DNA of 64,000 nucleotides from an uncultured Planctomycetota bacterium (GTDB lineage: Bacteria > Planctomycetota > Planctomycetia > Isosphaerales > Isosphaeraceae): assembly GCA_963823665.1 (NCBI GenBank), contig CAWGMQ010000010.1, positions 1,280,001-1,344,000 of the forward strand. The letters run 5' to 3'. The notes beneath the pieces were generated by a model, which was not told the origin of the DNA, did not search any database, and worked only from the letters and a program-made list of their open reading frames with translations. This document shows positions 1 to 64,000 of this stretch, one piece after another (positions within the stretch are counted from its first letter, which is position 1; the number at the start of each line of letters is the position of its first letter). Position numbers and translations under genes: made by a program.

Positions 1-1266
1 AGATCGACTTTGACCGCTGGAGCGGCGAGACTCCGTACGAAGATCTGCGCGTTCCAGGAAGAGGATCTCCTCGCCACATTCGCCGGCCGCGTGCGAAAAT
101 TTATGGGCGATGCCGTGCCGGAGCAGGTGCTCGACCACTTCTGGCCAAAAGTGCTCGCCCGGCGCGGCGAAACCGCGTCGCTCGGAGAGCGGTTCTCGCT
201 CGCCCGGCGCGAGGTCGAAGCATCTTGGGGCCTCTCCAATCTCGAGGTTCCCTTGAGCAGCGTCTGCCAGACAGACGGTTTCTCGTGGTTCGTGTGCCAC
301 CTGCTGGCCCATCTGCCTCGATACGTACAGATCCACAACCAGGCGCTCCAGGAATATCGTCTGGGGCACGGAATTCGCAGCAAGAACCACCCCGTCGCGG
401 CGCTGGCCACGCAAGGCGAATGGCTCGAAGCCCCGTTCTGGGTCTGGCGCAGGTCGCGCCCCAGACGCCGTGGCCTGCTGGCACGCTTCCGCGGCCGTGA
501 AATCGATCTCCGGATCGCGGGCGAGAACGAGGTCCTCCTCGAGCTCCCACTCGGCCCTGACCGCGAGGCCTGCTGCGCCGTGGAGCGATTGCGCGACCTC
601 CCCGGGCAGTCGGTCCGGCTCCGCACCCGGGCACTCACGACCACGCTCTTCAGCCGGTTTCTGCTCGGAGACCTGTTCATCCACGGTATCGGTGGATCCA
701 AATACGACGAGCTTGGCGACGAGATCGCCCGTCGCTTCCTCGGGATCGAGCCCCCCACTTTTCTCACCGTTTCGCTCACTCAAAGGCTCGGCCTTCCCGA
801 GGATTCCACCGCGACCGATCCGTCCGAGCTGCTCCGCCGTATCCGCTCGCTCCACCACAACCCGGACCGCTATTTGCATGAACCCTACCCCGACGAGCTA
901 CGTATCTTGATCAGGCACAAGCAAGAGCTGATCGCAGCGCCCGTGTCTACCCATAGGGAACGCAAGAACAGGTGTATCGCCATCAGGGCGTGCAACCTGG
1001 CGATGCAGCCCTGGGTTCGCGGGTTGGAAGCCGGTCTGCTTGAGCAAAAGCGGAGTGCCGAGTTGCGGCGGCGCTCGAACCGCACCGCCCGCAGCCGCGA
1101 TTACGCGTACGTCTTGCACTCCGCCGAGAAGCTGACGCGGAGCTTCGACTCGGGTGTCTCTTCGATTCTCGCCCCGCTGGCGCCGGCTTCCTCGCCGCCG
1201 GTCACGCGGCCGTCCTTCGGTGGCCCTTTGGCGGGAACTGCCGTACCGTCCTGGCACCGCGAATAG
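1..1266 (+). CDS. Conserved hypothetical protein, 5'-truncated by the window edge; possibly distantly BshC-like
   Basis: Frame is open from position 1. The segment LRTRALTTTLFSRFLLGDLFIHGIGGSKYD followed by a helical region loosely resembles the BshC C-terminal core. The family call is inference. Confidence 0.5.
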   Translation, partial: RSTLTAGAARLRTKICAFQEEDLLATFAGRVRKFMGDAVPEQVLDHFWPKVLARRGETASLGERFSLARREVEASWGLSNLEVPLSSVCQTDGFSWFVCHLLAHLPRYVQIHNQALQEYRLGHGIRSKNHPVAALATQGEWLEAPFWVWRRSRPRRRGLLARFRGREIDLRIAGENEVLLELPLGPDREACCAVERLRDLPGQSVRLRTRALTTTLFSRFLLGDLFIHGIGGSKYDELGDEIARRFLGIEPPTFLTVSLTQRLGLPEDSTATDPSELLRRIRSLHHNPDRYLHEPYPDELRILIRHKQELIAAPVSTHRERKNRCIAIRACNLAMQPWVRGLEAGLLEQKRSAELRRRSNRTARSRDYAYVLHSAEKLTRSFDSGVSSILAPLAPASSPPVTRPSFGGPLAGTAVPSWHRE

Positions 1267-1370
1267 CCGTTCGCCAGAAGTGCTCACGGAAATCTAATAC
1301 TGGTAAGGTTTTATAAAAAACAGGCCCGCGAGTTTCTTCACTGAAGCATCACACGCACAGAGCCCGTACA

Positions 1371-2732
1371 ATGAAAACCAAAGGAAGTCCGATCGAGAGG
1401 CTCGAGCGCCCGCGGACGTTTACCAATCCCAGCCGTGTGAGTTCCGTCTCTAGGATTGCTGAACTGATGAAAGCCCCCGCGCCGGGAACGCGCCTCCCTT
1501 TTCGCCGCGGTTCGGTCGAGTACTGTCTCGGAACCGAAGCCGATCAGGAAGCGGTTTACCAGACGTTGCTTCATGTCTTCCATGGGCCCGATCGCGACTC
1601 GTTCCTGGGCGCGATCAACGACCCGTCCTATCGCCCCGACCAGCGCATCCTTGCCAAGGTCGATGGCCGGATCGTCAGCCATCTTCATTTGACCGAGCGG
1701 CTCGTCCGTTTCGGCTCCGTGACCATCCCCATCAACGGCGTCATGTGGGTTGGCACGCTCCCCGAATTTCGCGGGATGGGTTTCGCGCAGAATCTGATGC
1801 GGCTCGCGAGCCAGCGTGGCAAGGAGAGCGGCGTTGCCGTCCAGGTCTTGACGACCGGCATGCCGCAGTTCTATCAGCCGCTCGGCTGGGGCATCTGCGG
1901 GCGTCAGACGACGGCTCAGACCATGAGCCGCAATCTGCCGCAGGTGGCCGACGGCCTGGTCGAAGGCAAGGCGTCCTGGCAGGTGCGGCCCTGGCGCCAG
2001 GTCGAGCTCGGCGATTTGATGTCCCTTTACGACATCGAATACTCACGCAGCACCGGCTCGGTCGTTCGCAGCGAAGAATACTGGCGCTGGATGATCGGCC
2101 GTCGTTATGCTCATGTGATCTGGGTTGCCTGCCTGGGTGAGGCTGTCAAGGGTTACGCCTTCATCAAGGACCACAAGATCCTCGAGATCGCCTCCGATCC
2201 CGCTTTTCCGCAGGCGCTGAAAGCGTTGCTCGGCCGCGTCCGAGCCGAGGCGCTCGAGCGGGCTTATCCCGAGGTGACCGTCTCCGCACCGTCGAATCAC
2301 CCCGTGATCGAGCAGATGCGCGCTGCCTCGGGACGTGTCTCCGATCAAGATCTTTACGACGGCACGGCCTCGATGTACCACATCCCCGACCTCGGCACGT
2401 TCTTGAAGTGCATCCTCCCCGAGCTCGGGCGCCGTGCCACCGAGGCCAAATGCCAGCTCCCACTCGAGCTCGGGATCAGTCAAGACGACGAGCGCTGGCT
2501 GATCCACATCCAGGGCAAACACTCCCGTATCGAGCCCGACAAGCTCAGCCGCCGGCACTTGAGTCTCAAGGCGCCTGCCCTCGTACGGCTGTTGATGGGC
2601 CACACCGGAGTCGACTCCGCAGCCGAGGACGACAGCTTCGTCGCCTCGACCGCCACCGCCCTCGAAGTGGCCCGCATCCTCTTCCCGGCCGGCCCCGTCT
2701 GGCGCAGCCCGCTGGACGGCGGCACCGCCTGA
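1371..2732 (+). CDS. GNAT N-acetyltransferase, Eis-like (tandem GNAT plus SCP2-like C-terminus)
   Basis: Acetyl-CoA motif VGTLPEFRGMGFAQNLM and FYQPLGW; C-terminal 'ALVRLLMG...ARILFP' typical of Eis-type proteins. Confidence 0.8.
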   Translation: MKTKGSPIERLERPRTFTNPSRVSSVSRIAELMKAPAPGTRLPFRRGSVEYCLGTEADQEAVYQTLLHVFHGPDRDSFLGAINDPSYRPDQRILAKVDGRIVSHLHLTERLVRFGSVTIPINGVMWVGTLPEFRGMGFAQNLMRLASQRGKESGVAVQVLTTGMPQFYQPLGWGICGRQTTAQTMSRNLPQVADGLVEGKASWQVRPWRQVELGDLMSLYDIEYSRSTGSVVRSEEYWRWMIGRRYAHVIWVACLGEAVKGYAFIKDHKILEIASDPAFPQALKALLGRVRAEALERAYPEVTVSAPSNHPVIEQMRAASGRVSDQDLYDGTASMYHIPDLGTFLKCILPELGRRATEAKCQLPLELGISQDDERWLIHIQGKHSRIEPDKLSRRHLSLKAPALVRLLMGHTGVDSAAEDDSFVASTATALEVARILFPAGPVWRSPLDGGTA

Positions 2733-2759
2733 ATATCGCAAGTCGCGGAAAAACAAGTC

Positions 2760-3776
2760 ATGAAACGCGCGCTCATCACCGGGGTCACCGGCCAGGACGG
2801 CTCGTATCTCGCCGAGTTCCTCCTCGGCAAACCCGAATACGAGGTGCACGGACTGGTTCGTCGCTCGAGCAGCTTGAACCGCCAGCGAATCGATCATCTC
2901 TTCACCCTCGATCCCTCCATCGGCGAGCGTTTTCATCTTCACTACGCAGACCTCGCCGACGCGTCCAGCCTCGCGATGGTCATGGAGCTCATCCGACCCG
3001 ACGAAGTCTATAACCTGGGCGCCCAGAGCCACGTCCGCGTCTCCTTCGATCAACCCCTCTACACGGCCGACGTCGTCGGCCTGGGCACCCTGCGCATTCT
3101 CGAAGCCGTTCGCCACCTGAACCGATCCATGCCCGTGAAGTTCTATCAGGCCTCGAGCTCCGAGATGTTCGGCGCGGCACCGCCGCCCCAGGGGCTCGAT
3201 ACACCCTTCCACCCCCGCAGTCCCTATGGCTGTGCCAAGCTCTACGGTCACTGGCAAACCATAAACTACCGCGAGGCCTACGGACTCTTCGCTTGTTCCG
3301 GAATTCTGTTCAACCACGAAAGCCCCCGCCGCGGCGAGTCGTTCGTCACCCGCAAAGTCACACTCGGCGCCGCGCGAATCAAAGAAGGCCTCCAGAAGAA
3401 GCTCATGATGGGTAACCTTGACTCCAGCCGCGACTGGGGATTCGCTGGCGATTACGTCCGCGCCATGTGGCTCATGCTCCAGCAGCACCAACCCGCCGAC
3501 TACGTCGTCGCGACCGGCGAAACCCACTCGATCCGCGAGCTGCTCGAGCTGGCGTTCTCGATCGTCGGTCTCGACTATCGCGATTTCGTCGAATTTGACC
3601 CCAAGTACACCCGTCCCTCGGAAGTCGACGTGCTCCAGGGTGACCCGACCAAAGCCCGCCAGAGCCTCGGCTGGGATCCCACGGTCAACTTCCGCGGCCT
3701 GATCAAATTGATGATCGAATCCGACCTCGAGCAAGCCCGCCGCGAGAACTACAGCCGGGGCTTCCGGCCTCGCTAA
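2760..3776 (+). CDS. gmd: GDP-mannose 4,6-dehydratase
   Basis: [64 protein letters not shown]. Confidence 0.97.
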
Positions 3777-4825
3777 TTCGACAGCGCACCCTTGGCCGTT
3801 CTGTAAACGTCCTCGATGATGCGGTCGAGGTCATACGTCAGATCCCAGCTCGGGTAGTGCTGGCGAAGCTTTGCCAGGTTTGTGATGTAGCAGATGTGGT
3901 CCCCGACTCTCGGCGTGGGGTCAAAGGTCGTCGGAATCTCCCGGCCGTTAATCTGGCCGACCCGATCGAGCAATTCGACCAACGACGCCGCGTTGCCACG
4001 GCCGCCACCGAGGTTATACACTTCCCCGGGGCGAGGGTTTTCGTAAAACGCCTCGAAAGCCCGGATCACGTCCTCGCTGTGGATCTGATCCCGGACCTGC
4101 TTCCCCTTGTAGCCGATAATGTTGTATGTCTCGCCCCGCAGCGCAACCCGCACCATGTACGCGAGAAAACCGTGTAGCGCAACCGCGCTGTGAAACGGGC
4201 CGGTGAGGCAGCCGCCGCGGAAGACGCCCGTCTTCATGCCGAAGTACCGGCCGTACTCCTGAGTCATCACGTCACCAGCCAGCTTGCTGACACCGAAGAG
4301 GCTGTGCGTGCAGCGGTCGACCCGGCATGTTTCATCGATACCTTCGTGGTCCTTGGGATCCGCGTAGTCGTATCGTGTCTCCTGCTCAATGAGCGGAAGC
4401 TCATTCGGCACGTCACCGTAAACCTTGTTCGTGCTCATGAGAATGAACACTGACTCGGGCACGTGCAGGCGGGTCGCCTCCAGCAGGTTGAGCGTGCCGC
4501 CGGCGTTCACGTCGAAGTCGTCGAAGGGACGCGATTTCGCCAGGTCGTGCGACGGCTGGGCGGCACAGTGAATGATCAGGTCGGGCCGGATGTCCTTGAA
4601 CGCCCGGAACATCGCCTCGCGATCGCGGATGTCCAGCGTGTGATGTTCGAAATTGCGGCAAGTCTCCTGAAGGTGCCGAAGCGTCCAGCTCGTGTCTCCA
4701 CCGGGCCCGAAGAAGTCGGCCCGCATGTTGTTGTCGATTCCGTGAACCCGTGACCCACGATGGTCGAAATAGCGAACGGCCTCCGAGCCAATCAGCCCAC
4801 TGCTTCCGGTGACGAGCACTTTCAA
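3773..4825 (-). CDS. NAD-dependent epimerase/dehydratase (CDP-paratose 2-epimerase-like)
   Basis: GSSGLIG Rossmann motif, [31 protein letters not shown]. Confidence 0.9.
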
Positions 4826-4867
4826 GAGACGATCCTCCTCGCCGTGACTGACGGCCCCGTTTCGACC

Positions 4868-6466
4868 TCACAAAGCCCCGTCGCTCGCCGGCGTGACCTT
4901 CACCTGCGCCGCCGGCTTCCGAGGCAACTCCCGGGTGCCGAAGCGCGACCTCCAGGCCAGGCTGGCCAGGATCTTGGCGTAGCCCACTCCATTCTTGAAC
5001 AGCGAGAAGCTCGACGCCCCCATCTCAGGCGTGCGGTTGATCCATGAGATGGCGACACGGCGGACATCGTAGCCCATCAGGATCGGCTTCAGTCCGGTCT
5101 CCGCGTTCGCTGCAAACCAGGCAGATTCCAGGTCAAGGCTCTCGACGACTTCGCGCCGCAAGAGTTTCAAGTTGTTCGTCACGTCTCGCATCTTGCGGCG
5201 GAATATGATGTGCAGCAACAGGTGGAACGATCGGTTGCAGAGGATCTTCATGAGCGGGTAGTTGATCAGCACGCTCGATCGCGAGAAGCGACTCCCCAGA
5301 ACAACATCGGCGCCGGCAGCAGCCTCGTCGAACATGTCGCGCAGCTCGGGCAGGATATGCAAGAAATCACAGTCCATGGAGAGGACATAGCGCCCCGTCG
5401 CCGCCTTGAGCCCCTCGGAGATCGCGCGGCCGACACCATTGGGCGGCTCGCGAAACAGGGGCCGCACCCTTCTATCGTACTCTGCCAGCTCCCGCATGAT
5501 TTGCCGGCTGCGATCCTTGCTGTTGTCGTCGACCAGGATGATCTCGTGGATGTACTCGTCGTAGTGCTTCAGCAGCCCTTCGACCAGCGGGCCGAGATTC
5601 ATTTCCTCGTTGTAACAAGGCACGACGACCGACACCGCTCCGTGCAGTGTGTCGTGCTCGGTCAAACGCACCGATGGCCTGGGAAGACCACGCGGCGGCT
5701 TCTGCGCGTGGAGGAGAATCGTCCCCGCCAGCCGCTTGATCCCCGGCGTCGTTTCCATGATCAAGGAAAGCGGCCTCATGACCGGCAGCGACCAGCGTGG
5801 AACCGGCCGGTAAAGGAAGTCGTAGCAGGTCGTCATGATGCTCACGAAGCCCAGCTCCGAAAGGAGCTCGTAAAGCTGGACTCGGTTGTGCATCAGCCGT
5901 TCGTCGCCTCGGCGAATGAACGGAAGCACCTTGCCGATCGTCCTCCGCATCTGGAACATCGGGTTCCAGGGGTTGGTCTCGAAGAATAAAAGCCTGCCCC
6001 CCGGCTTGAGGAGCTTTTGCACCTCGGTGAGCAGCGGAGCGGCGCAGGCGTGGTCCAGCACGTTGCTGGCGATCACGTAGTCAAACTCGCGGCCTCCCAG
6101 CTCGCCGGGGAACCCACTCAACTGCACCCCTTCGGTCGATTGCAGCGAGCTTGACAGCCACGACAAATCATTCTGCGGGTCGAAGGTCGCCGCCGTGATC
6201 GGGCACTCCCCCCGAGAAACTCCCTCAATCGCGTGAGTGAGCGTGCCCGAGCCGCATGCCAGCTCGAGAACAGTCTCCCCGGGCAGCAGGTGCAGCATGT
6301 GCCGCGCTGTCGTGGCCCTCCACCAGACCCGCATCTCAGCCAGATTGTCCTTGCGCGTCCAGTACCAGTCGGAGACACGCTCACGGTCCGCGATCGACCG
6401 CATCGCCAAGCGCGACACCGCGCTCGACTCCACCGGGGGCGGTGCGAGCGGATTCTTCTCGAGCAT
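4868..6466 (-). CDS. Class I SAM methyltransferase fused to a family 2 glycosyltransferase
   Basis: N-terminal VLELACGSG and LLKPGGRL; C-terminal VSVVVPCYNEE, VDDNSKD, MDCD, GSRF. Start chosen at the ATG at 6466, downstream of a GGAGG-like RBS. Confidence 0.88.
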   Translation of the reverse strand: MLEKNPLAPPPVESSAVSRLAMRSIADRERVSDWYWTRKDNLAEMRVWWRATTARHMLHLLPGETVLELACGSGTLTHAIEGVSRGECPITAATFDPQNDLSWLSSSLQSTEGVQLSGFPGELGGREFDYVIASNVLDHACAAPLLTEVQKLLKPGGRLLFFETNPWNPMFQMRRTIGKVLPFIRRGDERLMHNRVQLYELLSELGFVSIMTTCYDFLYRPVPRWSLPVMRPLSLIMETTPGIKRLAGTILLHAQKPPRGLPRPSVRLTEHDTLHGAVSVVVPCYNEEMNLGPLVEGLLKHYDEYIHEIILVDDNSKDRSRQIMRELAEYDRRVRPLFREPPNGVGRAISEGLKAATGRYVLSMDCDFLHILPELRDMFDEAAAGADVVLGSRFSRSSVLINYPLMKILCNRSFHLLLHIIFRRKMRDVTNNLKLLRREVVESLDLESAWFAANAETGLKPILMGYDVRRVAISWINRTPEMGASSFSLFKNGVGYAKILASLAWRSRFGTRELPRKPAAQVKVTPASDGAL

Positions 6467-6682
6467 CAGCAAAACCCCTCCCGAATGACTGGCCCAGTTG
6501 TACCTAAATGATATGTCTCGAACCGCGAATTCGCAATACGCGTCAAGGTGCTCATCGCCTGCACATCCGTAGTGCGGACCACTCGCGATGGTTATGATTG
6601 TGTCCTTGATCAAACTGCCCAGATCACGCGGAATCTCGCCATCAGGGCCGGCCGGTCCTCGTTCCGAAGCTCAGAGCAAGTG

Positions 6683-8253
6683 ATGAATTCGGAATCCTCC
6701 GACGCACTCGATCGTTCCCCTTCTACTTCGACCCCCTCTCCTGGCGACCAGGCCTCGCAGGCCCCGCCCAATCCCTTCCGGCTCCGTACGCTGACGATCC
6801 TGTTCATGGCAGAGGCGCTGGTGCTCGCACTGGTCCAGTTGCCGCTGACATTGGACTTTAATTCCATCATTCACGCGGACCAAGGGGCGAATCTCACCGT
6901 CCAGAAGCTACTTGACCGAGGCCGGATCCCGATCATTGATTTCGGCTACCCGTATGGCTTGCTTCCGCTACTCATCGGTCGGTCGTGGTTTGCGCTGTTC
7001 GGCAGAACGCCCGCGGCTTATGCAGCGGCGATGTTCGTCGTCGATCTGCTGATCGCCTGGGGCTTGGCCCGCTGTGCCTATGCCTTGCGGTCGGGACCGG
7101 TGGGCATCGCCCTCTTCGTCTGCACAATGCTCTCGACCGCCCTCTGCTCCTACATCAACCTGGCGCATGCCTGCGAAGCCGTGCTGATCTGTCACGCGCT
7201 AGCCGCGCACGCCAGCGGCCGCCGGCCGCGTGCCCTGGCGCTCTTGACGGCAGCCCTTTTCATCAAGCCCGTGATGGCCTACGTCTACGGGTTCTTGATC
7301 ATCATCCTCATCGCGCGAGTGCGCGGCTGCGAGATCTCCTGCGGTCGCTGGTGCCCTCGGCACTGACTGGAATCTTGCTTTTTGTCACACTGGCCGCCTG
7401 GTTCGGGATTGCCCTGGTGATCCAGTCACTCCTGCCGGTGCGCGGAGCCGACAACTACAAGCAGTTGAACTACGGGTTCTTCTTCGGGATCGGCCGCAGG
7501 TTCTGGCTTCCGGACGACCTATCGCCGAGGTTCTACATCTTTTCGCCCGCCGGGCACTACCTCGTTGGCTCGGTCGTCCTGCTTGCCGCCGCGGTTGCCT
7601 CGGGCTGGCGGCTCGTTCGGAAGTCCGCGTCCCTGAGCGACTCGAACGCCGAGGTCGTCGCGTGCTGCGGTATCATGCATTTGAGCTTTCTGACCCTGTT
7701 CTACGGCGATCGCGCCTCCTGGACGTACTATTACTACATCTTGATCATCGGCTTGGCGGCGATGGCAACCCGCGGCCGCGGCTGGGCCGTTCTGGTCGCC
7801 CTGATCACCATCGCGTCCATGGCCGTCTTCAAGGACTGGGGCGGCTATCTCAGGAAGCAGTGGCGCGACAAGACTCACGCTGCCGATACGTTCGGGCTCT
7901 GGGCCGACACCCCTTCCCGTGAGGAATGGCGGCAGGTCAGACAGGTCATCCGCGACAAACCCGCTGTGTACCTCACAAGTGGCGGTGGTTGCCTTGAATT
8001 ATTCATGCCGCAGTTTGCCGACTCGGAAGACATGTTTTTCACTCCCGGCTACCCGACACCCAAAGAGCTCGATCGCAGGCTAGAGCAGATCGCCGGCACC
8101 GAGGTCGTCTTGATCAGAAAAATGATCAACGTCAGAAATTTCCTCGATGTCTGGCCCGAAATCCGCAACGCCTTGGCCGGTTTCGATCTGGTCGCATCCA
8201 CCGAGCGTTATCTGATCTATCAACGTTCACCCCGAGACAAGCCGTCAAACTGA
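6683..8253 (+). CDS. Multi-pass membrane protein (possible GT-C type glycosyltransferase), one frameshift near 7320
   Basis: ORF 6548-7366 (DFGYPYGLLP plus TM helices) continues as hydrophobic helices in the frame of ORF 6985-8253 from RDLLRSLVPSALTG. Confidence 0.6.
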
Positions 8254-8342
8254 GTCGCCGCGCTCGCCTGCCCCACTGTCGCCCTTCGCGCCGCGCAGGG
8301 ATTCCCGTAGACAAGCCGTCAAGCTGAGTCGCCGCGCTCGCC
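8235..8342. repeat. 34-bp direct repeat (33/34 identical) at the junction of two convergent genes
   Basis: agacaagccgtcaa(a/g)ctgagtcgccgcgctcgcc at 8235-8268 and 8309-8342. Confidence 0.9.
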
Positions 8343-9347
8343 GTGCGATTGGATGAACTTCCTCACTGACGGCGAAATGAGGTAGATCGAGACCAGCGCG
8401 TACACGAGGATCAGGCCAATCCCGATCATGATCCGCTTCAGGTCGATCCGGTCCTCGAACGGCCGGATCCCGACAGTCGCGTCGTCGGCGTTCTCCTCCG
8501 GAGCGACCGAGTTGACGTTCACAATGTTTTCCTGGTCCTGCATGAACGGCTGCAAGAGCGGAAGTGCGATCAAGGTCATCACGTCGACAATCGCGCCGAG
8601 TGTCAGTGCAACGAGCAACAGTTTGACCGATTTGCCGCGGATGAATTGCACGGCCGCGTAGATCCCAAATCCCGAAACCATGCCTAGCGCCAGCCAGGAG
8701 AGCAGTTCGATCGACGATTCCGCCCTGGTCGAGCTGATGAGGGCGAGAATCATGAGGACGAGGCTGCCGGCGATGACCAGTATTCCCGTGATCGAGACAC
8801 CGGCCGGCGCCCCCGGAGGCGCTGGCGGCGGCCCGGGCGCCAGATCATCCTCGAGACCAACGCGAAGACCAGTCTCCTGATCGGTGCCGCACACCGAACA
8901 GATCGACATTCCTCGTGGTACCCCGGTGCCGCACGTAACGCACCGCCTCGTCTGGCTTCGCGCCTCGGCCGCAGTTTGCCGGCGCCTGGCCGGCCGGTCG
9001 TCGAAAAGGGCCGCGGCGTCGGCGGCTTGCGAGCCGCGGCCAGCGTCGTTGCGCTCCATATCGCGAGCGCTTCCCAGGGTGAGTGGCAGGTCAAAAGCCT
9101 CGCGGAGGTCGCCCCCGCCCAGCGATGGCGGCAGATCCTCGGGCACTAGCCGGGCCTTCTGCAGATCGAACGCGGAAGCCGCCGTCGCGTCATCCATTCC
9201 GGGCGCCGTCGACGCCGAGCTCGCGTCCTTTTCAGTGACCGAGAACTTGCTTCCGCACCGTGGGCACTTGAATTTCTTGCCGGGTTTGATCCCCGGCGGA
9301 AGATTCAAAATGCTGCCGCACCAGTTGCACTGGGTGGTCTGGGGCAT
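8319..9347 (-). CDS. Zinc-ribbon membrane protein
   Basis: CNWC/CPRC and CVTC/CSVC pairs followed by four TM segments; likely start MPQTTQC. Confidence 0.75.
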   Translation of the reverse strand: MPQTTQCNWCGSILNLPPGIKPGKKFKCPRCGSKFSVTEKDASSASTAPGMDDATAASAFDLQKARLVPEDLPPSLGGGDLREAFDLPLTLGSARDMERNDAGRGSQAADAAALFDDRPARRRQTAAEARSQTRRCVTCGTGVPRGMSICSVCGTDQETGLRVGLEDDLAPGPPPAPPGAPAGVSITGILVIAGSLVLMILALISSTRAESSIELLSWLALGMVSGFGIYAAVQFIRGKSVKLLLVALTLGAIVDVMTLIALPLLQPFMQDQENIVNVNSVAPEENADDATVGIRPFEDRIDLKRIMIGIGLILVYALVSIYLISPSVRKFIQSHGERGDSA

Positions 9348-9495
9348 AAATCGTTGAGGCCCGCTCCGGTAAGCTCGCGTCGGTCGTTGCCATACGAATT
9401 GCACCCGCGCGATTAAACAACTCGAGCGCGAGAGATTGTGCCAGCGCCGTTCATTGTGGCGGACAAAGCCAGGTACTGTCAATTTCGGCATTCCT

Positions 9496-9656
9496 TCCGC
9501 TCGCCGCATCCTCAAGCAAGCGGGACCCTTCCCCCCCCGTTGCCAAGGGGGGGCTAGAGGGGGCTGAAGGGCGTCACCCGCCAGTGATCCGCTCGCCGCG
9601 CCCTCAAGCAAGCGGGAGCCCCGCGCTCACTTTCCCCCCCCTTGCGAAGGGGGGGT
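9496..9656. repeat. Duplicated REP-like palindromic unit
   Basis: tccgctcgccgc..cctcaagcaagcggga at 9496-9525 and 9588-9617, each followed by a poly-C/poly-G hairpin (e.g. cccccccttgcgaagggggg). Confidence 0.7.
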
Positions 9657-10763
9657 CTGGCCCGGCGTCCGCGTACTGAGATTCGATCGACGACACCACT
9701 CCGACTCCTGCTCATACCCGTACTCCTGGTCCCACTAGTCCCGCCCGCTCCGCCGACAACTGACCACTAACAACTGACCACTGACAAGGCACGTCGTTTT
9801 GTACATTCGTCGCGCGTCCTTACGCCACAAGGACTACGGGAACGCACTCGCTCGGTCAAGGTTGCGAGCCATCGGCCGAATTCGAAGCAGAAACCCCGCC
9901 CGCGAGCACGTCGCTTTGACCCAGAATTGCCCCGGCGCGGCTTGCGAAGCGCGCCACCCCCCGAATTCAGGTCCGCGGCCCTCCTCAAGTGCAAATAAAA
10001 AAACGGCTTCGGTCGATCCAACAGCTTCTTTCCCCCTGGATCAAAATGATACCAAAGTGATAGCAATAATTGAAAATCCTCGCCTTCGTCCCAGTTCAGA
10101 GTCCGGGGCAGCGAACCCTGCACTCGACCGGCGACACGGCAAATCCACTGTGCTCAGAAAGACTGAGTGGAGATCGACGAGAAGGGTAGGAAAGCAAAGG
10201 GGAGCCGCCCATCGCGCGAGCATCGCGCGTTCGCAGACTCTTCCCTATGGATAATATGCGACGGGTTTCAGCGATCGGCATTAAAAGCGTCCAAAAAAAC
10301 TGCAATCACTCAATCGATACGACTGCAACGTCAGGACCTACGGCTTTGCGCGATTTCCATGTTAATTGTGAACACGCGGTCTAATGAAAACGGCACTCGC
10401 GGTAATCCGATCGGTCATCTAGGGGGTGCTCAGCTCCGACACACGGGGGAGGTGAAACCGGGACGCGGACGGTTTTGCGTTCGAGGGGAAGGGAAACGGG
10501 GACGCGCGCTGCACGAACGTGGCGAGCTGGATCGGACCCAGACTGGCTTACCTTACGCGGCCGTCCCCAGTTTCCGTCCCCCCCCAGAAGAAACTGGAAC
10601 CAAGCGGTCTCTAGCCGCATCCCGATCGGTGAGTAAACGGTGCAGCCATGGCGTCCGGCGGTCTGCATTTTCAACATTAAGACCGCGACGGCGTCGTCGT
10701 GTGTGAATCTCGGAGACGGTCGGGTCGTCGCGCGTGTGCGATTCACCTCGAATCGTCAGAAAA

Positions 10764-10788
10764 GAAGGTCGGACTTGAACCCACGCCC
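10764..10788 (-). repeat. Degenerate tRNA-Leu 3' (T-arm) fragment, att-like scar
   Basis: gaaggtcggacttgaacccacgccc matches 12048-12072 at 22/25. Confidence 0.65.
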
Positions 10789-10794
10789 CAGATC

Positions 10795-10879
10795 AATTGC
10801 ACTGAGTCGCGGACTAACCCTCGTGACACGGAGTGCGCGGGATTTTGGTCGATTCCCGTGTCTCGTCATCAAGGATTGA
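10795..10879 (+). pseudogene. C-terminal remnant of a VapC/PIN toxin
   Basis: IALSRGLTLVTRSARDFGRFPCLVIKD resembles the PIN C-terminal consensus (LVTxNxxDF); no N-terminus. Confidence 0.55.
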
Positions 10880-10949
10880 GCCACGCGCAACCGGAGGCCG
10901 AAATTATTTTGGCGCTGCACCGGTCGGTGTTCTCCGCGGCTCGGGAGCC

Positions 10950-11661
10950 GGGATGATTCGTCGGCTCGCGAAGGGAGGGAAACCGACGCCCGTGTTGATC
11001 GCGACGGCCATATGCACTGTCTCGATGGTCTCGGGCACGGTGAGCCGGATGGTGCAGGTTCTCGACTTTCTTCGCCAGTGAGTAGTTCGTCATGTAAATC
11101 GACCCAGTACTCCCGTGGCCGCTGACCTTCGTGGGGATCTCCTCGCCATCCGGCCCGATGAAGACGACCTTCCTGATCTCGCCCAGGGTCTGGTGATGGA
11201 ACAGTTGCTGATAGGGGGCCTTCCTCCTGGCCAAATCGAGGAGCGACGATCATCCCCGCCGCCGCGGGTTCCTTCCCGTCCGGGGCCAGGTCGGTATCCT
11301 TGTCGTCTCGGAACCTGGTGATCTTGCAGTCCTTGGCCTCCAGGCCGAGGATCAACTGATCCGGCTCGTCGAACGTGAAAGTGAGCGAGGTCCCCTCGCG
11401 AGGCGCGGCCTCGGACCCGAACCGATTCCGGCGCGGAAATCCGGGCGGCCCATCCGGCTGCCCCGGATCGGGCTTGACGACCTGGAGCCGAAGGAGCGAA
11501 ATCCGCGGTACGCCCTTGTCCTCCGCCGGCGGCTTCGCCGCGGCTCGGGCGCCGGGACGGGTCTTCTCGACCTGGGCCACGGCGGGCGACGGTGATGAGC
11601 CGAGCCAGACGGCGACACCGGCCAGACCCAGCAAACGGCCGAGACTGGTGGATTCTGGCAT
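10950..11661 (-). pseudogene. Secreted hypothetical protein, disrupted by frameshifts or deletions
   Basis: Signal peptide ending PAVAQ; coding sense shifts between ORFs 10756-11661 and 10869-11234; 3' boundary approximate. Confidence 0.5.
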
Positions 11662-12043
11662 GACTGCTACTCAATCACGCTTTCGGGCCAGGAAAACCCA
11701 CGGTGGTTCGCTCGCGGTCGTCGAAACCGCGGGCCTCAATATAGTCGGAGGCGCATGTGGCGTTCAAGCTGCGGCCCAACGAGGTCATGCTTGAGGCTAG
11801 AACCGCAGGCGTACTCAACCCGTTGCCGGTACGTCACTCGTCCCCGATGCGTCGCTCTGACCGCTCTCGCTTGGGGCTTCCACTGCCGGCGTTGCCTCGG
11901 CGTTATCATCTTCTCTGAGCGCTGCTACGGCAACTCGTTTGCAACGCCAGACACCGCTGCCGTTCAAATGTCACGGCAACGCTGCCTTCGGAATATTTCC
12001 AGCATGGCCGGTTCGCAGGCTGCAATCCGGCGTAAGTGCTGAA

Positions 12044-12110
12044 TACCGAACGTGGGACTTGAACCCACACCCTCTTGGGAGGACCGGATTTTGAGTCCGG
12101 GACGTCTGCC
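12044..12110 (-). pseudogene. 5'-truncated tRNA-Leu(CAA), att-site remnant
   Basis: Minus strand reads ggcagacg..ccgga-ctCAAaa-tccgg (anticodon arm), long variable arm, gtggg-ttcaagt-cccac (T arm), gttcggt-a. The 5' acceptor strand and start of the D arm are absent. Confidence 0.85.
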
Positions 12111-12312
12111 ACACACGTAGCATGGGAAACACGTTGCAGCGATACTTCAAAGCCCTCGGCTTCGAGGCGGTTACGATGCCGCCCTGAGCTGCGTACATTG
12201 TTGTCACATCGTGACCGTTTGCGCTTGGCGCGATACAATGCCAGCGTTCCTCCGAGCCATTGGCGCAACGTCGCAAGCGATTTGCCGGCTGGTTCAGAAG
12301 TCGAGACAGCAA

Positions 12313-13134
12313 ATGACAGACAAGGCGGATAGCGCCGTCGATGATCTGAAGTGCGACATTCTTCTCTTTTTTGCCACGCAAACAGAGCGCGAGCAACTTG
12401 AAAAAGGTGCTACTGAACGTGGGCTTGAGTTCGAGGAAAGAAACGACGGACGCGCAGGCATTTATTTCACGCACTGAACGATTGGCCCGAACCGTGTACG
12501 AGCGGTCAAGACACGTATGGGCCCTTTTTTCCATCAGGGATCTGCCTCGCAGGCTATTGTCGCGCGTGCCGCAAGCTCGGCGACATCTATCATCCAAGTG
12601 GGTATGGCATTCGGGATCGATCGCAAGGAACAGAAGCACGGAGATGTGCTCGTTTCGAAATGGGTATTTCCGTACGACTATCGCATTATCGATCATGTCG
12701 CTACTCAAGGAGGCCAGCTTGATCGCTACGTCATCGATTACAGAGAAACCAAGCGGTTCCTCCCGAAGCAGTCGCTTCTCAGCATGCTCGAACGCGAGCG
12801 GAAAGAAGGTAATCACGGGTTCACGACCCACTTCGGAGGCATCTTGTCTGGCGGCTCTCGCATCTTCAGCCAGCTCTACTTGCGGGAGTTGTTGATTGCG
12901 GTCACGGGCGGTGAGGGCCCCGGCGGCTACGTGGGTGGCGAGATGGAAGGCGTCAGCTTGCTCGCAGCAAGCAAGAAATCTGAACCGGTATGGGCTATTG
13001 TGAAAGGGATCTCCGATTTCGCGGATGACCAACGACACGATGAGATCGAGGCCAACCGGCCGGAAGCATGCTTGAATGCCGTTCGATTCGTCCTTGCGGC
13101 GCTTCAGAGAGCAGACGAAGCACGTACCGAATAA
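12313..13134 (+). pseudogene. Nucleoside phosphorylase / MTA-SAH nucleosidase family protein with an in-frame TGA at 12475-12477
   Basis: VGMAFGID, GDVLVS, GGEMEG, IVKGISDFAD; ORFs 12211-12477 and 12517-13134 share one frame (YFTH*TIGPNRV). Confidence 0.8.
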
Positions 13135-13147
13135 ATGGAGCTGGAAC

Positions 13148-13795
13148 ATGTCCGACCTGGACAGCTATTTCAAGATCGACAAGAGTAAGCGTGACAGCCA
13201 TCCGCTCATCCGCCTCCTTGACATGCGCCAAGGCGGGCCAGAGTTCGGCGAGGCGAAGGTCCAGGTCGTTCGACCGCGTTCCGCGCTCGGGTTCGAGCCT
13301 GCGGAATTGTCCCTTCTGTTCTTCAACAAGCAGGCTAAGAAGTATGACTCTAGGACCGAGGATTGGGACGCCGATCTGAATGACGCTCTTGTCCGTCGCA
13401 AGATCCGTGCGATCGATCAGTCCAACGAGATTCAGCGCTTCGGATTGAGCTTGGGTGCCGCGCTCCAACATCCTGAAAACCGTTACGGCGACGGATTCTT
13501 TAGTGCTGTCTTGATGCTCGTTGTCGACCAGAGTCCGTTTGCCAAGATGGGCGCGGTACGTGAGTTGAGGCCGTACATATCAACGAATAGGCCCAATGGG
13601 CGCGGCGATTCCGCCGAAAATTGCAGCGTGATGATCCAAGCGGTACTTCAAGATCGCTGGCTCGAACTGCGTAGGGAACTTGATTACGACAAAACGGATG
13701 CCGAGCGTATCTTGGCAGGGGCGCTCGTTGATTACCTGGATGAGCGATTCGGCATCACTGACGGGCGAAAGCTCGGTTGGCTAAAGGCACATTGA
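13148..13795 (+). CDS. Hypothetical protein, apparently co-transcribed with the nucleoside phosphorylase gene
   Basis: GGAG RBS at 13137-13140 and ATG 13 nt after the upstream stop. Confidence 0.65.
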   Translation: MSDLDSYFKIDKSKRDSHPLIRLLDMRQGGPEFGEAKVQVVRPRSALGFEPAELSLLFFNKQAKKYDSRTEDWDADLNDALVRRKIRAIDQSNEIQRFGLSLGAALQHPENRYGDGFFSAVLMLVVDQSPFAKMGAVRELRPYISTNRPNGRGDSAENCSVMIQAVLQDRWLELRRELDYDKTDAERILAGALVDYLDERFGITDGRKLGWLKAH

Positions 13796-14169
13796 CCGTC
13801 GGCGGCAATAATAGCTGCGAAGCGTTGAGCACATATGTGTCAGACGTTGCAAATACGTTACTGCCTCTCCGGATGCGTAAAAACCACGCTGCAAACATAT
13901 TGAACCAACGTTGGGCTCACATGGGCAATATCTTCCCCTATTTTTCCCCTGTCGTAGCAGAACGAGATCGACGCCAGCCGGACTCGGAACAGAGCGAGCT
14001 CTTCGGGTCCTAACCTCGCACTGGCACGCGAGAGAAGCTTGGAAGCTATCCGGGATACCCGCCCGCAACCAGGGCTGCCAGGCATGAGCGCTCGCAGACG
14101 TTGCCCAGACCGACCTCGAGTATGTGGCCTCGGCCAACCACGGATGCCGTGCTGTTCTTCATCCGGCAC

Positions 14170-14541
14170 TCATTCATCCTCCTCGCGCGGCAGTTGGTCG
14201 ATCTTGGTCTCGACGCGGTTCAACTGCTCACGTAACGTCTTCAGTTGCTGTTCCACACGTTCCAGCCTTGGCTCGATCCGCTCACGAACAATCCGCGTCA
14301 CGTTCAGTCGCGTTACGACCGCAGTGTGATAAACTCCCTTCCCCCAGTCGGTGAAACTGCGAACATCCTCTTGGCTCGGATAAGACCATCTCCAGATTCC
14401 GTCTTCATCGATTCGGGGAGCACGAGAGCGCTTGGTTTTCGAGGGCTTGCGAGTCTGAAACGCGAAGCAGATGGTGCCGTCCTTAGTCGCGTCAACGGAA
14501 TAATATGCTTTCTGCGATCTCACGATATTCTCTCCTCTCAT
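14170..14541 (-). CDS. Hypothetical protein or fragment with a C-terminal coiled coil
   Basis: Heptad-like LERVEQQLKTLREQLNRVETKIDQL; start uncertain. Confidence 0.4.
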   Translation of the reverse strand: MRGENIVRSQKAYYSVDATKDGTICFAFQTRKPSKTKRSRAPRIDEDGIWRWSYPSQEDVRSFTDWGKGVYHTAVVTRLNVTRIVRERIEPRLERVEQQLKTLREQLNRVETKIDQLPREEDE

Positions 14542-14918
14542 CGGCTTGAACTGTGTAGACCTGCGCAGCGATCAAGTGCGCACCTGCGCAAACAGTCATG
14601 TGTGTATCATCCCGCGTGAGTGTTCGCCATTAGGCTCGAGAAATAAGACAGACGTTACGTGATTGGTGACAAGCACCAGCTTTCGACACCAGCGCGTTAG
14701 CGCGGATACCGAAAGCGCCATACCTTTGAACCCGGTCCGAATTGCGTCCCGTACTGACATTACGTATGAATATTCACTTATTCGGCCTCCGCCAGTGCGA
14801 TTCTGGGAATCCGCTCATTCGCGCCGATGGTCCGGACCCCGTCGCGCGACACGTCCGTTCGAACAGCAGTTGTCATCGACAAGAACCAACGGCACCAAGC
14901 TAGTCGAGGAAGAAGACG

Positions 14919-16127
14919 GTGGAACAACAGCCAGCGAGGATTGAGGTCACACGACATGCACTATATGAGCAGATCTGGTCGATGCCAGTCTCCAGAGCCT
15001 GCCGCACGTACGGCCTTTCCGATGTAGGACTCGCCAAGATTTGCGCTAGCTGGGACATCCCTCGGCCGCCGCGTGGGTATTGGGAGAAGAAACGCAACGG
15101 CAAACCGGTCAAGAAAACGAAACTCAAGTCGATCGAGGAAGGCGATCCGGTCATCTTCTCATACCAACCGGGCCAATCGGACCAGCCCGCGGTAGCCCCG
15201 GCGCTGACTGAGAGTGACCGTCAGCGCGACTTGGAGAAACGGGCTGAGAATCGCATTTCCGTTCCAGACGAACTCGTCGCGCCGCACCCATTCGTCGTCA
15301 GAACGGAGAAGAGCATCCGCAGCGCCAAGCCCGACGAGCATGGAACCGTGCGGCCGAAGGCTCAACAATGTTTGGACGTGGCAGTCTCAGCTCCATTGAT
15401 CGATCGCTCATTGCGAATCATGAATGCTCTCTTAATTGCGCTCGAGGCTCGCGGATTTCGCGTGTCAATCAGCGACCATGAGCGTCCACAAACTGAGGCT
15501 AGAGTTCTCGATGAAAACATTGGCTTTCAGCTTCATGAAGAGATTAAACGCCGAGAAAGAGAACCCACCCCGGCGGAGAAGCGAGACGACGACTTTTGGC
15601 GGACCGCAAGCATTGCTCAGCCGATCAGGAAGTGGTACGAGTGGGCACCAACAGGCAGACTCATCCTTCACATCACCGACGGTCAGGGCTTACGTCGAAC
15701 CTGGACCGATCGAAAGGACCGACTCGTCGAGCAATTCCTGAACACGTTCGTAGTCGGGCTCGTCCGCGCCGCGGAGGCAGTCAAGCAAGATCGCGTTGAC
15801 GCCGAGAAGCGACGACGGGAATTCGACGAAGCGCAGCGTCGCCGCCACGAGGAAGAACTGCGTCGCCGCGAGGACGAACGCCGGCAGCAGGAAGAAGACG
15901 CGCGTTGCCGTCAACTTGATGCCCAAGTCGCCAGCTGGTGGAAGGCAGAACAAATACGCGCCTTTGTCGCGGCGGTGAGGGATGCTTGCCTTCAGCGAAA
16001 CGGAAACGTCACACCTGGAAGCGAGCTCGATCAGTGGATGGAATGGGCCATGCGCCGAGCAAATGCTTTGGACCCGATCCATCCGCTGCGCACATCTCAA
16101 GGGGATGACAGTACGCCGCAAGCGTGA
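14919..16127 (+). CDS. Conserved hypothetical protein of a type seen on mobile islands
   Basis: N-terminal TRHALYEQIWSMP...GLSDVGLAKIC..WDIPRPPRGYW (HTH-like), coiled coil, and C-terminal WMEWA...ALDP. Confidence 0.7.
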   Translation: MEQQPARIEVTRHALYEQIWSMPVSRACRTYGLSDVGLAKICASWDIPRPPRGYWEKKRNGKPVKKTKLKSIEEGDPVIFSYQPGQSDQPAVAPALTESDRQRDLEKRAENRISVPDELVAPHPFVVRTEKSIRSAKPDEHGTVRPKAQQCLDVAVSAPLIDRSLRIMNALLIALEARGFRVSISDHERPQTEARVLDENIGFQLHEEIKRREREPTPAEKRDDDFWRTASIAQPIRKWYEWAPTGRLILHITDGQGLRRTWTDRKDRLVEQFLNTFVVGLVRAAEAVKQDRVDAEKRRREFDEAQRRRHEEELRRREDERRQQEEDARCRQLDAQVASWWKAEQIRAFVAAVRDACLQRNGNVTPGSELDQWMEWAMRRANALDPIHPLRTSQGDDSTPQA

Positions 16128-16221
16128 CTTGACGATGCCAAGGGTCGGATACTGGATGGCGGCCCATGCTTTGCGAACCCCAGCTTGTCGACGCCGTACG
16201 ATCGCGCCGGAGTAGGAATGG

Positions 16222-19200
16222 CTAGAACATGCATCGCACTACAAGAACGTCCTTCACCTGCGCCATTGCAGGGGGCGAGGCAAGTACCGACTGCGCTTCG
16301 GCGCGAAAACGATCGAGCTCGCTCGGCGAGATTTTTGTGCTCAACTTGTGGCTTGTGTGCCAGTCGATCGCGCGTTTGAGATAGCGCTTCGCTGTTTGCA
16401 CATGTCCCAATCGGTGGTGGGCGATCGCCAGAAAGTAGAGGTTCTGCGCGTCGCAAACTCCGGTCCCGAGATCGAGGCTCTTGTTCAAGTATTGCAATGC
16501 GTCGGCGTCTTGCCCCGCACGGCAGAGGGCAATGCCGAGCGTATTGAGATAATCCGGCGCGTTGGGAGCGATTGCGACGGCCATCCTCGCGAGCCCGGCC
16601 GTCTCTCGCGGCGCGGAATCTTCGGGTTTGAGGTTGAGCCGGCGCCGGGCGTGGCGGTTCAGAACGAATGCGAAGTGCTGGTCCGGCGTCTTGTTTTCCG
16701 GGTTCAGCCTGTGATAACGCGCGAAGTCCTTGATCGCTTCCGCGTCGCGTCCGCGCGCAGCCAGCGCGGCTCCACGCATCATGAGCGCGTCCGAGTCGTC
16801 CGGATTGACAAGAAGACGCACCGAGGCTTCGGCCAGGTCCATCTTCTGTCTTGCGTCCGGTTCCATCACCTGACCGACAACCTGCGCCTCGAGCCGTGCA
16901 ACGACGGGTTCTGGGGTCGCGGGATATTGAGGACCACCGTCCCAATCAAGATTCAATGTACGCAGCCACCCGCGAACGCGCTTCAGGTTCCAGAGCAGCG
17001 CGGTCTTCGTATTCGTGCCCGCAATCATCTGCGCGCCGTCGGGGCTGAAAGCGATGGGTGTCGAGCTGAGTGACAAGGGGTTCAAGAGATTGACAAGGGT
17101 GCGCCCGGTCGCCGCATCTAAAAGCCGAACCTGTGTCTGGGAAGCACACAGGCCGATGACCGTGCCGTCGGCAGTAAATACGGGGGCGCGGTGGGCCCCG
17201 AAGCTTTGCTCGGAAAGCAACGGCGCATTCTTCCATGTGCCAACTTCCCAGGCTGAATAACCGATCACAGCAGACATTGAGCTTGAAACCATCTTTTTCC
17301 CATCGGGGCTGAAGCCGACGAAGCAAATGCTGTTGCCCGGTACGTCGTTCGCGTTGAGGATCCGGTCCAGCCGGCGGGCTGGGAGGTCCCAGAGCGTGAT
17401 GCCCCACTCCTTCCAGCCGCCGCTGGCGGCCCACTTGCCGTCGGGGCTGATCGCGATCGTGGTCAGGCGGTGGTTCCGCGCGCTGAACAGGCAGTCGTAT
17501 GGCTTACGGGCGGGATGCGGCTGGGACGTGTCGATCAGCCGCACCTGGGCGGCAGGGTTGTCGATCACAGCCAGGGTCTTGTGATCGGGGAGCCACTGCG
17601 CCCCGGCCATCGCCGCACTCGGGCTCAGAGCGGTGAGCAGCTCCGGGGGCCCGATCCAGAGTGCTTCTCGGCGCGCGTCCTTCGTTTGCGAGTCCGGCCC
17701 CGAGCGCCGGATTGGCCAGCGGTAATAACCCCAGGGTCCGCCCGAGATGACGGCCTTTCCCTCGTGGTCGAAGAGGACCGATTCGCAGGGGCCTGATTGG
17801 AGAATGCCGATGTGATTGCCCGACTTCGCTTGATAGAGATGAACACCATCGTTCAGACCGATCGCCAGCAACTGGCCGTCCGGGCTGAACTGTGCGCAGC
17901 GAACCTGGCCGCCCTCGACCTGTTCCCTGGACCCGTTGCCGATCATCTCGGGATTAAGGGCCTGATAGGTTTCGGAACGAACGATCGTGCCCATCGTGAG
18001 CTTTCTGTCGCCCACTAACAGCGCAACCCCGTTTCCGTCGGGCGCAAACGCCAGAAAGTTCGCCATCTTCATGTCGAACAGCGGGCGGCCCAGCGACGCG
18101 TCCCAGAACCGGAGCGTACCGTCCCAGCTACTCGTCGCCAGAACGTGAGACCAGGGCGCGAACTGGCAATGCCCGACGTAGTTCGTGTGCCCGGTGAGCG
18201 TCGACTGAAGCGCATGCCGTTTCATGTTCCAGACGAAGACCGAGCCGTTCCAATCCCCCGCCGCGAGCAGACGGCCGTCGCTGCTGAGCGACATCATGTT
18301 CCGTCCGACCGAGTCGGTCCAGCGCTCGCGCTCGCGGCCGGTCTCCACGTCGATCAGGCGGATGGCCCGCTCGTGAAGGTCGTTGACCACGAGCCTCGAG
18401 TTCTCCTGATCGATCAGCAGCGTGTTCGGGACCCGGCTATCGAGGGGAAGGCGCCTGACCTCCCGGCGCGCTTCAAGGTCCCAAACCGCCAGACCCGTCT
18501 GCACCGGCGCGTAAAAGAACAGTCGGCCGTCAGGGTGAAACGCGAAGGCGTCGGCCCTGGTTTGCTCGGAGAATACACGCACGCCTCGCGCAAAATGCCA
18601 GATTTCCGTGACTCCCGCTTCCCCCTGGACAGCGTAGCGCACACGCAGGTACCGGCCATCCGGGCTAAAATTCGCCGCGCCGTACCAGAAGGGCACGTCG
18701 GGCGCCGGGAGCTTCGCGACCTCGGTGCCGTCCTGCAATCGACGGATCACAACCTGCCGGGCACCTCTGTCAACGTAGACAAAAAAGTTGAAGTTCTTGT
18801 CACAATCAATCAATGAATCTGGGGGGACTGGATAGGTTTTCCCAAGATAAATGTCGGCGATACCAAGTGCGGCGATGACCTGGTCCCGGATCTCGGGGAT
18901 CAGGCCGGCATCGGCGGGATCCTCGCTCAGGATGCGCGCGGCCTTGGAAAGCCGGTCGAGGCTGAACACCCGCTGGCCGCGCACTCCGCTGCGCTGTAGC
19001 GCCACACCTTCGTTGAGCAGCGACTTTCCGAGCGAGTTCTTGGCGAAGCGTTTTTCGCGGATGGCCTTGCGCTCGGCCTCCTGGGTCAGTCCCAATTGAT
19101 GCCGAAGGTCTTGCTCCGCCGACACCGCACGCGTGAGGTTTTCTTGAGTCTCGCGCTGGGCGCTCTTGATCTGGTCTCGCTGGTTCCGGAACATGTACGC

Positions 19201-20691
19201 TGCCGAGGTCGCCGCCAGGATCAGGATCAGCACCAGTCCAGCCGCGAGGGCCGCCAGCGAGGCCGGCCCCGGGTTGCGCCGGCACCAGCGCCAGAGCCGT
19301 TCGTACGTCGGGAAGGCGCGCGACTGGATGGGCCGGCCCTCGACGAACCGGCGCAGCTCTTCCGACATTTCGTGGGCCGTCGCGAACCGGTCGCGCGGAT
19401 CCTTTGCCAGGGCCTTGAGGACGATGATTTCTAAGTCCTGAGGGATTCGCCGGTCGTGGCGGCGAAGCGGTACGGGCGACTCGTATGCGATCTGGTGCAT
19501 CAAGGCATGCTGGTCGCTAGCGTCGAAGATCAGGCGGAGCGTGAGCATTTCGTACAGCGTCGCGCCCAGCGCGTAGACATCGCAGCCGCGGTTCGAGACG
19601 CCCCGCAGGCGCTCGGGCGCCATGTAGCGGAGCGTGCCTACGACGTCACGTGAGTGCGAGAGATCGTCCCCTTCCTCGAACTTCGCGAGTCCGAAGTCGG
19701 TCACCCACACGTTGCCCAGCGCATCGAGCAAAAGGTTCGAGGGCTTGATGTCGCGGTGTAAAACGCCGCGCTGGTGGGCGTACGACAAGGCGTCCGCAAC
19801 CTGCGCGCCGAGCCGGGCGACTTCACGGCAGTAGTGGTCTTCGGTCTTGTCCGACAGGCTTGACGAGGAGCTGCCGCGCCTCTCCGTAGGATCATGCACG
19901 CCCGATCCGGACGCGCCGGCGGCGGCAGATCCAGGATGCGGGTTCGGGGAAAGAGCGCCAGGCTCTTCCTGATCTCGCCGCTCGAGCTGTCGCGCGAAAC
20001 ATCCGGTCATGAGGCCCTGCACGATCAGCCTCGTCGGCTCCTCCTCATCGTCGGGAGGCTCCGGGCCGGCAACAGCATCGCCGCGGAACTGGGTGCGCCA
20101 GGCCTCGGAGCGGTCGCCCAGTCGCAGGACCGGGAGCGAACTGTCCTGGAAAACGCCCCGGATCCGCTGGACGTCGCGGAGGACCGTTTCGAGGCTCTGG
20201 CCGTCGATGAAGGGCATCGCGTAGTAGACCACGCCGTCGGTCTCGCCGTAGTCGAACACGCTGACGATATTGGTGTGGTGGAGCGACGCGGCCGCGCAAG
20301 CCTCGATGTGAAAGCGGCGCACGTAGCGGGCGTTGGCGCGGAACCTGGGGTGCATGATCTTGAGGGCGACCCGGCTGCGCAGTGATTCGCGCACAGCCTC
20401 GTAGACGATTCCCATCCCGCCTTCGCCGACCACGCCAAGGATCTGGTAATCGCCGAGCCGCGACAGCGCTGGGCGTTTCGCGCAGGGGACGAACGAGGCG
20501 GCGCCGCCCGTCTTGAGCTGCTCGACTTCGACGAGGGCGGGGAAGAGCTCCTCGATGTCGTCGGCGAGGTTGGGGTGGGCCTTGATGTATTCGCTGATCG
20601 AAGGGCGTTCCCCTTGCCGGAGGCGTTCGACGAACGACTCGGCGAGCTGCTCGAAGGGGTCGCGCGCCGACTCGCTGGCGGAGGTGTTCAC
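16222..20691 (-). CDS. Ser/Thr protein kinase with TM segment, WD40 repeats and C-terminal TPRs
   Basis: GEGGMGIV, VALK, HRDIKPSN, DFGLA, GTLRYMAPE; WD40 units (LTGHTNYV..SWDGTLRFWD; FSPDG); TPR (YLNTLGIAL). The GTG start overlaps the sigma factor stop. Confidence 0.93.
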   Translation of the reverse strand: MNTSASESARDPFEQLAESFVERLRQGERPSISEYIKAHPNLADDIEELFPALVEVEQLKTGGAASFVPCAKRPALSRLGDYQILGVVGEGGMGIVYEAVRESLRSRVALKIMHPRFRANARYVRRFHIEACAAASLHHTNIVSVFDYGETDGVVYYAMPFIDGQSLETVLRDVQRIRGVFQDSSLPVLRLGDRSEAWRTQFRGDAVAGPEPPDDEEEPTRLIVQGLMTGCFARQLERRDQEEPGALSPNPHPGSAAAGASGSGVHDPTERRGSSSSSLSDKTEDHYCREVARLGAQVADALSYAHQRGVLHRDIKPSNLLLDALGNVWVTDFGLAKFEEGDDLSHSRDVVGTLRYMAPERLRGVSNRGCDVYALGATLYEMLTLRLIFDASDQHALMHQIAYESPVPLRRHDRRIPQDLEIIVLKALAKDPRDRFATAHEMSEELRRFVEGRPIQSRAFPTYERLWRWCRRNPGPASLAALAAGLVLILILAATSAAYMFRNQRDQIKSAQRETQENLTRAVSAEQDLRHQLGLTQEAERKAIREKRFAKNSLGKSLLNEGVALQRSGVRGQRVFSLDRLSKAARILSEDPADAGLIPEIRDQVIAALGIADIYLGKTYPVPPDSLIDCDKNFNFFVYVDRGARQVVIRRLQDGTEVAKLPAPDVPFWYGAANFSPDGRYLRVRYAVQGEAGVTEIWHFARGVRVFSEQTRADAFAFHPDGRLFFYAPVQTGLAVWDLEARREVRRLPLDSRVPNTLLIDQENSRLVVNDLHERAIRLIDVETGRERERWTDSVGRNMMSLSSDGRLLAAGDWNGSVFVWNMKRHALQSTLTGHTNYVGHCQFAPWSHVLATSSWDGTLRFWDASLGRPLFDMKMANFLAFAPDGNGVALLVGDRKLTMGTIVRSETYQALNPEMIGNGSREQVEGGQVRCAQFSPDGQLLAIGLNDGVHLYQAKSGNHIGILQSGPCESVLFDHEGKAVISGGPWGYYRWPIRRSGPDSQTKDARREALWIGPPELLTALSPSAAMAGAQWLPDHKTLAVIDNPAAQVRLIDTSQPHPARKPYDCLFSARNHRLTTIAISPDGKWAASGGWKEWGITLWDLPARRLDRILNANDVPGNSICFVGFSPDGKKMVSSSMSAVIGYSAWEVGTWKNAPLLSEQSFGAHRAPVFTADGTVIGLCASQTQVRLLDAATGRTLVNLLNPLSLSSTPIAFSPDGAQMIAGTNTKTALLWNLKRVRGWLRTLNLDWDGGPQYPATPEPVVARLEAQVVGQVMEPDARQKMDLAEASVRLLVNPDDSDALMMRGAALAARGRDAEAIKDFARYHRLNPENKTPDQHFAFVLNRHARRRLNLKPEDSAPRETAGLARMAVAIAPNAPDYLNTLGIALCRAGQDADALQYLNKSLDLGTGVCDAQNLYFLAIAHHRLGHVQTAKRYLKRAIDWHTSHKLSTKISPSELDRFRAEAQSVLASPPAMAQVKDVLVVRCMF

Positions 20692-21341
20692 GGTCGAAAC
20701 TCCACGCTGCCGCCCGGCATGGCGCTGAGGGCCACCTTGAGCCGCCGCAAGGTGCGCACGTAGCGTTTGCTGGCGGCGGCTTCCTGGATCTCGAGCGTCT
20801 GCGCGACCTCGATGTTGGTCAGCTCCTCGAAGTGGCGCAGGACGAGCACCTCCCGGTCGAGCGGCTCGAGCGCCTCGATGGCCTCCTGAATCCGCGCCTT
20901 GCGCTCCAGCCGCATGGCGATCGCGCTGGCGCTCGTGTCGTGGCCGAGCAAGTGGGCGGCCAGAATCGCCGAGCTCGCGCACGGTGCGCCCGCGTGTCCC
21001 AGCGGGACATCGCGCACGGCGTTGCGGATCGCATACTGGAGATGTTTCCGGTGCAATGTGGAGAGCCGTATCCCTGTTAGCCAGCGAAGCCAGAGGAAGA
21101 ACGGCATCTCCTGCCTGGCGGCGAACTCGGCGAAGCCCGCCGTGGCGTCGACGAAGGCTTCCTGGATCACATCCGAGGGATCTAGCCGCGCCTGCAGCCG
21201 GTGGTCCAGACGCACGGCGACCATCTTGCGCAGCCGCGCTCGATGGGCGTTGAGGAGGTCGTCCCAGGCCTCCCGATCACCCGCGGCGGCCCGCCGGACC
21301 TGTTCGGTCACGGATGGTTTGTCGAGCGGTGAGTGAGACAT
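20688..21341 (-). CDS. ECF RNA polymerase sigma-70 factor (planctomycete kinase-linked type)
   Basis: RLQARLDPSDVIQE, FFLWLR, and region 4 DREVLVLRHFEELTNIEVAQTL. Confidence 0.93.
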   Translation of the reverse strand: MSHSPLDKPSVTEQVRRAAAGDREAWDDLLNAHRARLRKMVAVRLDHRLQARLDPSDVIQEAFVDATAGFAEFAARQEMPFFLWLRWLTGIRLSTLHRKHLQYAIRNAVRDVPLGHAGAPCASSAILAAHLLGHDTSASAIAMRLERKARIQEAIEALEPLDREVLVLRHFEELTNIEVAQTLEIQEAAASKRYVRTLRRLKVALSAMPGGSVEFRP

Positions 21342-21626
21342 AAGGTAATAATCGTGCGCACGCTAACGTTCGCGACAGTTCTTTCTAAAAAAAAACTGGA
21401 GACTAGGCCCCTTCATTGGCCGGCGATGGCCGACCCCGTCAGAGTCCTGGCGTGGTAACAAGGACTTTTTTGTGTGCGACCGGTCCCGAACGGCGGAGTG
21501 CGCGCGATTACTTCTCTGTGGCCGGGCTAAATAACCACCAGCAACCCACGAGATGTGCGGGGCCAGCCTGATTCGACACCAACCCCTGCCCTGCCGGCAC
21601 TTCACCCACAAACAGGAGCCCGGTCC

Positions 21627-24600
21627 ATGATTCGCACGCACTGCCGATCCGCCCGACGCCCGAATCTGGAGTCGCTCGAAGACCGCCGATTGCTCTCGAC
21701 GTTCACGGTCGAGAACACCAATTCTTCGGGAACCGGCTCGCTGGCACTGGCGATCGGCAGTGCCGACGCCGACAGGCAGGCCAACACGATCACCTTCGAC
21801 CCGAACGTCTTCGGCACGCCACAGACGATCGCTGTCGGTGGTACTGTACCGCTCGTGCTAACCGATTCCAGCGGGCTCCAGACGCTCACGGGCCCGGCGG
21901 CGGGTGTGACGATCGAAGGCAACGGCCAGAGCGTTGTATTCGAGGTGGCAAATGGCGTCACCGCGACCCTCTCCGGCCTGACCATCACGAAGGGGAACGG
22001 CCGCAAGGGCGGCGCGCTGTACAACGCAGGCACGGTGACGCTCACCGGCTGCACGATCAGCGGAAACTCCGCGGATTACGGTGCGGGCATGGAAAACTAC
22101 GCGGGCACGGCGACGCTCACCGGCTGCACGATCAGCGGGAACTCAGCGGGATTCGCCGGCGGTGGGGTATACAGCAAACGAGGCACGGTGACGCTCACCG
22201 ACTGCACGATCAGCGGAAACACCGCGGCACAAGTAAATGGTGGATTAACCAACGGTGGCACGGCGACGCTCACCGGCTGCACGATCAGCGGAAACTCCGC
22301 GAAATACGGCGGCGGGGTGTACAACTTCACTTATGGGACCGCGACGCTCACCGACTGTACGATCAGCGGTAATTCCGCGGAAATTAGAGGCGGGGGGCTG
22401 TCCAATCAAGGCACGGCGACTCTCACCGACTGCACGATCAGTGGAAACTCCTCGGTAGACGGCGCCGGCGTGTACAACAGCTCCCACAAGGCGACGCTCA
22501 CCGGGACAATCGTCGCGGGAAACTCCGATCAGAGCGTCCCCGACGACATCGGCGGCTTCGCGGCGACCGCCGTCACCGGATCTTTTAACTTGATCGGTAC
22601 GGGCGGTTCGGGCGGCATTGTCAATGGCTCACAGGGCAACATCGTCCTGACCAGCCTCGAGGGCCTCGGCCTGGCCCCGCTGGGCGATTTCGGCGGGGCG
22701 ACCGAAACCTTGGCTCTCCTGCCCGGCAGCCCGGCCCTCGGCAAGGGCACTGTCGCCGATTACCCGGGCACGACTACACCGATCACGACCGACCAGCGCG
22801 GCTTCCCGGTCGATGCGCCTAACCCCGACATCGGCGCCTTCCAGGGCGTCAACCTGGAGGTCGAGTCGACGAGCGGCTCGGTCGACATGCAGCCCTCCAG
22901 TTTGACCCTACCCGGGGCGATCAGTTTGGCCAATAGCCTCGAGCGGACCACCATCACGTTCGACCCGGCCGTCTTCGCCATGCCACAGACGATCACCCTG
23001 GCCGGGAGCCCACTCGAGCTGAGCAATGCCGGCTCGACCACATCGATCATGAGCCCGGCGGCGGGCGTGACGATCAGCGGCGCGGGCCAGAGCAGCGTGT
23101 TCGCGCTGGAAAACGGCGCGAGCGCGACCCTGTCGGGCCTGACCATCACGGACGGGAATAGCCGCTTCGGCGGCGGGGTGGACAATCTTTCTGGCGCGGC
23201 CACGCTCACCGACTGCACGCTCACCGGAAACTCCGCGGGAAGCAATGGCGGCGGGGTATACAATGGCCTTGGCACTACCACGCTCACCGACTGCACGATC
23301 AGCGGAAATTCCGCGGGAAGCGGCGGCGGGGTGGACAACAGCGCGGGTACGGTAATGCTCACCGACTGCACGATCAGCGGAAACTCCGGGTCAGACGGCG
23401 GGGTGTACAACGGCGGCACGGCGACACTCACCGGCACGATCGTCGCCGGCAATACGAACCCTTCCGGCGCTAGCGACATCGGCGGGCCAACCAAGGTTTC
23501 GGGCTCGAGCTCGAACAACCTGATCGGCATCGGCGGCGCGGGCGGGCTAACCAGTGGCACCAGCAACAACATCGTCCTGACTAGCCTCGCGGGCCTGGGT
23601 CTGGCGCCGCTGGGATTCTACGGCGGGCCGACCCAGACCATTGCGTTGCTACCGGGCAGCGCGGCCATCGGCGCGGGGATCGCCGTTAGCGGGCTGACCA
23701 CCGACCAGCGCGGCCTCCCCCGCATCGTCGGCGGTGTTGTGGACATCGGCGCCTTCGAGTCGTCGGGGTTCAGCCTGGCCATCACGACCGGCAACGACCA
23801 GTCCACCAGCGTCGGCACTGCGTTTCCGAACGCGCTGCAAGTGACCGTCACGCCCAAGAACGCCGGTGACCCGGTCAATGGTGGCGTCGTCACATTCACT
23901 CCGCCGGCGAGCGGCCCTGGGGCGACGCTCACCCCGTCGGCTCCAGTGACGATCGCCTCGGGTAGTGCCTCCGTCATGGCGACCGCCAACGGTACTGCGG
24001 GCGATCCCTATCTGGTCACGGCCGCGACCACCGGGGCATCGTCGGTTTCGTTCACATTGACCAACAACCCCGCTGGGTCTTACTCGACGCTCGTCAGCCT
24101 CGGGTCCTCGGAAAGCCTGTCGACCTACGGGCAGCCGGTGATTTTTACGGCAACCGTCAACAATACCAGCGCCAGCGGCGGAATCCCCACCGGCAGCGTC
24201 GAGTTCTTTGACGGCACTACCGACCTCGGGGCCGGGACACCCTTGAGCGGCAGTGGAACCAGCGCGAGATCGACGTTCAGCGCCGCGAGGCTGCCGGCCG
24301 GAACCGACTCGATCAGTGCGCTCTACACGGCGACTGGGGGTTTTGCCGGCGGCACCGGCACGCTGGGCCAGACCGTCAATCCGGCTGTGCTCACGGTCTC
24401 GGGCCTCACAGCCGCGAACAAGGTCTACAATGCCAGCACCGCAGCCACTCTCAACACATCAAGCGCGACGCTGGTGGGCGTGGACAGCGGCGATTTAGTC
24501 AACTTGAATACCGGCGCCGCCACCGGCACGTTCGCCTCCAAGAATACTGGCACCGACATCAAGGTCACGGTGGCCGGCCTGACGATCGTCGGGGCCCAGG

Positions 24601-25322
24601 CGATCGATTACACGCTCTCCGAGCCGACGACGACGGCCGGCATCACCCCGGCCCCGCTCACGGTATCGGGCATCACGGCCGCGAACAAGGTCTTTAGCGC
24701 CAGCACCGCGGCCACCCTGAATACCTCGGGCGCGACTCTGGTGGGCGTGTTCAGTGGCGATACGGTCAGTCTCAAAACCGGCAGCGCCACCGGCACGTTC
24801 GCCTCCCAGAATGTGGGCACGGGCATCACGGTCACGGTGGCCGGTCTGACCATCGTCGGGGCCCAGTCGGCCAACTACACGCTCACCCAGCCGACGACAA
24901 CGGCCAGCATCACTCCGACGGCCACGCAGCGACCAATGATCATCAGCGAGCAGGCGTTGATCGTTCGCAAGACCAGCAAGAAAGGAAAGCCGGTCGGCAA
25001 ACCGGTTCTCGGCGGCTACGTGTTCGATTTCAGCAGCGCGCTCGATCCTTCATCCGCAGCGAATTCCGGCAATTACCAGGTCGATAACGTCGTCCGCAAG
25101 CGCGTGAAGAAAAAGGTCGTGAGTACGCTGCATCCGATCACCAGTTTCAACGCGTCCTACAGCAACGACGTGGTCACGATCAAGTTCGCGGGTAAGCAAG
25201 CGTTCAAGACCGGGGGCCAGATCACGGTCCTGAGCGGTGTGACCGGCCCGTCGGGCGCCGCGCTTCAGGGAACGACGGTGTTTACGATCTCCAAGCGCGG
25301 GAAGGGCATCACGCCGTCGTGA
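21627..25322 (+). CDS. Large extracellular adhesin-like protein: beta-helix repeats, choice-of-anchor-Q-like, Ig-like and YDG-like repeats
   Basis: Leader RRPNLESLEDRRLLS; many TLTxCTISGNSAxxGGGVYN repeats; GGPTQTIALLPGS..TDQRG..DIGAFE; repeated AANKVYN/AANKVFS units; AGGAG RBS. Confidence 0.88.
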   Translation: MIRTHCRSARRPNLESLEDRRLLSTFTVENTNSSGTGSLALAIGSADADRQANTITFDPNVFGTPQTIAVGGTVPLVLTDSSGLQTLTGPAAGVTIEGNGQSVVFEVANGVTATLSGLTITKGNGRKGGALYNAGTVTLTGCTISGNSADYGAGMENYAGTATLTGCTISGNSAGFAGGGVYSKRGTVTLTDCTISGNTAAQVNGGLTNGGTATLTGCTISGNSAKYGGGVYNFTYGTATLTDCTISGNSAEIRGGGLSNQGTATLTDCTISGNSSVDGAGVYNSSHKATLTGTIVAGNSDQSVPDDIGGFAATAVTGSFNLIGTGGSGGIVNGSQGNIVLTSLEGLGLAPLGDFGGATETLALLPGSPALGKGTVADYPGTTTPITTDQRGFPVDAPNPDIGAFQGVNLEVESTSGSVDMQPSSLTLPGAISLANSLERTTITFDPAVFAMPQTITLAGSPLELSNAGSTTSIMSPAAGVTISGAGQSSVFALENGASATLSGLTITDGNSRFGGGVDNLSGAATLTDCTLTGNSAGSNGGGVYNGLGTTTLTDCTISGNSAGSGGGVDNSAGTVMLTDCTISGNSGSDGGVYNGGTATLTGTIVAGNTNPSGASDIGGPTKVSGSSSNNLIGIGGAGGLTSGTSNNIVLTSLAGLGLAPLGFYGGPTQTIALLPGSAAIGAGIAVSGLTTDQRGLPRIVGGVVDIGAFESSGFSLAITTGNDQSTSVGTAFPNALQVTVTPKNAGDPVNGGVVTFTPPASGPGATLTPSAPVTIASGSASVMATANGTAGDPYLVTAATTGASSVSFTLTNNPAGSYSTLVSLGSSESLSTYGQPVIFTATVNNTSASGGIPTGSVEFFDGTTDLGAGTPLSGSGTSARSTFSAARLPAGTDSISALYTATGGFAGGTGTLGQTVNPAVLTVSGLTAANKVYNASTAATLNTSSATLVGVDSGDLVNLNTGAATGTFASKNTGTDIKVTVAGLTIVGAQAIDYTLSEPTTTAGITPAPLTVSGITAANKVFSASTAATLNTSGATLVGVFSGDTVSLKTGSATGTFASQNVGTGITVTVAGLTIVGAQSANYTLTQPTTTASITPTATQRPMIISEQALIVRKTSKKGKPVGKPVLGGYVFDFSSALDPSSAANSGNYQVDNVVRKRVKKKVVSTLHPITSFNASYSNDVVTIKFAGKQAFKTGGQITVLSGVTGPSGAALQGTTVFTISKRGKGITPS

Positions 25323-25345
25323 TCCCCCCTTTCCGCCAAGACCCT

Positions 25346-25366
25346 ATTTTGAGTCCGGCGCGTCTG
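25346..25366 (-). repeat. tRNA-Leu(CAA) D-arm/anticodon fragment, att-like
   Basis: attttgagtccggcgcgtctg matches 12088-12108 at 19/21. Confidence 0.7.
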
Positions 25367-25399
25367 GCATAAGTCTGACGTTGGAAGGGCGACGAGATG

Positions 25400-26192
25400 G
25401 CCAGCTCGATGCCGTCGGTCTTGTTGTTCGAGACCGTGTTACCGGAGATCGTCCCGCTCGTAGAAGTGCTCACCAGGATGCCCTGACCCTGACCGGGGAG
25501 GCCGTTCGACGTGATCTGGTTGTAAAGGACGCGCATACCAGTCGAGTCGCCCACGTCAATGCCGTCGTTGGTCGACAACGTGACGGTATTCAGCTCGATC
25601 GTGTTGCTGTTCGACTGCAGTAACGAGACGCCGAGACTATTGCCCGAGACCGTATTGCCGGAGGCGGTATTCCCGCTCGACAGGTCGAGCGAGAGGCCGG
25701 TCCCCTGGCTGTTTTTGACCGTGTTGTTGTCGATAGCAAGCCCGCTGCTCTGCGTGACTCGAACCCGTCGAGCCCCGAGTTCTGGACAACGTTGCCGCGG
25801 ATGATGTCGTTCGTCGCCGCGGAGACGCTCAGTCCCTTGTCCTTACTGTTGATGATCAGATTGGCTTCGACCACCGCGTTGCGCTCACCGGAAAGAACCA
25901 CGCCGACATCGCTGTCCTGGACGACATTGTCGAAGAAGGTGGTGTTGCTCACGCCGGAGCCGTCGTCGATGCCATGGCCCGACGGGCTCTGCACTGTGAA
26001 CCCGTTGAATGTTGAATTGCTGCCGGTGATGGAATCAGTGCCCACGACGATCGACTCGTTGGCCGCGTTTGTCCGCGTCAACTGGTTTGGATTGACGTTG
26101 GTCTGGGCGCCCTCGATATCAATCGCGCCTTTCACGGTCACATTTCCGTTGTAGGTTCCGGGTCCAACTTCGATGGTATCTCCCGGCTTCAT
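25400..26192 (-). pseudogene. NosD-like right-handed beta-helix protein remnant
   Basis: PGDTIEVGPGTY, then N-rich repeats spread across frames; no leader; breaks off next to the tRNA fragment. Confidence 0.65.
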
Positions 26193-26194
26193 AA

Positions 26195-26280
26195 GTAGGT
26201 CAGGCTTTAGCCTGACGTCTCCACAGCGTCACGCTACGAAACCCGGTTCATGGCGAAAATGCGTCAGACTGAAGCCTGAC
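26195..26280. repeat. GTAG-type REP palindrome pair
   Basis: GTAG-gtcaggctttagcctgac at 26195-26216 and inverted gtcagactgaagcctgac at 26263-26280. Confidence 0.7.
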
Positions 26281-26485
26281 TCCGTGCTTCCCGCCCTTCT
26301 CGGGCAATTCTGTTTTCGGCGGCACGCACGCAGCGCAGCCTGATTGACGAGCCAATCCCCGTCGAACCCAGACGGGGGGCAAGTCGAGTTCCGCCGCGCT
26401 TGATCTGGGGCTGAGCTTCGCGGACACTATGACAACCTTGTGGCACACGCTGGTGCGTCCGCCACTTCGATCAGGGGGCCCGATC

Positions 26486-29156
26486 GTGCCCATTCTCATT
26501 TGCAGGCCCAGGGCGCTGACAGACCAGCAATTGCAACTCGCGGCCCAGCGCAGCATCGAGCTCAACCCGGCCAATGCGGTGGATTCCCGGACTGTCGAAC
26601 GGACGACGGTCGGCCGCCGGGGCGGACCGCGACGCCTCGCGCTGCTGGTGGGAAACCGCTGGCCGGCCGCCGGCATGACGTTGACGGTTCAGTTTCTTGA
26701 TAATCCCAGCACCGCGCTCAGGAAAAAGATTCTGGAGCATATGAATGCCTGGAACACCTCCTGCAGCATCAACTTTGTCGAGACGCAACGTGACGGCATG
26801 GTTCGCCTCGCCAGGTATAACCATCCGAAGGATGTGGCGGGATACTGGTCGTACGTCGGAACGCAGATCCTGGGGATCAAGGCCGGTGAGCCTACACTCA
26901 ACCTCGAAGGCTTCACCGCGCGCACGTCGGACGCCGAGTTCAAGCGCGTGGTGCGGCACGAGGCTGGGCACACGCTTGGTTTTGAGCACGAACACATGCG
27001 GTCGGAGCTGGTAGAGCGGATCGACCGGCGTAAGGCGATCGCGTACTACGATAGCACGCAAGGCTGGACCGCGAAGGAGACGAAAAACCAGGTGCTCACA
27101 CCGCTGGCGGCGAGTTCGATCATGGGGACGACCGAGGCCGACCCAATTTCGATTATGTGCTACGAGATTCCGGCGGCAATCACCAAGGACGGCAAGCCGA
27201 TTCGCGGCGGTGAGGATATCAACCCCAAGGACTATCAGTTTGCGGCCAAGGTTTATCCCAAGCGTCCGCCCCAGGGCCACGCCGCCGTACCACCACCGCC
27301 CCCTCCCGGCGATGCGGCTTACGTCCCCTCCTACGCCGTCGCGGCACCGACGGACAGCGACACGCTGCACATCGTCGTCATGGACGAGTTCGATCCGAAG
27401 AAGGGCGTGCCGACCGGTTCGGATGAGCCCCGATTCGCCCGCGTTCTTGCCACCTACGCAGGCGCGCGCGTGACCGGTACGATGCGCCTGCGAGCCGAAC
27501 CCGGCGAGCCGCGAACGAACTTCGGGAAAATCATCGGCACTCACGAACGGATCAAGAAGTATACGAACCACGACGAGGGCACTCTCCCGAGCGACCAGGA
27601 GCTGCTCCGGTTCGGCAGCGACCTTTTCGAGGCGATGTTCCAGGGAGACGTGCGGCGCCTGTACGACGAGGCTCGCGCCCGCCAGCAGAATCGCAAACTC
27701 GATATCGTGCTCACTTCGATGATCCCCTGGATCGCCGAGAAGCCCTGGGAGTTCGCCTATGATGCCGGACGCGAAAGCTTCTTGGCGACGGAAGAGGTGC
27801 ACCTGGTCCGCAATGTGTTGACGTCGGTGCCGGCCAGTGCGATTCCGCCGAAACCTGGACCAGTGCGGATCCTGGTGGCAGCGGCCCAGCCGGTCGGATT
27901 GGGACAACTCTCGGTCGACGAGGAGATCGAGGTCGTCCGCCGGGGCTTCGGGCCCTTGGAAGACGAGCATCTGGTCTCCGTCGAGGTCCTGCCTCGCGCC
28001 ACGCCGCGCGGCCTTCAGGCTCGCTTGGCCACGGGCAGCTTTACGGTGGTCCACTTCATCGGACACAGTACGTTCGACGAGAAAACGCAAGAAGGCGTGA
28101 TGTTCTTCGAGGATGATCAGGGCGGACAACTCCGCCTCAACCCGCGCTCGGTCCGCGAGATCTTCTGTAAGCGCGGCGTCGCTCTGGTCTTCCTCAACTC
28201 CTGTGAAAGCGGTTCGGGCGCCCGGCACAACTTCAATCGCGGCGTGGCGCAGGCGATGGTGTCGCACGGTCTGCCGGCCGTGATCGCGAACCAGTACAGC
28301 GTGCTCGACTCCTCGGCGACTTCGTTCGCGCAGCATTTCTACTGGTCGATCGCAAACGGGATGAGCATTGGCCAGGCAGCCTGCGAGGCGAGGATCGCGG
28401 TGAACTGTTCGCTGAGCGGTGAGATCATCGACTGGGCCGTGCCCGTCGTGTATGTCCGCGACCCAAACATGACCATCTGCGTCAAACCGGACAAAGCTGT
28501 CCCGCCGGTCGTCGCCGTGCGCAGGATCGGCCCGCCGCGCCCTCGAGGACCGGCCCGTTCGCGTTGCCGTTTGGGACATCGATAGCGTGTTTCCCTCGCT
28601 CAGCCATACGCTCGACCGCATGAATCGCGCCCAACCGACGTTCGGGTTCGAGCTGGCGGCCCTCTCGGCGCCGATCGATGCGTGGTACGTCGATGAGCGG
28701 GCTCCCGACGGCACACCCTACCTGTGGGCCGAGAGGCTCGCCGGCCGTCTCAAAGACTTGACGGTTGAGCTAAGGGTGAACGTACTCGCGTGCATCACGC
28801 GACACTGGCTGCGCGATGACAACTGGCTTAACATCTACGGCTGGTGGCCCGCCAAACAAAAGCCACCGGTCATCATCTTTTCCTGCGCGGGATTTGATGA
28901 TTTGAAGCCCTCCGGGCCGGATACCGACCGCGCGATCGCAAACGTCACCGTGACTTGCTTGGCGGGGTTTTTCGGTGACCTCGACTCGCACGCGCGGGCA
29001 CCGAATGACTGCCCGCTCGCACTTGACCGCGAGCGCGACTTTGCTGTCCTGATCGGCAGGCAGGCCTTCGATTCACGCTGCCGCGCCAAGCTCAAAGCGA
29101 AGATTCTCCAACAACACCTCACCGCGCTCGAGGCCCTGCTCAAACCATTACCGTAG
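26486..29156 (+). CDS. Metzincin (astacin/M12-like) protease + CHAT caspase-like domain + C-terminal domain; frameshift near 28520
   Basis: HEAGHTLGFEH and Met-turn SIMCY; CHAT dyad VHFIGH and VFLNSC, plus VIANQY and DWAVPVVY. The frame of ORF 28587-29156 extends upstream as SARRALEDRPVRVAVWDIDSVFP, implying one gene. GTG start follows AGGGGG. Confidence 0.8.
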
Positions 29157-29170
29157 ATTGGAGCATCGCG

Positions 29171-30349
29171 ATGGCGAAGACGCAGAAGACAACGTCCGCT
29201 CGCAAGCCTTCAACTCGAAAAAGAGCCGCGAAGCGAGCGACTGCCACATCGACGCCAGCGAGGCCTGCGCGCCAAACGGCGATAGCCGTACCTGCCAGCG
29301 CGATGACTGGCGGGCCGGTGACACTGGACGAGGCCCGGGCCCTGGCTCAGGCGCCATCGCCCGCACGGACGCTGCGAAGGGCTGGTGCGCCGGCCCAGCA
29401 AGCGGCCACACATGCTTCCGTCGCGGATGAGCGCGACAAGCTCGACAATCAGATCCGTGAAGAAAACGAGCGGCGCGTCCGCGAGTACAAGGCGATGATG
29501 GACATCATGAAGAGCCGAGGTGTAAAGGGATTGGCACCCGCTGCGGCGGCCGCACCCGGTCCGAGACGCCGACGGGCCGCCGCCGCCGCCGCGGCGCCCG
29601 CTCGGCCACCCTTGCAGATCTTCGCGGAGGGGGATTCGTGGTTCGATTACCCGGTTCCCTTTTTCGGGGGTGGTGTCGTGCCGCGTCTCGAACGCCGGCT
29701 GGGTGTGCCGATCCTCAGCCTCGCCAAGGCCGGAGATGAAGTGCGGAATATGCTCGGAGTCGAGGAGCGCGAGATCCTCGCGCAGCAACTCGAGGATGGC
29801 TCGCCGGCCGGTGGGCGCTGGGATGTGCTGCTGTTCTCCGGAGGTGGCAACGACATCGTCGGCAATCCCATGGCACTCTGGATTCAGGACTTCAATAAAT
29901 CCGTTCCACCTGCCAACTTGATCAGCACATCGCGGTTCACCGCCGCCCTGGCGCTCGTGCGAGCCGGCTACGAAGACCTGATCACGCTTCGCGACACGAT
30001 CAGTCCCACCACGCATCTCGTGTTCCACGGTTATGACTTCGCCATTCCCGACGGTCGCGGGATTTGCGGCTTCGGTCCCTGGTTGAAGCCCACGTTCGAC
30101 CTGCGCGGGTTTCCCGCGAGGACTGCCGCGACCGCGGTCGTCAAAGCGATGCTGCTTCAGTTCGCGGCGATGTTGCAGGCGCTGGCGCCGCTTCACAACG
30201 CGGTGACATTCATCAACACGCAAGGGACTTTGCCGCCCGTGACCAGTTCGTGGGATAACGAGCTGCATCCGTCCAAGAACGGCTTCGACATGATCGCCGC
30301 GGTCTTCCATACGAACCTGAAGACGTTATTTCCGGGTCGCGTATTGTGA
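29171..30349 (+). CDS. SGNH/GDSL hydrolase with a long basic N-terminal extension
   Basis: AEGDSWFDYP (block I Ser), SGGGNDI (block III), WDNELHP (block V His); about 145 aa of Ala/Arg-rich and coiled sequence before the domain. Confidence 0.88.
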   Translation: MAKTQKTTSARKPSTRKRAAKRATATSTPARPARQTAIAVPASAMTGGPVTLDEARALAQAPSPARTLRRAGAPAQQAATHASVADERDKLDNQIREENERRVREYKAMMDIMKSRGVKGLAPAAAAAPGPRRRRAAAAAAAPARPPLQIFAEGDSWFDYPVPFFGGGVVPRLERRLGVPILSLAKAGDEVRNMLGVEEREILAQQLEDGSPAGGRWDVLLFSGGGNDIVGNPMALWIQDFNKSVPPANLISTSRFTAALALVRAGYEDLITLRDTISPTTHLVFHGYDFAIPDGRGICGFGPWLKPTFDLRGFPARTAATAVVKAMLLQFAAMLQALAPLHNAVTFINTQGTLPPVTSSWDNELHPSKNGFDMIAAVFHTNLKTLFPGRVL

Positions 30350-30361
30350 GCATGGAAACAC

Positions 30362-31693
30362 TTACGCAAGCATCGACTTATGATCGACGGCTGGTGTTGC
30401 ATGCCCGGCCGCGACGGCCGCGCTGATCGGTTCGATGATCGCGAGCGCCGAGAATAGCGCAGTGGCGAGTGTGAGATCAAGTAGTTCGGCGTCTGAGAGC
30501 CCAAGCGCAAGGATCTTGCGGATCTGTTGATCGCTGATCGTATAGGCCGCGTTCGCCACCTGCCACGAATATCGGCGACACGCCGACACGAGACTCGAAT
30601 CGGTGGGGGCAGATGACGGAGCAGCCCACAAGAGGAGTGTATTCGAATCGGGCAACGACCCCTGGGACAGCCACAGGTCGACCGCCCTGCTCAGGCCCGA
30701 ACCCGACATCGCCCGAGATGCCACGGCGATCGCCGCCGCTTCTTTCAAAAGGTCGAAACGGACGCCGGCGCTCGTGACGTTGACTTCGATCATCTCGAGT
30801 ACCCCCTCGAGCACCACCGGCGATCGACTCAACCAGTTGAAGACGTCGGGCACATCCCCTGCACCTAGACGCTCAAACACGACACCGAGCCGATCCAGCA
30901 GTTCTTCCGGCGAATGACGGGGTTGATGCTTGTAAGAGAGGTCATAAGTCAGACCGGTCAGCCACGCCATCCGCCGCTCGACCCAGCCCCGGATCGGCTT
31001 CAACTCGCGAAGGAATTCGTATTCGAGCCGCACGCGTCGCGCGTCCGCGATGCGATTGACGGCGTTAAACGCAAACACGACGCCCGCCGTCTCGAGCAGG
31101 AGATCCGCGTCGCCTATACGGGCCGCGGCCGAGGCGATCCAGTCGACATCCAGGTGTGTCACGGGCGAGGCGATCGTCGCGTGCGCCGCCAGCGCGATGA
31201 GCAAGCTCTCGGCACCCGTACAACCTGCCCGCTCGACGCGCTCGGCGATCCGCTCTGGGTCCAGTACCGGACGCCCAGCGGGGAACCCATTACTTATACT
31301 TGAGTTATTAAGTGTAAGGAGACGGATATCTCCCGAGGCCTGTCCGTCGTGTGGAGATCGGATCGCCTCTGTGACGGCGTCGACCAGGTCGTGTGCTTTA
31401 CCGAAATCGGATCCTGCAGCCTGCAGGAAGAGCAGATGCTCCGACGTTCAGTAGAAGCACTGGTTGGCCGCCGAAATTGCTACCGCGATCGACTCCCGTA
31501 ATCGCCGTGTACCGGCCTCGCCGCCCCACATGAGAGACAGCCAGGTCTTCTTGAACGAAGCCTGGTAGGTGGGCCGGCAACGGAACGTCTCGGCGATGCT
31601 CGGGTTCGTCCAGATATAACGCCCGGCGAGTTGCCTGGTCGCGCGAACCAGCGCACTTGTGATCAAGCTACCCATCGTCAGGTAAACCCCCAT
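30362..31693 (-). CDS. AhpD/carboxymuconolactone-decarboxylase-like protein with an in-frame TGA at the CxxC position (putative selenoprotein)
   Basis: RESIAVAISAANQCFY[TGA]TSEH; the frame stays open into ORF 30362-31204, which has DLLLETAGVVFAFNAVNRIADA and GLSDAELLDL. Confidence 0.75.
31407..31447 (-). promoter_or_regulatory. Candidate bacterial SECIS stem-loop
   Basis: After the UGA: acg-UCGGA-gcaucugcucu-UCCUGCA-ggc-UGCAGGA-UCCGA; apical loop starts with G, 26 nt from the UGA. Confidence 0.55.
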
Positions 31694-31699
31694 TCGGGA

Positions 31700-32668
31700 T
31701 CATCTCGCGGTGCCAGCCATCCCCGGCTCAAGCGTGAGGGATCCTTGCTGAATTGCGCGAACGGACCGCCATGCCGCCCAGGCGTACAAACCCGCACCCC
31801 GCATGGTGGAGACGATCGCGAGCGCGAGGAACAAACCGTACACCACATGCTCGACCAGGAGCACGCCGTAGACCGCTGCGATCGCAGTAGCGAATAGCGC
31901 CTGGCGCAGCGGCTTGACCGGCGTCGTTGCCGGGTCAGGGATCATGTACAGGGTAAATACCATGAACGCCGCACTTGTCATCGGCGTCAGGGGCACGATC
32001 CATGATGTCCCGAAGTACCAGCTTCGCACCTGACCCTGGACAACAAACGCAACCAGCCACACGAGAACCATCGTCAATCGGCCCGTGAACAACGCATGGA
32101 CGATGATGCCCGTCGCCAGCACGAAGCCGGGCAGCGCCCAGTGCCACATCCCGGTCAGGTTCTCCGTGAAGTGATACGGTGGTGCCACTCCGATCGACGG
32201 GAACAAAAGCAATGTGGCCACAATCCCAATGTTTGACGGGTTGAAGATGTGCTGCGTTTTGCCGTCACCCACAGGTGCACGGAAAATCACCTTCGAGCAA
32301 ATGGCGACGCCGACGCCGAATATGATCGGCATCAGCCTCTCGTTGGGAAACAGAAGCATCGTGACTGCCAGGCCCGGGATGATGGCAGGCGGCAGAAAGT
32401 TGATGAGGTCCCCCCACGAGCCGGCGAACCGCAGCTTGCGGTTGGCCGCTCGCGCGTCGATCCACTCCAGCAGGAATTGGAGGCCGATCGCCGTCGCTAG
32501 CCCGACGAGCGGTTGGATATGCGACTGCTCGAAGCCGAGAAACACATGGCCGACGATGTTCCAGACAACGAGTAATAAGGTGAAGTACCAAAGGGCGAAA
32601 TATCGACGCAAGGCGCTGCGCTTGGGGTAGAACTGCAGCGTGGTTATCGCGTCGGCCGTTGTCGTCAT
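31700..32668 (-). CDS. UnbU-like membrane protein (enediyne-cassette E4 type)
   Basis: GHVFLGFEQS, HIFNPSNIGI, APPYHFTEN, FTLYMIPDPATTP; start overlaps the UnbV stop. Confidence 0.85.
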   Translation of the reverse strand: MTTTADAITTLQFYPKRSALRRYFALWYFTLLLVVWNIVGHVFLGFEQSHIQPLVGLATAIGLQFLLEWIDARAANRKLRFAGSWGDLINFLPPAIIPGLAVTMLLFPNERLMPIIFGVGVAICSKVIFRAPVGDGKTQHIFNPSNIGIVATLLLFPSIGVAPPYHFTENLTGMWHWALPGFVLATGIIVHALFTGRLTMVLVWLVAFVVQGQVRSWYFGTSWIVPLTPMTSAAFMVFTLYMIPDPATTPVKPLRQALFATAIAAVYGVLLVEHVVYGLFLALAIVSTMRGAGLYAWAAWRSVRAIQQGSLTLEPGMAGTAR

Positions 32669-34665
32669 CAAAGCGCTCTCTTCCCGTCTGCCGGCCAACC
32701 GAGTCGGATCGTGTGCCAACCCGCCTTCAATTGAAAAGTCTCCTCATGCGGGTTGCCGTCGGGATCCCGCCAGCGAATCACGACGGGAGCTTCGGCGATT
32801 GTACCGAGCCCCAGATGAACATCCGGGGCACGTTTTCCGGCATAGCCGCTTCCGCCGTCGACCTGGGCCACCCGCTTTTGCCCCTCCGGCAACTGGATGG
32901 CCACTGCGGCGCCGATGGCCGGCCGGCCCGGGATTTCCCCGGCTGGATGACCGATACCCGGTAGGGCGAGCGTTGCCTTTCCCTTTTCCAGAGGGAGCAA
33001 CAGGTGCAGCCCCATGAAGTTGCCGGGCTTGGGACACTCGTTGTGGTAGAAGTAAGACGGCTGCCATTGATTCGCAACGGCGAAATCGAGCCGCCCGTCG
33101 CCATCGACGTCGGCCAGCGAGATTCCGCGCGTCACCATCGCCTCGGACATCGACTGACCGTCCTGCAACATCAGTTTAGGGGCCACGTCGTAATACCGGC
33201 CGTCCCTGGCCCTGACGAAGAAGGCAAAGGTGTCATGGCCGCTGACGTCGTCGCCAGGCTGAAGGCTCGGCCAGAACTTGGGATTGTGCAAGAGCTGGTT
33301 GTTGCTGGTGCCAAGGCTTTGCAGTTCGGGCCACTTGTTGATTCGCCCTTTGAGGAAGCCATTCGCCTGAAGCGCCTCGAGGACGCCGTCGTTGTTCAAA
33401 TCCGCCAGCCGGCAGTCCCACGACCAGCCACTGCGTGACAGCCCCAGTTCTTCGCTGGCTTGCCGGAACGGCGCGATCCCGTCGTGCATACGCGCTGTCT
33501 CGCCGGTGTTCAGCCACAGGAAATGGCTCTCGGTGAGGGCCCACCTGGACGTCAGATTGCTCACGTAGATATCCAGCAGTCCATCGCCGTTTATGTCGCC
33601 GAAGTCCACGCCCATACCTTTGAAAGAGTCCTGATTGATGACGCACGAGGCCGGCGTGCCCATCGTGCGCTCTCCCTGCAAGGCCACGAACTGAAAGTAA
33701 CCGGGGGTCGAGCGATTGTGCAGCAGGCGGTCAGGGCCGAAGTCGTTGGAAACGTAGATTTCCGGCAGCAAGTCACCGTCGAGATCAGCGGGCCCGATTG
33801 CAAAGCTCCAGCCGTGGGTCAGTTCCTCGGCGATCGCATCCTTCTGCTGGTCGAAGCGGACCGTCGGATGCCGGCCCGCGGTCGAGCTCACGAACCGGAA
33901 AAATCGGAGACCACCGCCGTTGCCGGACCTCGCCAGCGAGTCGTGCAAGGTTTCGTACCCCTGGGCATTCTCGTCGAACATTCGAGAGCCGTCAGGGAGG
34001 TAGTTGCCGATGATCAGATCGAGGTGCCCGTTGCCATCGAGGTCGGCCGCAGCCGCCGTTGAGGAGTACCAGCGGTCGCCCCCCTTGATCAGCTCCTGCG
34101 ATTCGAACTCGGCGGCCGAGGGCGGCGTCTTCGAGTCGGCCGGCGTTCTGCGCAGATAAACGATCGGGCTACGGCCCCACAGGACGACGAGCACGTCCAG
34201 GAGACCGTCCTCATTCAAGTCGGCGATCAGGGAGCTCTGAGGGCACATCGTCGCCGGGTTCCAGTTGGGGAACGACGATCCGGGGTCGAGTGCGAATGTT
34301 TCGTAACGCGCCCCGGTACCAGGCACAGGACCGCATATGACCTGGTCAGTGCGTGGATCGACCCAGACGACGTCGTTTTGCAGTCCGTCGCCGTCCAGAT
34401 CGCCCAGCGCCACACCGGCCCCGAGTGAGGACAAGTATGCTCGGATGTGCTGCACGCTGGGGTGCACCTTGCGGACGTACTTGTACGGCGGGTGGTTGGC
34501 CACTTCGGGCAACGGCGTTCGCGTAAACCGGAAGTTGTTGACGGCCGCTTCTGACTCGGTCCTCGAGAGCGCCCGCTCGCGAGTCATTACGTACAGGCTG
34601 ATGACAATCACCGCCGACACGAGCAAGGTGGCTCGGCGCCGCACCGATCCAGGCGGTCGGTTCAT
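32668..34665 (-). CDS. ASPIC/UnbV (CRTAC1-like) FG-GAP repeat protein
   Basis: Multiple DLDGDG-type repeats, SNDFGPDRL, DSFKGMG, C-terminal QVDGGSGYAGKRAPDVHLGLG; N-terminal TM; AGAGGAG RBS. Confidence 0.9.
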   Translation of the reverse strand: MNRPPGSVRRRATLLVSAVIVISLYVMTRERALSRTESEAAVNNFRFTRTPLPEVANHPPYKYVRKVHPSVQHIRAYLSSLGAGVALGDLDGDGLQNDVVWVDPRTDQVICGPVPGTGARYETFALDPGSSFPNWNPATMCPQSSLIADLNEDGLLDVLVVLWGRSPIVYLRRTPADSKTPPSAAEFESQELIKGGDRWYSSTAAAADLDGNGHLDLIIGNYLPDGSRMFDENAQGYETLHDSLARSGNGGGLRFFRFVSSTAGRHPTVRFDQQKDAIAEELTHGWSFAIGPADLDGDLLPEIYVSNDFGPDRLLHNRSTPGYFQFVALQGERTMGTPASCVINQDSFKGMGVDFGDINGDGLLDIYVSNLTSRWALTESHFLWLNTGETARMHDGIAPFRQASEELGLSRSGWSWDCRLADLNNDGVLEALQANGFLKGRINKWPELQSLGTSNNQLLHNPKFWPSLQPGDDVSGHDTFAFFVRARDGRYYDVAPKLMLQDGQSMSEAMVTRGISLADVDGDGRLDFAVANQWQPSYFYHNECPKPGNFMGLHLLLPLEKGKATLALPGIGHPAGEIPGRPAIGAAVAIQLPEGQKRVAQVDGGSGYAGKRAPDVHLGLGTIAEAPVVIRWRDPDGNPHEETFQLKAGWHTIRLGWPADGKRAL

Positions 34666-35018
34666 CGTGCAAGCTCCTCTCTCAATCGCCCCGGCACGCT
34701 GCCGCAGCTTGCGAGCGAAGACGGACCCTTGTTCGAGGTGGGAGAACCCCACCTTCAAACGCGAAGCCCCGAATAGGATCAGTTTAATCCACGCTGGTTC
34801 GCGTCACAAGCAAAACGATGGGGACATCACCTGCGCTGTCGATGGGCTCGAACACAAGACTGAATCTCTCCGAGAGCGAAAGCCATTCGTCCGACACTCC
34901 GACGCGTTCTTCGACTCTGCCAGACCGGCTCGAATCGCTTGCAATCCATCTTGAGTCACGTCTATGATAATGGCTGGAGTGCGCTCCTCAAGGCGGGCGG
35001 CGCATCCAAGTCATGATG

Positions 35019-35055
35019 GCCCTATCGCTCGGAAACCCGGCGATAGGGCTTTTTT
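35019..35055 (+). terminator. Intrinsic terminator-like hairpin about 40 nt upstream of the next gene
   Basis: gccctatcgc / gcgatagggc stem followed by a T run. Confidence 0.6.
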
Positions 35056-35095
35056 GTTTTCCTCGCAGGCAACTCCGTGCTGATCGGAACCGCCA

Positions 35096-36598
35096 ATGTC
35101 GGCTCTCGAAACCAACGTTCGCCGGTGCTCGGCCATCTCGCAATCGCTCCCACAGTTCGCCTCGGCCCGGGCTCGCCGCTCCCGGCGGCGGCAGAGCATC
35201 AGCCTGGAATGCCTCGAAGACCGCACCGCGCTTTCCAGCTTCAATCTGCCGGTCACATCGCTCGCCGATACCGGGCCGGGCACGCTGCGCTCGGCGATCT
35301 CCCAGGCCGACGTTGGCTCCGCCGCGCGAACCTACAACATCAAGTTCAAGGTGACCGGTACGATCACGCTGGAAAGCGCCTTGCCGGATCTGAGCAAGAG
35401 CATGAACTTGAGCGGTCCCGGCGCGAGCCGGCTTACGGTGCGACGCGATGGCAAGGCTTCCTCCTTCTTCGGCATCTTCGCAGTGGATTCAGGTGTGGAC
35501 GTCAAGATTTCTGGCATGACGATCACTGATGGATTCGCAATATACCCTGCTTCAGGCACCGGCATCGATAACGCTGGCACCCTCTCCATCAGTCACACCA
35601 CCATTTCGGACAACGAAGGCGGTGGCGGCATCCACAACATCGGAACCCTCGCCGTCAGTCACAGCACCATCACCCAGAATTCGGACGCTGACGGCGGCGG
35701 CATCTTCGACACCGGTACGCTCACCGTCAGCCTCACGACCATTTTCCACAACTCCGCCGGCGGCAATGGCGGCGCCATCGACAACACCGGATCGCTCACT
35801 GTCAATCGCTCGACCATCTTCTCCAACCAGGTCGGCTCAGGGATCATCGGGCCCGAGCCGATCTATCCCGAGGGCGGCGGTATCTATAACGACTCCAATG
35901 GCACGGTCGTCTTGAGCCGCACGACCGTCTCCCGCAACGCCGCCTACCGGGGCGCCGGCATCTTCAACAACGGGAACTTCACCGCCAACCTGGCGACGAT
36001 CTCCGGCAACTCGGCCGACGACTCCGGCGGCGGAGTCAGCAATTCTAGAACCTTCATCGTCAACCAAACGACAATCTCCGGCAACACGGCCATCACTTCC
36101 GGTGACGGCATCAACAACTCCGGGTCGCTCACCGTCAGCCACAGCACGATCTCACGCAACACCGGCGGCGATGGAAGCATGGGCGGCGGCATCAATAACT
36201 CCGGGTCGCTCATCCTCAGCCACAGCACGATCTCACGCAACACCGGAGCAGTCGGCAGCACGGGCGGCGGCATCAATAACTCCGGATCACTGACCCTGAG
36301 CGACACCAGTGTCTCGGGCAACACCGAAGGCGCCGGCAGCACCGGCGGCGGAATCAACAACTCCGGGCCGCTCACCATCAGCTCGAGCACCATCTCGCGC
36401 AACTCCGCGACCACCGGCGGCGGCCTGTATAACAGCCTGGGAGCCCAGGCGGTAGTCGACTTCTCGACGATTAACGACCCCGACGGGGGAGGAATCGTGA
36501 ACAACGCCGCCGCGATCGTGAATAAAGGCAGCACCGTCCGCCTCAAGAAGACGGTGGTGGACGGCGTTTCCTACAACCAATTCCAGTACGGACCTTGA
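35096..36598 (+). CDS. Extracellular beta-helix (polymorphic membrane protein-like repeat) protein
   Basis: Leader SLECLEDRTALS, VTSLADTGPGTLRSAI, and GGGINNSGSLTxSHSTIS repeats. Confidence 0.85.
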   Translation: MSALETNVRRCSAISQSLPQFASARARRSRRRQSISLECLEDRTALSSFNLPVTSLADTGPGTLRSAISQADVGSAARTYNIKFKVTGTITLESALPDLSKSMNLSGPGASRLTVRRDGKASSFFGIFAVDSGVDVKISGMTITDGFAIYPASGTGIDNAGTLSISHTTISDNEGGGGIHNIGTLAVSHSTITQNSDADGGGIFDTGTLTVSLTTIFHNSAGGNGGAIDNTGSLTVNRSTIFSNQVGSGIIGPEPIYPEGGGIYNDSNGTVVLSRTTVSRNAAYRGAGIFNNGNFTANLATISGNSADDSGGGVSNSRTFIVNQTTISGNTAITSGDGINNSGSLTVSHSTISRNTGGDGSMGGGINNSGSLILSHSTISRNTGAVGSTGGGINNSGSLTLSDTSVSGNTEGAGSTGGGINNSGPLTISSSTISRNSATTGGGLYNSLGAQAVVDFSTINDPDGGGIVNNAAAIVNKGSTVRLKKTVVDGVSYNQFQYGP

Positions 36599-36645
36599 TC
36601 CCCAGCTTTGTTTACCTTGCAGGCACTTGCCAATCGGAACCCGCA

Positions 36646-38477
36646 ATGTCGATTCTAAGCGCCATCGTAGGTCGGTGCTCCACGATCCCGCGATCGCTTT
36701 CGCAGCTCCCACGAGACCGGAATCCTCGCCCGGTGCGGCGACTGAGCAAGAGCCTCGAGCAACTCGAGTGCCGCGTCGTGCCTTCAACGATCCTGGTCAC
36801 GAACTTGCTCGACTCGGGTCAAGGCTCGCTCCGGGCCGCTGTCGAAAAAGCAAACCCGGGCGCGAGCCATTCGGGGGGGCAAACGCATTCGTATACAATC
36901 AAGTTCGGACACTCCGTGAGAGGGACGATCCTCTTGGCGAGTCCAATGCCCGTCCTTTTGACCCGTATTGTGATCGCCGGGCCAGGGCCCTCCATGCTGA
37001 CGGTCGCCCGCAGTGATGCCTCGGGGACCGGTCAGTTCCGACCCTTCACCGTCGGGACAGGCGCCAGGATCGCGATGAGCGGACTGACCATCGCCGGCGG
37101 GCTTACCGTCGACGGAGCCGGTATCAACAACGCCGGTACACTATCACTCAAAAACATGTGGATCACAGGCAACTCCGCGGTCAACAATTTCGCCCCGGGT
37201 GTCACGGCTGGCGGCGGCATCTACAACACAGGCACGCTTTCCATCAACAACTCCAGATTCGCAAACAACACGACGACTGGCGCCAGCGCCCACCTTTCCG
37301 GCGACCCGGCTTCTGGCGGTGCCATCTGGAACTCCGGCAGGCTCTCGATAAAGAGCTCCACTTTCGTGGGCAATACAGCCACGGCCGGGGAAGGCGACCT
37401 GGGCGGCGGCTTGGCCCGTGGGGGCGCAATCGAGAACGCCGACGGCGGCCGGCTGTCAATCACCGGCGACTCCACGTTCATCAGCAACTCGGCCTTCGGC
37501 GAAGCCGGCGGCGGCGGCAACGCCGAGGGAGGTGCGATCGATAACTCCAATACGCTCTCGATCCAGGGCGCCGCGTTCAGCCTCAACTCCGCCACTGGCG
37601 GTTCCCAAGGTTCGCCATTCTCCGGCGAAGGTGAAGGCGGTGCAATCGAAAGCGGCCCCAACTTCTCGATCAGCAGCTCCACATTCAACGGCAACTCGGC
37701 CACAGGTGATAACGCCTATGGTGGCGCGATCCACATGGCCGGCAATCTCACGGTCACCAGGTCCACGTTCAGTGGCAACGCTGCGAGGAGCACGAACGGG
37801 AGTTTCGGCGGCGCAATCTACGTCCAGGCTATTCTCCCGGGCATACTCTCGGTCACCGGCTCCACGTTCAGCGGCAACATGGCCACGGGCGATTCCTTCA
37901 ATGTCGGCGGTGCGATCTTCAACCAAGGCACAGTCTCCGCGACCAACTCCACCTTCAACGGCAATTCGGCCGCGGCCGCTCCATACAGTTTCGGCGGCGC
38001 CATCGCTGCCGCGGGCGTGCTGCGCTCTCTTACGTCACGGTCGACAATAACTCCGCCGACACTGGCGGTGGCGTCGCAACGATCTTCGGGGCTCCAGCCG
38101 CGGGCACTTCGATCGATAGCATCTTTCAGAATTCGCAGGGCGGAAACGTCTCCGTCGTCAAAGGCAGCTTCTCATCGTTAGGCCACAATCTCTTTTCAGA
38201 CGCTCCCAGCATCAGCCTGAACCCCACCGACCTCGTCAACACCGACCCGTTGCTTGGTCCGCTCGCCAGCAACGGCGGGCCTACCCAGACTCAGGCCCTG
38301 GCCCCCGGCAGCCCCGCGATCAAGAAGGGAATTGCCGTTGCCCGCATCACAACCGACCAACGGGGAAAGCCCCGGCCACGGCATGGAGCCACGGACATCG
38401 GCGCATTTCAGGTGCAACGCACGAGGACGACGCCTTCCGATCGGTCACGTTTCGGGTCGCCACCGCCTCTGACATGA
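36646..38477 (+). CDS. Paralogous extracellular beta-helix protein with choice-of-anchor-Q-like end; frameshift near 38025
   Basis: SLEQLECRVVPS, DSGQGSLRAAV, GGAI repeats; C-terminus LGPLASNGGPTQTQAL..TDQRG..DIGAFQ lies in another frame. Confidence 0.8.
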
Positions 38478-38530
38478 CGACCATGCCAAAACGGCTAGCC
38501 CGAAAGTTCGAGTTCCTGCTTATTCGTAGC

Positions 38531-39669
38531 TCACGTCGCCGATCCAACCGGAGCGATGCTCTCCACCAGCTCTGCGCGGTGGTTCTGCTTTTTCTGGTGA
38601 GTGAGAATCGTGAGGCCCATCTTCACCTTGTCCGTGATGGTCTTCTGCGATAGGCACGTGTACAGGCAAAGGCGGTCGCATTCCACCGTCTGGCGGCGTA
38701 TCTCCTGCGCCTTCGGCCCGTACCAGATCTCCCGGGCCGATTTTTCCTTGATGTTGCCGATCGATGGATAAAAAAAGCAGACTTCGATCTCGCCGTCGGT
38801 CTTGATAAAGAAATCGCGCATGCCGACCCGGCAGGGCATCACCTCAGGCGGTGCGGCCTCTTCGCGGAAGTGCCGCACAATCAGCCCGATCACCATCTCC
38901 GAGTTCATGATCGGCTCGCCGCTGCGCTTCAGCTCGAGCATCTTGTCGACGACTTTCTGAAGCTCCGCGTGCTCGTCTTGCTCGATCCAGAGCTCGTTAT
39001 ACGTTTCCGGCGTCCAGCGATCCATGGGCTGGAAGTTCGAGCGCCGTGGCGCCGACTTCCTTCACCCATTGCACCATGTCCGGCAGGTACTTGTAGTTCT
39101 TCTTGCCGATGGTCGGCTTGATGATGATCGGAAAGTCGAGCCCGCGCTTGTCGCGCTCTTCACGCACGTATTTGATTCCGTCGGAGAGCTTCTGGAATAG
39201 CCCCGGCCACCCTCGAAGGTAGTCGTGCAGATCGGCGTTGGGGGCGTCAACCGATACGTTCAAGTTCCACGGGTGCGCCTCGACGAATTTGATCGCATTC
39301 TTGCGATTGAGTGCCGACCCGTTCGTTGTCACTCCGGAGTGAATCCCGTTCTGATGGCAGAACGCCATGATGTCGATGAACCCGGGCTTGATGAACGGCT
39401 CGCCGCCGCTGAAGCTGATCGAATACGTGCCCACGAAGTCCTTGATGTAGCAGGAGCGCCCTCTGCCAGTCCTCGATGGACATCTCGTCGCGATATTTCG
39501 GTAGCCGCCAGTACTCGCAGTACCGGCACTTCACGTTGCAGTGCTCGTTCACGATTGCGTAGAACGTTACAGGCTTCGTGTAGTCATGGCCGGAATGAAT
39601 GTACAGCTCTTCGGCGAAGTGGTTGTATGTGTGTTTGAAAGCCAGTTGGGCAAGCGTCGAAGTCTTCAT
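38531..39669 (-). CDS. Radical SAM protein with a SPASM/twitch-like C-terminus; two frameshifts (about 39450 and 39040)
   Basis: CNVKCRYC, SFSGGEP, VTTNG, VSVD; C-terminal C...DGEIEVC...CDRLCLYTC across three ORFs. Confidence 0.85.
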
Positions 39670-39963
39670 AGCGGTTCCCAGGTGCGTCGCGCTCTGCGGT
39701 AAGTACAAATAGGCACAAGAACCGTAGCAGAACGCGCGCGTCGCGATCAAACAAATTTGGGCGAATGTCGCCAGAAACGAACATGGCCATGCCGGTCGCG
39801 CTAAGGGCAGACTTTCCAAGGACGCGCCCGACCTTGCCGCTCATGGCTTGACCACCGGCGCTCGATGGCGTTAACGTGTTGTCTGTCTTCAGCCTCGGGA
39901 GTCGGGGACACCGCCTGCCTGAAAACAAATATTGGTGCGCTTCACATTGGGGAGTTCCAGCCG

Positions 39964-41487
39964 ATGAAAGACAGTCCCAAGGTCAGTCGTCGCGGCTTCA
40001 TCGAGACAGCGGGTGTCGCGACCGGTGCCCTCGTCGCCGGCGGAGCATTCCCTCACCCGGCCATCGGCGCCGGGGTCAAAGGCGCCAATGAGAAGATCAA
40101 CATCGCGGTCTTGGGCTCGGGCGGCCGTGCGCAGGAGCACTTGCGAATCCTCCTGAAAATGAAGAACAAGGAGCAGAAGCTCGTCGACTTGATCGGCATC
40201 TGCGACGTGTGGGACGGCAACAAGGATGTCGGCCGCGGGTTGTACTATTCGGCCGAAAAATGCGGCCTCGACGCCCAGGGCAAAGACAAGGATCGCATCA
40301 CCAAGGACTACCGCAAGATCCTCGAGTGCAAGGACGTCGACGCAGTCCTGATCGCCACGCCCGACCACTGGCACGCCAAGATGTCGGTTGACGCCATGGA
40401 GGCCGGCAAGGACGTCTACTGCGAAAAACCGATGACGCACACGATTGACGAAGCCCACCAGGTCGCCGGCGCCGTCAAGCGCACCAAGCAGGTCTTCACC
40501 GTCGGTGTGCAGTCAACGGCTGATCCCCGCTGGCGCATGGCGAACCAGATGATCACCGACGGAAAGATCGGCCACGTCATGCAGGGCCAGACCAGCTACT
40601 ACCGCAACAGCGACGGCGGCCAGTGGCGCTATTACGCCCTCAGCAAGGATATGAACCCCAAGACCGTCGACTGGAAGATGTTTCTGGGGACGGATTTCGG
40701 CCTCGCGCCCACGATGCCGTTCAACCGCGCCAAGTACGCCCAGTGGCGCTGTTACTGGGATTTCGGCGGCGGCATGTACACCGACCTCTTCGTCCACCAG
40801 CTCACGCACTTGATCCAGGCGATGGGCGTCCGGTTCCCGAAGCGCGTCGTCGGGGCAGGTGGATTGTACATGGAATATGACGGCCGCGACGTTCCCGACA
40901 TGGCGACGGTCGTTGCCGACTACGACGAAGGCTGCCAGGTCTTGATCTCAGCCACCATGTGCAATGACGTCCAGTTGGGTGAGGTCATCCGTGGCCACAC
41001 CGGCAATATCCGCTTCCACGGAGACCCCGGCGGAGGCTTCGTCGTTGGAACACAGGATCACGCCCTCAAAGGCAAACCCGCGCCCGCCGGCGGCAACCTC
41101 GGTATGGAGGGCGAAAAGTTCGCACCGCCGCAGCCCAAGGAAGACACCTATGCCCTCTGGGAGCACTTCCTCGAATGCTGCCGCTCGCGCAACCCAGAAA
41201 CGCTCTGTCCGGCCGAGCTGGGCTACGCCGCGATCACGACGGTGAACCTGGGCGTCAAGTCGTACCGCGAAGGCAAGGCCTATTACTTCGACAAAGAGAC
41301 CGGCAAGGTCACCGACGCCGACGAGAGCTGGGCCAAGCGCTGGGAAGAGGTCAGCCACAAGCGGGGCAAGCCCAACCAGGTAGCCGGCTGGAAGGCCGGG
41401 GAAACAGGATCGCTGCTCAACCTCCCCGACTATCAAAAGCTGGAAGGCGACTGGGTAGACGGCCAGGACCCCGCCGCAAACGCGTGA
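39964..41487 (+). CDS. Tat-exported Gfo/Idh/MocA oxidoreductase
   Basis: SRRGFI Tat motif, GSGGRA, IATPDHWH, DVYCEKP. Confidence 0.93.
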   Translation: MKDSPKVSRRGFIETAGVATGALVAGGAFPHPAIGAGVKGANEKINIAVLGSGGRAQEHLRILLKMKNKEQKLVDLIGICDVWDGNKDVGRGLYYSAEKCGLDAQGKDKDRITKDYRKILECKDVDAVLIATPDHWHAKMSVDAMEAGKDVYCEKPMTHTIDEAHQVAGAVKRTKQVFTVGVQSTADPRWRMANQMITDGKIGHVMQGQTSYYRNSDGGQWRYYALSKDMNPKTVDWKMFLGTDFGLAPTMPFNRAKYAQWRCYWDFGGGMYTDLFVHQLTHLIQAMGVRFPKRVVGAGGLYMEYDGRDVPDMATVVADYDEGCQVLISATMCNDVQLGEVIRGHTGNIRFHGDPGGGFVVGTQDHALKGKPAPAGGNLGMEGEKFAPPQPKEDTYALWEHFLECCRSRNPETLCPAELGYAAITTVNLGVKSYREGKAYYFDKETGKVTDADESWAKRWEEVSHKRGKPNQVAGWKAGETGSLLNLPDYQKLEGDWVDGQDPAANA

Positions 41488-41548
41488 GCCAGTAGTAAGC
41501 CCACGCCTGCCCCAGAGGGGCGGGCCCGCGTTTAACCCCCCGAACCAA

Positions 41549-41883
41549 CCCTCTCCCCCCCGGGGAGAGCGTGGCCGAAGGCCGGGTGACGGGGCGCGCT
41601 CGCGGACGACCCCCCGAACCCCGCTCCTGCGACACCCCGTTGGGCGCGGGTCTCCGGGCACCCGAAGCGTCGCCGCTCTCCCCGCGACCGAGGTCTCCGT
41701 TGGGCGCGGGTCTCCCGACCCCGCCCCTCCCCGCGACCGAAGGTCTCCAAGTCGGGCGCGGGTTCGCCGATCGTTCAGTGTAGCAGGCACACTCCGTGTG
41801 CCGTCCGCCATATTCGCGGCTCATGCGCCACCAGCGCCGCAACGGTCTTGCTGTAGCAGGCACACGCCGTGTGCCGTCCGCCA
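41549..41883. repeat. Cluster of intergenic REP-like repeats
   Basis: Three gggcgcgggt(ctcc) units with ccccgcgaccga(a)ggtctcc; two 32-bp GTAG-type palindromes tgtagcaggcacac(t/g)ccgtgtgccgtccgcca at 41779-41810 and 41852-41883. Confidence 0.75.
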
Positions 41884-41940
41884 ATTTAACGGCAACGCGA
41901 ACACTATCCCACGCCCGTCGCCTCCTTCCGCGAACGCCCC

Positions 41941-42442
41941 TCACTTCGCATTCGCCTCCGCGACTCGTTCCCGCCAGAACTTTTCCGCGAGCAAGTGATA
42001 GCGCAGCACTTCATCCCCACCAAGCGAGCCGGTCCTCATCACTTCCTCCACGCGAACAGTACGCTTCACTTGACCATTCTCAACTATTTCCACGAATCGC
42101 ACCGGGTCCTGTGTCGTCAGCCGTGCCTCGAGCTTGAGCTTGATCTCTTCCCCCTCGCCTGCCTTGAACACGTGCCCGGGTCGTGTACTTGCCAGCCGTC
42201 AATTCGACCCTCGCCGTCCCCGGCGAAACGAAGTGATCAAACCAGAACGGCAGATCGCCCGCCCGCTTCGCCTGCCCCGTCGAATCCTTGACGTGAATCC
42301 GGCAGGGCAGTAGCTTTCCGCTCCCCTTTTCGCGAACGGTGATCTCCACAAGAGCGTCGTCCGCCGATGCTCGGCTCGCGGTACCCGAGAGGAGAAACAG
42401 AAGTGCAAGTACCATTCGAAAAGTAGGCGGTCGCTTCATCTT
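41941..42442 (-). pseudogene. Internally deleted CehA/McbA-like secreted metallohydrolase remnant
   Basis: Signal peptide and LPCRIHVKD..PFWFDHF joined directly to a C-terminal piece (PGHVFK..VEIVENG); catalytic middle missing. Confidence 0.6.
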
Positions 42443-43594
42443 GGAGATCCTCCGCTGGAATTCAACACCTCCCGCCCGTCGACACAAACAGATACAAGGT
42501 CGAATTCATTCGCGTGAGAATGTCGAAAAACCACGATGCTGGCGGGCTCTCCTCTGGTCAGGCCAGGCACGCTCCGCCCCAGCAATCTGGCGGGGTTGGC
42601 CGTCACGGTGCGAATGCATTCCTCGAGGCTCCAGTTTGTGGCCTCAAGCAGCGTCCCCACGCCTTTTTCGAGCCCGTGATTCGCGCCGGCCAGATACGGC
42701 GTGCCGGCCACGACGATGCGCCCGGAAGGCTCAATCTCCCACTCGCCGTACCGCCCCGGCGGCAGCCCCGCCAGCGGGCTCGCGTCGCTAACCAGTATGG
42801 TGCGTGTAGGCCCCTTCGCCCGTGCGAGCACCCGCAGAGTCGCCGCGCTCAGGTGATGTCCGTCGGCAATGAAAGAAGCATCGAGGCTCGTCAACCGCTG
42901 CCTGTTCCCAGATTGGGTTCGGGTGTCGGGGCAGCATCCCGGCGATGCCGTTGCCCAGGTGCGTGCTCAGCTTCGCACCGGCCGCGACCGCCTTGCGAAT
43001 CACGCTCCCGTCGGCAGCCGTGTGCCCGAGTGCCACGACGATTCCGGCATCGCGCGCCCGGCGAATGAACTCGATCGCCCCGTTCCGTTCCGGCGCCAGC
43101 GTAACGATGGCAATTCGCCCGCCCGCCGCGCGTTGGAACTCTTCGAATAACGCCCAGCTCGGGTCACGAATCGCATCGGCCGGGTGAGCCCCGCGATAGC
43201 CGTCCTGCTCCGAGATGAACGGCCCTTCGACGTGGATGCCGACGACTCTTCGAGCGACCTCCGGATCAAGATCGCACGCCGCGGCGATCGTTCGCAGGCC
43301 GTGGACCATGTGGTCCACCGGCGCCGTGATGAGCGTGGGACAAAGCCTGGCCGTCCCCAGTTTGCCCTGATAATGCACAATCTCTTGAACCTGCTCGACC
43401 GTGAGCTCCGGACTTGAGAACGAACGCCCCCCGTGGCCGTTCATCTGAATGTCCCAGAACGCCGGCGCGACCCACAGATCGGTGGGTTCGACGAGATCGG
43501 GGCCGTCGGCCGGCCCGATCGCCTCGATGTGCCCGCCGCGAAGCTCCAGCTCGACCCAGGACGAGCTCGCGTAATTGCGCGCCACCAGTCTCAT
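42436..43594 (-). CDS. nagA: N-acetylglucosamine-6-phosphate deacetylase; frameshift near 42890
   Basis: PTLIT, GIHVEGPFIS, GAHP, VTLAPE, LGHT, THLGN; then IADGHH, LVSDA, LAG, NPARLLG in the second frame. Confidence 0.88.
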
Positions 43595-43647
43595 GAGAAA
43601 TACTGCTCTCGCTTGCGCGCTGGTCGTGCAATTGGAGCCCGGCACGC

Positions 43648-44196
43648 TCAGTCGCGCGTGAGCGTGACCGTATACGCCAACACGGTCAATTGCCCTGTGG
43701 AAATGCTGACCGTTCCATAAGCCTGCAAGCTCCCCGATGCCTTCGCGAAACGGCCGGAGCCGCCTGCGACGGTTCCGCTCCAGGAGAACGCGTAGCCCGG
43801 CCCGCTCTCGTAAATCGCCCCGGTGAATTGAATATCGAGCTTGGCGCCGCTCGAGTCGACAAGAGTCCCGGTTCCGTTCACCAGGTCGTATCCGACGATC
43901 GCCCCATTCTCGAGCGCAGCCCTGTATCGGGACTTGCCGTTGAAAGTGCCCGTTCCGAGAGGTGCCTCCGGACCCGCCGCCAAGAACTTGTCTGTTCCCT
44001 GGCCAGGTTTCCCCGCCTGGACCATTTGACCTTCGAGCGATCCGTAGACCTGATGGATCCCGGTCGCTTTTGCGACCCGCTTGAGCTCCGCCGCCGGCCG
44101 ATCGGCAACTGCAATGGCGCTCATCAGGTCGCGTGATTCAAGGGTCTCGACCCGCAAAGCTTGATGGCGACACGGCTTCCGCTTGTGGAGCGACAT
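43648..44196 (-). CDS. Small planctomycete extracellular beta-rich protein
   Basis: Leader LRVETLESRDLMS; GGSGRFAKASG motif; GGAGG RBS. Confidence 0.7.
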   Translation of the reverse strand: MSLHKRKPCRHQALRVETLESRDLMSAIAVADRPAAELKRVAKATGIHQVYGSLEGQMVQAGKPGQGTDKFLAAGPEAPLGTGTFNGKSRYRAALENGAIVGYDLVNGTGTLVDSSGAKLDIQFTGAIYESGPGYAFSWSGTVAGGSGRFAKASGSLQAYGTVSISTGQLTVLAYTVTLTRD

Positions 44197-45514
44197 CGAT
44201 CGACCCTCCAGATTGGTCGTTCCGCGGTCGGGGCAACGGGACCGCCGCAAAAGATACGCACTCTTGTGCCGATGCTACCTCGTCTTGCGACGATACCATT
44301 TGCAGCACTTGAACTTGCGTCGAATCGTCCGCTCCGTTTTCCCGGGTTAAGGGAGCAATTCGGGTAGCACCCTCGGTTCCGGTCGCCGCTAGGGCTTCTG
44401 CTTCCGGCCGCGGCTTGGGAGCCAGGTCCGGAAGTGCCTGCACAGCACCGTCGATATCGAACCTGGACGCTTTGGCGTAGATACCGATGGTCAGCTTCGG
44501 GTCAGAGTGCCGGGCAAGCACCTGGCAAGTCTTTACCGACGCTCCGGACGCGACGATATACGAGATGTAGCAACCCCGCAAGCTGTGAAAATCAACCACC
44601 CCGGAATCGGTCTCGTAGGGAATGCTGGCAGCTTCCAGGTCGATCCGCAGCATTTCGGCCGTCCGATTCGTCAACGTCCCGAAGATCGCCTCTCCTGGTG
44701 CCTTCTGGGCCAGCCACGGGCGAACTTGATCGGCCAGAGCTTGCGCCAACGGCTGCACAGCTTCCTGTCCGTTCTTCGTGTAAGCAGCCCGGCAGCGAAC
44801 GGTAGGAGGCGACGCGACAAGTTTGAAGTCCTCGGGTGTCAGGGATCGCAGTTCATCGGCTCTGAACCCGGTTCCGAGTGCCAAGCTGTACAGCACGGCG
44901 CGCTCAGGGCCTTCGATACCTCGGAAGATTGGCCCGCGCTCCGCTGCCCGCACCACCCGTGCGGCTTCCTCTGGAGTCATAGCCCGGCGAACCCGCCGCC
45001 GGTCGCCCTCCGAACTCGTGGTGGCGAGGTGTGCAAGGTGGTGATCTCGAGCCCGTCCATCCTTCCAGAGCCATCGGCTGAACGCCTTGACCGAGCGGAT
45101 GTAGTGATTGATGGTTTCGGTACTTAGCCCTTCACTACGAAGTACCACGGTCGCGTCAAGGGCCTTCGAGAGCGACAAGTCAGATATCCGCCGGCTCTTG
45201 GTCAGCTCGAGCATCCGGCTGACTTGCGTCGTCGTCGTGAGCGCGTGTCCGCTGTTGCTGCCTTTGGCTGCCAGGTATCGCCCATAATCCGCGGCGTGCT
45301 CCGCCAGGGGCTTGGCCTCGTGCTTCTGGTAGGCAAGATCCCGCGGGTCGATCTGTCCGTTCTTGATCTTGCGGGCTTCCGTCTCGAGCTTGACCGCCAG
45401 CTCTTGTGACGCTCGCTTGTCGGTGTAGCCCTTTTTCTTCCGCCGGTCGCCGTTGGCGTCGAAGTAAAGAATCGTGTAGCAGTCTGCGCCCTTGGCCTTG
45501 AAAACCGATGCCAT
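44138..45514 (-). CDS. int: Tyrosine integrase; the ORF reads through the left att site
   Basis: Catalytic set GFRADE, TKNG, FHSLR, ARHS, IGIY; LAATGTEG tail. Confidence 0.95.
   Translation of the reverse strand: MASVFKAKGADCYTILYFDANGDRRKKKGYTDKRASQELAVKLETEARKIKNGQIDPRDLAYQKHEAKPLAEHAADYGRYLAAKGSNSGHALTTTTQVSRMLELTKSRRISDLSLSKALDATVVLRSEGLSTETINHYIRSVKAFSRWLWKDGRARDHHLAHLATTSSEGDRRRVRRAMTPEEAARVVRAAERGPIFRGIEGPERAVLYSLALGTGFRADELRSLTPEDFKLVASPPTVRCRAAYTKNGQEAVQPLAQALADQVRPWLAQKAPGEAIFGTLTNRTAEMLRIDLEAASIPYETDSGVVDFHSLRGCYISYIVASGASVKTCQVLARHSDPKLTIGIYAKASRFDIDGAVQALPDLAPKPRPEAEALAATGTEGATRIAPLTRENGADDSTQVQVLQMVSSQDEVASAQECVSFAAVPLPRPRNDQSGGSIDVAPQAEAVSPSSFAGRDP
44253..44270. repeat. Left att core
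   Basis: gatacgcactcttgtgcc versus gatacgcattccagtgcc at 60139-60156. Confidence 0.65.
44350..44370. promoter_or_regulatory. Candidate integrase arm-type sites (left)
   Basis: agggagcaattcgggtagcac; a matching tandem motif occurs at 59970-59989. Confidence 0.55.
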
Positions 45515-45515
45515 G

Positions 45516-45719
45516 TCACTTCGCCTTTCTCGTGGTTGTGATCCGCAGGCCCAGTAATTCGGCCAGCTTGTCAAGATTCGCCAGCGATAGCCCAGCTTGC
45601 CCGTTGACGAATCGAGACATCGACGCCCCGTCAATGCGCGTCCGCCGGCAGATTTCGTAGTGCGTCAAACCTGATTGCTTGACCGCTTCCCGGATTTGGT
45701 CAGTCAACGTATCGCTCAT
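45516..45719 (-). CDS. XRE-family HTH regulator
   Basis: SGLTHYEICRRTRIDGASMSRFVNG..LSLANLDKLAELLGL; ends 1 nt before the int start. Confidence 0.85.
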   Translation of the reverse strand: MSDTLTDQIREAVKQSGLTHYEICRRTRIDGASMSRFVNGQAGLSLANLDKLAELLGLRITTTRKAK

Positions 45720-46298
45720 CTCAGCACCATCCACATCGCGCCAGCCACTCCCACCAGTAGCGACAACAGCGTCAGGTCAACCCCCACGTCGATGATTGCC
45801 AGGGTTGCACACTTCAGAATTCGCATTTCCGCCCCCTCTCGTTTCGTTATTCTCACTGCCATGATGGAAGTCTATGCTTTGCTTGTTTGAAAATCAACGG
45901 TGCAGCGATGGAATTCCGCCCGATTTTTCGGACTCCTTCCAGATCGGTTAGAATGTGCACGTGATTATACTATCATACATAGTGAGCGTACACGTGTACT
46001 CCCCCGTAAACGGGCATTTCTTGCCACTAAGTGCACACCATTTCGCCACCCCCTTAGAGCGCAAGGGGGTCGCGCAATTGGCTTGGCATCCGCCCTCCAA
46101 TCGGCGAAACTGACCACCATGAAAGCGCTCAAAGGGTCGGCGGTTTTGCTGCCATCGTCGGCAGTATGATCTTCTACGCGTGGCTGCGCCGCGGCATCCG
46201 TGGCTCTGGCTTGGGATTTTCGCCCCGGCGCCGCAGGTAAAGCGCCCGCCTCAACCAGCTCGAGCGCGGGCACCTCGACCCTTGCTTTTCTAAGGCAC

Positions 46299-46790
46299 TC
46301 AATCGGCCGATGGATCGAACATCGATGCCGGCTTGCCCAGAGCCTTAGCAATCTTGGAAATCGTAGCGTGCGATGGGCTGTGCTTTCCGGTTTCAAGTCG
46401 GCTGATGTGGCTTTGAAGCAACCCCGCCTTCTGTGCAAGCTGCGCCTGCGTTAGACCGGCGGCTTGACGCTCCTTGGCGATCCGCTTGCTGATGAATGAA
46501 ATCCACGCCAAGAGCCCCGACTTCGGCGAATTCGGCTCCGATGGGCAGTCCATCTTTCGCGAACCTGATGGCGCCTGTTCCAGGATTTCGCGCATCGTCA
46601 CGACGCAGCTTTCAAATTCCTCAGGATCTGCGGTCGGCAGTACCTTGACCAACTCGAAAAGATCGTCCCTGTCATTCTGGTTGAGACGCTGCACGCGATC
46701 CAACACGATCGCGACGGCCATCGTCAAAGCCTCATGGCTAAGATTGGACTGCGCAGAATCTAGTGGTCCGTGAAGCTCCTTGGTAGGCAT
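46299..46790 (-). CDS. XRE-HTH antitoxin (HigA-like)
   Basis: RQAAGLTQAQLAQKAGLLQSHISRLETGKHSP; lies downstream of the toxin. Confidence 0.8.
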   Translation of the reverse strand: MPTKELHGPLDSAQSNLSHEALTMAVAIVLDRVQRLNQNDRDDLFELVKVLPTADPEEFESCVVTMREILEQAPSGSRKMDCPSEPNSPKSGLLAWISFISKRIAKERQAAGLTQAQLAQKAGLLQSHISRLETGKHSPSHATISKIAKALGKPASMFDPSAD

Positions 46791-46845
46791 GCTATCCCTT
46801 CCGAATTCAATATAATCGAATAATCTTGCGTGGGGCTCGCGCGGG

Positions 46846-47259
46846 TCACGCCGCCGAATAGCCGCCATTTCGATAGTTTCTGGCCCTCCTTCGCATCCGA
46901 ATCTTCGCACCGTTCGGAGTCGGTCCGTCATTCTGTTTCTTGATCCCGCCCAACACGACGATGATGGTTCTGTGCTTGTCGAGCAGAAAGAATATGCGGA
47001 CGTTCATCCCTCCCAAGATACCGCCCTTGTCACGTAGCTCGAAGTAGTCTTCGATTGCACGGATGTCGGCGGTAACGCTATGTGAAGGATCATTTTCCGT
47101 AGCCAACTCCTTGAATTGGAGTGCCAAGTGGTGATATTGGGCTCGGTTCACGAATCCCATTACTTCGTGGTACCCCTCGTTGAGAATCCGGACGCTCCAC
47201 CGATAGCCAGGCGGCGGTCCGCCCCCCTGCGTCACGCCAACCTTGACCTCTTTCGCCAT
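46846..47259 (-). CDS. RelE/HigB-like (Gp49-type) toxin
   Basis: YFELRDKGG..NVRIFF..IIVVLGGIKKQ pattern; toxin-first gene order. Confidence 0.75.
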   Translation of the reverse strand: MAKEVKVGVTQGGGPPPGYRWSVRILNEGYHEVMGFVNRAQYHHLALQFKELATENDPSHSVTADIRAIEDYFELRDKGGILGGMNVRIFFLLDKHRTIIVVLGGIKKQNDGPTPNGAKIRMRRRARNYRNGGYSAA

Positions 47260-47292
47260 ATTAATCGTCCTTTATCCCCAGGCGCCTTGAGG

Positions 47293-47320
47293 ATTATACA
47301 ACAATCATAGTGCGCTTCAA
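47293..47320 (-). promoter_or_regulatory. Sigma-70-like promoter of the TA operon
   Basis: Minus strand TTGAAG-16 nt-TATAAT; ttatacaac occurs twice nearby (possible operator). Confidence 0.6.
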
Positions 47321-47753
47321 CAGTGTTCGCTACATATTATACAACGCAACGGTGCTACTCAAGATTCTCGCCTGTTCGTTGTGCGCCCTTGAATTCGAGC
47401 CCGATGGCGAGCCGCCTACCCCTTCTCGTGCCCCGTCACGTAAACCCCGGTCCGCGCGAGCTTCGATATCGGCGCGCTCTCGGTCGCCCGTCCAATCCCT
47501 CGACCGAAGCGCCGCGGGCTTCACAGCGAGGCGTCTAGGCGATGGAATCCACGTCATCGTCGCTTGCTCTTGGCTGCGTGCCGGAATGGTAACGGTTTCG
47601 CCGTTCCACAATCTGGGCAGACTGCCCGCGGCCCGTTGTCGCTGGCCCGGATCACAGTCACCGCCCCGCACTGGCACGGCGACCCGGAATCGCGCCGCGG
47701 GTCCACCGTCCCTGTCGCCCTCTGGCCGCTCCGGCGTTTCCCCAGGATGATCT

Positions 47754-48032
47754 TCACCGCCGGCGCTCCCATCCCCGAATCCAAAAGCAAACTGCCAGGT
47801 TTATGAGGCACACCGCCGCGCTTCCGATGAAAAACGTCCACGCGATCGGTCCCTGTCCGTTGCGCTGTTGCAGCCAGAGCCCCGCCAGTGCCATTGCCAT
47901 TGAAGCCGTTGACGTCATTTCAAGCACCAATCCAATCCGGTCGCTCCGGCCCGCGGTTTCGGGCAGCGCTTCGACCAGTTCGTCCACTTTCGCCTGGCTG
48001 TTGCTCTCTGAACTGGTTTCGATAATCCGCAT
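47754..48032 (-). CDS. Small two-TM membrane protein
   Basis: Two hydrophobic helices and a basic C-terminus; GAGGAGG RBS. Confidence 0.55.
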   Translation of the reverse strand: MRIIETSSESNSQAKVDELVEALPETAGRSDRIGLVLEMTSTASMAMALAGLWLQQRNGQGPIAWTFFIGSAAVCLINLAVCFWIRGWERRR

Positions 48033-48064
48033 GGAAAGCACCTCCTCGTGGTTGTGAACAAACC

Positions 48065-48364
48065 TCAGTCTGGAATCATCCCAGGATATGGCGGGCATGC
48101 CACCGGCTCCGTGGGGGCATCGCACTCCCCGCCCCCGCACCGTTGGCATTTCTTCACCACCGGCGTAGGCAGTCCGAGCGCCGCGGCCGCTTCCTGCACC
48201 TCGGCATCCGTGGTCGTGATTTCGCCCTTCGCTCCGTGCCACTGCTTGACGAACAATGCCGCGTAAGCAGCCTGGCTCCAATGGTCGCCCAGCTCGTGGA
48301 CGAGTCGCTGAAAGTGCGGCTGATGCGCGACTGCCTTTTCGATTTCAGGTAGCGTGATCGTCAT
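48065..48364 (-). CDS. Hypothetical protein with C-terminal Cys cluster
   Basis: CQRCGGGEC; ATGA overlap with the upstream gene. Confidence 0.6.
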   Translation of the reverse strand: MTITLPEIEKAVAHQPHFQRLVHELGDHWSQAAYAALFVKQWHGAKGEITTTDAEVQEAAAALGLPTPVVKKCQRCGGGECDAPTEPVACPPYPGMIPD

Positions 48365-48762
48365 GATTCAACCCTCTCAAACCTGCCGATTGGGCAACGC
48401 TCGGTTGAGGCCCATAACTTCAGAGACCCGCAGCCACAAATTCGACATCGTTGCGAATCGGCGTTGTAATGCTCGCATGCCTGGCATAACGCTAAACGTT
48501 GCTCATGGATTTCTGGCGAGACTTTGACTGCATGGCCAGTCAGAACAGCACCCGCCACTCGAGCGGCTGCGCCCAGAGCGTTTACGGCCATCTGCGCCAT
48601 GGTCGGAAACTCCTGCGGTGCACCCGTGGCGATCTCGAGAACGATTTCCCGATAGCGACCGCGCTGCCATTCGTCCGGATTCTCATCCGAGCAAAGCCAG
48701 CGATAACGCTCGTGTTTTGTTTTTCCGACCACGATGTCTAGGGCTTCGGGTAGTGTCATCAT
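48361..48762 (-). CDS. DUF6171-like Cys-rich protein
   Basis: RLALCQACEHY..RCRICGC..LKLW...CPIGRF; ATGA-coupled start. Confidence 0.65.
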   Translation of the reverse strand: MMTLPEALDIVVGKTKHERYRWLCSDENPDEWQRGRYREIVLEIATGAPQEFPTMAQMAVNALGAAARVAGAVLTGHAVKVSPEIHEQRLALCQACEHYNADSQRCRICGCGSLKLWASTERCPIGRFERVES

Positions 48763-49583
48763 TGGGTCACCGTGACGCCAATAGTCGGTCCCGTGCAATT
48801 CCCATACACCGTGCAGAAACCACCGTCTCCAGCACCATTGGCGCAGCCGCTGCCAATCAAAAAACTTCCGGTTTCGTTTACTGGGTAGCAGGAGCTTTGT
48901 TCCGGCCCCACCCCGGTCATATTGGTGGATATCTCGCTGCTGAAACTCGAGCCGCTCGTATCGGGGCACCCGTTCGAATCGGTTGGGTAATTGTGCGGAC
49001 AATACACGGACGCTCTATCAATGCTGGCGCTTATGCAGGGATTGTAGCTGTACTGTAATTCCACCGTTCCGCCCACGCATCCGCATGCCGCGCCATAGGT
49101 GTAATTGATGCTGCCGATGTAATTCAACGAGCTTCCCGTACCAACGATACTTAATGTTCCGTAGGGGTAAAGTGTGACTGCTCCGACAACGGCGTCGGTA
49201 AGTGTGAGTTGATCGGGGTACATTAACAGAAGGGCTTTGTTTGGTGACGCTGTGCTCCCTGTTACGGTAATGTGCTGTGTCGTCGGAGTCGTGAGATAGC
49301 CAGACGGCGCCGACATCGAAAAGTAATATGTGCCCGTGCTTGACACTTCCCAAACAAACTGGCCGCTCGAGTTAGTCGTCCCTGACGCAACGACGGTACC
49401 GCCTGAATTGTTTTGCTGGACAGTTATCGTGATCCCTGAGAATCCGCATATCTTTGTGCTGTCACACCACCATACCTGAACGGTGTGATTCGCACCGCAC
49501 CCACAACACGTCCCAATCGACCAGGCGCCGTAGGCGGCATAGAGTAGGCAGACGAGACCAATGATCAACAGGTAGACCATCAT
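48759..49583 (-). CDS. Cys/Gly/Ser/Thr-rich membrane-anchored or secreted protein
   Basis: N-terminal TM, TCCGCG, prealbumin-like GTTNSSGQF..GTYYFSMSAPSGY, many Cys; visibly lower GC. Confidence 0.7.
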   Translation of the reverse strand: MMVYLLIIGLVCLLYAAYGAWSIGTCCGCGANHTVQVWWCDSTKICGFSGITITVQQNNSGGTVVASGTTNSSGQFVWEVSSTGTYYFSMSAPSGYLTTPTTQHITVTGSTASPNKALLLMYPDQLTLTDAVVGAVTLYPYGTLSIVGTGSSLNYIGSINYTYGAACGCVGGTVELQYSYNPCISASIDRASVYCPHNYPTDSNGCPDTSGSSFSSEISTNMTGVGPEQSSCYPVNETGSFLIGSGCANGAGDGGFCTVYGNCTGPTIGVTVTQ

Positions 49584-49801
49584 CGCCCCTGCTGCTCCTG
49601 CTGGCCAGTCTGGTAGATGCCAGCGCCCTTCACCTGATCGGTCGGCACCACGAGAACGTTGCCGGCCTTCAGTTCCACGAGACAGAGAATCGGGTGATCG
49701 GGTCCGCGGTCAAGAATTCCGAGCCAGAGCCCCGGCCCCTTGTCGGTGACCTCGACTGACCGCGGCGTGTTGAAGATGCCGTGTTGCGTGATCACTTCCA
49801 T
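49580..49801 (-). CDS. Hypothetical protein
   Basis: GAGG RBS; overlaps the next start. Confidence 0.55.
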   Translation of the reverse strand: MEVITQHGIFNTPRSVEVTDKGPGLWLGILDRGPDHPILCLVELKAGNVLVVPTDQVKGAGIYQTGQQEQQGR

Positions 49802-49827
49802 ACCTCAAATCCGGCCCGCCGTTCATT

Positions 49828-50088
49828 TCATTCCGATTCAAGCATATCCCTGACGTCTCCGATCAACGCGAGCGCTTCGGCGAGCACCGACTCTGCTTCC
49901 GTCGGACCCTCGTTCAGCCTCCGGCGGAGACGGTCGTTCTCAGCCTTCAGTGTCTCGTTTTCCGAAATGAGCTGGTTAATTGCAACCAGCGCCTTGCCCG
50001 GCTGCGTCGCGATTGCCCGAAACATCTCCTTGATCTCTCGCTCGCGCGACTTGCTCACGATGTCGGTCATCTTGGCGGGGATCACCAA
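49828..50088 (-). CDS. Small coiled-coil protein
   Basis: LISENETLKAENDRLRRRL; coupled to the upstream stop. Confidence 0.55.
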   Translation of the reverse strand: MVIPAKMTDIVSKSREREIKEMFRAIATQPGKALVAINQLISENETLKAENDRLRRRLNEGPTEAESVLAEALALIGDVRDMLESE

Positions 50089-50564
50089 TGTCCTCCTTCT
50101 CGCTCCCGCTGCCGCGCTGCGGCATCTTCTGCATAAGCCGCTTTCCGCTCGCGGTGTTCGACTGCTGAGTCCACCTTGTTCTGCGTGATCAAATAGCCAT
50201 AGATCGCTTCGAGCCTGGCTGTATCTCGTCTGAGCTCCGCAACGGACATGTTGAGCATCCCGGCAATCTTCCTGTCGAGCGCGTCAGTCCCCGCGATTTC
50301 GCCCGCTGCAAGCGCTCGTGCGATTGCTTGATCCGAGCCGGGGGTAACAATGCCCGCCCGGTCTCGCATGCGATCAAAGCGAGCTTTCGTTGCAGCCCTC
50401 TGGAGATTTACTTCGTATGTCGCGATTGCCTGTTTTTTCACCGGCTCAAGCGAGGTCAGAAGCGAGGCGACTTCGGCCATTGCTTCCGTTCGTTTCTGCT
50501 CAGCCACTTCCCGCGCGATGGTCATCATCTGCGCCGGAGTGAGTGCCGCCGTTCGATAGCTCAT
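50082..50564 (-). CDS. Helical hypothetical protein
   Basis: GGAGG RBS; ATGA overlap; operon position downstream of the capsid gene. Confidence 0.6.
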   Translation of the reverse strand: MSYRTAALTPAQMMTIAREVAEQKRTEAMAEVASLLTSLEPVKKQAIATYEVNLQRAATKARFDRMRDRAGIVTPGSDQAIARALAAGEIAGTDALDRKIAGMLNMSVAELRRDTARLEAIYGYLITQNKVDSAVEHRERKAAYAEDAAARQREREGGHW

Positions 50565-50743
50565 TTCCCCCTCCGTTGTGACTGGCGTAGAAAGGCCCCC
50601 AATGGCCCGATGGATTCCACGGTGCTATCGCTGGCCTCTTGACGCTCTTGCTCGAGCCGATGACGCTTCTCAGCTTCGCGCCGAGCCCAGCGCCTGTTTT
50701 CCTTCGGCCGCGTGTCAATTGCCCGGCAGAATTTGTTGTCCAT
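50561..50743 (-). CDS. Small basic hypothetical protein
   Basis: GAGG RBS right after the capsid stop. Confidence 0.5.
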   Translation of the reverse strand: MDNKFCRAIDTRPKENRRWARREAEKRHRLEQERQEASDSTVESIGPLGAFLRQSQRRGK

Positions 50744-50752
50744 TGGATCACC

Positions 50753-51976
50753 TCAACGCTGGGCAATCGTGACTGCCCACCCGACTGTTGAACCATCCGT
50801 CGTGGTAAGCGTGCTTGGCCAGATGCTGCGCCCATCCCCTCTAAGCTTGAGCCGCACCGCGACCTCGTCAGATAGGAAAAAGACGTCCTCCGAGTAGGAT
50901 CGCTCCATCACACCCTCGGGTAGCGCGATGATTCCAGTGTGCCCCTCATCGCGCGGCAGACTGATGTCGAACGACAGAGTGCTAAGATCGTTCTTCGTCA
51001 CCCTGCGAACACATAAGTGATATTGTGACCAGTCCGCCAAGACGAGATCCGCCGGAGTCCCAATGGCGGAGCAATTTTCGTTCACAATGCATGGCCTTCC
51101 CTTGATCAAAGGAAATTCATTCCCCGCCACCCCCTGCGGAAGGTAGATCGCTGATGGCCAATTCGCTGCCGACGCTACTTCATCGATGCTGCCCAGAGTC
51201 GCGTCCGTGCAAGACCAGATCGCGTTCCGCTTGCACGGCCCGTACAAACTTTTCCACATATTTGTGATATTGGTTTCGCTTATGGTGCCGCTGCTTTGCC
51301 CGCTGTCCTTTGCGATCTGCACAACCCCGGCCGCGGGCAGTCCGCTGCCTGGCACCACCACGCCGGAAGGCCCCGCGATAATCCCTTGGATCATGGCTTG
51401 CTCAAGCTGGAAACGGATTTCCGACTCGGCCGAATAATCCAAGAGAGGCATAATCAAATCCGTGTCCGCGAACAGGTCGCGAGACATGGGCGGAAATTGC
51501 ACGATCAATCGCGAGCAGGAAAAATTCACCCGCGCTGCCGATGGTTGCGATTGGAACTTCGATTGCGAAAGATCGGCCGTTTCTGACGTCGCCCAAACCC
51601 CCAGCACACCACCCCACCGGCTCCCGGCCGCTCTCGAAGATTCCCCGTAGACTGGCAACACAAAATCGCGCTGATTCACGGTGATGATTCGACAGCGCGC
51701 GAGCGGACCGTCAACCGTCCGGGCTTTGTCCCAAACTGCCGTTGCCCACTCGGGCTTGAGCGTGAAACCGTAGTCCTGTCCCTGATACCCGACACCGGTT
51801 CTGATTTGCAGGTCCTCAAGGTTCATCAAGCGTTCGGTCGAATCGAACGTCAGCAATGAACGCGCGGCCGTCGCTGCGAAAAAGCCGAATGGCGTAACGT
51901 CGTCCGCTGCGATCGGACGCAACATGGCTCGCGACTTGCGCGGTTTCGGCATTTCGATCGTAGTGCCGTGCAACAT
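50753..51976 (-). CDS. HK97-fold major capsid protein
   Basis: GFTLKPEW, ESSRAAGSRWGGV, LIKGRPCI..E.CSAIGTPADLVLADWSQY, SEDVFFLSDEVAVRLKLRGDG. Confidence 0.88.
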   Translation of the reverse strand: MLHGTTIEMPKPRKSRAMLRPIAADDVTPFGFFAATAARSLLTFDSTERLMNLEDLQIRTGVGYQGQDYGFTLKPEWATAVWDKARTVDGPLARCRIITVNQRDFVLPVYGESSRAAGSRWGGVLGVWATSETADLSQSKFQSQPSAARVNFSCSRLIVQFPPMSRDLFADTDLIMPLLDYSAESEIRFQLEQAMIQGIIAGPSGVVVPGSGLPAAGVVQIAKDSGQSSGTISETNITNMWKSLYGPCKRNAIWSCTDATLGSIDEVASAANWPSAIYLPQGVAGNEFPLIKGRPCIVNENCSAIGTPADLVLADWSQYHLCVRRVTKNDLSTLSFDISLPRDEGHTGIIALPEGVMERSYSEDVFFLSDEVAVRLKLRGDGRSIWPSTLTTTDGSTVGWAVTIAQR

Positions 51977-51978
51977 CG

Positions 51979-52413
51979 TTATTCGCCCTCCGGAAAGCGT
52001 CGCGTGAATTCTGAAATGAGCTCGTGAACGGGCGTTGGCGCGGAGCGTTCAACCAAAATTGGCGGAGCGCCGAGCCTCTGAAGTAGACCATCGGCATTCG
52101 CCGCGCGCTGCAATTCACATCTGAGCTCGTGCGCATCGCGGTGGTTGCCCGCGCGTTCGAGCCGGTCGATTTCGCGCCAGATCGGAGACGGCTTACCATG
52201 CGAGGCGAGCCGGTCGCCAATCGCTCTCTGACTGACGAAACAAGCGAACCCCTCGCGCACTCCGTTCAACTCGCCACCGCGCACAAGGCTTCGCACTTCG
52301 GCAACAGTCACGCCAAGAATCTCAGCCGCCTTGCAATCCGGCAGATACCCCCGCGACTGCATTTCGCGGTCGTGGGAATCTTCCTCCCAGTATGGCCCGA
52401 ATTTCCATCCCAT
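51979..52413 (-). CDS. Excisionase/MerR-like HTH protein
   Basis: KAAEILGVTVAEVRSLVRGGELNG. Confidence 0.65.
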   Translation of the reverse strand: MGWKFGPYWEEDSHDREMQSRGYLPDCKAAEILGVTVAEVRSLVRGGELNGVREGFACFVSQRAIGDRLASHGKPSPIWREIDRLERAGNHRDAHELRCELQRAANADGLLQRLGAPPILVERSAPTPVHELISEFTRRFPEGE

Positions 52414-52578
52414 GTAGCACCCCTTTCGATGGTCGAATACTAGAGCGAGCCGCGATATCGAATCAAGTGAAGGCGCGAGCAATTCCACTTAATGCTTATG
52501 GAATTTTTGGACACACGCGAGCCGTTTTCGCCGTGTTTTTCGTGGCTCGGATGTGTGATTCGTCCAGAAAATCGCCCC

Positions 52579-52827
52579 CTAAACTGGCGGATTATTGGAC
52601 GTTCCATCTCGTTCAGCGAGCAATTCGGCGAGCCGCCGGAAACGTTCGTCGGTCTTGAACGTCCCCGCGTTCAGCCAGTTATAGAGCGTCGATCGGCTGA
52701 TTCCCGCAGTGTCGGCAGCTTCGTTGATGCTCAAGCCGCGGCCGAATGCGAAACCGAGAAGCAACATCGTCTCGCCGTCGCAAGCCGATGGTCTGCCGCG
52801 TCTGTTTTTCGTTTTCGCTTGTGGCAT
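52579..52827 (-). CDS. Small HTH protein (terminase small-subunit-like N-terminus)
   Basis: RGRPS...GLSINEAADTAGISRSTLYNWL. Confidence 0.65.
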   Translation of the reverse strand: MPQAKTKNRRGRPSACDGETMLLLGFAFGRGLSINEAADTAGISRSTLYNWLNAGTFKTDERFRRLAELLAERDGTSNNPPV

Positions 52828-52839
52828 GGCGTCGCGCCC

Positions 52840-53181
52840 TTACATGATCTTCGTGAACATCGGATGGTCGTCATCGGCTTGCATGAACATCCGCCATCTA
52901 TACTCTGCTTCTATGGCCCTTATGAGCTTTCCCATAGCGTCGGGATCATCGATGGGTATACGTTCGGCTCGACTGTCACACTTGGCCCAGCACACGTCGC
53001 AGCACTCGCAGAAGCAAATGATTTGACCTTCTATCACTTTGCTCGAGCACTTCGCGACCGATCCGCAGACTGCGCAATAATCCTTTGCTGGTTTGACCGG
53101 CCGTGCCGGCGCGGGTTCGGGTTCGGGCGCACGCGGTTTAGGCGCCCCTTTGAGTCTGTGCCGCCATGTCAGGTTATTCAT
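52840..53181 (-). CDS. Cys-rich zinc-finger hypothetical protein
   Basis: CAVC..CFCECCDVC. Confidence 0.55.
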   Translation of the reverse strand: MNNLTWRHRLKGAPKPRAPEPEPAPARPVKPAKDYCAVCGSVAKCSSKVIEGQIICFCECCDVCWAKCDSRAERIPIDDPDAMGKLIRAIEAEYRWRMFMQADDDHPMFTKIM

Positions 53182-53184
53182 GGT

Positions 53185-54027
53185 TCAATCCTCATCCCAG
53201 AGTGAAGGGTCACGAAGGTTGCCCACCGCGGCGGGGTTGTGCCGGACGGCATAAGGGGGAATGAAACGCGGGTCTAGTTCGTCGTCGTCGTCGTTTTCTT
53301 GCTCGAGCTCGCGCTTACGCTCCGCCACCTTCTCGACCTCGAGCGCTCTGGCTTCCCAGGGTTGCAGATTCGTTGTGTCGGCCGTGATTGTCATGGCCAT
53401 CCATCGTTGACGTCCAAGCCAGAGCGCGAGGCTCACACTCATAACGCAGTCGTCATGATCCGAATTGAACGCTTCGGCAGAAGTGTTGCCGGTTTTGGCG
53501 CTCACCCGGATTTTAAAATCCCTCAATTCTTTTTTGAGCAATCTAGCGTGCTCCTGATGCTTTCCGTTCCGCATCGGGCATATCTTTACCCGACGATTGC
53601 CGAGTGCTTCGGCCAATGCGCTCACGAGCTCAACCTTGGCGACGTTCCACATGCGCCGGCCGCGTGGCGCCGATGTTGCGCCCCCGGTTATGTTGATCCC
53701 GTAGACTCGGATGTGCTCGTATGGCGCGAATGCGGTAACGCACTGCTCAAACACCGCCGTTCCACAGCCGGACATATCGATCACCACAATGGGAGCCGGT
53801 CGAATGTCGCTTCTGGTTGCGATGCGTACCAGGTCTTTTACCACGGCGCCGTACTCTGTTTTTAACGGCCAGCGACGTAGGCCCACGATCTGAAACGAAT
53901 AGATGGAATTCCCCCGGCTATCGCGTTCGGGAAGGCCCTGCGCGTCCACGGCCAGGCTGCGAGCCATTACAGACAACGCGGAAAAGTCCCGGAACTGGCC
54001 TAAGTCCAGCGTGACAAAGTTGTCCAC
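53185..54027 (-). CDS. Terminase large subunit, stand-alone RNase H-like nuclease domain
   Basis: TLDLGQFRDFSA, VIDMSGCG, DHDDCVMSVSLA; own RBS (GAGGGG) and GTG start. Confidence 0.8.
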   Translation of the reverse strand: MDNFVTLDLGQFRDFSALSVMARSLAVDAQGLPERDSRGNSIYSFQIVGLRRWPLKTEYGAVVKDLVRIATRSDIRPAPIVVIDMSGCGTAVFEQCVTAFAPYEHIRVYGINITGGATSAPRGRRMWNVAKVELVSALAEALGNRRVKICPMRNGKHQEHARLLKKELRDFKIRVSAKTGNTSAEAFNSDHDDCVMSVSLALWLGRQRWMAMTITADTTNLQPWEARALEVEKVAERKRELEQENDDDDELDPRFIPPYAVRHNPAAVGNLRDPSLWDED

Positions 54028-54029
54028 GA

Positions 54030-54797
54030 TTAGAGCCCCTCGAGTGCTGTGAGTAATGGCATGCCAGGCGGATACTCGGTTAAAGCCTCAATCGCATCAT
54101 CACCTATTAATTGGTCGCCGTCCTCTATAAAAGCGTTTTCATGTTCCTGTCTGTACAGTGCAGGCCCCAGGATCTTGAGCTCATCGTCCAGGAATCCCGG
54201 CTTTACACGATGCGGATAGTCGACGCGTCGGGCGGAGATGCGTTCCCAGGTCTGCTCCTGATCTTCCCAGCATGCGTAGAAGAACCCCCGCCGGCCCGCG
54301 GGTGTGGAGAGCAGGATTAGGTCGCCGTCTGTCTCCGCCAGCATCGGACGCACCGCAGCCAGCATGCCCTCATCTATACGTGATGCTTCGTCTAATATAA
54401 CCAAGTGTGGAGTGTACCCGCGTGCAGTAGCCGGATCGCCTGGCAAGGCAACCAGCTTGCTACCGTTGGCGAAGTGCAGTTCAGTTCTGAGTTGCTTGAC
54501 CAGCTCAACGGGCTTGGTGCGCTCGTAATACTGAACAGTGCGGTCAAACAGCAACAGCGATTGCCTTTCCCCGATGCTAGTCAGGAGACATTCCGAGCCC
54601 GCGGTGAAGCAAACACGGTGCAAGGCTTTCACCGCAGATACGCTGGTTTTCCCAAGTTGCCGGCCGCAAAGCATAAGCAATCGTTTGCTTGTCGACTGCA
54701 AAGCTTGGCGCTGCCATAAATCTGGTTCAAGCCCCGTCGCCGCGCGAAACAAGTATGTCGGGTCCAGTGCCGCCTTCAACAATGCTTTCCTGTCCAT
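54030..54797 (-). CDS. Terminase large subunit, stand-alone ATPase domain
   Basis: PDLWQ, Walker A CGRQLGKT, ARG, Walker B VILDE, coupling motif LSTP, YRQE. Confidence 0.88.
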   Translation of the reverse strand: MDRKALLKAALDPTYLFRAATGLEPDLWQRQALQSTSKRLLMLCGRQLGKTSVSAVKALHRVCFTAGSECLLTSIGERQSLLLFDRTVQYYERTKPVELVKQLRTELHFANGSKLVALPGDPATARGYTPHLVILDEASRIDEGMLAAVRPMLAETDGDLILLSTPAGRRGFFYACWEDQEQTWERISARRVDYPHRVKPGFLDDELKILGPALYRQEHENAFIEDGDQLIGDDAIEALTEYPPGMPLLTALEGL

Positions 54798-55389
54798 CGG
54801 TGCTACCCTCCGAGTGCTCGAGTTGCTCCATCTGGTCGATAACCGCGGCGAGGCGATAACGGTCTTCTGGTGTCTTCACAGCGTCAAGGAGGGCCGCGCC
54901 TTGCAACCCGAACATCGCGACGCTGATGTTCTGGGTAGACCCGCCGATCTTGTTGATGGTCTTGTGCTCTCGCAGTTTGCCCCAGTAGCGATCCATCAAC
55001 AGTTGGATGGCCTTCAGCCGGTCGCCGTGCGTCTCGCCCTCGAGAGCGATATGGGCGAGCTCTTTGACCGCGTCGGCGAGCAGGGTTGGGTGCTCGTCAT
55101 CGATCAGTTGCTTGAACCGGCGTTTGATCCTGACACCTGCTGCGATCCGCGCCGGATCGGGGGTCGCGCAGCTATTGCCCACAGCGAACATGCCGTTCTC
55201 ACCCCGGCCTTCACCCGTGCCGGCCCAGCTCGAGGCGTCCAGAGCGGTCTGCGGGTCCTGCTGTTCGGAGAACACCCGCGGCGCAGGGCGGGCGGGCTTG
55301 GCTGGCTTGGCGCCCTTGACCTTGCGCGGGCCCCGGTACCCTCGAGCGGTACCATGCCAGCGAGGCAACGGCGAGGTGTCAGTGCTCAT
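54727..55389 (-). CDS. Putative terminase small subunit
   Basis: RGENGMFAVGN and LKAIQLLMDRYWGK motifs; directly upstream of the terminase ATPase. Confidence 0.6.
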   Translation of the reverse strand: MSTDTSPLPRWHGTARGYRGPRKVKGAKPAKPARPAPRVFSEQQDPQTALDASSWAGTGEGRGENGMFAVGNSCATPDPARIAAGVRIKRRFKQLIDDEHPTLLADAVKELAHIALEGETHGDRLKAIQLLMDRYWGKLREHKTINKIGGSTQNISVAMFGLQGAALLDAVKTPEDRYRLAAVIDQMEQLEHSEGSTDGQESIVEGGTGPDILVSRGDGA

Positions 55390-55404
55390 GGTGGTTGTCC
55401 CCGG

Positions 55405-55761
55405 TTAGTTCCTGGCGCACAGCATGGCCGTTCCTTGTGCTATCCGACGCGCTTCCTCGACCTTCTCCCGAATCTGGTCGATGCGTTGTTCCTGCGCAGC
55501 GAGCGCTTGCTCCCGCGCGACAACGCGACGTTCGTTCTCAGTCTGGGCCCGTATCAGCTCAGTCGAGCCGCACGCGATGGCGCGAACCTCGAGCCCCAGG
55601 GCCCGTACATCGGCCGCCACTCTTTGCACATCCGCAGCCAGTTCGGCTGTCTCGTGCTCAACGTCGGCCAAAGCACACTCAGCCGCGTAGAGTGCCTCAG
55701 ACGCCCTGCGCTGGTCATCTCTCAGGTCGATCAACACGTCTGCCCAGTTCACTGCCGTCAT
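55405..55761 (-). CDS. Coiled-coil hypothetical protein
   Basis: Ala/Glu-rich heptads; GAGAGGG RBS. Confidence 0.6.
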   Translation of the reverse strand: MTAVNWADVLIDLRDDQRRASEALYAAECALADVEHETAELAADVQRVAADVRALGLEVRAIACGSTELIRAQTENERRVVAREQALAAQEQRIDQIREKVEEARRIAQGTAMLCARN

Positions 55762-55928
55762 GGTGCCCTCTCTCGTTGGGTAAGGGGTCATTTATGGGAA
55801 ACCGGTCCAAGTGCTACTTGGGATGCTGCCGTATAACCGGAATCGTCACAAGTGTCACTGCGTGAATTACTTGCGTCTGTCGGCATCGGATTCTCTCTCC
55901 GATGTTGATTGGTTATCTGTACGATCGA

Positions 55929-56201
55929 TCAGTCATGCCGCTCGCGGATCGCGCTGGCCAGGTCGTGAATCGCGCTGGCGATGGTTGTCGCCGCTTCCTT
56001 GATGGCCTCGCCATGAGCTTCCATTGCGTTCGGGCGAGTCCTCGGATCGGAGCGGAATGAAACACCGAACCAGACAGCCCGTGCCAGGTCATCAAGCGTG
56101 TCGACGATGTTTGCGGCCTCGCCGTTGGCGTCGCTCACATTCGGCGAGGTAAGCGCCGCGGCGAGGGTGTCTGCCAGTCTGTCACTCTTGGATGCGTTCA
56201 T
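55929..56201 (-). CDS. Hypothetical protein
   Basis: AAGGAG RBS; SPNVSDANGEAANIVD. Confidence 0.6.
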   Translation of the reverse strand: MNASKSDRLADTLAAALTSPNVSDANGEAANIVDTLDDLARAVWFGVSFRSDPRTRPNAMEAHGEAIKEAATTIASAIHDLASAIRERHD

Positions 56202-56639
56202 GCGTTAAACTCCTTGCATGCATGACGGTATGGGCCGACGATGGTGAGCCCGGCTGAACGGCCAGAGACTGGCCTTCCACGCTGATCTGCTCAAAAGCCT
56301 GCTGCTCATGGTCAGGCCACGGGATACCATCTGCCTCGAGGCGATTGGCGAGTTCACCCCATCGTTGCCGGCGCTCAATCGGCCATCCAGCGAGATCAGA
56401 AGGTCTCGACCACTTCAAGCCTACAAAACCTACGGAACCGGTTTTGTCTGGTTTCGTAGGTAGCGGGGGGTATCTATCTATAAGAATTTCACTGGCGCAG
56501 AAATACACTCACTCACACCATCATTGATGTACTCTTTAGGGTCTGAATTTTCTGTGTACCTATGGGGTGGATTGCCTACGAAACCTACAAAAGCATCCAC
56601 TGGCTTGATCTGCTGCTTGAATGCATTCAAGTATTTCAT
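56182..56639 (-). CDS. Hypothetical protein(s) downstream of the replication gene, probably one frameshifted gene
   Basis: ATGA-coupled start MKYLNAF; FVGFVG/TKPDK repeats; C-terminal WGELANRLEADG in the second frame. Confidence 0.45.
56420..56592. repeat. Iteron-like 9-mer array (candidate replication origin)
   Basis: cctac(a/g)aaa-type pairs at 56420-56439 and 56575-56592, an inverted pair at 56440-56460, and AT-rich sequence between. Confidence 0.55.
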
Positions 56640-58588
56640 GCTTGCGACCACACTTCCTTGGATGGCAGAACCGGATTGATCCACACTTTCTTGGATGGTC
56701 TGCCACCGAACGCGCTCTCTGACGGAACCTCGACCACCTTCACCCATCCGCGGTCTTCAAGGATGCCGATGGCGGTTTCGACGTCATCGACCATCCGCAG
56801 GCCTGACCATCCCTTCTGCGCGACCTCCCGCGGAGTGAACGGATTTGGAAGCGATCCCTTGATCCGCTCGGATAGCGCGACCGCGATCGAGATGTCGCCG
56901 TCCGCGCAGGCCATGTACACCCGCCTGGCGTGCGCCTCGAGCAGGTCACACCATGCCGCGGCCGCTTGAGCTGCCTCGAGGGACACCGGTCCTATCTCCC
57001 ATGCCCTGCATGTCTCGACCAAATGGAAGATCAGTGCCAGCGAGGCCATGAGCGAGCCATATTTCGATAGGTGGTTCTTCATCAGGTCTGAGAGAGCACC
57101 ACCCCGGAGTCGCTGTTGCAGTTCTGTATACCACTGGTTGAAGAACGCTTGAGCGTCATCGGCGAAATTGACGTAGGCCAAGCCGCTATCCTGATCGACC
57201 TTGCATCCCTTATCCGCTGCGTTCATCTGGTCGATCGCCTTGAAGACGTCATAGGCTTCATTCTTCGCCGCGGTATCTGGCCACTGGTCGACATGCACGT
57301 AATCGTCCGGCGGATCCGGATACACCATCACCTGGAAGCGGGGAACGAAACCGTCCGCTTCCTCTCCACTGACGGTGCGTTTCATGTACTGCGCGAGCGG
57401 TCCGGGCTGGATGGTTCCGAGCACCGCCAGACACGCCGCTTCAATGTGCGTCGTGCCGCGCTGGATTCGATCGAATGTGAAAGAGCCGTTTCCATTCCAG
57501 CACTCAAGCAGGAAACCCCGGTCCGATTGGTGACCTTCCCGCTCGAGGCTCTTGAGCAGTCCAAGCAGTTCGTCCCGAAAGACCGTCAACCCGTTCGGAT
57601 TCTCCGCCATGAGCTCGCCAAGCTTCTCGACCGTGAAATCGTTCACGAGATACCGCCGGCACTTCGGCTGATCTTCCTGACTGGTGGCCATCGCATCGAC
57701 CGCGAGCCGCTTTAGTTCGTCCTCCGTCGTCCCCTCCACCTTCGCCGCTTTCTTCAGCGTGCTCTTGGCTGCGTCCTTGCGTGCCGCGGCAACAAGCTGG
57801 CGAGCGGTGTAATCGTTCATCTGTTGGGCGAAGGCGTCCATCGCATCGGCCACGAGTCGCTTGAGCGGACGCATGACGGCCTCGACTGCCGGGGTCTTCA
57901 AGAATCCGGGTGGCCCGACGATGATTCCCCAGAGATTCACCACCACCACCCAGTCATCGTAGCGCTTCGGTCTTATCGCCACCTTCCGGCCGATCACCCC
58001 GCTGAGAGCGACAATCAGCGTCGCCGCAACGTACTCAAACGGAAAACAGCCACGCGTTGCGATATCGCGCAGCCACCCGCGGAAAACCTCTGGCACCATC
58101 TCCGGCACGATGGCAGGGACCGGCTCGAGGTTTGCCGTTATCGGGCGGGGTGGCAGAAGGAAGATAGGGCTTCGAGCCGAAACCTCTTTATCCCTCCATT
58201 TGGTCCGCTTGGCCGCTTCATTCACGAAGTCGTCGCCGTCCACATACTCGCCATCGGCGACCTTCTCGTTAAACCACGCTTTGAGTTGATCGCCGTTGCC
58301 AGCGATTCCGAACGCTTCGCGCAGGTTCAAAGTCCCCACCTGGCTGGCGAAGTAATGGTTGCCGTTCCCTTCGCACCACACCGCCGCCGCGGTCGCCGAT
58401 TCTGGTTCGCTATAGGCAAAGATGATCCGCCGCCGGTCCGCGAACTTCGCAAGCTGGCCCTTCGCCGTGAAGACCTCGATCGCCGGAATGCCGAGCTCCC
58501 GCACCGCGGCTGCAACCCGCAGTTCAATGCACCCGAAAACAATGTCGCCGGGCTTGCCATTCGGGACATGGCCGTTTGATTCGCTCAT
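56636..58588 (-). CDS. DUF3987/YfjI-family replication protein (helicase-like)
   Basis: NLWGIIVGPPGFLKTP, NDFTVEKL, FRDEL, DRIQRG, GTIQPG, DGFVPRF. Confidence 0.88.
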   Translation of the reverse strand: MSESNGHVPNGKPGDIVFGCIELRVAAAVRELGIPAIEVFTAKGQLAKFADRRRIIFAYSEPESATAAAVWCEGNGNHYFASQVGTLNLREAFGIAGNGDQLKAWFNEKVADGEYVDGDDFVNEAAKRTKWRDKEVSARSPIFLLPPRPITANLEPVPAIVPEMVPEVFRGWLRDIATRGCFPFEYVAATLIVALSGVIGRKVAIRPKRYDDWVVVVNLWGIIVGPPGFLKTPAVEAVMRPLKRLVADAMDAFAQQMNDYTARQLVAAARKDAAKSTLKKAAKVEGTTEDELKRLAVDAMATSQEDQPKCRRYLVNDFTVEKLGELMAENPNGLTVFRDELLGLLKSLEREGHQSDRGFLLECWNGNGSFTFDRIQRGTTHIEAACLAVLGTIQPGPLAQYMKRTVSGEEADGFVPRFQVMVYPDPPDDYVHVDQWPDTAAKNEAYDVFKAIDQMNAADKGCKVDQDSGLAYVNFADDAQAFFNQWYTELQQRLRGGALSDLMKNHLSKYGSLMASLALIFHLVETCRAWEIGPVSLEAAQAAAAWCDLLEAHARRVYMACADGDISIAVALSERIKGSLPNPFTPREVAQKGWSGLRMVDDVETAIGILEDRGWVKVVEVPSESAFGGRPSKKVWINPVLPSKEVWSQA

Positions 58589-58791
58589 GGGCCCGCCCTC
58601 CGTGGTTGCCGATGGTCGATTACCTCAGTTGGGTTTCCGCAGACCGGACATTCCCAAATCTGCACCTGTCCGCGCACCCCCCGGAGTCGAAGCCGCTCCC
58701 AACATCCGCAGTAGCTTTGTGGCTCCTCGAGTGCACCGTCATCGTCGGTAGGAAATGCCAGGTCACGCTGGCCGCGCAGGGGCTCGCTCAT
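58585..58791 (-). CDS. Small zinc-ribbon protein
   Basis: YCGC..WECPVCG; ATGA overlaps at both ends. Confidence 0.55.
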   Translation of the reverse strand: MSEPLRGQRDLAFPTDDDGALEEPQSYCGCWERLRLRGVRGQVQIWECPVCGNPTEVIDHRQPRRAGP

Positions 58792-59083
58792 GATGGCTCG
58801 CCCCTTTCCTGTTCGGCCCACTCGCGAACAATGCGCGGTGACCATAGGCGCGCCGGCCGACACTTCTATCCGGCCGCGGAAACTCGCCGGTCGATATCCG
58901 CTCCTCAATCAGCCGCCTGGATAGCGGGATGACGGCGAGAATCTGATCCCAACCCCAGAGAAGCATTTCCGAAGGGGGGATTGATCGAACTTTGGGCAAT
59001 TTGCTAGGATCGGGTTCCTGGATAACCTGATCGTTCGCGAGGCCCGGAGTCGCCAGCTCCGGGTCCTTGCTTGCGCACTGCAC
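58788..59083 (-). CDS. AlpA-family regulator, frameshift near 58850
   Basis: LSRRLIEERISTGEFPRPD..GRR, continuing as WSPRIVREWAEQ in the adjacent frame. Confidence 0.7.
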
Positions 59084-59086
59084 CGA

Positions 59087-59293
59087 TCAGGCCCCCTTGC
59101 TCATGGGAGCCATGGCGCGGGCGATATCGCCCGCGGAATAGCGTGGTGGCACACCCGGCTGCAAATCGATGGCGACGGCGCCGATCGCAGCGAGGCGATA
59201 GAGCTTTGTAGGGCTTAGTCCCGGATGGCGCCGAGTTGCTTCGGCTGCCGAAATGAAATCGGCTTGGGCGGGTTCAAGTGTCGCTGTCGACAT
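59087..59293 (-). CDS. Small excisionase-like HTH protein
   Basis: FISAAEATRRHPGLSPTKLYRLA..PRYSAGDI. Confidence 0.6.
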   Translation of the reverse strand: MSTATLEPAQADFISAAEATRRHPGLSPTKLYRLAAIGAVAIDLQPGVPPRYSAGDIARAMAPMSKGA

Positions 59294-59453
59294 TGCGGTT
59301 TCCCGGAAGGATGCATAGGCGCGATTCACCAGAGCACCTGGTTGAAACCAGTGCTCACGAGTGAGTCGACTTCCTATGCGGTCCGTCTCCGGCCGCAGTC
59401 AGACTCTGACATTCAGTCTTCGATCATAGAATGACTACTAAGCCATTTCAAGA

Positions 59454-59861
59454 TCACATCGGTTGTTTCGGCCAGTACGGCAATTTATCTCGCAAATGCC
59501 ATATCGCGTGGCGGATTTCAAACTGTGGATTATCTGGTCGGCATGAATGGCATGTCGCGTCCGCTCTTTCCATCAGCCAATTGAAGGCGCCCTCGAAGTC
59601 CTCATCGGAGAATTGCCGAGCCGTCCGCCCACTCGTCTGGTTCAAGGTCGGATTGCGCTTGTACCTCATCAACCAAATCGAAATTGTGCGGTACGCTTTC
59701 GCAAAACGCGGTTCATGCTTCTGGAAGTCCTCGTCGCTGGAAGATTGAAGCAGGCCCATCAAGACCCACCAGCTCAATCCCCAGGGTCGCCGCTTCACTC
59801 TACCGAGCAATCGTGACGCTTCGTCTTGAATCAGTGCCTGCACCCGCTTCCGATCGATCAT
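59454..59861 (-). CDS. Hypothetical protein
   Basis: 135-aa ORF, GGAG RBS, co-oriented with the element. Confidence 0.55.
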   Translation of the reverse strand: MIDRKRVQALIQDEASRLLGRVKRRPWGLSWWVLMGLLQSSSDEDFQKHEPRFAKAYRTISIWLMRYKRNPTLNQTSGRTARQFSDEDFEGAFNWLMERADATCHSCRPDNPQFEIRHAIWHLRDKLPYWPKQPM

Positions 59862-59867
59862 CTCAGC

Positions 59868-59978
59868 TCACTCCGTTTTGGCCGCGTTCACCACCGCCAG
59901 AATCGCCCGACGCTGCTCCGCAGACAGCCGTCCCCAGGATTCCCGCACCAGCTCGAAGTCCGAATCGTCAGGGAGCAT
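59868..59978 (-). CDS. 36-aa helical ORF, in frame with the right att core
   Basis: MLPDDSDFELVRESWGRLSAEQRRAILAVVNAAKTE; the frame is open from 60146. Confidence 0.6.
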   Translation of the reverse strand: MLPDDSDFELVRESWGRLSAEQRRAILAVVNAAKTE

Positions 59979-59989
59979 TTTGGGAGCAC
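59970..59989. promoter_or_regulatory. Candidate integrase arm-type sites (right)
   Basis: agggagcattttgggagcac. Confidence 0.55.
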
Positions 59990-60138
59990 TTGAGCCACGC
60001 TCCGACGCGTTTCCATGCGTGTCTGTGCGTGATAATACCGCACTGCCAGGCTCGGAAACAACGGAGAATGAAGGCTTCCCGCGTGTCCCCGCGTTTCCGT
60101 GCGCGTCAGTGCGTTCTGACGTGAAAACGTCAAGATCT

Positions 60139-60156
60139 GATACGCATTCCAGTGCC
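60139..60156. repeat. Right att core
   Basis: gatacgcattccagtgcc. Confidence 0.65.
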
Positions 60157-60159
60157 AGT

Positions 60160-60645
60160 CAGCAAGCCAGGTTGGCCGTGCACCAGTTCCGTGCATCGGT
60201 GTGGCTCGCAGATTGGCCAGCTTGGGGTCGTCCTTGAGCGCCCGAGTTTCGCGCACGACCTCGCCGTACCGCCCCACCGCGTCAATTGCCAATTGCTCGC
60301 GAATCTGGGCTCGCTGCTGCACTGCCTTCGCCGAGATCTCTGCTTTGGTCGCGCGGGCCTTTTCAGTCTGTACGACCCCGACGGCGGCCCCGCTTCGACG
60401 GCGTCGCCGGCAAGATGGCGCTCGATGTCCCTGGCTAGCGCGGTCGCTGTTTCGTAACGCAGTGCCCGGTCCTTCTCGAGGGCCTTGCACGTCTCGATCA
60501 TCGCCCTGGCCTTGAGCAACTGCTCGAGCTTCTGGCGCAGATCGATATCACCGCCGCACTGACGATCCAGGAAAGCGGCGCAGTCTTCCGGCGAAGTGAG
60601 CTCGAGGGCATCCCAGAAAATGCGGTCGACGCTCTTCGGTTCCAT
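60160..60645 (-). pseudogene. Ser/Thr kinase remnant with the whole catalytic domain deleted
   Basis: N-terminal AAFLDRQCGGDIDLRQKLEQLL joined directly to post-kinase KALEKDRALRYETATALARDIERHL..PPSGSYRL. Confidence 0.8.
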
Positions 60646-60737
60646 GAAGCTTCTCGACGGCGTTCGGATCTCCCTGCTCGATCGCCGAAAACATCCGCGT
60701 GCCTTCGCTCAACAATTCGATACGCTGTTACTTCACC

Positions 60738-62363
60738 CTACCGCTCGGCCGTTCGACTTGCCTGGCGCCGCACGAGGGCGGCCGCGACAAAGTCGCGGAA
60801 CAGCGGATGGGCCTTGGTTGGCTTCGACTTGAATTCCGGGTGGAACTGCACAGCCAGAAACCACGGGTGCTCCGGCCGCTCCATGATCTCGACGATCGTG
60901 CCGTCCGGGCTGACCCCCGTCGCCACCAGCCCTCCCTCCTGAAACGCCTTGCGATACGCGTTGTTCAGCTCGTACCGATGCCGGTGGCGTTCGTGAATGA
61001 GCCCGGTGCTGTAAGCCCGATGGGCAAGGCTTCCGGGAGACAAGACACACGGGTAAGAACCCAGTCTCATCGTGCCCCCCCGATTCTTGACCGCCTGCTG
61101 TTCCTCCATGATCGCAATCACCGGATGGGGCGTATTCGCATCAAACTCGTTGCTGTTGGCATCCTTGAGTGCCAGTTCGTTGCGGGCAAATTCGACGACC
61201 GCGCACTGCATGCCCAGGCAAATCCCGAAGTAGGGAATGCGCTCCATCCTCGCATAGCGAATCGCCTCGATCTTGCCCTCGATCCCCCGCATGCCGAATC
61301 CACCCGGAACCAGGATGCCGTCCACTCCGGCGAGCAACGCGTCAGCGCCCTGGCTGTCGACTTCCTCGGCCTCGACTCGCTCGATCGCCACCCGTGTGCG
61401 GTTGGCAATTCCCGCATGATCGAGCGCTTCGTAGACCGACTTGTACGCGTCGCGAATCTTCATGTATTTGCCCACGAGCGCAATCCGCACTTCGTGCTTC
61501 GGCTTCTTGATTCGCTCGACGATCTCGCGCCACTCGGTCAAGTCGAGCGGTATGGCACGCAGCCGAAGCCGCTGCACCAGGATCTCGTCCAGCCCGTGGT
61601 CCACCAGCGAGAGCGGCACTTCGTAAATGCTGAACTGCTTGTCCCGCTCTTCAATCACGGCCTTCCGCTCGACATTGCAAAAGAGCGCGATCTTGTCTTT
61701 CTCTTCGGCGGGAATTGGATGCTCGGTGCGGCAGATCAGCACGTCCGGCTGGATGCCGATCTGGCGCAGCATCCCCACGGAGTGCTGTGTCGGCTTCGTC
61801 TTGAGCTCACCGGCTGCCTTCAGGAATGGGATAAGCGTCAAGTGGATGTACAAGCAATTCTCGCGGCCAACGTCCAGCGCGAACTGGCGGATCGCCTCCA
61901 GAAACGGCTGGCCCTCGATATCGCCGACCGTGCCGCCAATTTCGGTGATCACCACATCCACGTCGTCGCGCGCCAGCGCGTGGATCGCCGACTTGATCTC
62001 ATCGGTGACGTGCGGGATCACCTGGACGGTCTTGCCCTCGTAAAACTTCCCGGAGCGCTCCTTCTCGATGACCGACAGGTAAATCCTTCCCGTCGTGTGG
62101 TTACTGTCCCGAGTCAGCGGCGCGTGCGTGAACCGCTCATAGTGGCCCAGATCCAGGTCGGTCTCCGAGCCGTCTTCGGTGACGTAAACTTCCCCGTGCT
62201 GGTGGGGGCTCATCGTCCCCGGGTCGACGTTGATGTAGGGATCGAACTTCTGGAGCCTGATCCGCAGCCCTCGCTGCTCCAGAAGCATCCCGATCGAGGC
62301 GCACGTCAGTCCCTTGCCCAGCGAGCTGACGACCCCGCCCGTTACGAATATGTGCTTGGCCAT
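60738..62363 (-). CDS. pyrG: CTP synthase
   Basis: [52 protein letters not shown]. Confidence 0.98.
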
Positions 62364-62534
62364 CGCGTCCCTATCCATGTTGTGTTCATCTGTACGGCGA
62401 CCTCCAAGCGAAGTAGTATAACATCCCGCCGCTATTTCGCGACACCGCCCCTCGAACTTCCTTGAGCAACCCTCTACAATAGACTCTGTTCCTCCATCCA
62501 CGCGCTTTCCGATTCATCTCGGAGCGCTTGAACG

Positions 62535-62614
62535 TCGGATTCCGAGCTCTGAGCTTTCGAGTTTCGGATTTCGAGCTTCGAGCTTCGGATTTCGAGCTTC
62601 GAGTTTCGGATTTC
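62535..62614. repeat. Heptamer tandem repeat
   Basis: ttcgagc / ttcggat / ttcgagt units in the intergenic region. Confidence 0.85.
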
Positions 62615-62633
62615 CCCCCATCAGGATCTTCCC

Positions 62634-63785
62634 ATGCCTCCCACCCAGCTCAACCGTCGCCGATTCTTGAGCTGTTCCGCCGCGGCGAGCCTGGCGCTTT
62701 CCCAGGGGAATCTGGCTGAGGCCGCTGCGGTCGAGCGTGATTCCAAGCCCCTCCGCTTGGGTGCAGTGGGAATCGGCAACCGGGGCACTGCCCTGCTGCG
62801 AAGCCTGCTCGAGCTGCCGGGTACCGAGATCCTGGCAGTGTGCGACCTTGAACGAAAGCACCGCCAACGCGGCGAAGGAATCGTCGAAAAAGCGCGCGGT
62901 CGGCGCCCCGAGTCCTTTAGCGATCCGCGCAAAGTCTTCGACCGTACGGACATCGACGCCGTCGTGGTTGCCCTTCCGTGTGATGCCCACGACCAGGTGC
63001 ACGCCGAGGCTCTCGCCGCCGGCAAGCATCTCTACGCCGAGAAGCCCCTTTCAATGACGCTCGAGGGTTGCGATCGCCTGATTGCCGCCGGGGCGCTTTC
63101 GCCGTCCCTGGTCATCCACGTCGGGTTCCAGCGCCGCTCGAATCCTCGCTTCTGCCAGGGCGTCGAGTTGATCAGCCGCGGCGACTTGGGCCCGCTCATC
63201 GAAGCACGCGCGAGCTGGACCAGCAGTAACGGACCGATGAGTGGCCACGACGGCTGGCTCGCCCGCCGCGAGCGCTCGGGCGATTGGATGGTCGAGCAGG
63301 GCGTCCACATCTGGGATGTCTTTCACTGGCTCAAGGGCTCACTTCCCGTGAGAGCCACCGGTTGGGGCCGCCGCGATCTATTCGCGTCGATCGATCCCAA
63401 GCGCAACGTCACGGATCATTACTCGATCGACCTGGAGTGGGCCGACGGCTTCCGCGCCTCGTTCGTCCAGAGCTGGATTTCCCCCGCCGCTGAGGGTTTC
63501 ACCGGCTCGTCGCTCCGCGTCCTCGGAGAGCAGGGGGGGTTCGACTTCACTTCAGGCGCCCTCACGTTCCGGGACCGCAACCAGCCCGCTCGCACCGTTG
63601 CCCCGGGCCCTCAGCCCGACACCAGGCTTGCCCTCGAGTCCTTCCTCACCGCCGTGCGCTCGAGCACGCCGCTGCCGGCGCCGCTCTCCCTCGCCGATGC
63701 CCGGGCCGCAACCCGCATCGGCCTCCTGGTCCGCAAATCTGTCGACGAGCACCGCACCGTTCAGATGGATGAGATCGAAGTCTGA
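62634..63785 (+). CDS. Tat-exported Gfo/Idh/MocA oxidoreductase
   Basis: NRRRFL, GIGNRG, HLYAEKP, GFQRR, EQGVHIWD. Confidence 0.92.
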   Translation: MPPTQLNRRRFLSCSAAASLALSQGNLAEAAAVERDSKPLRLGAVGIGNRGTALLRSLLELPGTEILAVCDLERKHRQRGEGIVEKARGRRPESFSDPRKVFDRTDIDAVVVALPCDAHDQVHAEALAAGKHLYAEKPLSMTLEGCDRLIAAGALSPSLVIHVGFQRRSNPRFCQGVELISRGDLGPLIEARASWTSSNGPMSGHDGWLARRERSGDWMVEQGVHIWDVFHWLKGSLPVRATGWGRRDLFASIDPKRNVTDHYSIDLEWADGFRASFVQSWISPAAEGFTGSSLRVLGEQGGFDFTSGALTFRDRNQPARTVAPGPQPDTRLALESFLTAVRSSTPLPAPLSLADARAATRIGLLVRKSVDEHRTVQMDEIEV

Positions 63786-63812
63786 GACCGATCAGCCGAA
63801 CGGGTCGTAACC

Positions 63813-64000
63813 ATGTCCACTGTCTCGCCGCCCCCACCGATGATATCAACTCCGCCGACGTCGGCACCTTTTACGCCGCGCCGTATCACCGTCGATGAGT
63901 ACGAACGGATCGAAGCATCAGGGGCGCTGAACGATCCCAAAAAAATCGAGCTGATCGATGGATACCTGGTGACGAAGATGCCCAAGAGCCCCGAACACGC
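63813..64000 (+). CDS. Uma2-family endonuclease, partial (cut by the window edge)
   Basis: RITVDEYERI..G.L....IELIDGYLVTKMPKSPEH. Confidence 0.85.
   Translation, partial: MSTVSPPPPMISTPPTSAPFTPRRITVDEYERIEASGALNDPKKIELIDGYLVTKMPKSPEH

Follow-up and report, generated by a model that had tools for sequence, protein, structure and literature searches.

Does a bacterial protein that joins a metzincin to a CHAT protease act on the SGNH hydrolase encoded directly behind it? The question is raised by a locus in a 64,000-nucleotide stretch of DNA from an uncultured Planctomycetota bacterium (the window), for which a sequence-only reading had proposed a proteolytic cascade that unmasks a lipase in defence or programmed cell death. 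The features of the two genes are listed in Table 1. The first part of the protease is an ORF of 699 amino acids (aa) with a GTG start (26486-28585), and the remainder, up to position 29156, lies in a different frame; tblastn with intact homologues changes frame once, in the linker between the CHAT and C-terminal domains. When the frame is repaired on the model of P0323, the nearest homologue with an uninterrupted gene (888 aa; 85% over aa 1-678), the protein comes to about 889 aa, in agreement with the roughly 890 aa first estimated. Both parts form a single ORF in the large majority of 77 GTDB loci. The frameshift is either an assembly error or a real lesion, and probably the former; none of the contigs examined from the sequencing runs spans it. 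The SGNH ORF (29171-30349, 392 aa) starts 14 nt past the protease stop and carries the GDSWF already recognized there, at aa 154-158. A scan for promoters and terminators gave no informative signal. Elsewhere in the window, a radical-SAM gene (38531-39720) is also broken across three frames.

Table 1. Positions in the window of the features of the protease and SGNH genes
Feature	Position	Strand	Basis or remark
Protease gene (metzincin, CHAT and C-terminal domain)	26486-29156	+	Two frames with one frameshift between
Propeptide, aa 1-50, with Cys6 and RRGGPRR ending at Arg50	26486..26635	+	Homologue alignment
Myroilysin-like M12A metzincin domain	26636..27265	+	Pfam and PDB matches; motifs intact in 44/44
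Metzincin zinc motif HEAGHTLGFEHE, aa 158-169	26957-26992	+	HEAGHTLGFEH plus family Glu
Metzincin Met-turn SIMCY, aa 222-226	27149-27163	+	Intact in homologues
Pre-CHAT segment and CHAT (clan CD) protease; His527 at 28064, Cys573 at 28202	27360..28470	+	Pfam, homologues
Single frameshift, linker between CHAT and C-terminal domain	28520..28527	+	Frame change in tblastn with intact homologues
C-terminal Cys/His domain of about 200 aa, possibly degenerate archaemetzincin-like (M54)	28551..29156	+	Invariant His, two Cys
SGNH basic Ala/Thr/Arg/Pro-rich extension, aa 1-86	29171..29428	+	N-terminal
SGNH charged helix-like segment, aa 87-117	29429..29521	+	Family-wide conservation
SGNH linker motif RRRRA, aa 132-136, candidate cleavage site	29564..29578	+	Motif tracks linkage
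SGNH catalytic domain: Ser156, Gly188, Asn227, His366; N-E-L-H	29609..30349	+	Alignment

The metzincin domain matches Pfam Astacin (E 5e-7) and myroilysin 5GWD (E 1.4e-25). Astacin-like M12A proteases are defined by HEXXHXXGXXH plus a following family Glu (PMC9848320), and this arrangement is present in all 44 protease homologues, the window copy reading HEAGHTLGFEHE. The Met-turn, S[IV]MCY with a Tyr two residues on, is likewise found in 44/44, the His of SIMHY being replaced by Cys; the zinc site and Met-turn reported intact from the sequence were confirmed in these homologues. Cys6 and Arg50 are also invariant (44/44). Arg50 lines up with the Arg after which mature myroilysin (5ZJK) begins, and the alignment to 5GWD begins only at position 45, past Cys6. 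We regard Cys6 as a candidate cysteine switch and Arg50 as a candidate maturation site, and since the metzincin has these candidate latency features of its own, it would need an activator. By a crude hydropathy test the protease has no signal peptide (median 0.99 over 44 homologues), and neither a hydrophobic N-terminus nor a Tat motif was found by the same approach among the homologues (44 of the protease, 38 of the SGNH), which bears out the earlier remark that neither protein has an obvious signal peptide.

The CHAT domain matches Pfam over aa 376-654 (E 1e-29). Its dyad had been called intact; both His527 and Cys573 are present, but the window copy reads HFIGHS, with Ser directly after the catalytic His in place of a Gly conserved in 43/44 homologues, and HS was found in 0/83. 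This HG to HS change may be a sequence error or decay. The catalytic Cys is present in 44/44 homologues and the His motif in 43/44. The closest solved CHAT is that of SAVED-CHAT 8TL0 (E 6e-10), which shares VxDSA with the CHAT domain here, and the PADLOC SAVED_CHAT profile is matched over positions 58-271 of 498 only. A match to HetF is weak (E 1e-5), far under the family cut-off, and separase, which carries an Arg-binding Asp, gave no alignment.

A third, C-terminal domain, unnamed in the sequence-only reading, has H147, C154 and C177 in 150/150 rows. It gave no Pfam or PDB match, and HExxH was found in 0/44 homologues. HHalign against M54 aligned 153 columns (E 0.016, probability 2.8%), compared with 7-19 columns (E 0.07-0.22) for three controls, and covered the third His and two Cys only; the domain is possibly a degenerate M54-like domain. 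Its nearest named atlas cluster is DUF6775/DUF7001 (score 0.77), a lead only. No sensor domain was recognised in the protease.

The SGNH hydrolase matches Lipase_GDSL_2 at E 7e-6, below Pfam's cut-off, and no PDB relative was found. Among 99 SGNH sequences S156, G188 and H366 are invariant and N227 is kept in more than 90%, so that blocks I, II, III and V are present. The catalytic Asp of SGNH/GDSL enzymes typically lies within DxxH; the hydrolase here has N-E-L-H instead, with Glu364 invariant in the same 99 sequences. The N-terminal 145 aa had been described as low-complexity. Low complexity alone is ruled out by aa 87-117, a charged, helix-like segment conserved family-wide and kept also in free SGNHs without a CHAT partner. 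Elsewhere in the family there are fusions to M4, S53/S8 and trypsin, and plasmid-borne relatives are fused to caspase and to trypsin; phage records held no SGNH relative.

Paired-arginine motifs sit at domain junctions. In protease-linked SGNHs, RRR[AG]/RR[AG]P lies between the N-terminal helix and the catalytic domain. With this expression, which was picked after the linked alignment had been viewed, the motif was present in 36 of 39 protease-linked SGNHs against 1 of 64 free ones in the first set, and in 37/40 against 3/80 once 17 rows had been added. It occurred in 34 of 38 linked sequences, compared with a mean of 4.3 (maximum 11) in composition-matched shuffles. Free close relatives nested among the linked SGNHs lack it, as do free relatives of equal basicity, and it is common to both of two distant SGNH clades. 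Two independent-pair tests were underpowered (5 pairs, about 3 concordant and none discordant, p 0.25; 2 pairs, p 0.5). In the protease, RRGG is present in 70/83 fused proteases versus 1 of 7 stand-alone relatives inspected, and 29 of 56 CHAT-CTD linkers contain RR[AG] versus 10.1 in shuffles. Because the SGNH linker motif tracks gene linkage, a protease-substrate pairing fits, and the CHAT domain is predicted, probably, to cut after paired arginines. In Craspase, Csx29 cleaves Csx30 at residues 427-429; the available portion of that source mentions no arginine rule.

The SGNH gene adjoins the protease in 44 of 68 assessable protease loci, mostly with gaps of less than 30 nt, and the linked pair spans Pseudomonadota, Acidobacteriota, Verrucomicrobiota, Planctomycetota, Gemmatimonadota and Nitrospirota; conservation of the gene pair, which the proposal called for checking, is thus found across phyla, and an objection from non-linkage fails. 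The other 24 loci have no adjacent SGNH, which rejects an obligate two-gene system, and at least 24 of 27 genomes examined with such loci show none elsewhere. From the SGNH side, the hydrolase stands beside this protease in only one of 15 Acidobacteriota genomes with an SGNH match; protease genes are also missing next to many free SGNHs, which nevertheless retain the N-terminal helix. The linked SGNHs come from two clades that lie very far apart (branch about 2.1-2.3), and the 15 type-B-linked proteases form one protease clade, consistent with one replacement. The SGNH is an optional, exchangeable partner. The constant core is CHAT plus the C-terminal domain, and the N-terminal slot holds a metzincin or a DUF7379 alpha/beta-hydrolase (22 of 120 homologues among the matches listed). 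One amidase subfamily lies beside 14 loci and, in a murein-hydrolase operon on a cyanobacterial plasmid, beside a trypsin-SGNH fusion; a likeness of its C-terminal domain to Cyt/volvatoxin-like pore formers found no support in Pfam and PDB profile searches.

The full-length protease was found in none of 100 genomes of the same family (Isosphaeraceae), in 3 of 401 Acidobacteriota genomes and on no plasmid. The locus had been placed in an accessory region, and its status as such lies in this patchy distribution; the label cannot lean on composition, since the GC of the window (0.61-0.65) is not atypical here. The protease tree tracks taxonomy fairly well, implying lower mobility than is usual for defence genes. 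Neighbours are mostly ordinary metabolic genes; some loci border MBL/CHAT/patatin, trypsin-nuclease or restriction modules, and neither a conserved immunity-like gene nor, among the neighbours scanned, a secretion apparatus was found.

For the pair as a whole, we give about an even chance to a cytoplasmic protease-effector conflict module in which CHAT cuts at paired arginines, unlocks the metzincin and clips the SGNH. An unspecified trigger, for which the C-terminal Cys/His domain is a possible sensor, would start CHAT, which would cut after RR followed by a small residue. The first substrate is more likely to be the metzincin's own propeptide than the SGNH: loss of the cysteine-switch propeptide would yield an active, broad metzincin as executioner, and cuts in the CHAT-CTD linker would free domains. 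Clipping of the SGNH at RRRA would leave the catalytic domain without its basic tail and helix, most likely activating an optional, exchangeable effector, and the likely output would be damage to host proteins and the envelope (lipid or O-acetyl esters), leading to death or lysis in conflict. The cascade as first proposed is favoured by linkage and by the tracking motif, but has to accommodate a hydrolase that is optional and a helix found also in SGNHs without CHAT. Further points that count against the conflict module are the rarity of this protease beside SGNHs overall, the lack of a recognised sensor, the mainly metabolic neighbours, the taxonomy-like protease tree, and the frameshift and HG to HS change of the window copy. 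A bolder version, which we consider doubtful, is a two-tier death cascade cutting at RR and a small residue, in which a dead metalloprotease serves as bait or sensor for CHAT and CHAT in turn fires the metzincin and swappable effectors, giving lysis without nucleotide signal, NLR or CRISPR. The swappable kit of this doubtful version would comprise two independently recruited SGNH clades, the DUF7379 hydrolase and an amidase fusion, the tag being acquired on joining the operon.

The vertical look of the protease tree, the mostly housekeeping neighbours and the weak HetF match could instead point to processing without defence, with CHAT-metzincin as a HetF-like developmental or stress protease and the SGNH as a remodelling esterase whose tail is cut for turnover or relocation; HetF acts on PatU3 in differentiation (PMC9457339). 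The very patchy occurrence, the repeated loss and swapping of partners and the MBL/CHAT/patatin, trypsin-nuclease and restriction modules bordering some loci argue against this, and we think it unlikely, if deserving of serious thought. That the metzincin rather than CHAT processes the SGNH or acts first, or that the helix is structural or serves dimerisation and cleavage inactivates, is decidedly unlikely: the helix is indeed family-wide and retained in free SGNHs, and some of these lie beside stand-alone M12 genes (L106, L110, L135 and plasmid H5, a descriptive observation), but L106, L110 and H5 lack RRRA, and the candidate latency features of the metzincin would call for an activator.

The arginine runs might also be a by-product, by descent, of GC-rich basic linkers in genes that are co-inherited cargo of protease-rich islands. 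The linkers are indeed rich in Arg, Ala and Pro, kin are not independent and the independent-pair tests were non-significant; the excess over composition-matched shuffles, the lack of the motif in equally basic free relatives and its presence in two distant clades nevertheless make such hitchhiking very improbable. We give least credence, and very little, to an outward cocktail for predation or antagonism, with latent protease, esterase and murein hydrolases leaving by a non-classical route or lysis and basic tails as loading signals. Myroilysin-type and murein-degrading enzymes usually act outside the cytoplasm, and the plasmid operon neighbours include GH19, chitosanase, amidase and MepA; against it, hydropathy gives no signal peptide, and the scanned neighbours include no secretion apparatus and no conserved immunity-like gene.

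The proposed conflict module resembles several known systems. Arg-specific caspase-like proteases of bacteria either switch on hydrolase zymogens (10.1101/2025.11.14.688446) or cut broadly (10.1101/2024.10.24.620036). In the zymogen/MBL modules of Evans et al. (10.1101/2025.11.14.688446), as here, a caspase-fold protease is adjacent to a hydrolase and partners are modular; there the hydrolase is activated by a cut between Arg and a small residue (R then G), where here we predict RR and a small residue. The sister architecture with DUF7379 and the MBL genes flanking some loci add to the likeness. The effector here, however, is SGNH-fold, SGNH/GDSL being absent from that main text, and CHAT has an in-cis metzincin and C-terminal domain with no STAND or other known sensor. 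In SAVED-CHAT/PCaspase of type III-B CRISPR (10.1101/2023.06.23.546230; 8TL0) an initiating CHAT protease switches on a second protease of broader activity, as proposed here, but no SAVED domain or Cas genes were found among the neighbours scanned, and in place of a caspase the second protease would be a metzincin on the CHAT polypeptide itself. Myroilysin (M12A; 5GWD, 5CZW, 5ZJK) shares the catalytic domain (E 8e-31), an Arg aligned with the maturation position and a Cys in a short, here putative, propeptide; the protein here differs in lacking a signal peptide, in its fusion to CHAT and in SIMCY for SIMHY. In Craspase (TPR-CHAT Csx29/Csx30) and bacterial gasdermin systems a neighbouring gene product is the substrate of a CHAT or caspase-like protease, as we propose, whereas no TPR, Cas7-11, Csx30 or gasdermin occurs among the neighbours scanned. 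HetF, the heterocyst differentiation protease, shares CHAT but differs in architecture and neighbours. Membership of the gasdermin, Craspase or SAVED-CHAT systems is rejected on the absence of their hallmark domains and genes from those neighbours. The search for a known defence system came back negative in that PADLOC matched the CHAT part only and neither SGNH type, and the gene pair was not found in PADLOC or in the literature searched; it is widespread and so far seems undescribed.

The predicted sites (Arg50 and the SGNH RRRA), together with intact copies in cultured strains, make the model directly testable: Bradyrhizobium sp. DOA9 and cir1 carry intact copies, that of Rudaea sp. 3F27F6 is intact without the C-terminal domain and that of Taklimakanibacter albus is intact with the SGNH absent. 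The arginine tag offers a sequence handle for finding further CHAT substrates. If the model is true, SGNH esterases and cysteine-switch metzincins would join the bacterial protease-activated effectors, and a cascade from caspase fold to metalloprotease would run inside one polypeptide.

The sequence-only reading had described a metzincin-CHAT double protease followed by an SGNH hydrolase, and the zinc motif, the Met-turn, the CHAT dyad and the neighbouring SGNH reading frame were all found in the window. The rest of the protease continues to position 29156 in another frame, and the frameshift repair proposed earlier agrees with the nearest intact homologue (888 aa, 85% identical), which switches frame at about 28520-28527; homologues form one open reading frame in the large majority of 77 GTDB loci. 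Because a radical SAM/SPASM gene in the same window is also split, over three frames, assembly error is the likelier cause of the protease frameshift, and that split gene together with an apparently broken beta-helix gene suggests indel errors in the window assembly. None of the public contigs bridged the frameshift site. The window copy may also be decaying, since Ser replaces Gly after the catalytic CHAT His (HG in 43 of 44 homologues, HS in 0 of 83). The CHAT tree groups it with Planctomycetota, and 100 genomes from the family to which the window belongs gave no full-length protease gene. Elsewhere in the window's genome is a second, stand-alone myroilysin-like gene, with the N-terminal Cys present and a maturation site that lacks arginines. 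Near the pair are an FG-GAP/ASPIC-UnbV protein and a membrane protein, unrelated to it and presumably of the kind accompanying enediyne-type clusters, and a convergent 280-aa gene with a weak AhpD-like, peroxidase-related match (TIGR01926, E 6e-4) that did not recur as a neighbour in related loci.

Features of the window and of the related loci compared (L-numbers; G000 is the window's own genome)
Feature	Location	Remarks
Protease ORF	window, GTG start 26486	699 codons; HEAGHTLGFEHE, SIMCY, CHAT dyad present
SGNH ORF	window	begins 14 nt after protease end
Beta-helix gene	window 25309-26192 (-)	
AhpD-like gene	window 30362-31204 (-)	
FG-GAP/ASPIC-UnbV and membrane proteins	window 31700-34758 (-)	
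Radical SAM/SPASM gene	window 38531-39720 (-)	
Stand-alone myroilysin-like gene	G000:C4:1084860-1085669 (L080)	
DUF7379 fused to CHAT and C-terminal domain	L029:928-4434, L031:5399-8839, L052, L061:2683-6084, L072:7743-11420	
SGNH-caspase and trypsin-SGNH fusions	L221 (NZ_CP030764.1) 5716-12651; L223 (NZ_AP014828.1) 1468-7431	
Amidase_2 fusion	L009:2757-4190 and 13 other loci	signal-less; 14 Pseudomonadota loci
HExxH metalloprotease adjoining free SGNH	L111:2-3474, L116:2639-5481, L177:1-1110	MBL gene in L111, L116
SGNH, M12 and caspase cluster	L110:509-6713	
Degenerate CHAT-like protein module, adjacent	L007, L009, L012, L021, L022, L024, L026, L062	~880-1040 aa

The N-terminal metzincin domain has myroilysin as its nearest relative (E 8e-31), and the zinc motif, Met-turn and N-terminal Cys are all retained in 44 of 44 aligned homologues. 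RRGG stands in the propeptide of 70 of 83 fused proteases among the matches listed, versus 1 of 7 stand-alone relatives inspected; five genomes with stand-alone metzincin relatives gave no match to the C-terminal domain (CTD). For the CHAT domain the nearest match is SAVED-CHAT (PDB 8TL0). The CTD spans about 200 aa, and His147, Cys154 and Cys177 are kept in 150 of 150 rows. Its alignment with archaemetzincins is colinear but weak (153 columns, E 0.016, probability 2.8%, against 7-19 columns in the controls); it lacks their first two His and Glu, and may be a pseudo-protease. Among the longer CTD homologues listed, the slot ahead of CHAT and CTD held a metzincin in 83 of 120 and DUF7379, an alpha/beta-hydrolase with HSRGG, in 22 of 120. 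CHAT plus CTD is therefore the constant core of the protease. The DUF7379 fusions carry several RRG/RRA motifs within their first 200 aa, three (L031, L052, L072) have the metzincin encoded by a separate upstream gene, and none of the five tabulated loci has an adjacent SGNH.

The gene pair proved to be conserved. Across the 77 loci the SGNH lay downstream in 40, upstream in 2 and, with only its start at the contig end, in another 2; 24 were without it, 6 were cut short and 3 were stand-alone metzincins, so that SGNH adjoins the protease in 44 of 68 assessable loci (the last two classes being subtracted). Two SGNH types (about 46-67% versus 30-37% identity to the window SGNH) lie at either end of a long branch, and unlinked members fall between them. 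All 15 of 15 type-B-linked proteases fall within one clade, and SGNH-less loci are scattered over the tree. Genomes without an adjacent SGNH had a match elsewhere in at least 3 of 27, and among 401 Acidobacteriota genomes SGNH matched in 15, the CTD in 3 and both together in one, which argues against an obligate pair.

Ser156, Gly188, Glu364 and His366 are invariant in 99 SGNH sequences of a large family (2298 representatives). The N-terminus had been read as low-complexity and coiled; a charged helix-like segment precedes the catalytic domain in nearly all members having an N-terminal stretch, so the extension is neither mere low complexity nor operon-specific. What is operon-specific is the linker after this segment. 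RR[AG][PL]/RRRA occurred in 34 of 38 linked SGNHs (those adjoining the double protease) versus 4.3 in shuffles. With a pattern picked after inspection of the linked set, and with rows below the script's length limits left out, RRR[AG]/RR[AG]P was found in 36 of 39 linked versus 1 of 64 free SGNHs (1 of 44 with at least 600 nt of upstream sequence). With 17 further rows the counts became 37 of 40 versus 3 of 80, both new free matches sitting in the helix. Independent linked/free pairs, an underpowered comparison, were concordant in about 3 of 5 and discordant in 0 (p 0.25; later 2 pairs, p 0.5). The CHAT-CTD linker, too, has an excess of RR[AG] (29 of 56, against 10.1 in shuffles).

Among long proteins of the SGNH family, 3 of 12 scanned are fusions with thermolysin, sedolisin/subtilase and trypsin domains; other members are joined to caspase (Rhizobium plasmids) or to trypsin (a Geminocystis plasmid). 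These plasmid operons also hold chitosanase, L,D-transpeptidase-like, GH19, amidase and murein endopeptidase genes; the L221 and L223 fusions head such cell-wall hydrolase operons without obvious signal peptides, and one operon ends in a C25 peptidase. The Geminocystis operon's amidase is 62% identical to the amidase adjoining protease loci, where Amidase_2 is joined through an RRR-small linker to a conserved domain of about 205 aa. Complete amidase linkers, from close kin, have RRR plus A/T/S in 10 of 11 and the strict pattern in 5 of 11 (shuffle mean 0.65). Descriptively, free SGNHs neighbour S8, C25, trypsin, M12, C14 or HExxH-protease/MBL genes in some loci and ordinary genes in many; the HExxH metalloproteases of L111, L116 and L177 had no Pfam match. 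One cluster (L110) comprises two unknown genes, an SGNH, a stand-alone M12 and an EACC1-type caspase.

The architecture, the motifs, the linkage and the association of motif with linkage are direct observations. On these sequence features we give an even chance to a protease-effector conflict module in which CHAT would cut following paired Arg, strip the cysteine-switch propeptide from the metzincin and clip the SGNH. Such cleavage and activation have precedents: Arg-specific caspase-like proteases either cut a hydrolase zymogen at R-G sites and so activate it (10.1101/2025.11.14.688446) or cut broadly (10.1101/2024.10.24.620036), a CHAT initiator switches on another protease (10.1101/2023.06.23.546230), and separase requires Arg at P1 (PMC10317155). 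Csx29 indicates that CHAT specificity can differ (PMC10028731). A reversed order of cleavage, or a cut that inactivates the SGNH, seems rather doubtful to us.

Regulated processing without a defence role is unlikely, if the least so of the alternatives. Hitchhiking of the two genes is improbable, and an exported enzyme cocktail more improbable still. Some protease loci adjoin MBL, patatin, trypsin-nuclease or type I restriction genes, but most scanned protease-locus neighbours (90 proteins; 59 chosen ones) are unrelated to defence. In most of the degenerate CHAT-like modules an MBL hydrolase (LmuA/Avs1a-like) and a patatin-like gene accompany the CHAT-like protein.

As to the proposed conflict module, PADLOC recognised the CHAT part and nothing else of the pair, and NCBIfam gave nothing above cut-off. 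In the literature covered, which leaves out most subscription journals, we found no description of CHAT or caspase with SGNH or astacin. The main texts of Evans et al. (10.1101/2025.11.14.688446) and PMC7159879 do not mention SGNH; the preprint's supplements, outside this statement, list uncharacterised sensor types possibly relevant to the pair's novelty. The pair is real and conserved, and apparently an undescribed form of protease-effector system.

Follow-up and report, generated by a model that had tools for sequence, protein, structure and literature searches.

An attachment site within the integrase gene of a planctomycete phage-like element, and a conserved tail predicted for the integrase on its circular form

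Integrase genes that modify themselves are described as rare in bacteria (PMC4701971). In the closest described system, the integrase of the Myxococcus phage Mx8, attP lies in the 3' part of a tyrosine integrase gene, the catalytic domain is intact in both states and a long C-terminus becomes short on integration, 112 residues being replaced by 13 (PMC4701971, PMC6070905). The shortened integrated form was reported as less active (PMC4701971), and the effect has also been put as a changed specificity, not simply a lower activity (PMC6070905). Mx9 is said to resemble Mx8 in having attP inside int. The suicidal archaeal integrases of SSV1, pTN3 and pT26-2 likewise have att inside the integrase gene, which integration splits (PMC8371274). 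In the integration-dependent immunity of BPs, attP lies within a gene whose C-terminus is shortened by integration (PMC4557955). Streptococcal ICE integrases targeting rumA also carry att inside the integrase gene and have their C-terminus altered (PMC4701971); they are serine recombinases with a protein-coding target, and in what that paper says of them no tail of the kind considered here is described. A literature search, mostly of journals open without subscription, found no split planctomycete integrase.

Here we analyzed a 64,000-nucleotide stretch of a planctomycete chromosome (the window), which contains a phage-like element of about 16 kb whose attachment site lies within its own integrase gene (Table 1). 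The 8-bp att core, GATACGCA, has exactly two matches in the window, one at each end of the element. A crossover at this core, proposed in an earlier note on this DNA, was fixed independently by an empty site in a congener (G001, same genus), in which the left host flank (81% identical) reaches the core and continues directly as the right host flank (37/43 identical, counted from the core). Since the empty site sets the crossover, the right end of the element is at 60146 and not, as the note had it, at 60156. The 8-bp core call rests on this empty site because our repeat search, at 14 nt, was blind to so short a core and automatic pairing gave a wrong 8-mer for the window. Both integrated junctions are spanned by single read contigs (X4, 44073-44316; X2, 59913-60174). 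No excision joint of the element was present in seven contig sets, where cover is too thin to indicate absence, and no close relative was found among viral contigs. There is no tRNA target in the window; the integration target is intergenic, approximately 57 bp upstream of the likely start of a host gene whose first codons are overlapped by the integrated int frame.

The element resembles capsid-encoding, PICI-like phage satellites in its size, in having int at one end, in its HTH regulators, in its genes for a helicase/primase, a capsid protein and a terminase, and in that tail genes were not found. Compared with these satellites, no portal or protease gene was recognised. The ORF adjoining the terminase ATPase part probably encodes the nuclease part. 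The core lies in int and the HTH genes are wholly internal; the attP-in-repressor feature of the BPs type is absent.

Table 1. Features of the element and its flanks in window coordinates
Feature	Position	Strand	Remarks
Host gene, planctomycete extracellular-motif protein	43648..44196	-	PF07595, below cut-off
Tyrosine integrase gene (int), integrated form, 458 aa	44138..45514	-	ATG 45514, stop 44138; Pfam PF00589
att core, int end	44253..44260	.	8 bp, within int reading frame; empty site in G001
TCTTG, half of 5-bp inverted repeat flanking core in predicted attP	44262..44266	.	Sequence
GGGAGCA-N4-GGG(T)AGCAC tandem repeat, left	44351..44370	.	Within int coding sequence, 110 nt inside left core
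Small HTH gene (XRE type), immediately upstream of int	45516..45734	-	Candidate regulator or directionality factor
Gp49/RelE-like and XRE HTH genes, likely toxin-antitoxin pair	46299..47259	-	Gp49 below curated cut-off
Major capsid-like protein	50753..51976	-	Pfam Phage_capsid
Terminase large subunit: ATPase part (54030-54797) and adjacent ORF	53185..54797	-	
DUF3987 helicase/primase-like replication gene	56636..58588	-	
Open frame from right core, 92 codons	59868..60146	-	Predicted Int C-terminus on circle
Conserved tail domain, predicted two-helix hairpin	59871..59978	-	Helices 5-17 and 20-35, mean pLDDT 90.5
Matching tandem repeat, right	59971..59989	.	About 150 nt inside right core; holds tail ORF ATG 59978
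Imperfect 25-nt repeats, two 10 bp apart	60006..60114	.	Between core and arm site
CAAGA, other half of 5-bp inverted repeat	60131..60135	.	Sequence
att core, tail end	60139..60146	.	8 bp; empty site in G001

The integrase is of the lambda-Int type: it scores above the PF00589 cut-off and has the catalytic R-K-H-R-H-Y set (R218, K247, H310-R313, H336 and Y346), which is invariant among 35 homologues except for H310, itself nearly so. The core corresponds to codons 419-421, downstream of the catalytic Tyr 346 and of every other catalytic residue, and the N-terminal three-stranded arm-binding, the core-binding and the catalytic domains are all predicted to be complete before it. Re-reading the frame agreed with the earlier note that int crosses the left core as TGC GTA TC and ends in host DNA (...FAGRDP), and that a stop-free run, there put at about 90 codons, extends from the right core to 59868. 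Int has 458 aa when integrated, the last 37 being host-derived, and a predicted 510 aa on the circle, with the first 421 in common. Very probably, then, attP lies within the last quarter of int and the gene has two C-termini, depending on the state of the DNA. The idea of two isoforms holds in this respect, but the integrated end is not an alternative domain: across relatives, integrated C-termini are unconserved read-through of host or tRNA sequence. Because these ends are unrelated, integration amounts to the loss of one domain and excision to its gain, rather than to a swap of two.

Conservation of the int/tail frame in related elements, which had been put forward as a test, was found in 19 of the 24 family elements whose att duplication reaches at least 14 nt. 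In these 19, which are open through to the tail, the core lies 81-206 nt from the tail; they use 12 target genes and both orientations of tRNA. The frame was also kept in 12/12 elements from other Planctomycetota families, three of which belong to a second clade of tyrosine integrases, for a total of 31/36 scorable elements against one third expected. The elements with a kept frame use many tRNA and non-tRNA targets, and their two integrase clades have no BLAST similarity to each other. A circular contig (L050, 8,171 bp), broken inside int, encodes Int and tail fused in a protein of 533 aa (P0238 on record), and the tail is fused in 8/120 Int homologues; the natural fusions in L098, L099 and L064 are tandem-element junctions, not circles. 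The frame is broken in 5/24 family cases. In four of them a frameshift lies past the catalytic domain and before the core and, in three of the four, within the catalytic region too. The family count leaves out five pairs with duplications below 14 nt (two in frame, L065 and L086/087; one decayed, L083; one truncated at a contig end, L072; and one whose ends are probably mismatched, L088/089), and the frame counts leave out four stretches (L099-L102) that have no tail upstream. Of 20 phylum loci, eight were also left out: four short contigs, one locus without a duplication, and three that have a duplication and lack an integrase.

The tail is a conserved, predicted helical hairpin of about 30 residues that occurs in 10,808 protein clusters. 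Judged by its codons, it is shown to be under protein-level selection: among 36 tails, third positions are the most variable (codon entropy 0.77/0.54/1.28) and pS is 0.55 versus a pN of 0.26. Sequence and length past the hairpin vary freely. The window tail is a divergent member, scoring 5.0 bits against a model from which it was left out, a score matched by 1/1,000 shuffles. For the tail, nothing significant came up in Pfam, PHROGs or PDB sequences and nothing in plasmids; it matched only unnamed clusters in the ESM Atlas. With the tail model, Foldseek gave no match and VIA no structural match at Z ≥5. The dimerisation domain of TP901-1 CI was among its best-ranked neighbours (Z 4.1, rmsd 1.5 over 31), and helical-hook oligomerisation domains (TP901-1 CI, CapH, CFAP410 C-terminal) scored Z 3.4-4.3, tied with unrelated hairpins; the modelled resemblance to small oligomerisation hairpins is a lead only. 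Complex prediction for two tail copies gave 0.32 against a mark of 0.42. In an AlphaFold2 model of a natural fusion (P0071), which Foldseek matched to the lambda and Brujita integrases, the chain is ordered to about residue 370, pLDDT is below 50 over most of 372-494, and the two tail helices reach a pLDDT of about 80.

The tandem GGGAGCA-N4-GGG(T)AGCAC motifs, already noticed inside both ends, occur nowhere else in the window, and relatives carry element-specific tandem repeats at equivalent places. By analogy with the lambda model, the left copy is likely an arm-type Int site. The inverted repeat TCTTG/CAAGA is likely a core-type Int site and its sequence suggests a 6-bp overlap. The imperfect 25-nt repeats are possible accessory-protein sites.

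As precedent for an attP within a gene, the earlier note had named mycobacteriophage repressors; such switches do exist, but the Mx8 integrase is closer. Mx8 Int, too, continues through a tRNA-like stretch and gains a further segment at its C-terminus. It shows no sequence similarity to a natural Int-tail fusion (BLASTP best E 1.6), and tblastn of P0238 against 50,697 phage records at E 1e-5 gave no match. By its gene organization the window system works like Mx8, without detectable homology. Compared with Mx8, the planctomycete hairpin recurs across the phylum, with many targets and in two unrelated Int clades. In the SSV type, the catalytic Int(C) is cut off from Int(N) and the enzyme is inactivated, whereas the planctomycete Int loses only an accessory tail. 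BPs splits its repressor gene and loses an ssrA-like degradation tag; the planctomycete elements split the integrase gene and lose a folded hairpin with a variable end.

Our best guess, to which we give a probability of roughly 0.6, is that the tail favors integration on the circle and that its loss stabilizes the integrated state. The integrated copy encodes a catalytic enzyme with an unconserved host-derived end, and the circle would encode the same enzyme with the conserved two-helix tail on a long tether predicted to be disordered. This tether would be attP DNA itself (arm sites, core and tRNA fragment) kept without stops. The tail would probably act as a protein-contact, oligomerisation module, which integration would strip in one step, leaving a weaker or excision-biased Int. 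Such a tail-less Int would stabilize the integrated state, as reported for Mx8, and excision would restore the tail.

The same split gene could also act with the opposite sign, the tail inhibiting or destabilizing Int, or recruiting a host protein, and thereby blocking immediate re-integration of the circle. In lambda, sib across attP lowers Int while the phage is unintegrated, and a conserved surface that is compact and flexibly tethered would fit an adaptor no less well than an oligomer. The attP-split repressor of BPs is degraded when made in the long form that the virus encodes (PMC4557955). An incoming element, however, has no form of Int other than the long one with which to integrate, and we consider the opposite sign unlikely. 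The residues past the hairpin vary freely, unlike a C-terminal degradation tag. Since an ssrA-like end is not conserved among the tails, the stability switch that the earlier note had entertained is, in its BPs version, the less likely reading.

It is more doubtful still that the tail is a separate mini-protein made from the far end and acting in trans, with fusion ancestral or secondary. Gene callers do predict thousands of short tail ORFs, but the called ORFs open with host or tRNA sequences that are unrelated. P0187 is a fusion of a tail with an XRE HTH protein. The ATG of the window's small ORF, which the earlier note had cited as a reason why the open frame could be chance, lies in the arm-type repeat and is not conserved: only 6/19 relatives have an in-frame ATG, at scattered places. 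An in-frame TTG or GTG is found in 10/19, 18-20 codons before the conserved Trp and inside the arm repeat, yet no start has a Shine-Dalgarno-like word, which planctomycete genes may lack. Host sequence with TTGCTG-17-TATC spacing reads into the tail end, whereas a promoter scan of the right end found no site. A separate gene would need no int frame, and yet 31/36 elements keep it.

That the frame is open by chance in GC-rich DNA, the conserved stretch being a DNA motif and not a protein domain, is already largely refuted and highly improbable: in window DNA a 53-codon stretch has a 31-40% chance of being open, the window frame alone has a chance of about 0.10-0.13 and, of the other two frames, one is mostly open as well, but the frame is kept in 31/36 elements, far above one third, third codon positions are the most variable, and naturally fused genes exist, one on a circular contig.

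Across a large planctomycete group of elements, split integrases are the rule, and their tail is an uncharacterised domain that is conserved. More tentatively, the hairpin beyond attP may be a portable cis module that replaces or supplements the usual directionality control in Planctomycetota, gained on the circle only by at least two unrelated integrase clades: a DNA-state sensor arising from recombination and kept through changes of target. If this is true, thousands of planctomycete hypothetical proteins near tRNA fragments would be explained as amputated integrase tails. How a distant C-terminal piece sets activity or direction, the question raised by Mx8, becomes open to comparison and mutagenesis. 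Genome-derived integrases of this group are the truncated form, which matters when integration tools are mined. The tail also serves as a marker of where these elements end, including at non-tRNA sites whose cores are just 8 bp long.

Individual loci showed further arrangements. L082, the remaining family case with a broken frame, is in the same genome as the window and has an intact int with the tail one base out of frame. In L167, where int, tmRNA and tail join directly, the junction is out of frame. In L125, which looks rearranged and was not counted, the tail follows an integrase fragment shortly after its catalytic domain. Two loci that are 91% identical (L121 and L122) present a tRNA-terminated form and a tail-fused form.

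Two copies of the 8-mer GATACGCA occur in the window, and the integrase gene reads through the left one at codons 419–421. Since an 8-bp repeat might arise by chance, an empty site was sought in 40 relatives and was present in G001, the only same-genus genome among them. There, the left host flank aligned at 81% as far as the core and was followed by the right host flank (37/43 identical). This places the crossover and bears out the earlier note's claim that the att core lies inside the integrase ORF; the element is 15,886 bp long. The tandem motifs that the note had described within both ends were likewise found, and nowhere else in the window. CAAGA and TCTTG would form an inverted repeat either side of the core, which suggests a 6-bp overlap.

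Features of the element and its flanks (window coordinates)
Feature	Position	Strand	Remarks
Integrase gene	45514 to 44138	minus	458 aa, PF00589
Left core copy	44253-44260
Right core copy	60139-60146
TCTTG	44262-44266
CAAGA	60131-60135
Tandem motifs	44351; 59971
Promoter-like spacing	44240-44260; 60139-60170	minus	TTGCTG, 17 nt, TATC..
Kinase-like and sigma-like remnants	60182-60730
Terminase large subunit	53185-54797		seemingly split over two adjacent genes

No tRNA was found in the window. The target is situated between CTP synthase and a host gene, about 57 bp upstream of the latter. It overlaps a promoter-like spacing upstream of the host gene that is also kept in G001 (L008:1480-1530). Integration parts the two boxes, and the host half is then directed into the tail end. 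Remnants of Ser/Thr-kinase-like and ECF-sigma-like genes occupy about 550 bp just beyond the right core. At its empty site, G001 lacks them and carries about 150 different bases in their place; this is a separate event.

From the right core copy, the integrase (Int) frame is open for 92 codons, in agreement with the roughly 90 stop-free codons previously noticed on joining the cores. The predicted circle product is 510 aa, of which 421 aa are common with the integrated form. Of 733 Int homologues, the 120 best were inspected: most C-termini are unrelated, many visibly running into a tRNA on either strand, and eight terminate in a conserved motif. The window's small ORF matches this motif weakly (5.0 bits with a model built without the window's sequence; 1 of 1,000 shuffles scored as high). 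A profile of the tail, the conserved small domain encoded beyond the right core, gave 433 matches in the family (100 of 121 genomes), and matched 57 of 251 genomes sampled across the phylum and 10,808 protein clusters (50% identity clustering).

Among 150 matches listed, integrases were paired on position alone with an upstream same-strand tail. Exact duplications of at least 14 nt were present in 24 of 29 pairs, and in 19 of these 24 the integrase frame ran stop-free into the tail (nominal p = 5e-6, overstated because kin are not independent). The 19 elements use 12 target genes and both tRNA orientations, with core-to-tail distances of 81–206 nt; family elements measured 7–18 kb (n = 14). 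One tRNA is crossed in different frames by different elements, with the tail in the matching frame each time. Of the five misses, L064, L075, L076 and L098 are frameshifted between catalytic domain and core, and three of the four carry a frameshift in the catalytic region too; read errors or decay would fit this pattern. In the fifth, L082 from the window's own genome (G000:C8), the integrase is intact and the tail is displaced from its frame by one base. The tail of L083, another element of that genome, is also off by one base at almost the same place, just past the arm repeat. Both offsets could come from a frameshifting variant, from decay or from read error.

Outside the family, 20 tail matches were picked for long contigs. 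At 12 loci the integrase frame entered a duplication, in frame with the tail in 12/12. Three of these integrases come from a second tyrosine-integrase clade, one of which was compared with the window's Int and showed no BLASTP similarity. A direct junction, L167, was out of frame.

Fused genes also occur naturally. L050, an 8,171-bp contig, has a 55-nt terminal repeat that maps within int, the pattern an assembled circle should give; the int frame continues through a tRNA-Leu fragment and on into the tail, giving a 533-aa fusion. The identical protein P0238 was recorded from an 8,146-bp contig, possibly of the same data origin. The circular 8.1-kb L050 is binned with an actinobacterial genome although it carries a planctomycete-family integrase; the bin is probably wrong. 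L121 and L122 are 91% identical and represent one of the two states each. Further fusions lie at tandem element pairs, and thus a fusion does not always denote a circle. Where related elements are arrayed in tandem at a single tRNA (L064, L098, L099, L089), they recreate chromosomal Int-tail junctions that could provide the long form while integrated. No circle of the window's own element was seen in thin contig data. Recombination determines whether tail and Int are joined, and the switch is real and family-wide. The split-gene anatomy is firm; the function of the switch is a guess.

Across 36 tails, codon-position entropy was 0.77, 0.54 and 1.28, pS (0.55) exceeded pN (0.26), and one Trp and one Leu are invariant. 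Judged by sequence, the tail is a protein domain. An AlphaFold2 model of a natural fusion (P0071) predicts a lambda-like three-domain enzyme, about 130 low-confidence tether residues and two tail helices; the window's tail modelled alone is a hairpin (pLDDT 90.5). Neither family searches (Pfam, PHROGs, PDB sequences) nor Foldseek returned a named family or fold. Oligomerisation hairpins, the TP901-1 CI dimerisation domain for instance, are among the top VIA structural neighbours; at a Z of only about 4, this likeness is a lead only. One XRE HTH protein, P0187, has the tail domain at its end.

We propose that the tail is a contact module and that the tether would be the attP DNA itself, read in the Int frame. 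The integrated form's C-terminus would have no function, because sequence there is arbitrary. A newly arriving element is able to make the long form only, and its integration has to rely on that form. In phage Mx8, which works alike with attP in int (accessible parts of PMC6070905 and PMC4383910) and has no detectable homology to this system, the shortened integrase is the less active form (accessible part of PMC4701971). With the long form alone available on entry, this favours a tail that promotes integration and whose loss would stabilise the integrated state (probability about 0.6). We regard an inhibitory or destabilising tail as unlikely. A separate mini-protein is more doubtful still: TTG or GTG lies within the arm repeat in 10/19 tails, but a conserved start codon is absent (ATG in 6/19, a Shine-Dalgarno-like word in none), and ORFs called over the tail begin in unrelated host or tRNA sequence. 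That the open frame arose by chance, as the earlier note had allowed and as would happen with a probability of about 0.10–0.13 for the window's element alone, is highly improbable given its conservation within and beyond the family.

As far as the sources could be consulted, SSV-type suicidal integrases differ in that the planctomycete Int keeps its catalytic part uncut (PMC8371274), the system is not of the BPs immunity type (PMC4557955), and the consulted part of PMC13626063 holds nothing on it. Our literature search found no description of this split-integrase family.

The element encodes HTH regulators, a capsid-like protein, a terminase, a DUF3987 helicase/primase and a likely toxin-antitoxin pair, and resembles a phage satellite or a reduced prophage. 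One related integrase (L094, G078:C45:109800-112500) is integrated at a non-tRNA site of 16 bp, and its frame runs on into a DnaK-like gene of the host. The open frame spans 1,793 aa, so that integration would yield an Int-Hsp70 fusion. Several family integrases run into a tRNA 5' half, and part of the family has a sense-oriented tRNA behind int (L073, L078, L081, L121); some elements seem to provide the 5' part and promoter of their target tRNA. The target of L076 is a selenocysteine tRNA.

Follow-up and report, generated by a model that had tools for sequence, protein, structure and literature searches.

The element of interest, a 15.9 kb insertion in the genome of an Isosphaeraceae planctomycete, lies between 8-bp core copies at positions 44253 and 60139 of the window (the whole 64-kb stretch of DNA analysed). 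It carries a capsid gene and a large terminase (TerL) encoded by two genes, and no portal gene was found in it. With moderate confidence, we regard it as a PICI-like satellite that would package its own DNA via the portal of a helper phage. A preliminary description of the element saw an intermediate satellite architecture that supplies capsid and packaging motor and borrows portal and tail. A capsid without a portal is the standard PICI layout as outlined in PMC10085698. The novel part is a large terminase of the element's own, without a portal.

The endpoints of the element are well defined. The core, GATACGCA, occurs only at the two positions above when both strands of the 64 kb are counted. 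G429, a genome of the same genus, contains the corresponding empty site: left-flank homology to window position 44269, one core copy, the right flank (60139-60181, 86%) and, beyond it, pyrG. The empty site shows the insertion to be site-specific. The att pair was missed by repeat finders run on the window, for which the match between the element's two ends (15/18 bases identical) is too weak. The window contains no tRNA, and the insertion in this genome is intergenic. GC content is 58.6% within the element versus 62.2% outside, and three low-share DNA sequencing runs yielded scattered 99% contigs that did not include the joint and so say nothing about circles. The earlier proposal of an att-bounded element of ~15.9 kb with every gene on one strand is borne out: the cores and the empty site fix its ends, and all its genes lie on the minus strand.

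Table 1. Features of the element and its ends, in window coordinates.
Feature	Position	Strand	Basis or remark
Tyrosine integrase	44138..45634	-	PF00589, E 5e-11; phrog_1, E 9e-27; open frame crosses attL
attL crossover core	44253..44260	no strand	8 bp; empty site in G429
XRE-family HTH regulator	45516..45734	-	HTH_3/HTH_31
XRE-domain protein, likely HigA-type antitoxin	46299..46931	-	HTH_3, E 2e-14; role from position
Gp49/RelE-like ORF, likely HigB-type toxin	46846..47259	-	PF05973, E 3e-4, under Pfam cut-off
Small ORFs 47554-47841 (zinc-ribbon-like), 47754-48281, 48065-48364	47554..48364	-	Common to sister elements
Cys-rich cargo pair: 213-aa ORF (phrog_13558), 274-aa SdrD_B-domain ORF	48361..49583	-	
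Four small ORFs after capsid gene: 73, 86, 160, 60 aa	49580..50743	-	
HK97-fold major capsid protein, 407 aa, short N-terminal region	50753..51976	-	PF05065, TIGR01554, fold
Three small ORFs: 169 aa (HTH), 82 aa (HTH), 113 aa	51979..53181	-	1.2-kb gap
TerL nuclease half	53185..54027	-	Own start codon; catalytic Asp 8, 84, 193 kept
TerL ATPase half	54030..54797	-	Intact Walker A/B and coupling motif; predicted docking of the C-terminal tail on nuclease
Likely small terminase (TerS), DUF5681-like	54727..55389	-	Precedes TerL, a position also seen in relatives
Small ORFs: 128 aa (coiled coil), 90 aa, 108 aa	55405..56508	-	
DUF3987 replication protein	56636..58588	-	PF13148, E 2e-89; phrog_2373 helicase
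AlpA-like gene, 80-aa HTH, 135-aa ORF (right end)	58763..59861	-	
attR crossover core	60139..60146	no strand	8 bp; empty site in G429

Between these ends, evidence from Pfam, PHROGs, NCBIfam and protein folds agrees with the preliminary description on the integrase, XRE, HK97 capsid, terminase and DUF3987 genes; the genes for integrase and replicase are both intact. Three of its other labels stand in part. Firstly, an XRE gene does lie beside a Gp49/RelE-like ORF, as a toxin-antitoxin pair would, the toxin match being below the cut-off. Secondly, one of the terS-like genes (54727-55389) looks like a TerS, with modest support, while the other (52579-52827) is an 82-aa HTH gene whose similarity is to the beginning of a TerS profile. 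Thirdly, XRE and HTH genes are present, and the gene presumed from its resemblance to be AlpA has no Pfam match and is frameshifted near 58850. Among the remaining genes, the cargo pair has homologs in G429 (47-50%), the 73-aa ORF beside the capsid gene is conserved (80% in G429), and the 90-aa and 108-aa ORFs are common to sister elements; an Atlas search with the 160-aa ORF gave no usable match.

The capsid protein scores over the cut-offs of both PF05065 and TIGR01554. Structure comparison assigns it an HK97 fold, with GTA and phage capsids as the top matches, while a sequence search returned no PDB match. Its identity with the class's prophage capsids is only 24-30%, and it has 69 residues before the conserved Gly, versus 134-159 in three distant homologs. 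Ccm, the best-studied PICI capsid case, retains an 87-residue delta domain (PMC8569155); the short N-terminus of the element's protein therefore does not decide how that protein works. The GTA/phage-type fold and the presence of a terminase set the element apart from HK97 mini genomes, in which an encapsulin-like shell protein occurs without a terminase.

The ATPase half of the terminase matches phrog_7579 and PF03237. The nuclease half matches phrog_27743 and folds like the G20c, RB49 and T4 terminase nucleases, although its best PDB sequence match is weak (E 0.37). Judged by their motifs—Walker A/B, coupling motif, and an RNase H-fold nuclease with its acidic triad—the two appear to make up a complete large terminase. 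The ATPase tail is predicted to bind the nuclease and rebuild full TerL: the complex model scored 0.84 against 0.00 for the best control, with contact agreement of at least 97% between runs and partner pLDDT of at least 82. The mark set for such models is reached by 116/157 solved and 2/215 mismatched pairs, and the halves of a split gene can pass it through likeness to solved TerLs.

We rejected the possibility that the split is an assembly artefact. After the stop of the ATPase gene, the nuclease begins at a start codon of its own, in a different frame and with a Shine-Dalgarno-like site, and the split recurs in RefSeq plasmids. Also counting against an artefact, only 2 of 120 ATPase homologs among the matches listed exceed 400 aa, in a search that admits 140-447 aa only. 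The split point is shared by 58/80 viral loci, and 27 of these 58 contain a portal (labels are from cluster representatives, and the other 31 include cut contigs, such that absence is not implied). The two-gene design is thus also used by portal-bearing phages, and the idea that a split TerL marks satellites was discarded. Scans of viral contigs with the single ATPase and with a narrow nuclease alignment returned zero loci. The ATPase is 40-42% identical to the one-chain TerLs of the phages Riverbug (Thermus) and MMP17 (Meiothermus). The one Isosphaeraceae HK97-type prophage examined has a TerL of a different family (19% identity). Split TerLs occur in only 6/121 family genomes. The enzymes from the window element, G445, G429a, G429b and G464 group in a single clade (100/99 and 100/100 in two trees, both unrooted, free of duplicates, and omitting the long-branch rows: G442, Rhodobacteraceae, Streptomyces, Rhodococcus and distant one-chain TerLs). 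Identity within the clade is 34-71%, and pN is far below pS.

Genes for a portal, protease, connector, tail or holin were not found among 32 ORFs compared with Pfam and PHROGs, among 27 ORFs tested in NCBIfam, or in 141 of the 147 six-frame stretches of at least 60 aa (the six left out being the named genes); the window likewise yielded no identifiable scaffold gene. The silence of PHROGs on portals is not proof alone, because PHROGs also missed the capsid protein. A home-made HK97 portal profile contained its own control and also matched that control's antisense frame, and the SPP1-type control was similarly part of its own profile; these profiles lend weak support. At 316 codons, the SdrD_B/Cys-rich cargo gene is the longest coding-strand frame left without an assignment, and complete portals in viral loci are about 450 aa or more, so no unassigned frame is long enough. 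The preliminary description, which saw no portal, protease, connector or tail ORF and named a portal among the small ORFs as the finding to look for, is upheld here. That a very divergent or miniature portal nevertheless hides among these ORFs, or that DNA enters the shell independently of a portal, strikes us as the least probable of the readings considered. Several small ORFs do lack any match, PHROGs has the blind spot just described, and portal-less HK97 mini genomes have been reported, though without terminases (PMC13669383). Against this, the frames are too short, and the ORFs between the nuclease and capsid genes—the 1.2-kb gap that is the portal position in related phages—are unconserved across relatives.

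Five att-bounded Isosphaeraceae elements combine this capsid family with a TerL and no visible portal: the window element (15.9 kb), G429a (17.4 kb), G445 (14.0 kb), G442 (15.3 kb) and G429c (15.5 kb). Their att ends are precise at five different targets. In G429c, as in G473a, an unrelated one-chain TerL occupies the same slot, implying an exchange of TerL in elements that remained portal-less throughout. This shared portal-less plan, including the unrelated TerL, counts against recent prophage decay. Sister elements G444 and G429b carry the TerL without the capsid, and G000:C6 the capsid without the TerL; the layout consequently looks like a modular mix, and not the fixed, intermediate step between PICI and cf-PICI that had been envisaged.

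A decayed prophage, having lost its portal, protease and tail genes, is accordingly a very improbable origin for the element. Related TerL and capsid genes do occur in full head modules of other Planctomycetia. Structural gene content varies among the relatives as debris would (a TMP-like gene, a protease and a tail-completion gene come and go, the prohead protease being an addition in G442), and their assemblies are rich in frameshifts. However, the precise att ends, narrow size range and intact main genes do not fit decay, and neither do the long portal-less TerL clade and the placement of TerLs from portal-bearing prophages in another clade. Neither whole nor residual genes for portal, tail or lysis were found in the element, and the closest relatives show neither a portal nor a deletion scar, the deletion point with portal or tail genes that the preliminary description had thought worth seeking.

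HK97-type portals occur in 36/121 family genomes and point to possible helpers. Prophages in G543 and G765 are further candidates: alongside a portal they carry a one-chain TerL with 40% identity and a capsid with 27-30% identity. As a direct ancestor they are unsupported, their TerLs grouping with the one-chain enzymes. Portals of three families (PF04860, PF05136, phrog_64) were not found in G000 or the four other long-contig carriers, so no resident helper is known. Split-TerL carriers have portals in 0/6 cases versus the 36/121, a sample too small to read. This lack of a resident helper would suit a defensive role, in which the terminase halves and capsid are mainly decoys that jam helper packaging or assembly, and the element moves by the helper's motor or not at all. 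A TerL without its portal is odd, and the toxin-antitoxin pair also fits such a role. We nonetheless judge it unlikely: the catalytic motifs of both halves, together with TerS, have been kept over deep divergence, and portal-bearing phages use the same split enzyme.

Under the favoured satellite reading, infection by a helper would lead the element to excise and replicate. Its TerS would select the element's own DNA, and its TerL would dock on the helper portal and fill heads, perhaps in headful mode, as the type of TerL and the absence of an HNH gene tentatively suggest. The capsid protein would most likely co-assemble with the helper's capsid, portal and protease into small heads for ~15 kb, and helper connectors and tails would complete the particle. 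Possession of both TerS and TerL would free the element from matching each helper's terminase. Of the earlier satellite reading, the att boundaries, the size typical of satellites, and the presence of capsid and terminase genes in the absence of a portal gene all stand; building with its own capsid, and a helper-supplied portal and tail, are inferred. Counted against the explanation are the failure to find helper portals in the carriers searched, the frameshifted AlpA-like gene, the frameshift-rich assemblies of the relatives, the apparently damaged G442 nuclease, and the rarity of the split TerL in the family. A TerL, moreover, ordinarily evolves together with the portal it serves, and the element's TerL differs in family from that of the Isosphaeraceae prophage described above.

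Alternatively, as in the preliminary description, the satellite may surround a helper portal with small shells made entirely of its own capsid protein, which we hold to be rather unlikely. The capsid protein is full-length, well folded and nearest to GTA and phage capsids, and may be too distant from the class's prophage capsids for mixed shells; G442 has its added protease, and element sizes cluster at 14-17 kb. Set against these points, neither scaffold nor protease was found in the window, the capsid-lacking G429b is similar in size (15.3 kb), and Ccm by itself is described as unable to form capsids (PMC8569155). We lean towards co-assembly with helper heads because the N-terminus is short, no protease or scaffold was identified, and the capsid and TerL modules vary independently.

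An element with TerS and TerL of its own but no portal gene has to join its motor to the portal of another, making TerL-portal specificity directly testable, and a natural two-chain TerL separates pumping from cutting. The work also extends satellites to Planctomycetota, a group on which a literature search returned no phage-satellite paper. It further suggests a similar satellite nature for several small 'plasmids' of Salinibacter and Streptomyces. More tentatively, the Isosphaeraceae elements may form a distinct class, with small heads and a two-piece motor of their own, stealing only the portal (plus connector and tail) and docking on foreign portals; they could then represent the branch with capsid genes within a broad family of satellites that own a TerL, to which the Salinibacter plasmids pSR11, pSR14 and pSR31 would also belong. 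To our knowledge, described satellites either borrow the whole motor, contributing no more than a TerS (PICI, P4 and PLE), or encode the entire head themselves (cf-PICI). The combination of own capsid and TerL with a borrowed portal was not found in the phage-satellite literature searched, where supplementary gene tables (SatelliteFinder, VEIMEs, EPIPs) may hold terL-bearing PICIs.

Among known systems, the phages with related terminases (Riverbug and MMP17 with one chain, uncultured tailed phages with two genes) encode portal, protease and tails, whereas the element does not. PICI-like tycheposons and VEIMEs, as far as their partial accounts go, are likewise integrative and self-replicating with a terS or capsid gene, but no TerL is reported there, and VEIMEs are without capsid genes. 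EPIPs of Mycolicibacterium are small, and the portion of PMC12822802 consulted lists TerS and capsid protein without a portal, and a TMP, of which some Isosphaeraceae relatives have a counterpart; it differs in listing adaptor, stopper and scaffold, a serine integrase, and no TerL. The cf-PICIs (EcCIEDL933) resemble the element in being tail-less, att-bounded owners of capsid protein, TerS and TerL (10.1101/2022.09.08.507074, as far as its available text describes them); the element differs in lacking portal, prohead protease, head-tail connectors or adaptors and HNH, and in its split, Terminase_6N-type TerL. Closest are the PICIs with a capsid-morphogenesis gene (SatelliteFinder type A; SaPIbov5 Ccm), described in the available parts of PMC10085698 and PMC8569155 as elements of 10-20 kb without portal, connector, tail or holin. 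With these the element shares an integrase within att-bounded chromosomal DNA, a putative regulator (XRE and HTH genes), a primase-replicase (DUF3987, phrog_2373), a capsid homolog and, with modest support, TerS, and it too is without portal, head-tail, tail and holin genes. It differs in its planctomycete host and its intergenic position, not in a tRNA. Above all, PICIs by published description (PMC10085698, in part) use the helper's TerL, while this element appears, from its intact motifs, to bring a two-gene TerL of its own.

An 8 bp core sequence, GATACGCA, occurs twice in the window (G000:C10:1280001-1344000 of the 16.5 Mb, 92% complete genome G000), with a spacing of 15,886 bp. At both element ends, the core is flanked by short inverted repeats, the expected pattern of tyrosine-recombinase sites. 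In the sole congeneric genome, G429, the left flank, a single core copy, the right flank and pyrG follow one another directly, and hence the element is a precise insertion. Its neighbours are pyrG on one side and, on the other, a gene encoding a planctomycete extracellular protein. The longer attR-pyrG interval of the window holds what we take to be remnants of a Ser/Thr kinase gene and an ECF sigma gene.

Every recognisable gene of the element lies on the minus strand. In order of transcription, these are (i) small HTH and AlpA-like genes, a DUF3987 replicase, three small ORFs and the likely TerS, (ii) TerL ATPase, TerL nuclease, three small ORFs, the capsid protein and four small ORFs, and (iii) a Cys-rich cargo pair, a RelE/XRE pair, XRE and the integrase. 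The frameshift in the AlpA-like gene may have arisen through long-read sequencing error or may be genuine damage. The Cys-rich pair, which co-travels in two satellites, is possibly virion or surface cargo.

Features of the window and of comparable elements
Feature	Coordinates	Length	Remarks
Core, left copy	window 44253	8 bp	
Core, right copy	window 60139	8 bp	
Left flank shared with G429	window up to 44269		78%
Right flank shared with G429	window 60139-60181		86%
attR-pyrG interval	window 60147-60731	~590 bp	~180 bp in G429
REP-like short repeats	window 41500-41900		left of element; dozens of copies in related genomes
AlpA-like gene	window 58763-59083		one-base frameshift near 58850 versus 45%-identical homolog in G000:C8
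Cys-rich SdrD_B gene and Cys-rich 213-aa gene (phrog_13558)	window 48065-49583; L161 17365-19411		
Rhodobacteraceae plasmid island	L040 7787-19895		at tRNA-Thr; portal (phrog_145), split TerL; capsid none seen
G429a		17.4 kb	tRNA-gene att repeats
G445		14.0 kb	tRNA-gene att repeats
G442		15.3 kb	tRNA-gene att repeats
G429b		15.3 kb	tRNA-gene att repeats
G429b2		15.6 kb	tRNA-gene att repeats
G429c		15.5 kb	tRNA-gene att repeats
G444		9.5 kb	tRNA-gene att repeats
Second G000 element (G000:C6, L186-L187)		15.2 kb	tRNA-gene att repeats (tRNA-Pro); primase, TerS-like, capsid; TerL none seen

The TerL ATPase retains its Q motif, both Walker motifs (A and B) and the coupling motif. The nuclease retains Asp 8, 84 and 193, its predicted structure (pLDDT 72) has terminase nucleases as top matches, and its own start codon lies two bases past the ATPase stop and is preceded by a GAGGGG site. 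Modelled as a complex, the two proteins scored 0.84 (best control 0.00), passing a mark attained by 116 of 157 solved pairs versus 2 of 215 mismatched pairs. Runs had at least 97% of contacts in common, and partner pLDDT was at least 82. The ATPase C-terminal tail (about 224-255) is predicted to dock on the nuclease, although resemblance to one-chain TerLs of solved structure may account for the pass. The ORF upstream of the ATPase is likely TerS, given its similarity in the Atlas (0.93-0.94) to viral and DUF5681 clusters and its match, among 32 ORFs, to a profile built from the TerS of six relatives (E 5e-4).

A stand-alone ATPase is present in 58 of 80 viral loci (21 have a one-chain TerL, and one is cut). 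A separate nuclease gene accompanies it in 54 of the 58, and a portal was seen in 27, mostly directly after the nuclease. The two-gene motor is therefore a working phage design; a split TerL is a mark neither of decay nor of satellites alone. Small elements with a split TerL and no portal seen recur on other branches: the Salinibacter plasmids pSR11, pSR14 and pSR31, a Streptomyces circle, and viral contigs L105, L132 and L139, which combine replicase, capsid and split TerL.

The gene contents of these and other small elements are as follows. Salinibacter ruber plasmids pSR14 (L034), pSR11 (L035) and pSR31 (L041), which look like plasmid-state satellites, carry a primase, TerS-like gene, split TerL, TMP-like gene (TMP matches in two of the three) and ParA, with neither capsid nor portal seen; in pSR31, the nuclease gene is present as a tandem pair. 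A 16.3 kb Streptomyces virginiae circle (L036; integrase, prim-pol, split TerL) and a 15.9 kb Rhodococcus circle (L037; integrase, one-chain TerL, TMP) have no annotated portal or capsid. Five 9-10 kb viral contigs (L086, L104, L115, L132, L139) encode a replicase, a capsid and a split TerL; three have a portal and two sisters have none seen, which may be a second instance of portal loss. The Rhodobacteraceae plasmid island is a mirror image of the element, with a portal and split TerL and no capsid seen.

The preliminary description reported no portal among the element ORFs, and this was borne out by Pfam, PHROGs and NCBIfam scans, by a panel of portals gathered in this analysis and by seven portal profiles; PHROGs also found none in 141 of 147 six-frame stretches of the element. 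The longest unassigned frame on the coding strand is the 316-codon SdrD_B gene, and the 1,208 bp nuclease-capsid gap contains three small ORFs. Genome-wide, PF04860, PF05136 and phrog_64 retrieved no portal from G000 (92% complete). That a portal is hidden among the small ORFs, or that DNA enters the shell without one, is the least probable of the readings considered here.

Split ATPases occur in 6 of the 121 genomes of the order, as do capsid-protein matches (6/121). The preliminary description suggested looking for the same gene order in other planctomycetes: TerS, ATPase, nuclease, small ORFs and capsid recur in G429a, G445 and G442, the last with an additional prohead protease. Other combinations also occur: (i) split TerL with no capsid match (G444, G429b), (ii) capsid with no TerL match (G000:C6), and (iii) a capsid of this family beside a one-chain TerL that bears no relation to the split TerL (G429c; G473a, whose contig terminates within the capsid gene). 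G429b2, whose replicase (64%) and cargo are nearest to those of the window element, carries a tail-completion gene (gp17) and neither capsid nor TerL match. No portal was found in any related element (139 of 263 listed frames; 147 of 161 frames; profile search of all frames of at least 25 aa).

On G429:C4 (L161, L020, L021), satellites of 15.3 and 15.6 kb stand in tandem at tRNA-Ile, one with split TerL and, presumably, protease-like and TMP-like genes, the other with gp17. An integrative element at tRNA-Met on G000:C8 (L188-L189) has no structural gene seen.

One clade (support 100/99, 100/100; quick tree 88) unites metagenome proteins with the split ATPases encoded by G429a, G429b, G445, G464 and the window element; that of G444 lies just outside. 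For TerL and capsid, pN is 0.30-0.48 with synonymous sites saturated or nearly so, which fits long purifying selection on both; frameshifts are frequent in the related-element assemblies. We consider it very improbable that the element is a decayed prophage.

HK97-type portals are present in 36 of the 121 genomes of the order, with none in G000, G429, G442, G444, G445 or G464. The capsid profile has matches in 50 of the 401 genomes of the class; in nine retrieved loci, a portal lies near the capsid gene in six and none was seen in three (46 of 91 frames scanned). Two planctomycete genomes, G543 and G765, combine a portal with a related one-chain TerL (40%, of a different clade) and a related capsid (27-30%). 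It is thus plausible that phages with parts compatible with the element exist. Nine genomes of one planctomycete genus (L200-L209, L212) have one capsid-profile match each; the locus examined is a TerL-portal-capsid cluster, possibly a domesticated or GTA-like one.

We favour, with moderate confidence, a PICI-type life cycle with one change: the whole terminase is supplied by the element. Induction would be followed by replication and TerS recognition, whereupon the element TerL would dock on the helper portal and helper tails would be used. Of this, the analysis shows where the element is integrated, the integrity and conservation of its genes, and the fold. The capsid protein, whose model (pLDDT 79) ranks GTA, T5 and other phage HK97 capsids above encapsulins, would co-assemble with helper capsid and redirect its size. 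We lean towards co-assembly because the capsid N-terminus is short, no partner prohead protease or scaffold was found in the element, and the capsid module assorts independently of the TerL module; that the protein instead builds independent shells is doubtful. Rather unlikely is a decoy, in which terminase halves and capsid protein mainly jam helper packaging and assembly.

The literature searched, which excludes most subscription journals, yielded no paper on such a TerL-owning, portal-less element. TerL without portal does not feature in the accessible descriptions of EPIPs (PMC12822802), VEIMEs (PMC9618062), tycheposons (10.1101/2020.12.28.424599), portal-less HK97 mini genomes (PMC13669383) or haloarchaeal satellites (10.1101/2025.02.15.638363). 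In the accessible text on SatelliteFinder, the PICI core comprises integrase, regulator, primase-replicase, capsid and TerS, portal and connectors are forbidden, and terL counts as a cf-PICI marker (PMC10085698). The cf-PICIs are described as encoding portal, protease, connectors, HNH and both terminases (10.1101/2022.09.08.507074), and the element stands outside that class on the first four. PICI Ccm co-assembles around the portal with helper capsid and is insufficient alone (PMC8569155). Set against PICIs as so described, the element would work alike, but it carries its own TerL where they borrow one.

Follow-up and report, generated by a model that had tools for sequence, protein, structure and literature searches.

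The large terminase subunit (TerL) encoded in the window, the whole 64,000-nucleotide stretch of planctomycetotal DNA analyzed here, is divided between two consecutive genes, one for the ATPase and one for the nuclease (Table 1), and this split is real and natural. As a gene arrangement, a two-gene TerL is well supported by our sequence comparisons, since the split is conserved, both active sites are intact, each gene has its own start, other genes intervene between the two in some relatives, and in the full head modules of some relatives the pair is placed upstream of portal genes. Judged from the homologous loci that we compiled, the layout recurs across a large family that comprises phages as well as small mobile elements.

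Table 1. Features of the split terminase and of the island that carries it, with positions in the window.
Feature	Position	Strand	Basis
Tyrosine integrase; 3' end reads across the left att site	44138..45634	-	PF00589, phrog_1
Left att-like repeat	44253..44270	+	15/18 nt identical to the right copy, 8-nt exact core; empty site in G401
Gp49/RelE-like gene and HTH gene, likely toxin-antitoxin cargo	46299..47259	-	PF05973 3.2e-4, HTH_3 2.4e-14
HK97-type major capsid protein homologue (407 aa)	50753..51976	-	PF05065 6.8e-11; Atlas 0.97, 10/10 best matches from the same family
82-aa HTH protein, TerS-like N-terminus	52579..52827	-	phrog_4102 terminase small subunit 6.1e-10
TerL nuclease gene (280 aa): RNase H/RuvC-like core 1-206 and ~70-aa helical tail	53185..54027	-	phrog_27743, Foldseek
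RBS GAGGGG of the nuclease gene, 8 nt before GTG	54036..54041	-	sequence; inside the last Glu-Gly codons of the ATPase
TerL ATPase gene (255 aa): ATPase, lid and ~29-aa retained linker (227-255)	54030..54797	-	Pfam Terminase_6N, phrog_7579, AF2 model
220-aa ORF in TerS position, candidate small terminase	54727..55389	-	position; Atlas matches to viral hypothetical and DUF5681 clusters, 0.93-0.94
DUF3987 helicase-type replication protein	56636..58588	-	PF13148 1.8e-89; phrog_2373
Right att-like repeat	60139..60156	+	empty site; flanking host genes adjacent in 5/5 relatives searched

The ATPase and nuclease genes

The ATPase reading frame ends in TAA, and the GTG start codon of the nuclease gene (54025-54027) follows 2 nt further on. 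An earlier note on this DNA had read Walker A, Walker B and STP motifs ahead of the TAA, a GTG with its own ribosome-binding site (RBS), and a nuclease that keeps its acidic motifs; all of these readings are borne out. Purine-rich tracts are present at the equivalent place in the junctions of the relatives G482 and G401. With its TAA, its separate GTG and RBS, and a split that is found throughout the family, the window pair does not encode the one polypeptide that TerL normally is, a premise of the earlier note that holds in general.

Walker A (GRQLGKT, residues 45-51), Walker B (LVILDE, 132-137), the arginine-finger position (R126) and motif III (STP, 164-166) are all present in the ATPase, which matches Pfam Terminase_6N (7.8e-7) and the whole of phrog_7579 (2e-46). 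Residues 10-226 of its AF2 model (pLDDT 94) superimpose on residues 3-255 of the P74-26 ATPase (VIA Z 25.0, rmsd 2.1, 212 aligned), and the protein hence combines the ASCE ATPase domain of a TerL, including Walker A/B, arginine finger and motif III, with a lid. Across the family, Walker A is found in 99/99 ATPases, Walker B in 97/99, motif III in 98/99 and the arginine-finger pattern in 86/99. The one-chain TerL proteins (Pfam Terminase_6N, phrog_2 type) of the Thermus phages P74-26/G20c and of T4 (gp17), our comparison class, have the same ATPase and lid fold (Z 25), the same nuclease fold and the same acidic residues.

Since the match to the P74-26 ATPase ends at model residue 226, residues 227-255 are, according to the model, the inter-domain linker left on the ATPase; they are modeled as two short helices with falling confidence. 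At their C-terminal end, the split ATPases share a conserved F-x-x-x-x-I-x-x-A...P-L segment similar to the linker in fused relatives. The P74-26 ATPase is reported to span residues 1-256, with D294, D300, D347, D428 and D429 as the metal ligands (PMC5389665), which places ~38 residues between residue 256 and D294. In the window, 29 residues stay on the ATPase and 7 precede the first Asp of the nuclease, and the cut hence falls at the far end of the linker. The earlier claim that the split lies exactly at the domain boundary is therefore right in placing it between the domains, but the cut is not at the boundary of the ATPase. The retained stretch of ~29 residues is likely a docking arm for the nuclease.

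The nuclease matches phrog_27743 (2.1e-28), a family without a name in PHROGs, and the best Foldseek matches of its model (pLDDT 71) are the G20c TerL nuclease (3.8e-6), T4 gp17 and the RB49 nuclease. It thus shows the RNase H/RuvC-like fold with conserved acidic residues that is expected of a TerL nuclease: D8, D14, D84, D192 and D193 match the five P74-26 ligands in order, spacing and conservation. Among complete family nucleases, D8 and D14 are each kept in 87/89, D84 in 89/89, and D192 and D193 in 86/89. Hence, both halves look catalytically intact at the level of their motifs. The acidic tail noticed earlier exists, but it is part of a ~70-aa extension common to close homologues, with a predicted long helix (223-250) and an RDP..W-like motif at its end. 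Elsewhere in the family, nuclease genes at four loci (L116, L079, L147, L159) encode lengthy additional C-terminal regions, in ORFs of 380-680 aa, and at five others (L044, L046, L126, L064, L036) a family ATPase was found with no nuclease detected within 2.8-9.7 kb downstream, where the partner may have been lost or may be located at a greater distance.

Prevalence of the split and nature of the gene junction

We classified the loci of the best 80 of 501 viral matches and of the best 79 of 566 metagenome matches. Fifty-four of the 80 viral loci were split, 21 were fused, 3 had an ATPase without a detected nuclease and 2 were uninformative; the corresponding metagenome numbers were 69 split, 0 fused, 1 ATPase alone and 9 uninformative among 79. 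Combined, 123/159 loci were split and 21/159 fused (102 split against 22 fused groups once near-copies had been merged), a ratio that is inflated because the homologue sets were drawn with a profile built on stand-alone ATPases. Despite this inflation, the abundance of the split form among the sequences is not in doubt. When proteins of 140-447 aa were admitted to an ATPase search, 118 of the best 120 of 333 matches were shorter than 300 aa. The nuclease profile matched 4374 clusters at 50% identity; the best 150 of them contained one clear full fusion, P0147 (514 aa), and a few more proteins of 330-400 aa. Closer to the window, a single-protein search of 400 genomes of the phylum at E 1e-15 gave no match; the family profile had matches, mostly weak and to fused TerLs, in 23/60 relatives, and the nuclease profile in 4/120 genomes of the family. 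No loci were returned when viral contigs were pattern-scanned, either with the single ATPase or with the alignment of nucleases.

The check proposed earlier, whether homologues are split as well, thus has a positive answer, and the close homologues stop at the same place. Nine close ATPase homologues (62-100% identity) end in ..LEGL/W or ..LEAL directly before the stop codon; one of them, assembled separately in Logan, is 100% identical, and the other eight are 62-82% identical. Judging from the sequence of the junction, the conserved ..LEG(L/W) end of the window's subclade may partly reflect the overlapping RBS.

It is highly improbable that the two genes yield a single polypeptide by way of an assembly indel, a programmed -1 frameshift, readthrough or bypassing. 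Such an account could draw on the nuclease frame being open for 55 nt upstream, in the -1 frame, on the same frame relation in 66/99 pairs, on the bypassing proposed for other terminases (PMC10732093), and on the fact that contigs from 5/5 read runs (with 5-10% of words) all miss the junction. However, a slippery heptamer was looked for at the window junction and none was found, and among the eligible overlaps of the family one is present in 1/58. In 99 distinct pairs the nuclease is found in all three frames relative to the ATPase (66/17/16), and all three stop codons occur. Intergenic gaps range from overlaps to 2.6 kb and exceed 250 nt in 9/99 pairs; error, frameshifting and readthrough consequently fail to explain the family. 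In 93/100 pairs the nuclease has its own start before its first motif, 61 of these 93 with an SD-like tract, and the start lies no more than 11 nt from the ATPase stop in 66/93. These features point to a junction of ordinary translational coupling. In the contig of one relative, 11 of the 15 differences listed fall on third codon positions, a weak observation at a depth of 3.

Split and fused forms have, as their trees suggest, interconverted repeatedly. On the ATPase tree (154 rows) the two states need 9 changes, at least 5 of them forced by well-supported branches. A single origin of the split ATPases as one clade was rejected in an AU test (p 1.1e-4), carried out on a quick tree of 36 split and 14 fused rows hand-picked from the 154. 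The nuclease tree groups 90/90 split nucleases with three fused ones (Riverbug, MMP17 and P0147; SH-aLRT 91, unstarred, with long branches), and the nucleases of the other 22 fused proteins lie apart from this group; this topology appears compatible with one origin followed by re-fusions, which it does not exclude. An old split with later re-fusions and nuclease swaps would fit best.

The nearest cultured phages are Thermus phage Riverbug and the Meiothermus phages MMP7/MMP17, with ATPase identities of 40-42% to Riverbug and MMP17. These are full head-tail phages whose TerL is one chain of 415-417 aa, whereas the window has two genes in an island without a detected portal. As the nucleases of Riverbug and MMP17 are nested among split nucleases, their TerL proteins may be re-fusions. 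The nuclease nearest to that of the window belongs to the fused P0147 (37% identical), and a related island in G481 has a fused-type linker as in P0147, though it is full of frameshifts; one slot can therefore be taken by either the split or the fused form. A mixed alignment around P0147 was discarded, with a mean column identity of 12%.

A natural split is already in print for Arthrobacter cluster AY phages, in which ATPase and nuclease are reported to be encoded by two consecutive genes (PMC11920828), e.g., gp2/gp3 of BillyTP according to its annotation. This layout is like that of the window, but the cluster AY TerL is of a different family (phrog_19179/phrog_21277, phrog_9 type): it shows no BLASTP similarity to the window ATPase (best E 0.93) and no match to the family's ATPase or nuclease profile, and these phages are full cos phages with portal and tail, unlike the window island. 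On these comparisons, theirs is an independent split. In the literature covered, which took in few subscription journals, cluster AY and the Streptomyces bypass cases were the only natural splits found, and there was no paper on the window's family.

The island and its relatives

The ends of the island were set by an empty site in G401, with an 18-nt imperfect repeat and 15.9 kb between its copies; general repeat searches missed this att pair, and no tRNA gene was found in the window. Integrase, regulators and a replication module lie between the repeats, as in phage-inducible chromosomal islands (PICI); HTH proteins are among the regulators. A helicase domain was found in the island, and a primase domain was not clearly detected in it. 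None of the 27 ORFs in or at the edge of the island gave a portal, protease, connector, tail or lysis match, tblastn with 10 portal and 3 protease queries gave no match in the island, and no unassigned ORF in it is longer than 274 aa. The 220-aa ORF has no significant match (E 0.2) to the TerS-position family of other loci. Two further cargo genes on the minus strand (48361-49583) recur in a G401 island; the product of one is a Cys-rich beta-sandwich protein whose N-terminus is signal-like, and that of the other is DUF6171-like with a Cys motif. Just outside the right att site, ORF 60130-60645 (minus strand) has no family match; it resembles the remnant of an internally deleted Ser/Thr kinase, and at this place the gap in the G401 empty site is shorter. 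A signal motif in the gene that flanks the island suggests that the host is likely a planctomycete. Outside the island, at 41500-41900, there are several imperfect GC-rich repeats with a spacing of 50-75 nt.

With PICI, including SaPIbov5, the island shares an integrase, regulators, a replication gene, a capsid-like gene, a size of ~16 kb and att repeats, and no tail or lysis genes were found in it, as in PICI; for the small terminase of PICI it has two candidates, the 220-aa ORF and the 82-aa HTH protein. The capsid gene has its likeness in Ccm, the capsid homologue described for SaPIbov5. The PICI core is described as being without TerL (PMC10085698), whereas the island has a complete two-gene TerL. 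Like cf-PICI, it has TerL and capsid genes, candidates for TerS and no tails; cf-PICI, however, are described as also encoding portal, protease and head-tail adaptor/connector proteins (PMC10085698), none of which was found in the island. By its gene content, the island fits neither class fully.

Four related islands are spread across G401, G481 and G482. They have the same gene order, with integrase, primase, ATPase, nuclease and capsid and/or prohead protease genes, and no portal match. All four have frameshifts or stops in their terminase genes, which reflect either decay or long-read error. The window island lacks the prohead protease known from these relatives.

In the stretches read of G000, the genome of the window, no intact head-tail cluster of a helper prophage was found. 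A PF04860 search of G000 gave no portal, a weak negative since a search of this kind also overlooked the capsid gene of the window. G000 has two other one-chain TerL genes (470-472 aa), both in non-phage surroundings, on contig C4 at ~163,600-165,000 and on C2 at ~82,100-83,500, and one portal-like gene (phrog_145), on the same strand as the C2 copy and ~6 kb from it; these TerL genes are possibly domesticated phage genes or remnants. A second PICI-like island on C6 (~1,610,000-1,619,000) comprises an integrase, an HK97-type capsid gene and a primase-helicase that shares 65% identity with the DUF3987 protein of the window; it gave no terminase match. An isolated C-terminal fragment of the window's nuclease family is present on C8 (1,534,896-1,535,180).

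Packaging by two chains and the alternatives

The genomic context of the family was read from 44 distinct loci (43 split and one with the ATPase alone) that extend at least 5 kb downstream, in which ORFs of at least 270 aa were scanned. In 15/44, all from a virus-selected collection, a portal gene lies within 6.5 kb downstream of the pair, often followed by protease and capsid genes; by source, portal matches were obtained in 15/25 virus-collection loci, 0/14 metagenome loci and 0/5 genome loci. The portals are of the SPP1, Mu, P22, Phage_portal_3 and Head-tail_con types, the last of which we take to be the T7-type portal, and of two further PHROG types. Two of the remaining loci have head genes and an unassigned portal-sized ORF, 2 are unclear, and 25 have no portal or head genes nearby. 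The pair hence takes the place of TerL in full head modules but also occurs in small elements, where it typically sits beside a primase/helicase gene and a gene in TerS position. Because it lies upstream of several unrelated portal types, the pair likely works as a packaging motor.

The earlier suggestion of a genuine two-subunit motor stands as far as the gene arrangement is concerned; that the two chains bind each other and translocate DNA together is what we infer. We consider it moderately probable that the two-chain terminase loads island DNA into heads with the portal and tail of a helper, and that the capsid homologue takes part in head assembly. Translational coupling would give matched amounts of the two chains, and the ATPase linker (227-255) would dock on the nuclease as it does inside a one-chain TerL. 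The ATPase ring would then grip and pump the DNA, with the nuclease cutting at start and end and its variable C-terminal tail binding the portal, as TerL tails are thought to do; the capsid homologue would co-assemble with helper heads or resize them in the manner of Ccm. A split motor of this kind would need an ATPase-nuclease interface, since cutting T4 gp17 at the linker is reported to abolish translocation (PMC3012670) and the isolated P74-26 nuclease is reported neither to bind nor to cut DNA (PMC5389665).

The T4 result could also be taken to mean that the pair only initiates and terminates packaging, cutting island DNA at its own pac site and handing the end to the helper's motor without pumping, and the ATPase-dependent cutting described for P74-26 needs no procapsid (PMC5389665). 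We regard this as quite improbable, as no second TerL was seen in the portal-carrying relatives (flanks of up to 10 kb on each side) and the lid and arginine finger are conserved. The pair might instead mainly interfere, its free nuclease cutting helper concatemers or its ATPase poisoning the helper motor while the helper's terminase packages the island. The missing portal of the island, the 25/44 long loci without portal or head genes nearby, and published cases of satellites that manipulate helper packaging would agree with such a role. The same pair, however, occupies the TerL slot of phage head modules ahead of portals at 15/44 loci, the family conserves the arginine finger along with both active sites, and a related nuclease domain is inactive without its ATPase (PMC5389665); the free nuclease that sabotages a helper, an alternative raised in the earlier note, is thus less likely as the main role, and we judge interference unlikely overall. 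It is likewise rather unlikely that the family is functional but the window copy sits in an island or prophage remnant that is decaying and has lost its mobility. Related islands are broken in three genomes, the window island is without a protease gene, and a nuclease-only fragment exists elsewhere in G000, but the ORFs for ATPase, nuclease, capsid, helicase and integrase are all open, both att repeats survive, and the 100%-identical ATPase was assembled separately.

Building on the two-chain motor, we tentatively propose, as a possibility on which we would lean less heavily, that the family is a widespread, unpublished TerL lineage working as a non-covalent two-chain motor, with the linker as docking arm and the nuclease and its tail as a swappable portal adaptor. 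If true, this modularity would let the lineage serve at least six portal types and would let satellites of a new, portal-less class, be they integrated or plasmid-borne and whether or not they have capsid or tape-measure genes, bring their whole terminase to the helper's prohead. With a TerL and a capsid gene of its own but no detected portal, the island suggests yet another strategy by which phages are hijacked. There is disagreement among packaging-motor models as to whether the pumping of DNA is driven by the ATPase and nuclease domains moving against each other within one covalent chain. A two-chain TerL found in nature, with its fused sister proteins as controls, would offer a direct test of the need for a covalent domain link. 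For annotation, it follows that such ATPase/nuclease pairs should not be labeled pseudogenes.

The split pair is also present on complete plasmids of cultured Salinibacter ruber (pSR11, pSR14) and Streptomyces virginiae, whose scanned ORFs gave no portal or capsid match. Terminases on small Salinibacter plasmids are mentioned in the literature, with no remark on the split (PMC6060240). pSR11 and pSR14 have an extra tape-measure-like gene, and the Rhodococcus plasmid pDJL3 carries a fused version of the terminase. These three plasmids, of 11-16 kb, each combine a terminase with a tape-measure-like gene and gave no portal or capsid match among the ORFs scanned; from this gene content, they are candidate tail-modifying satellites.
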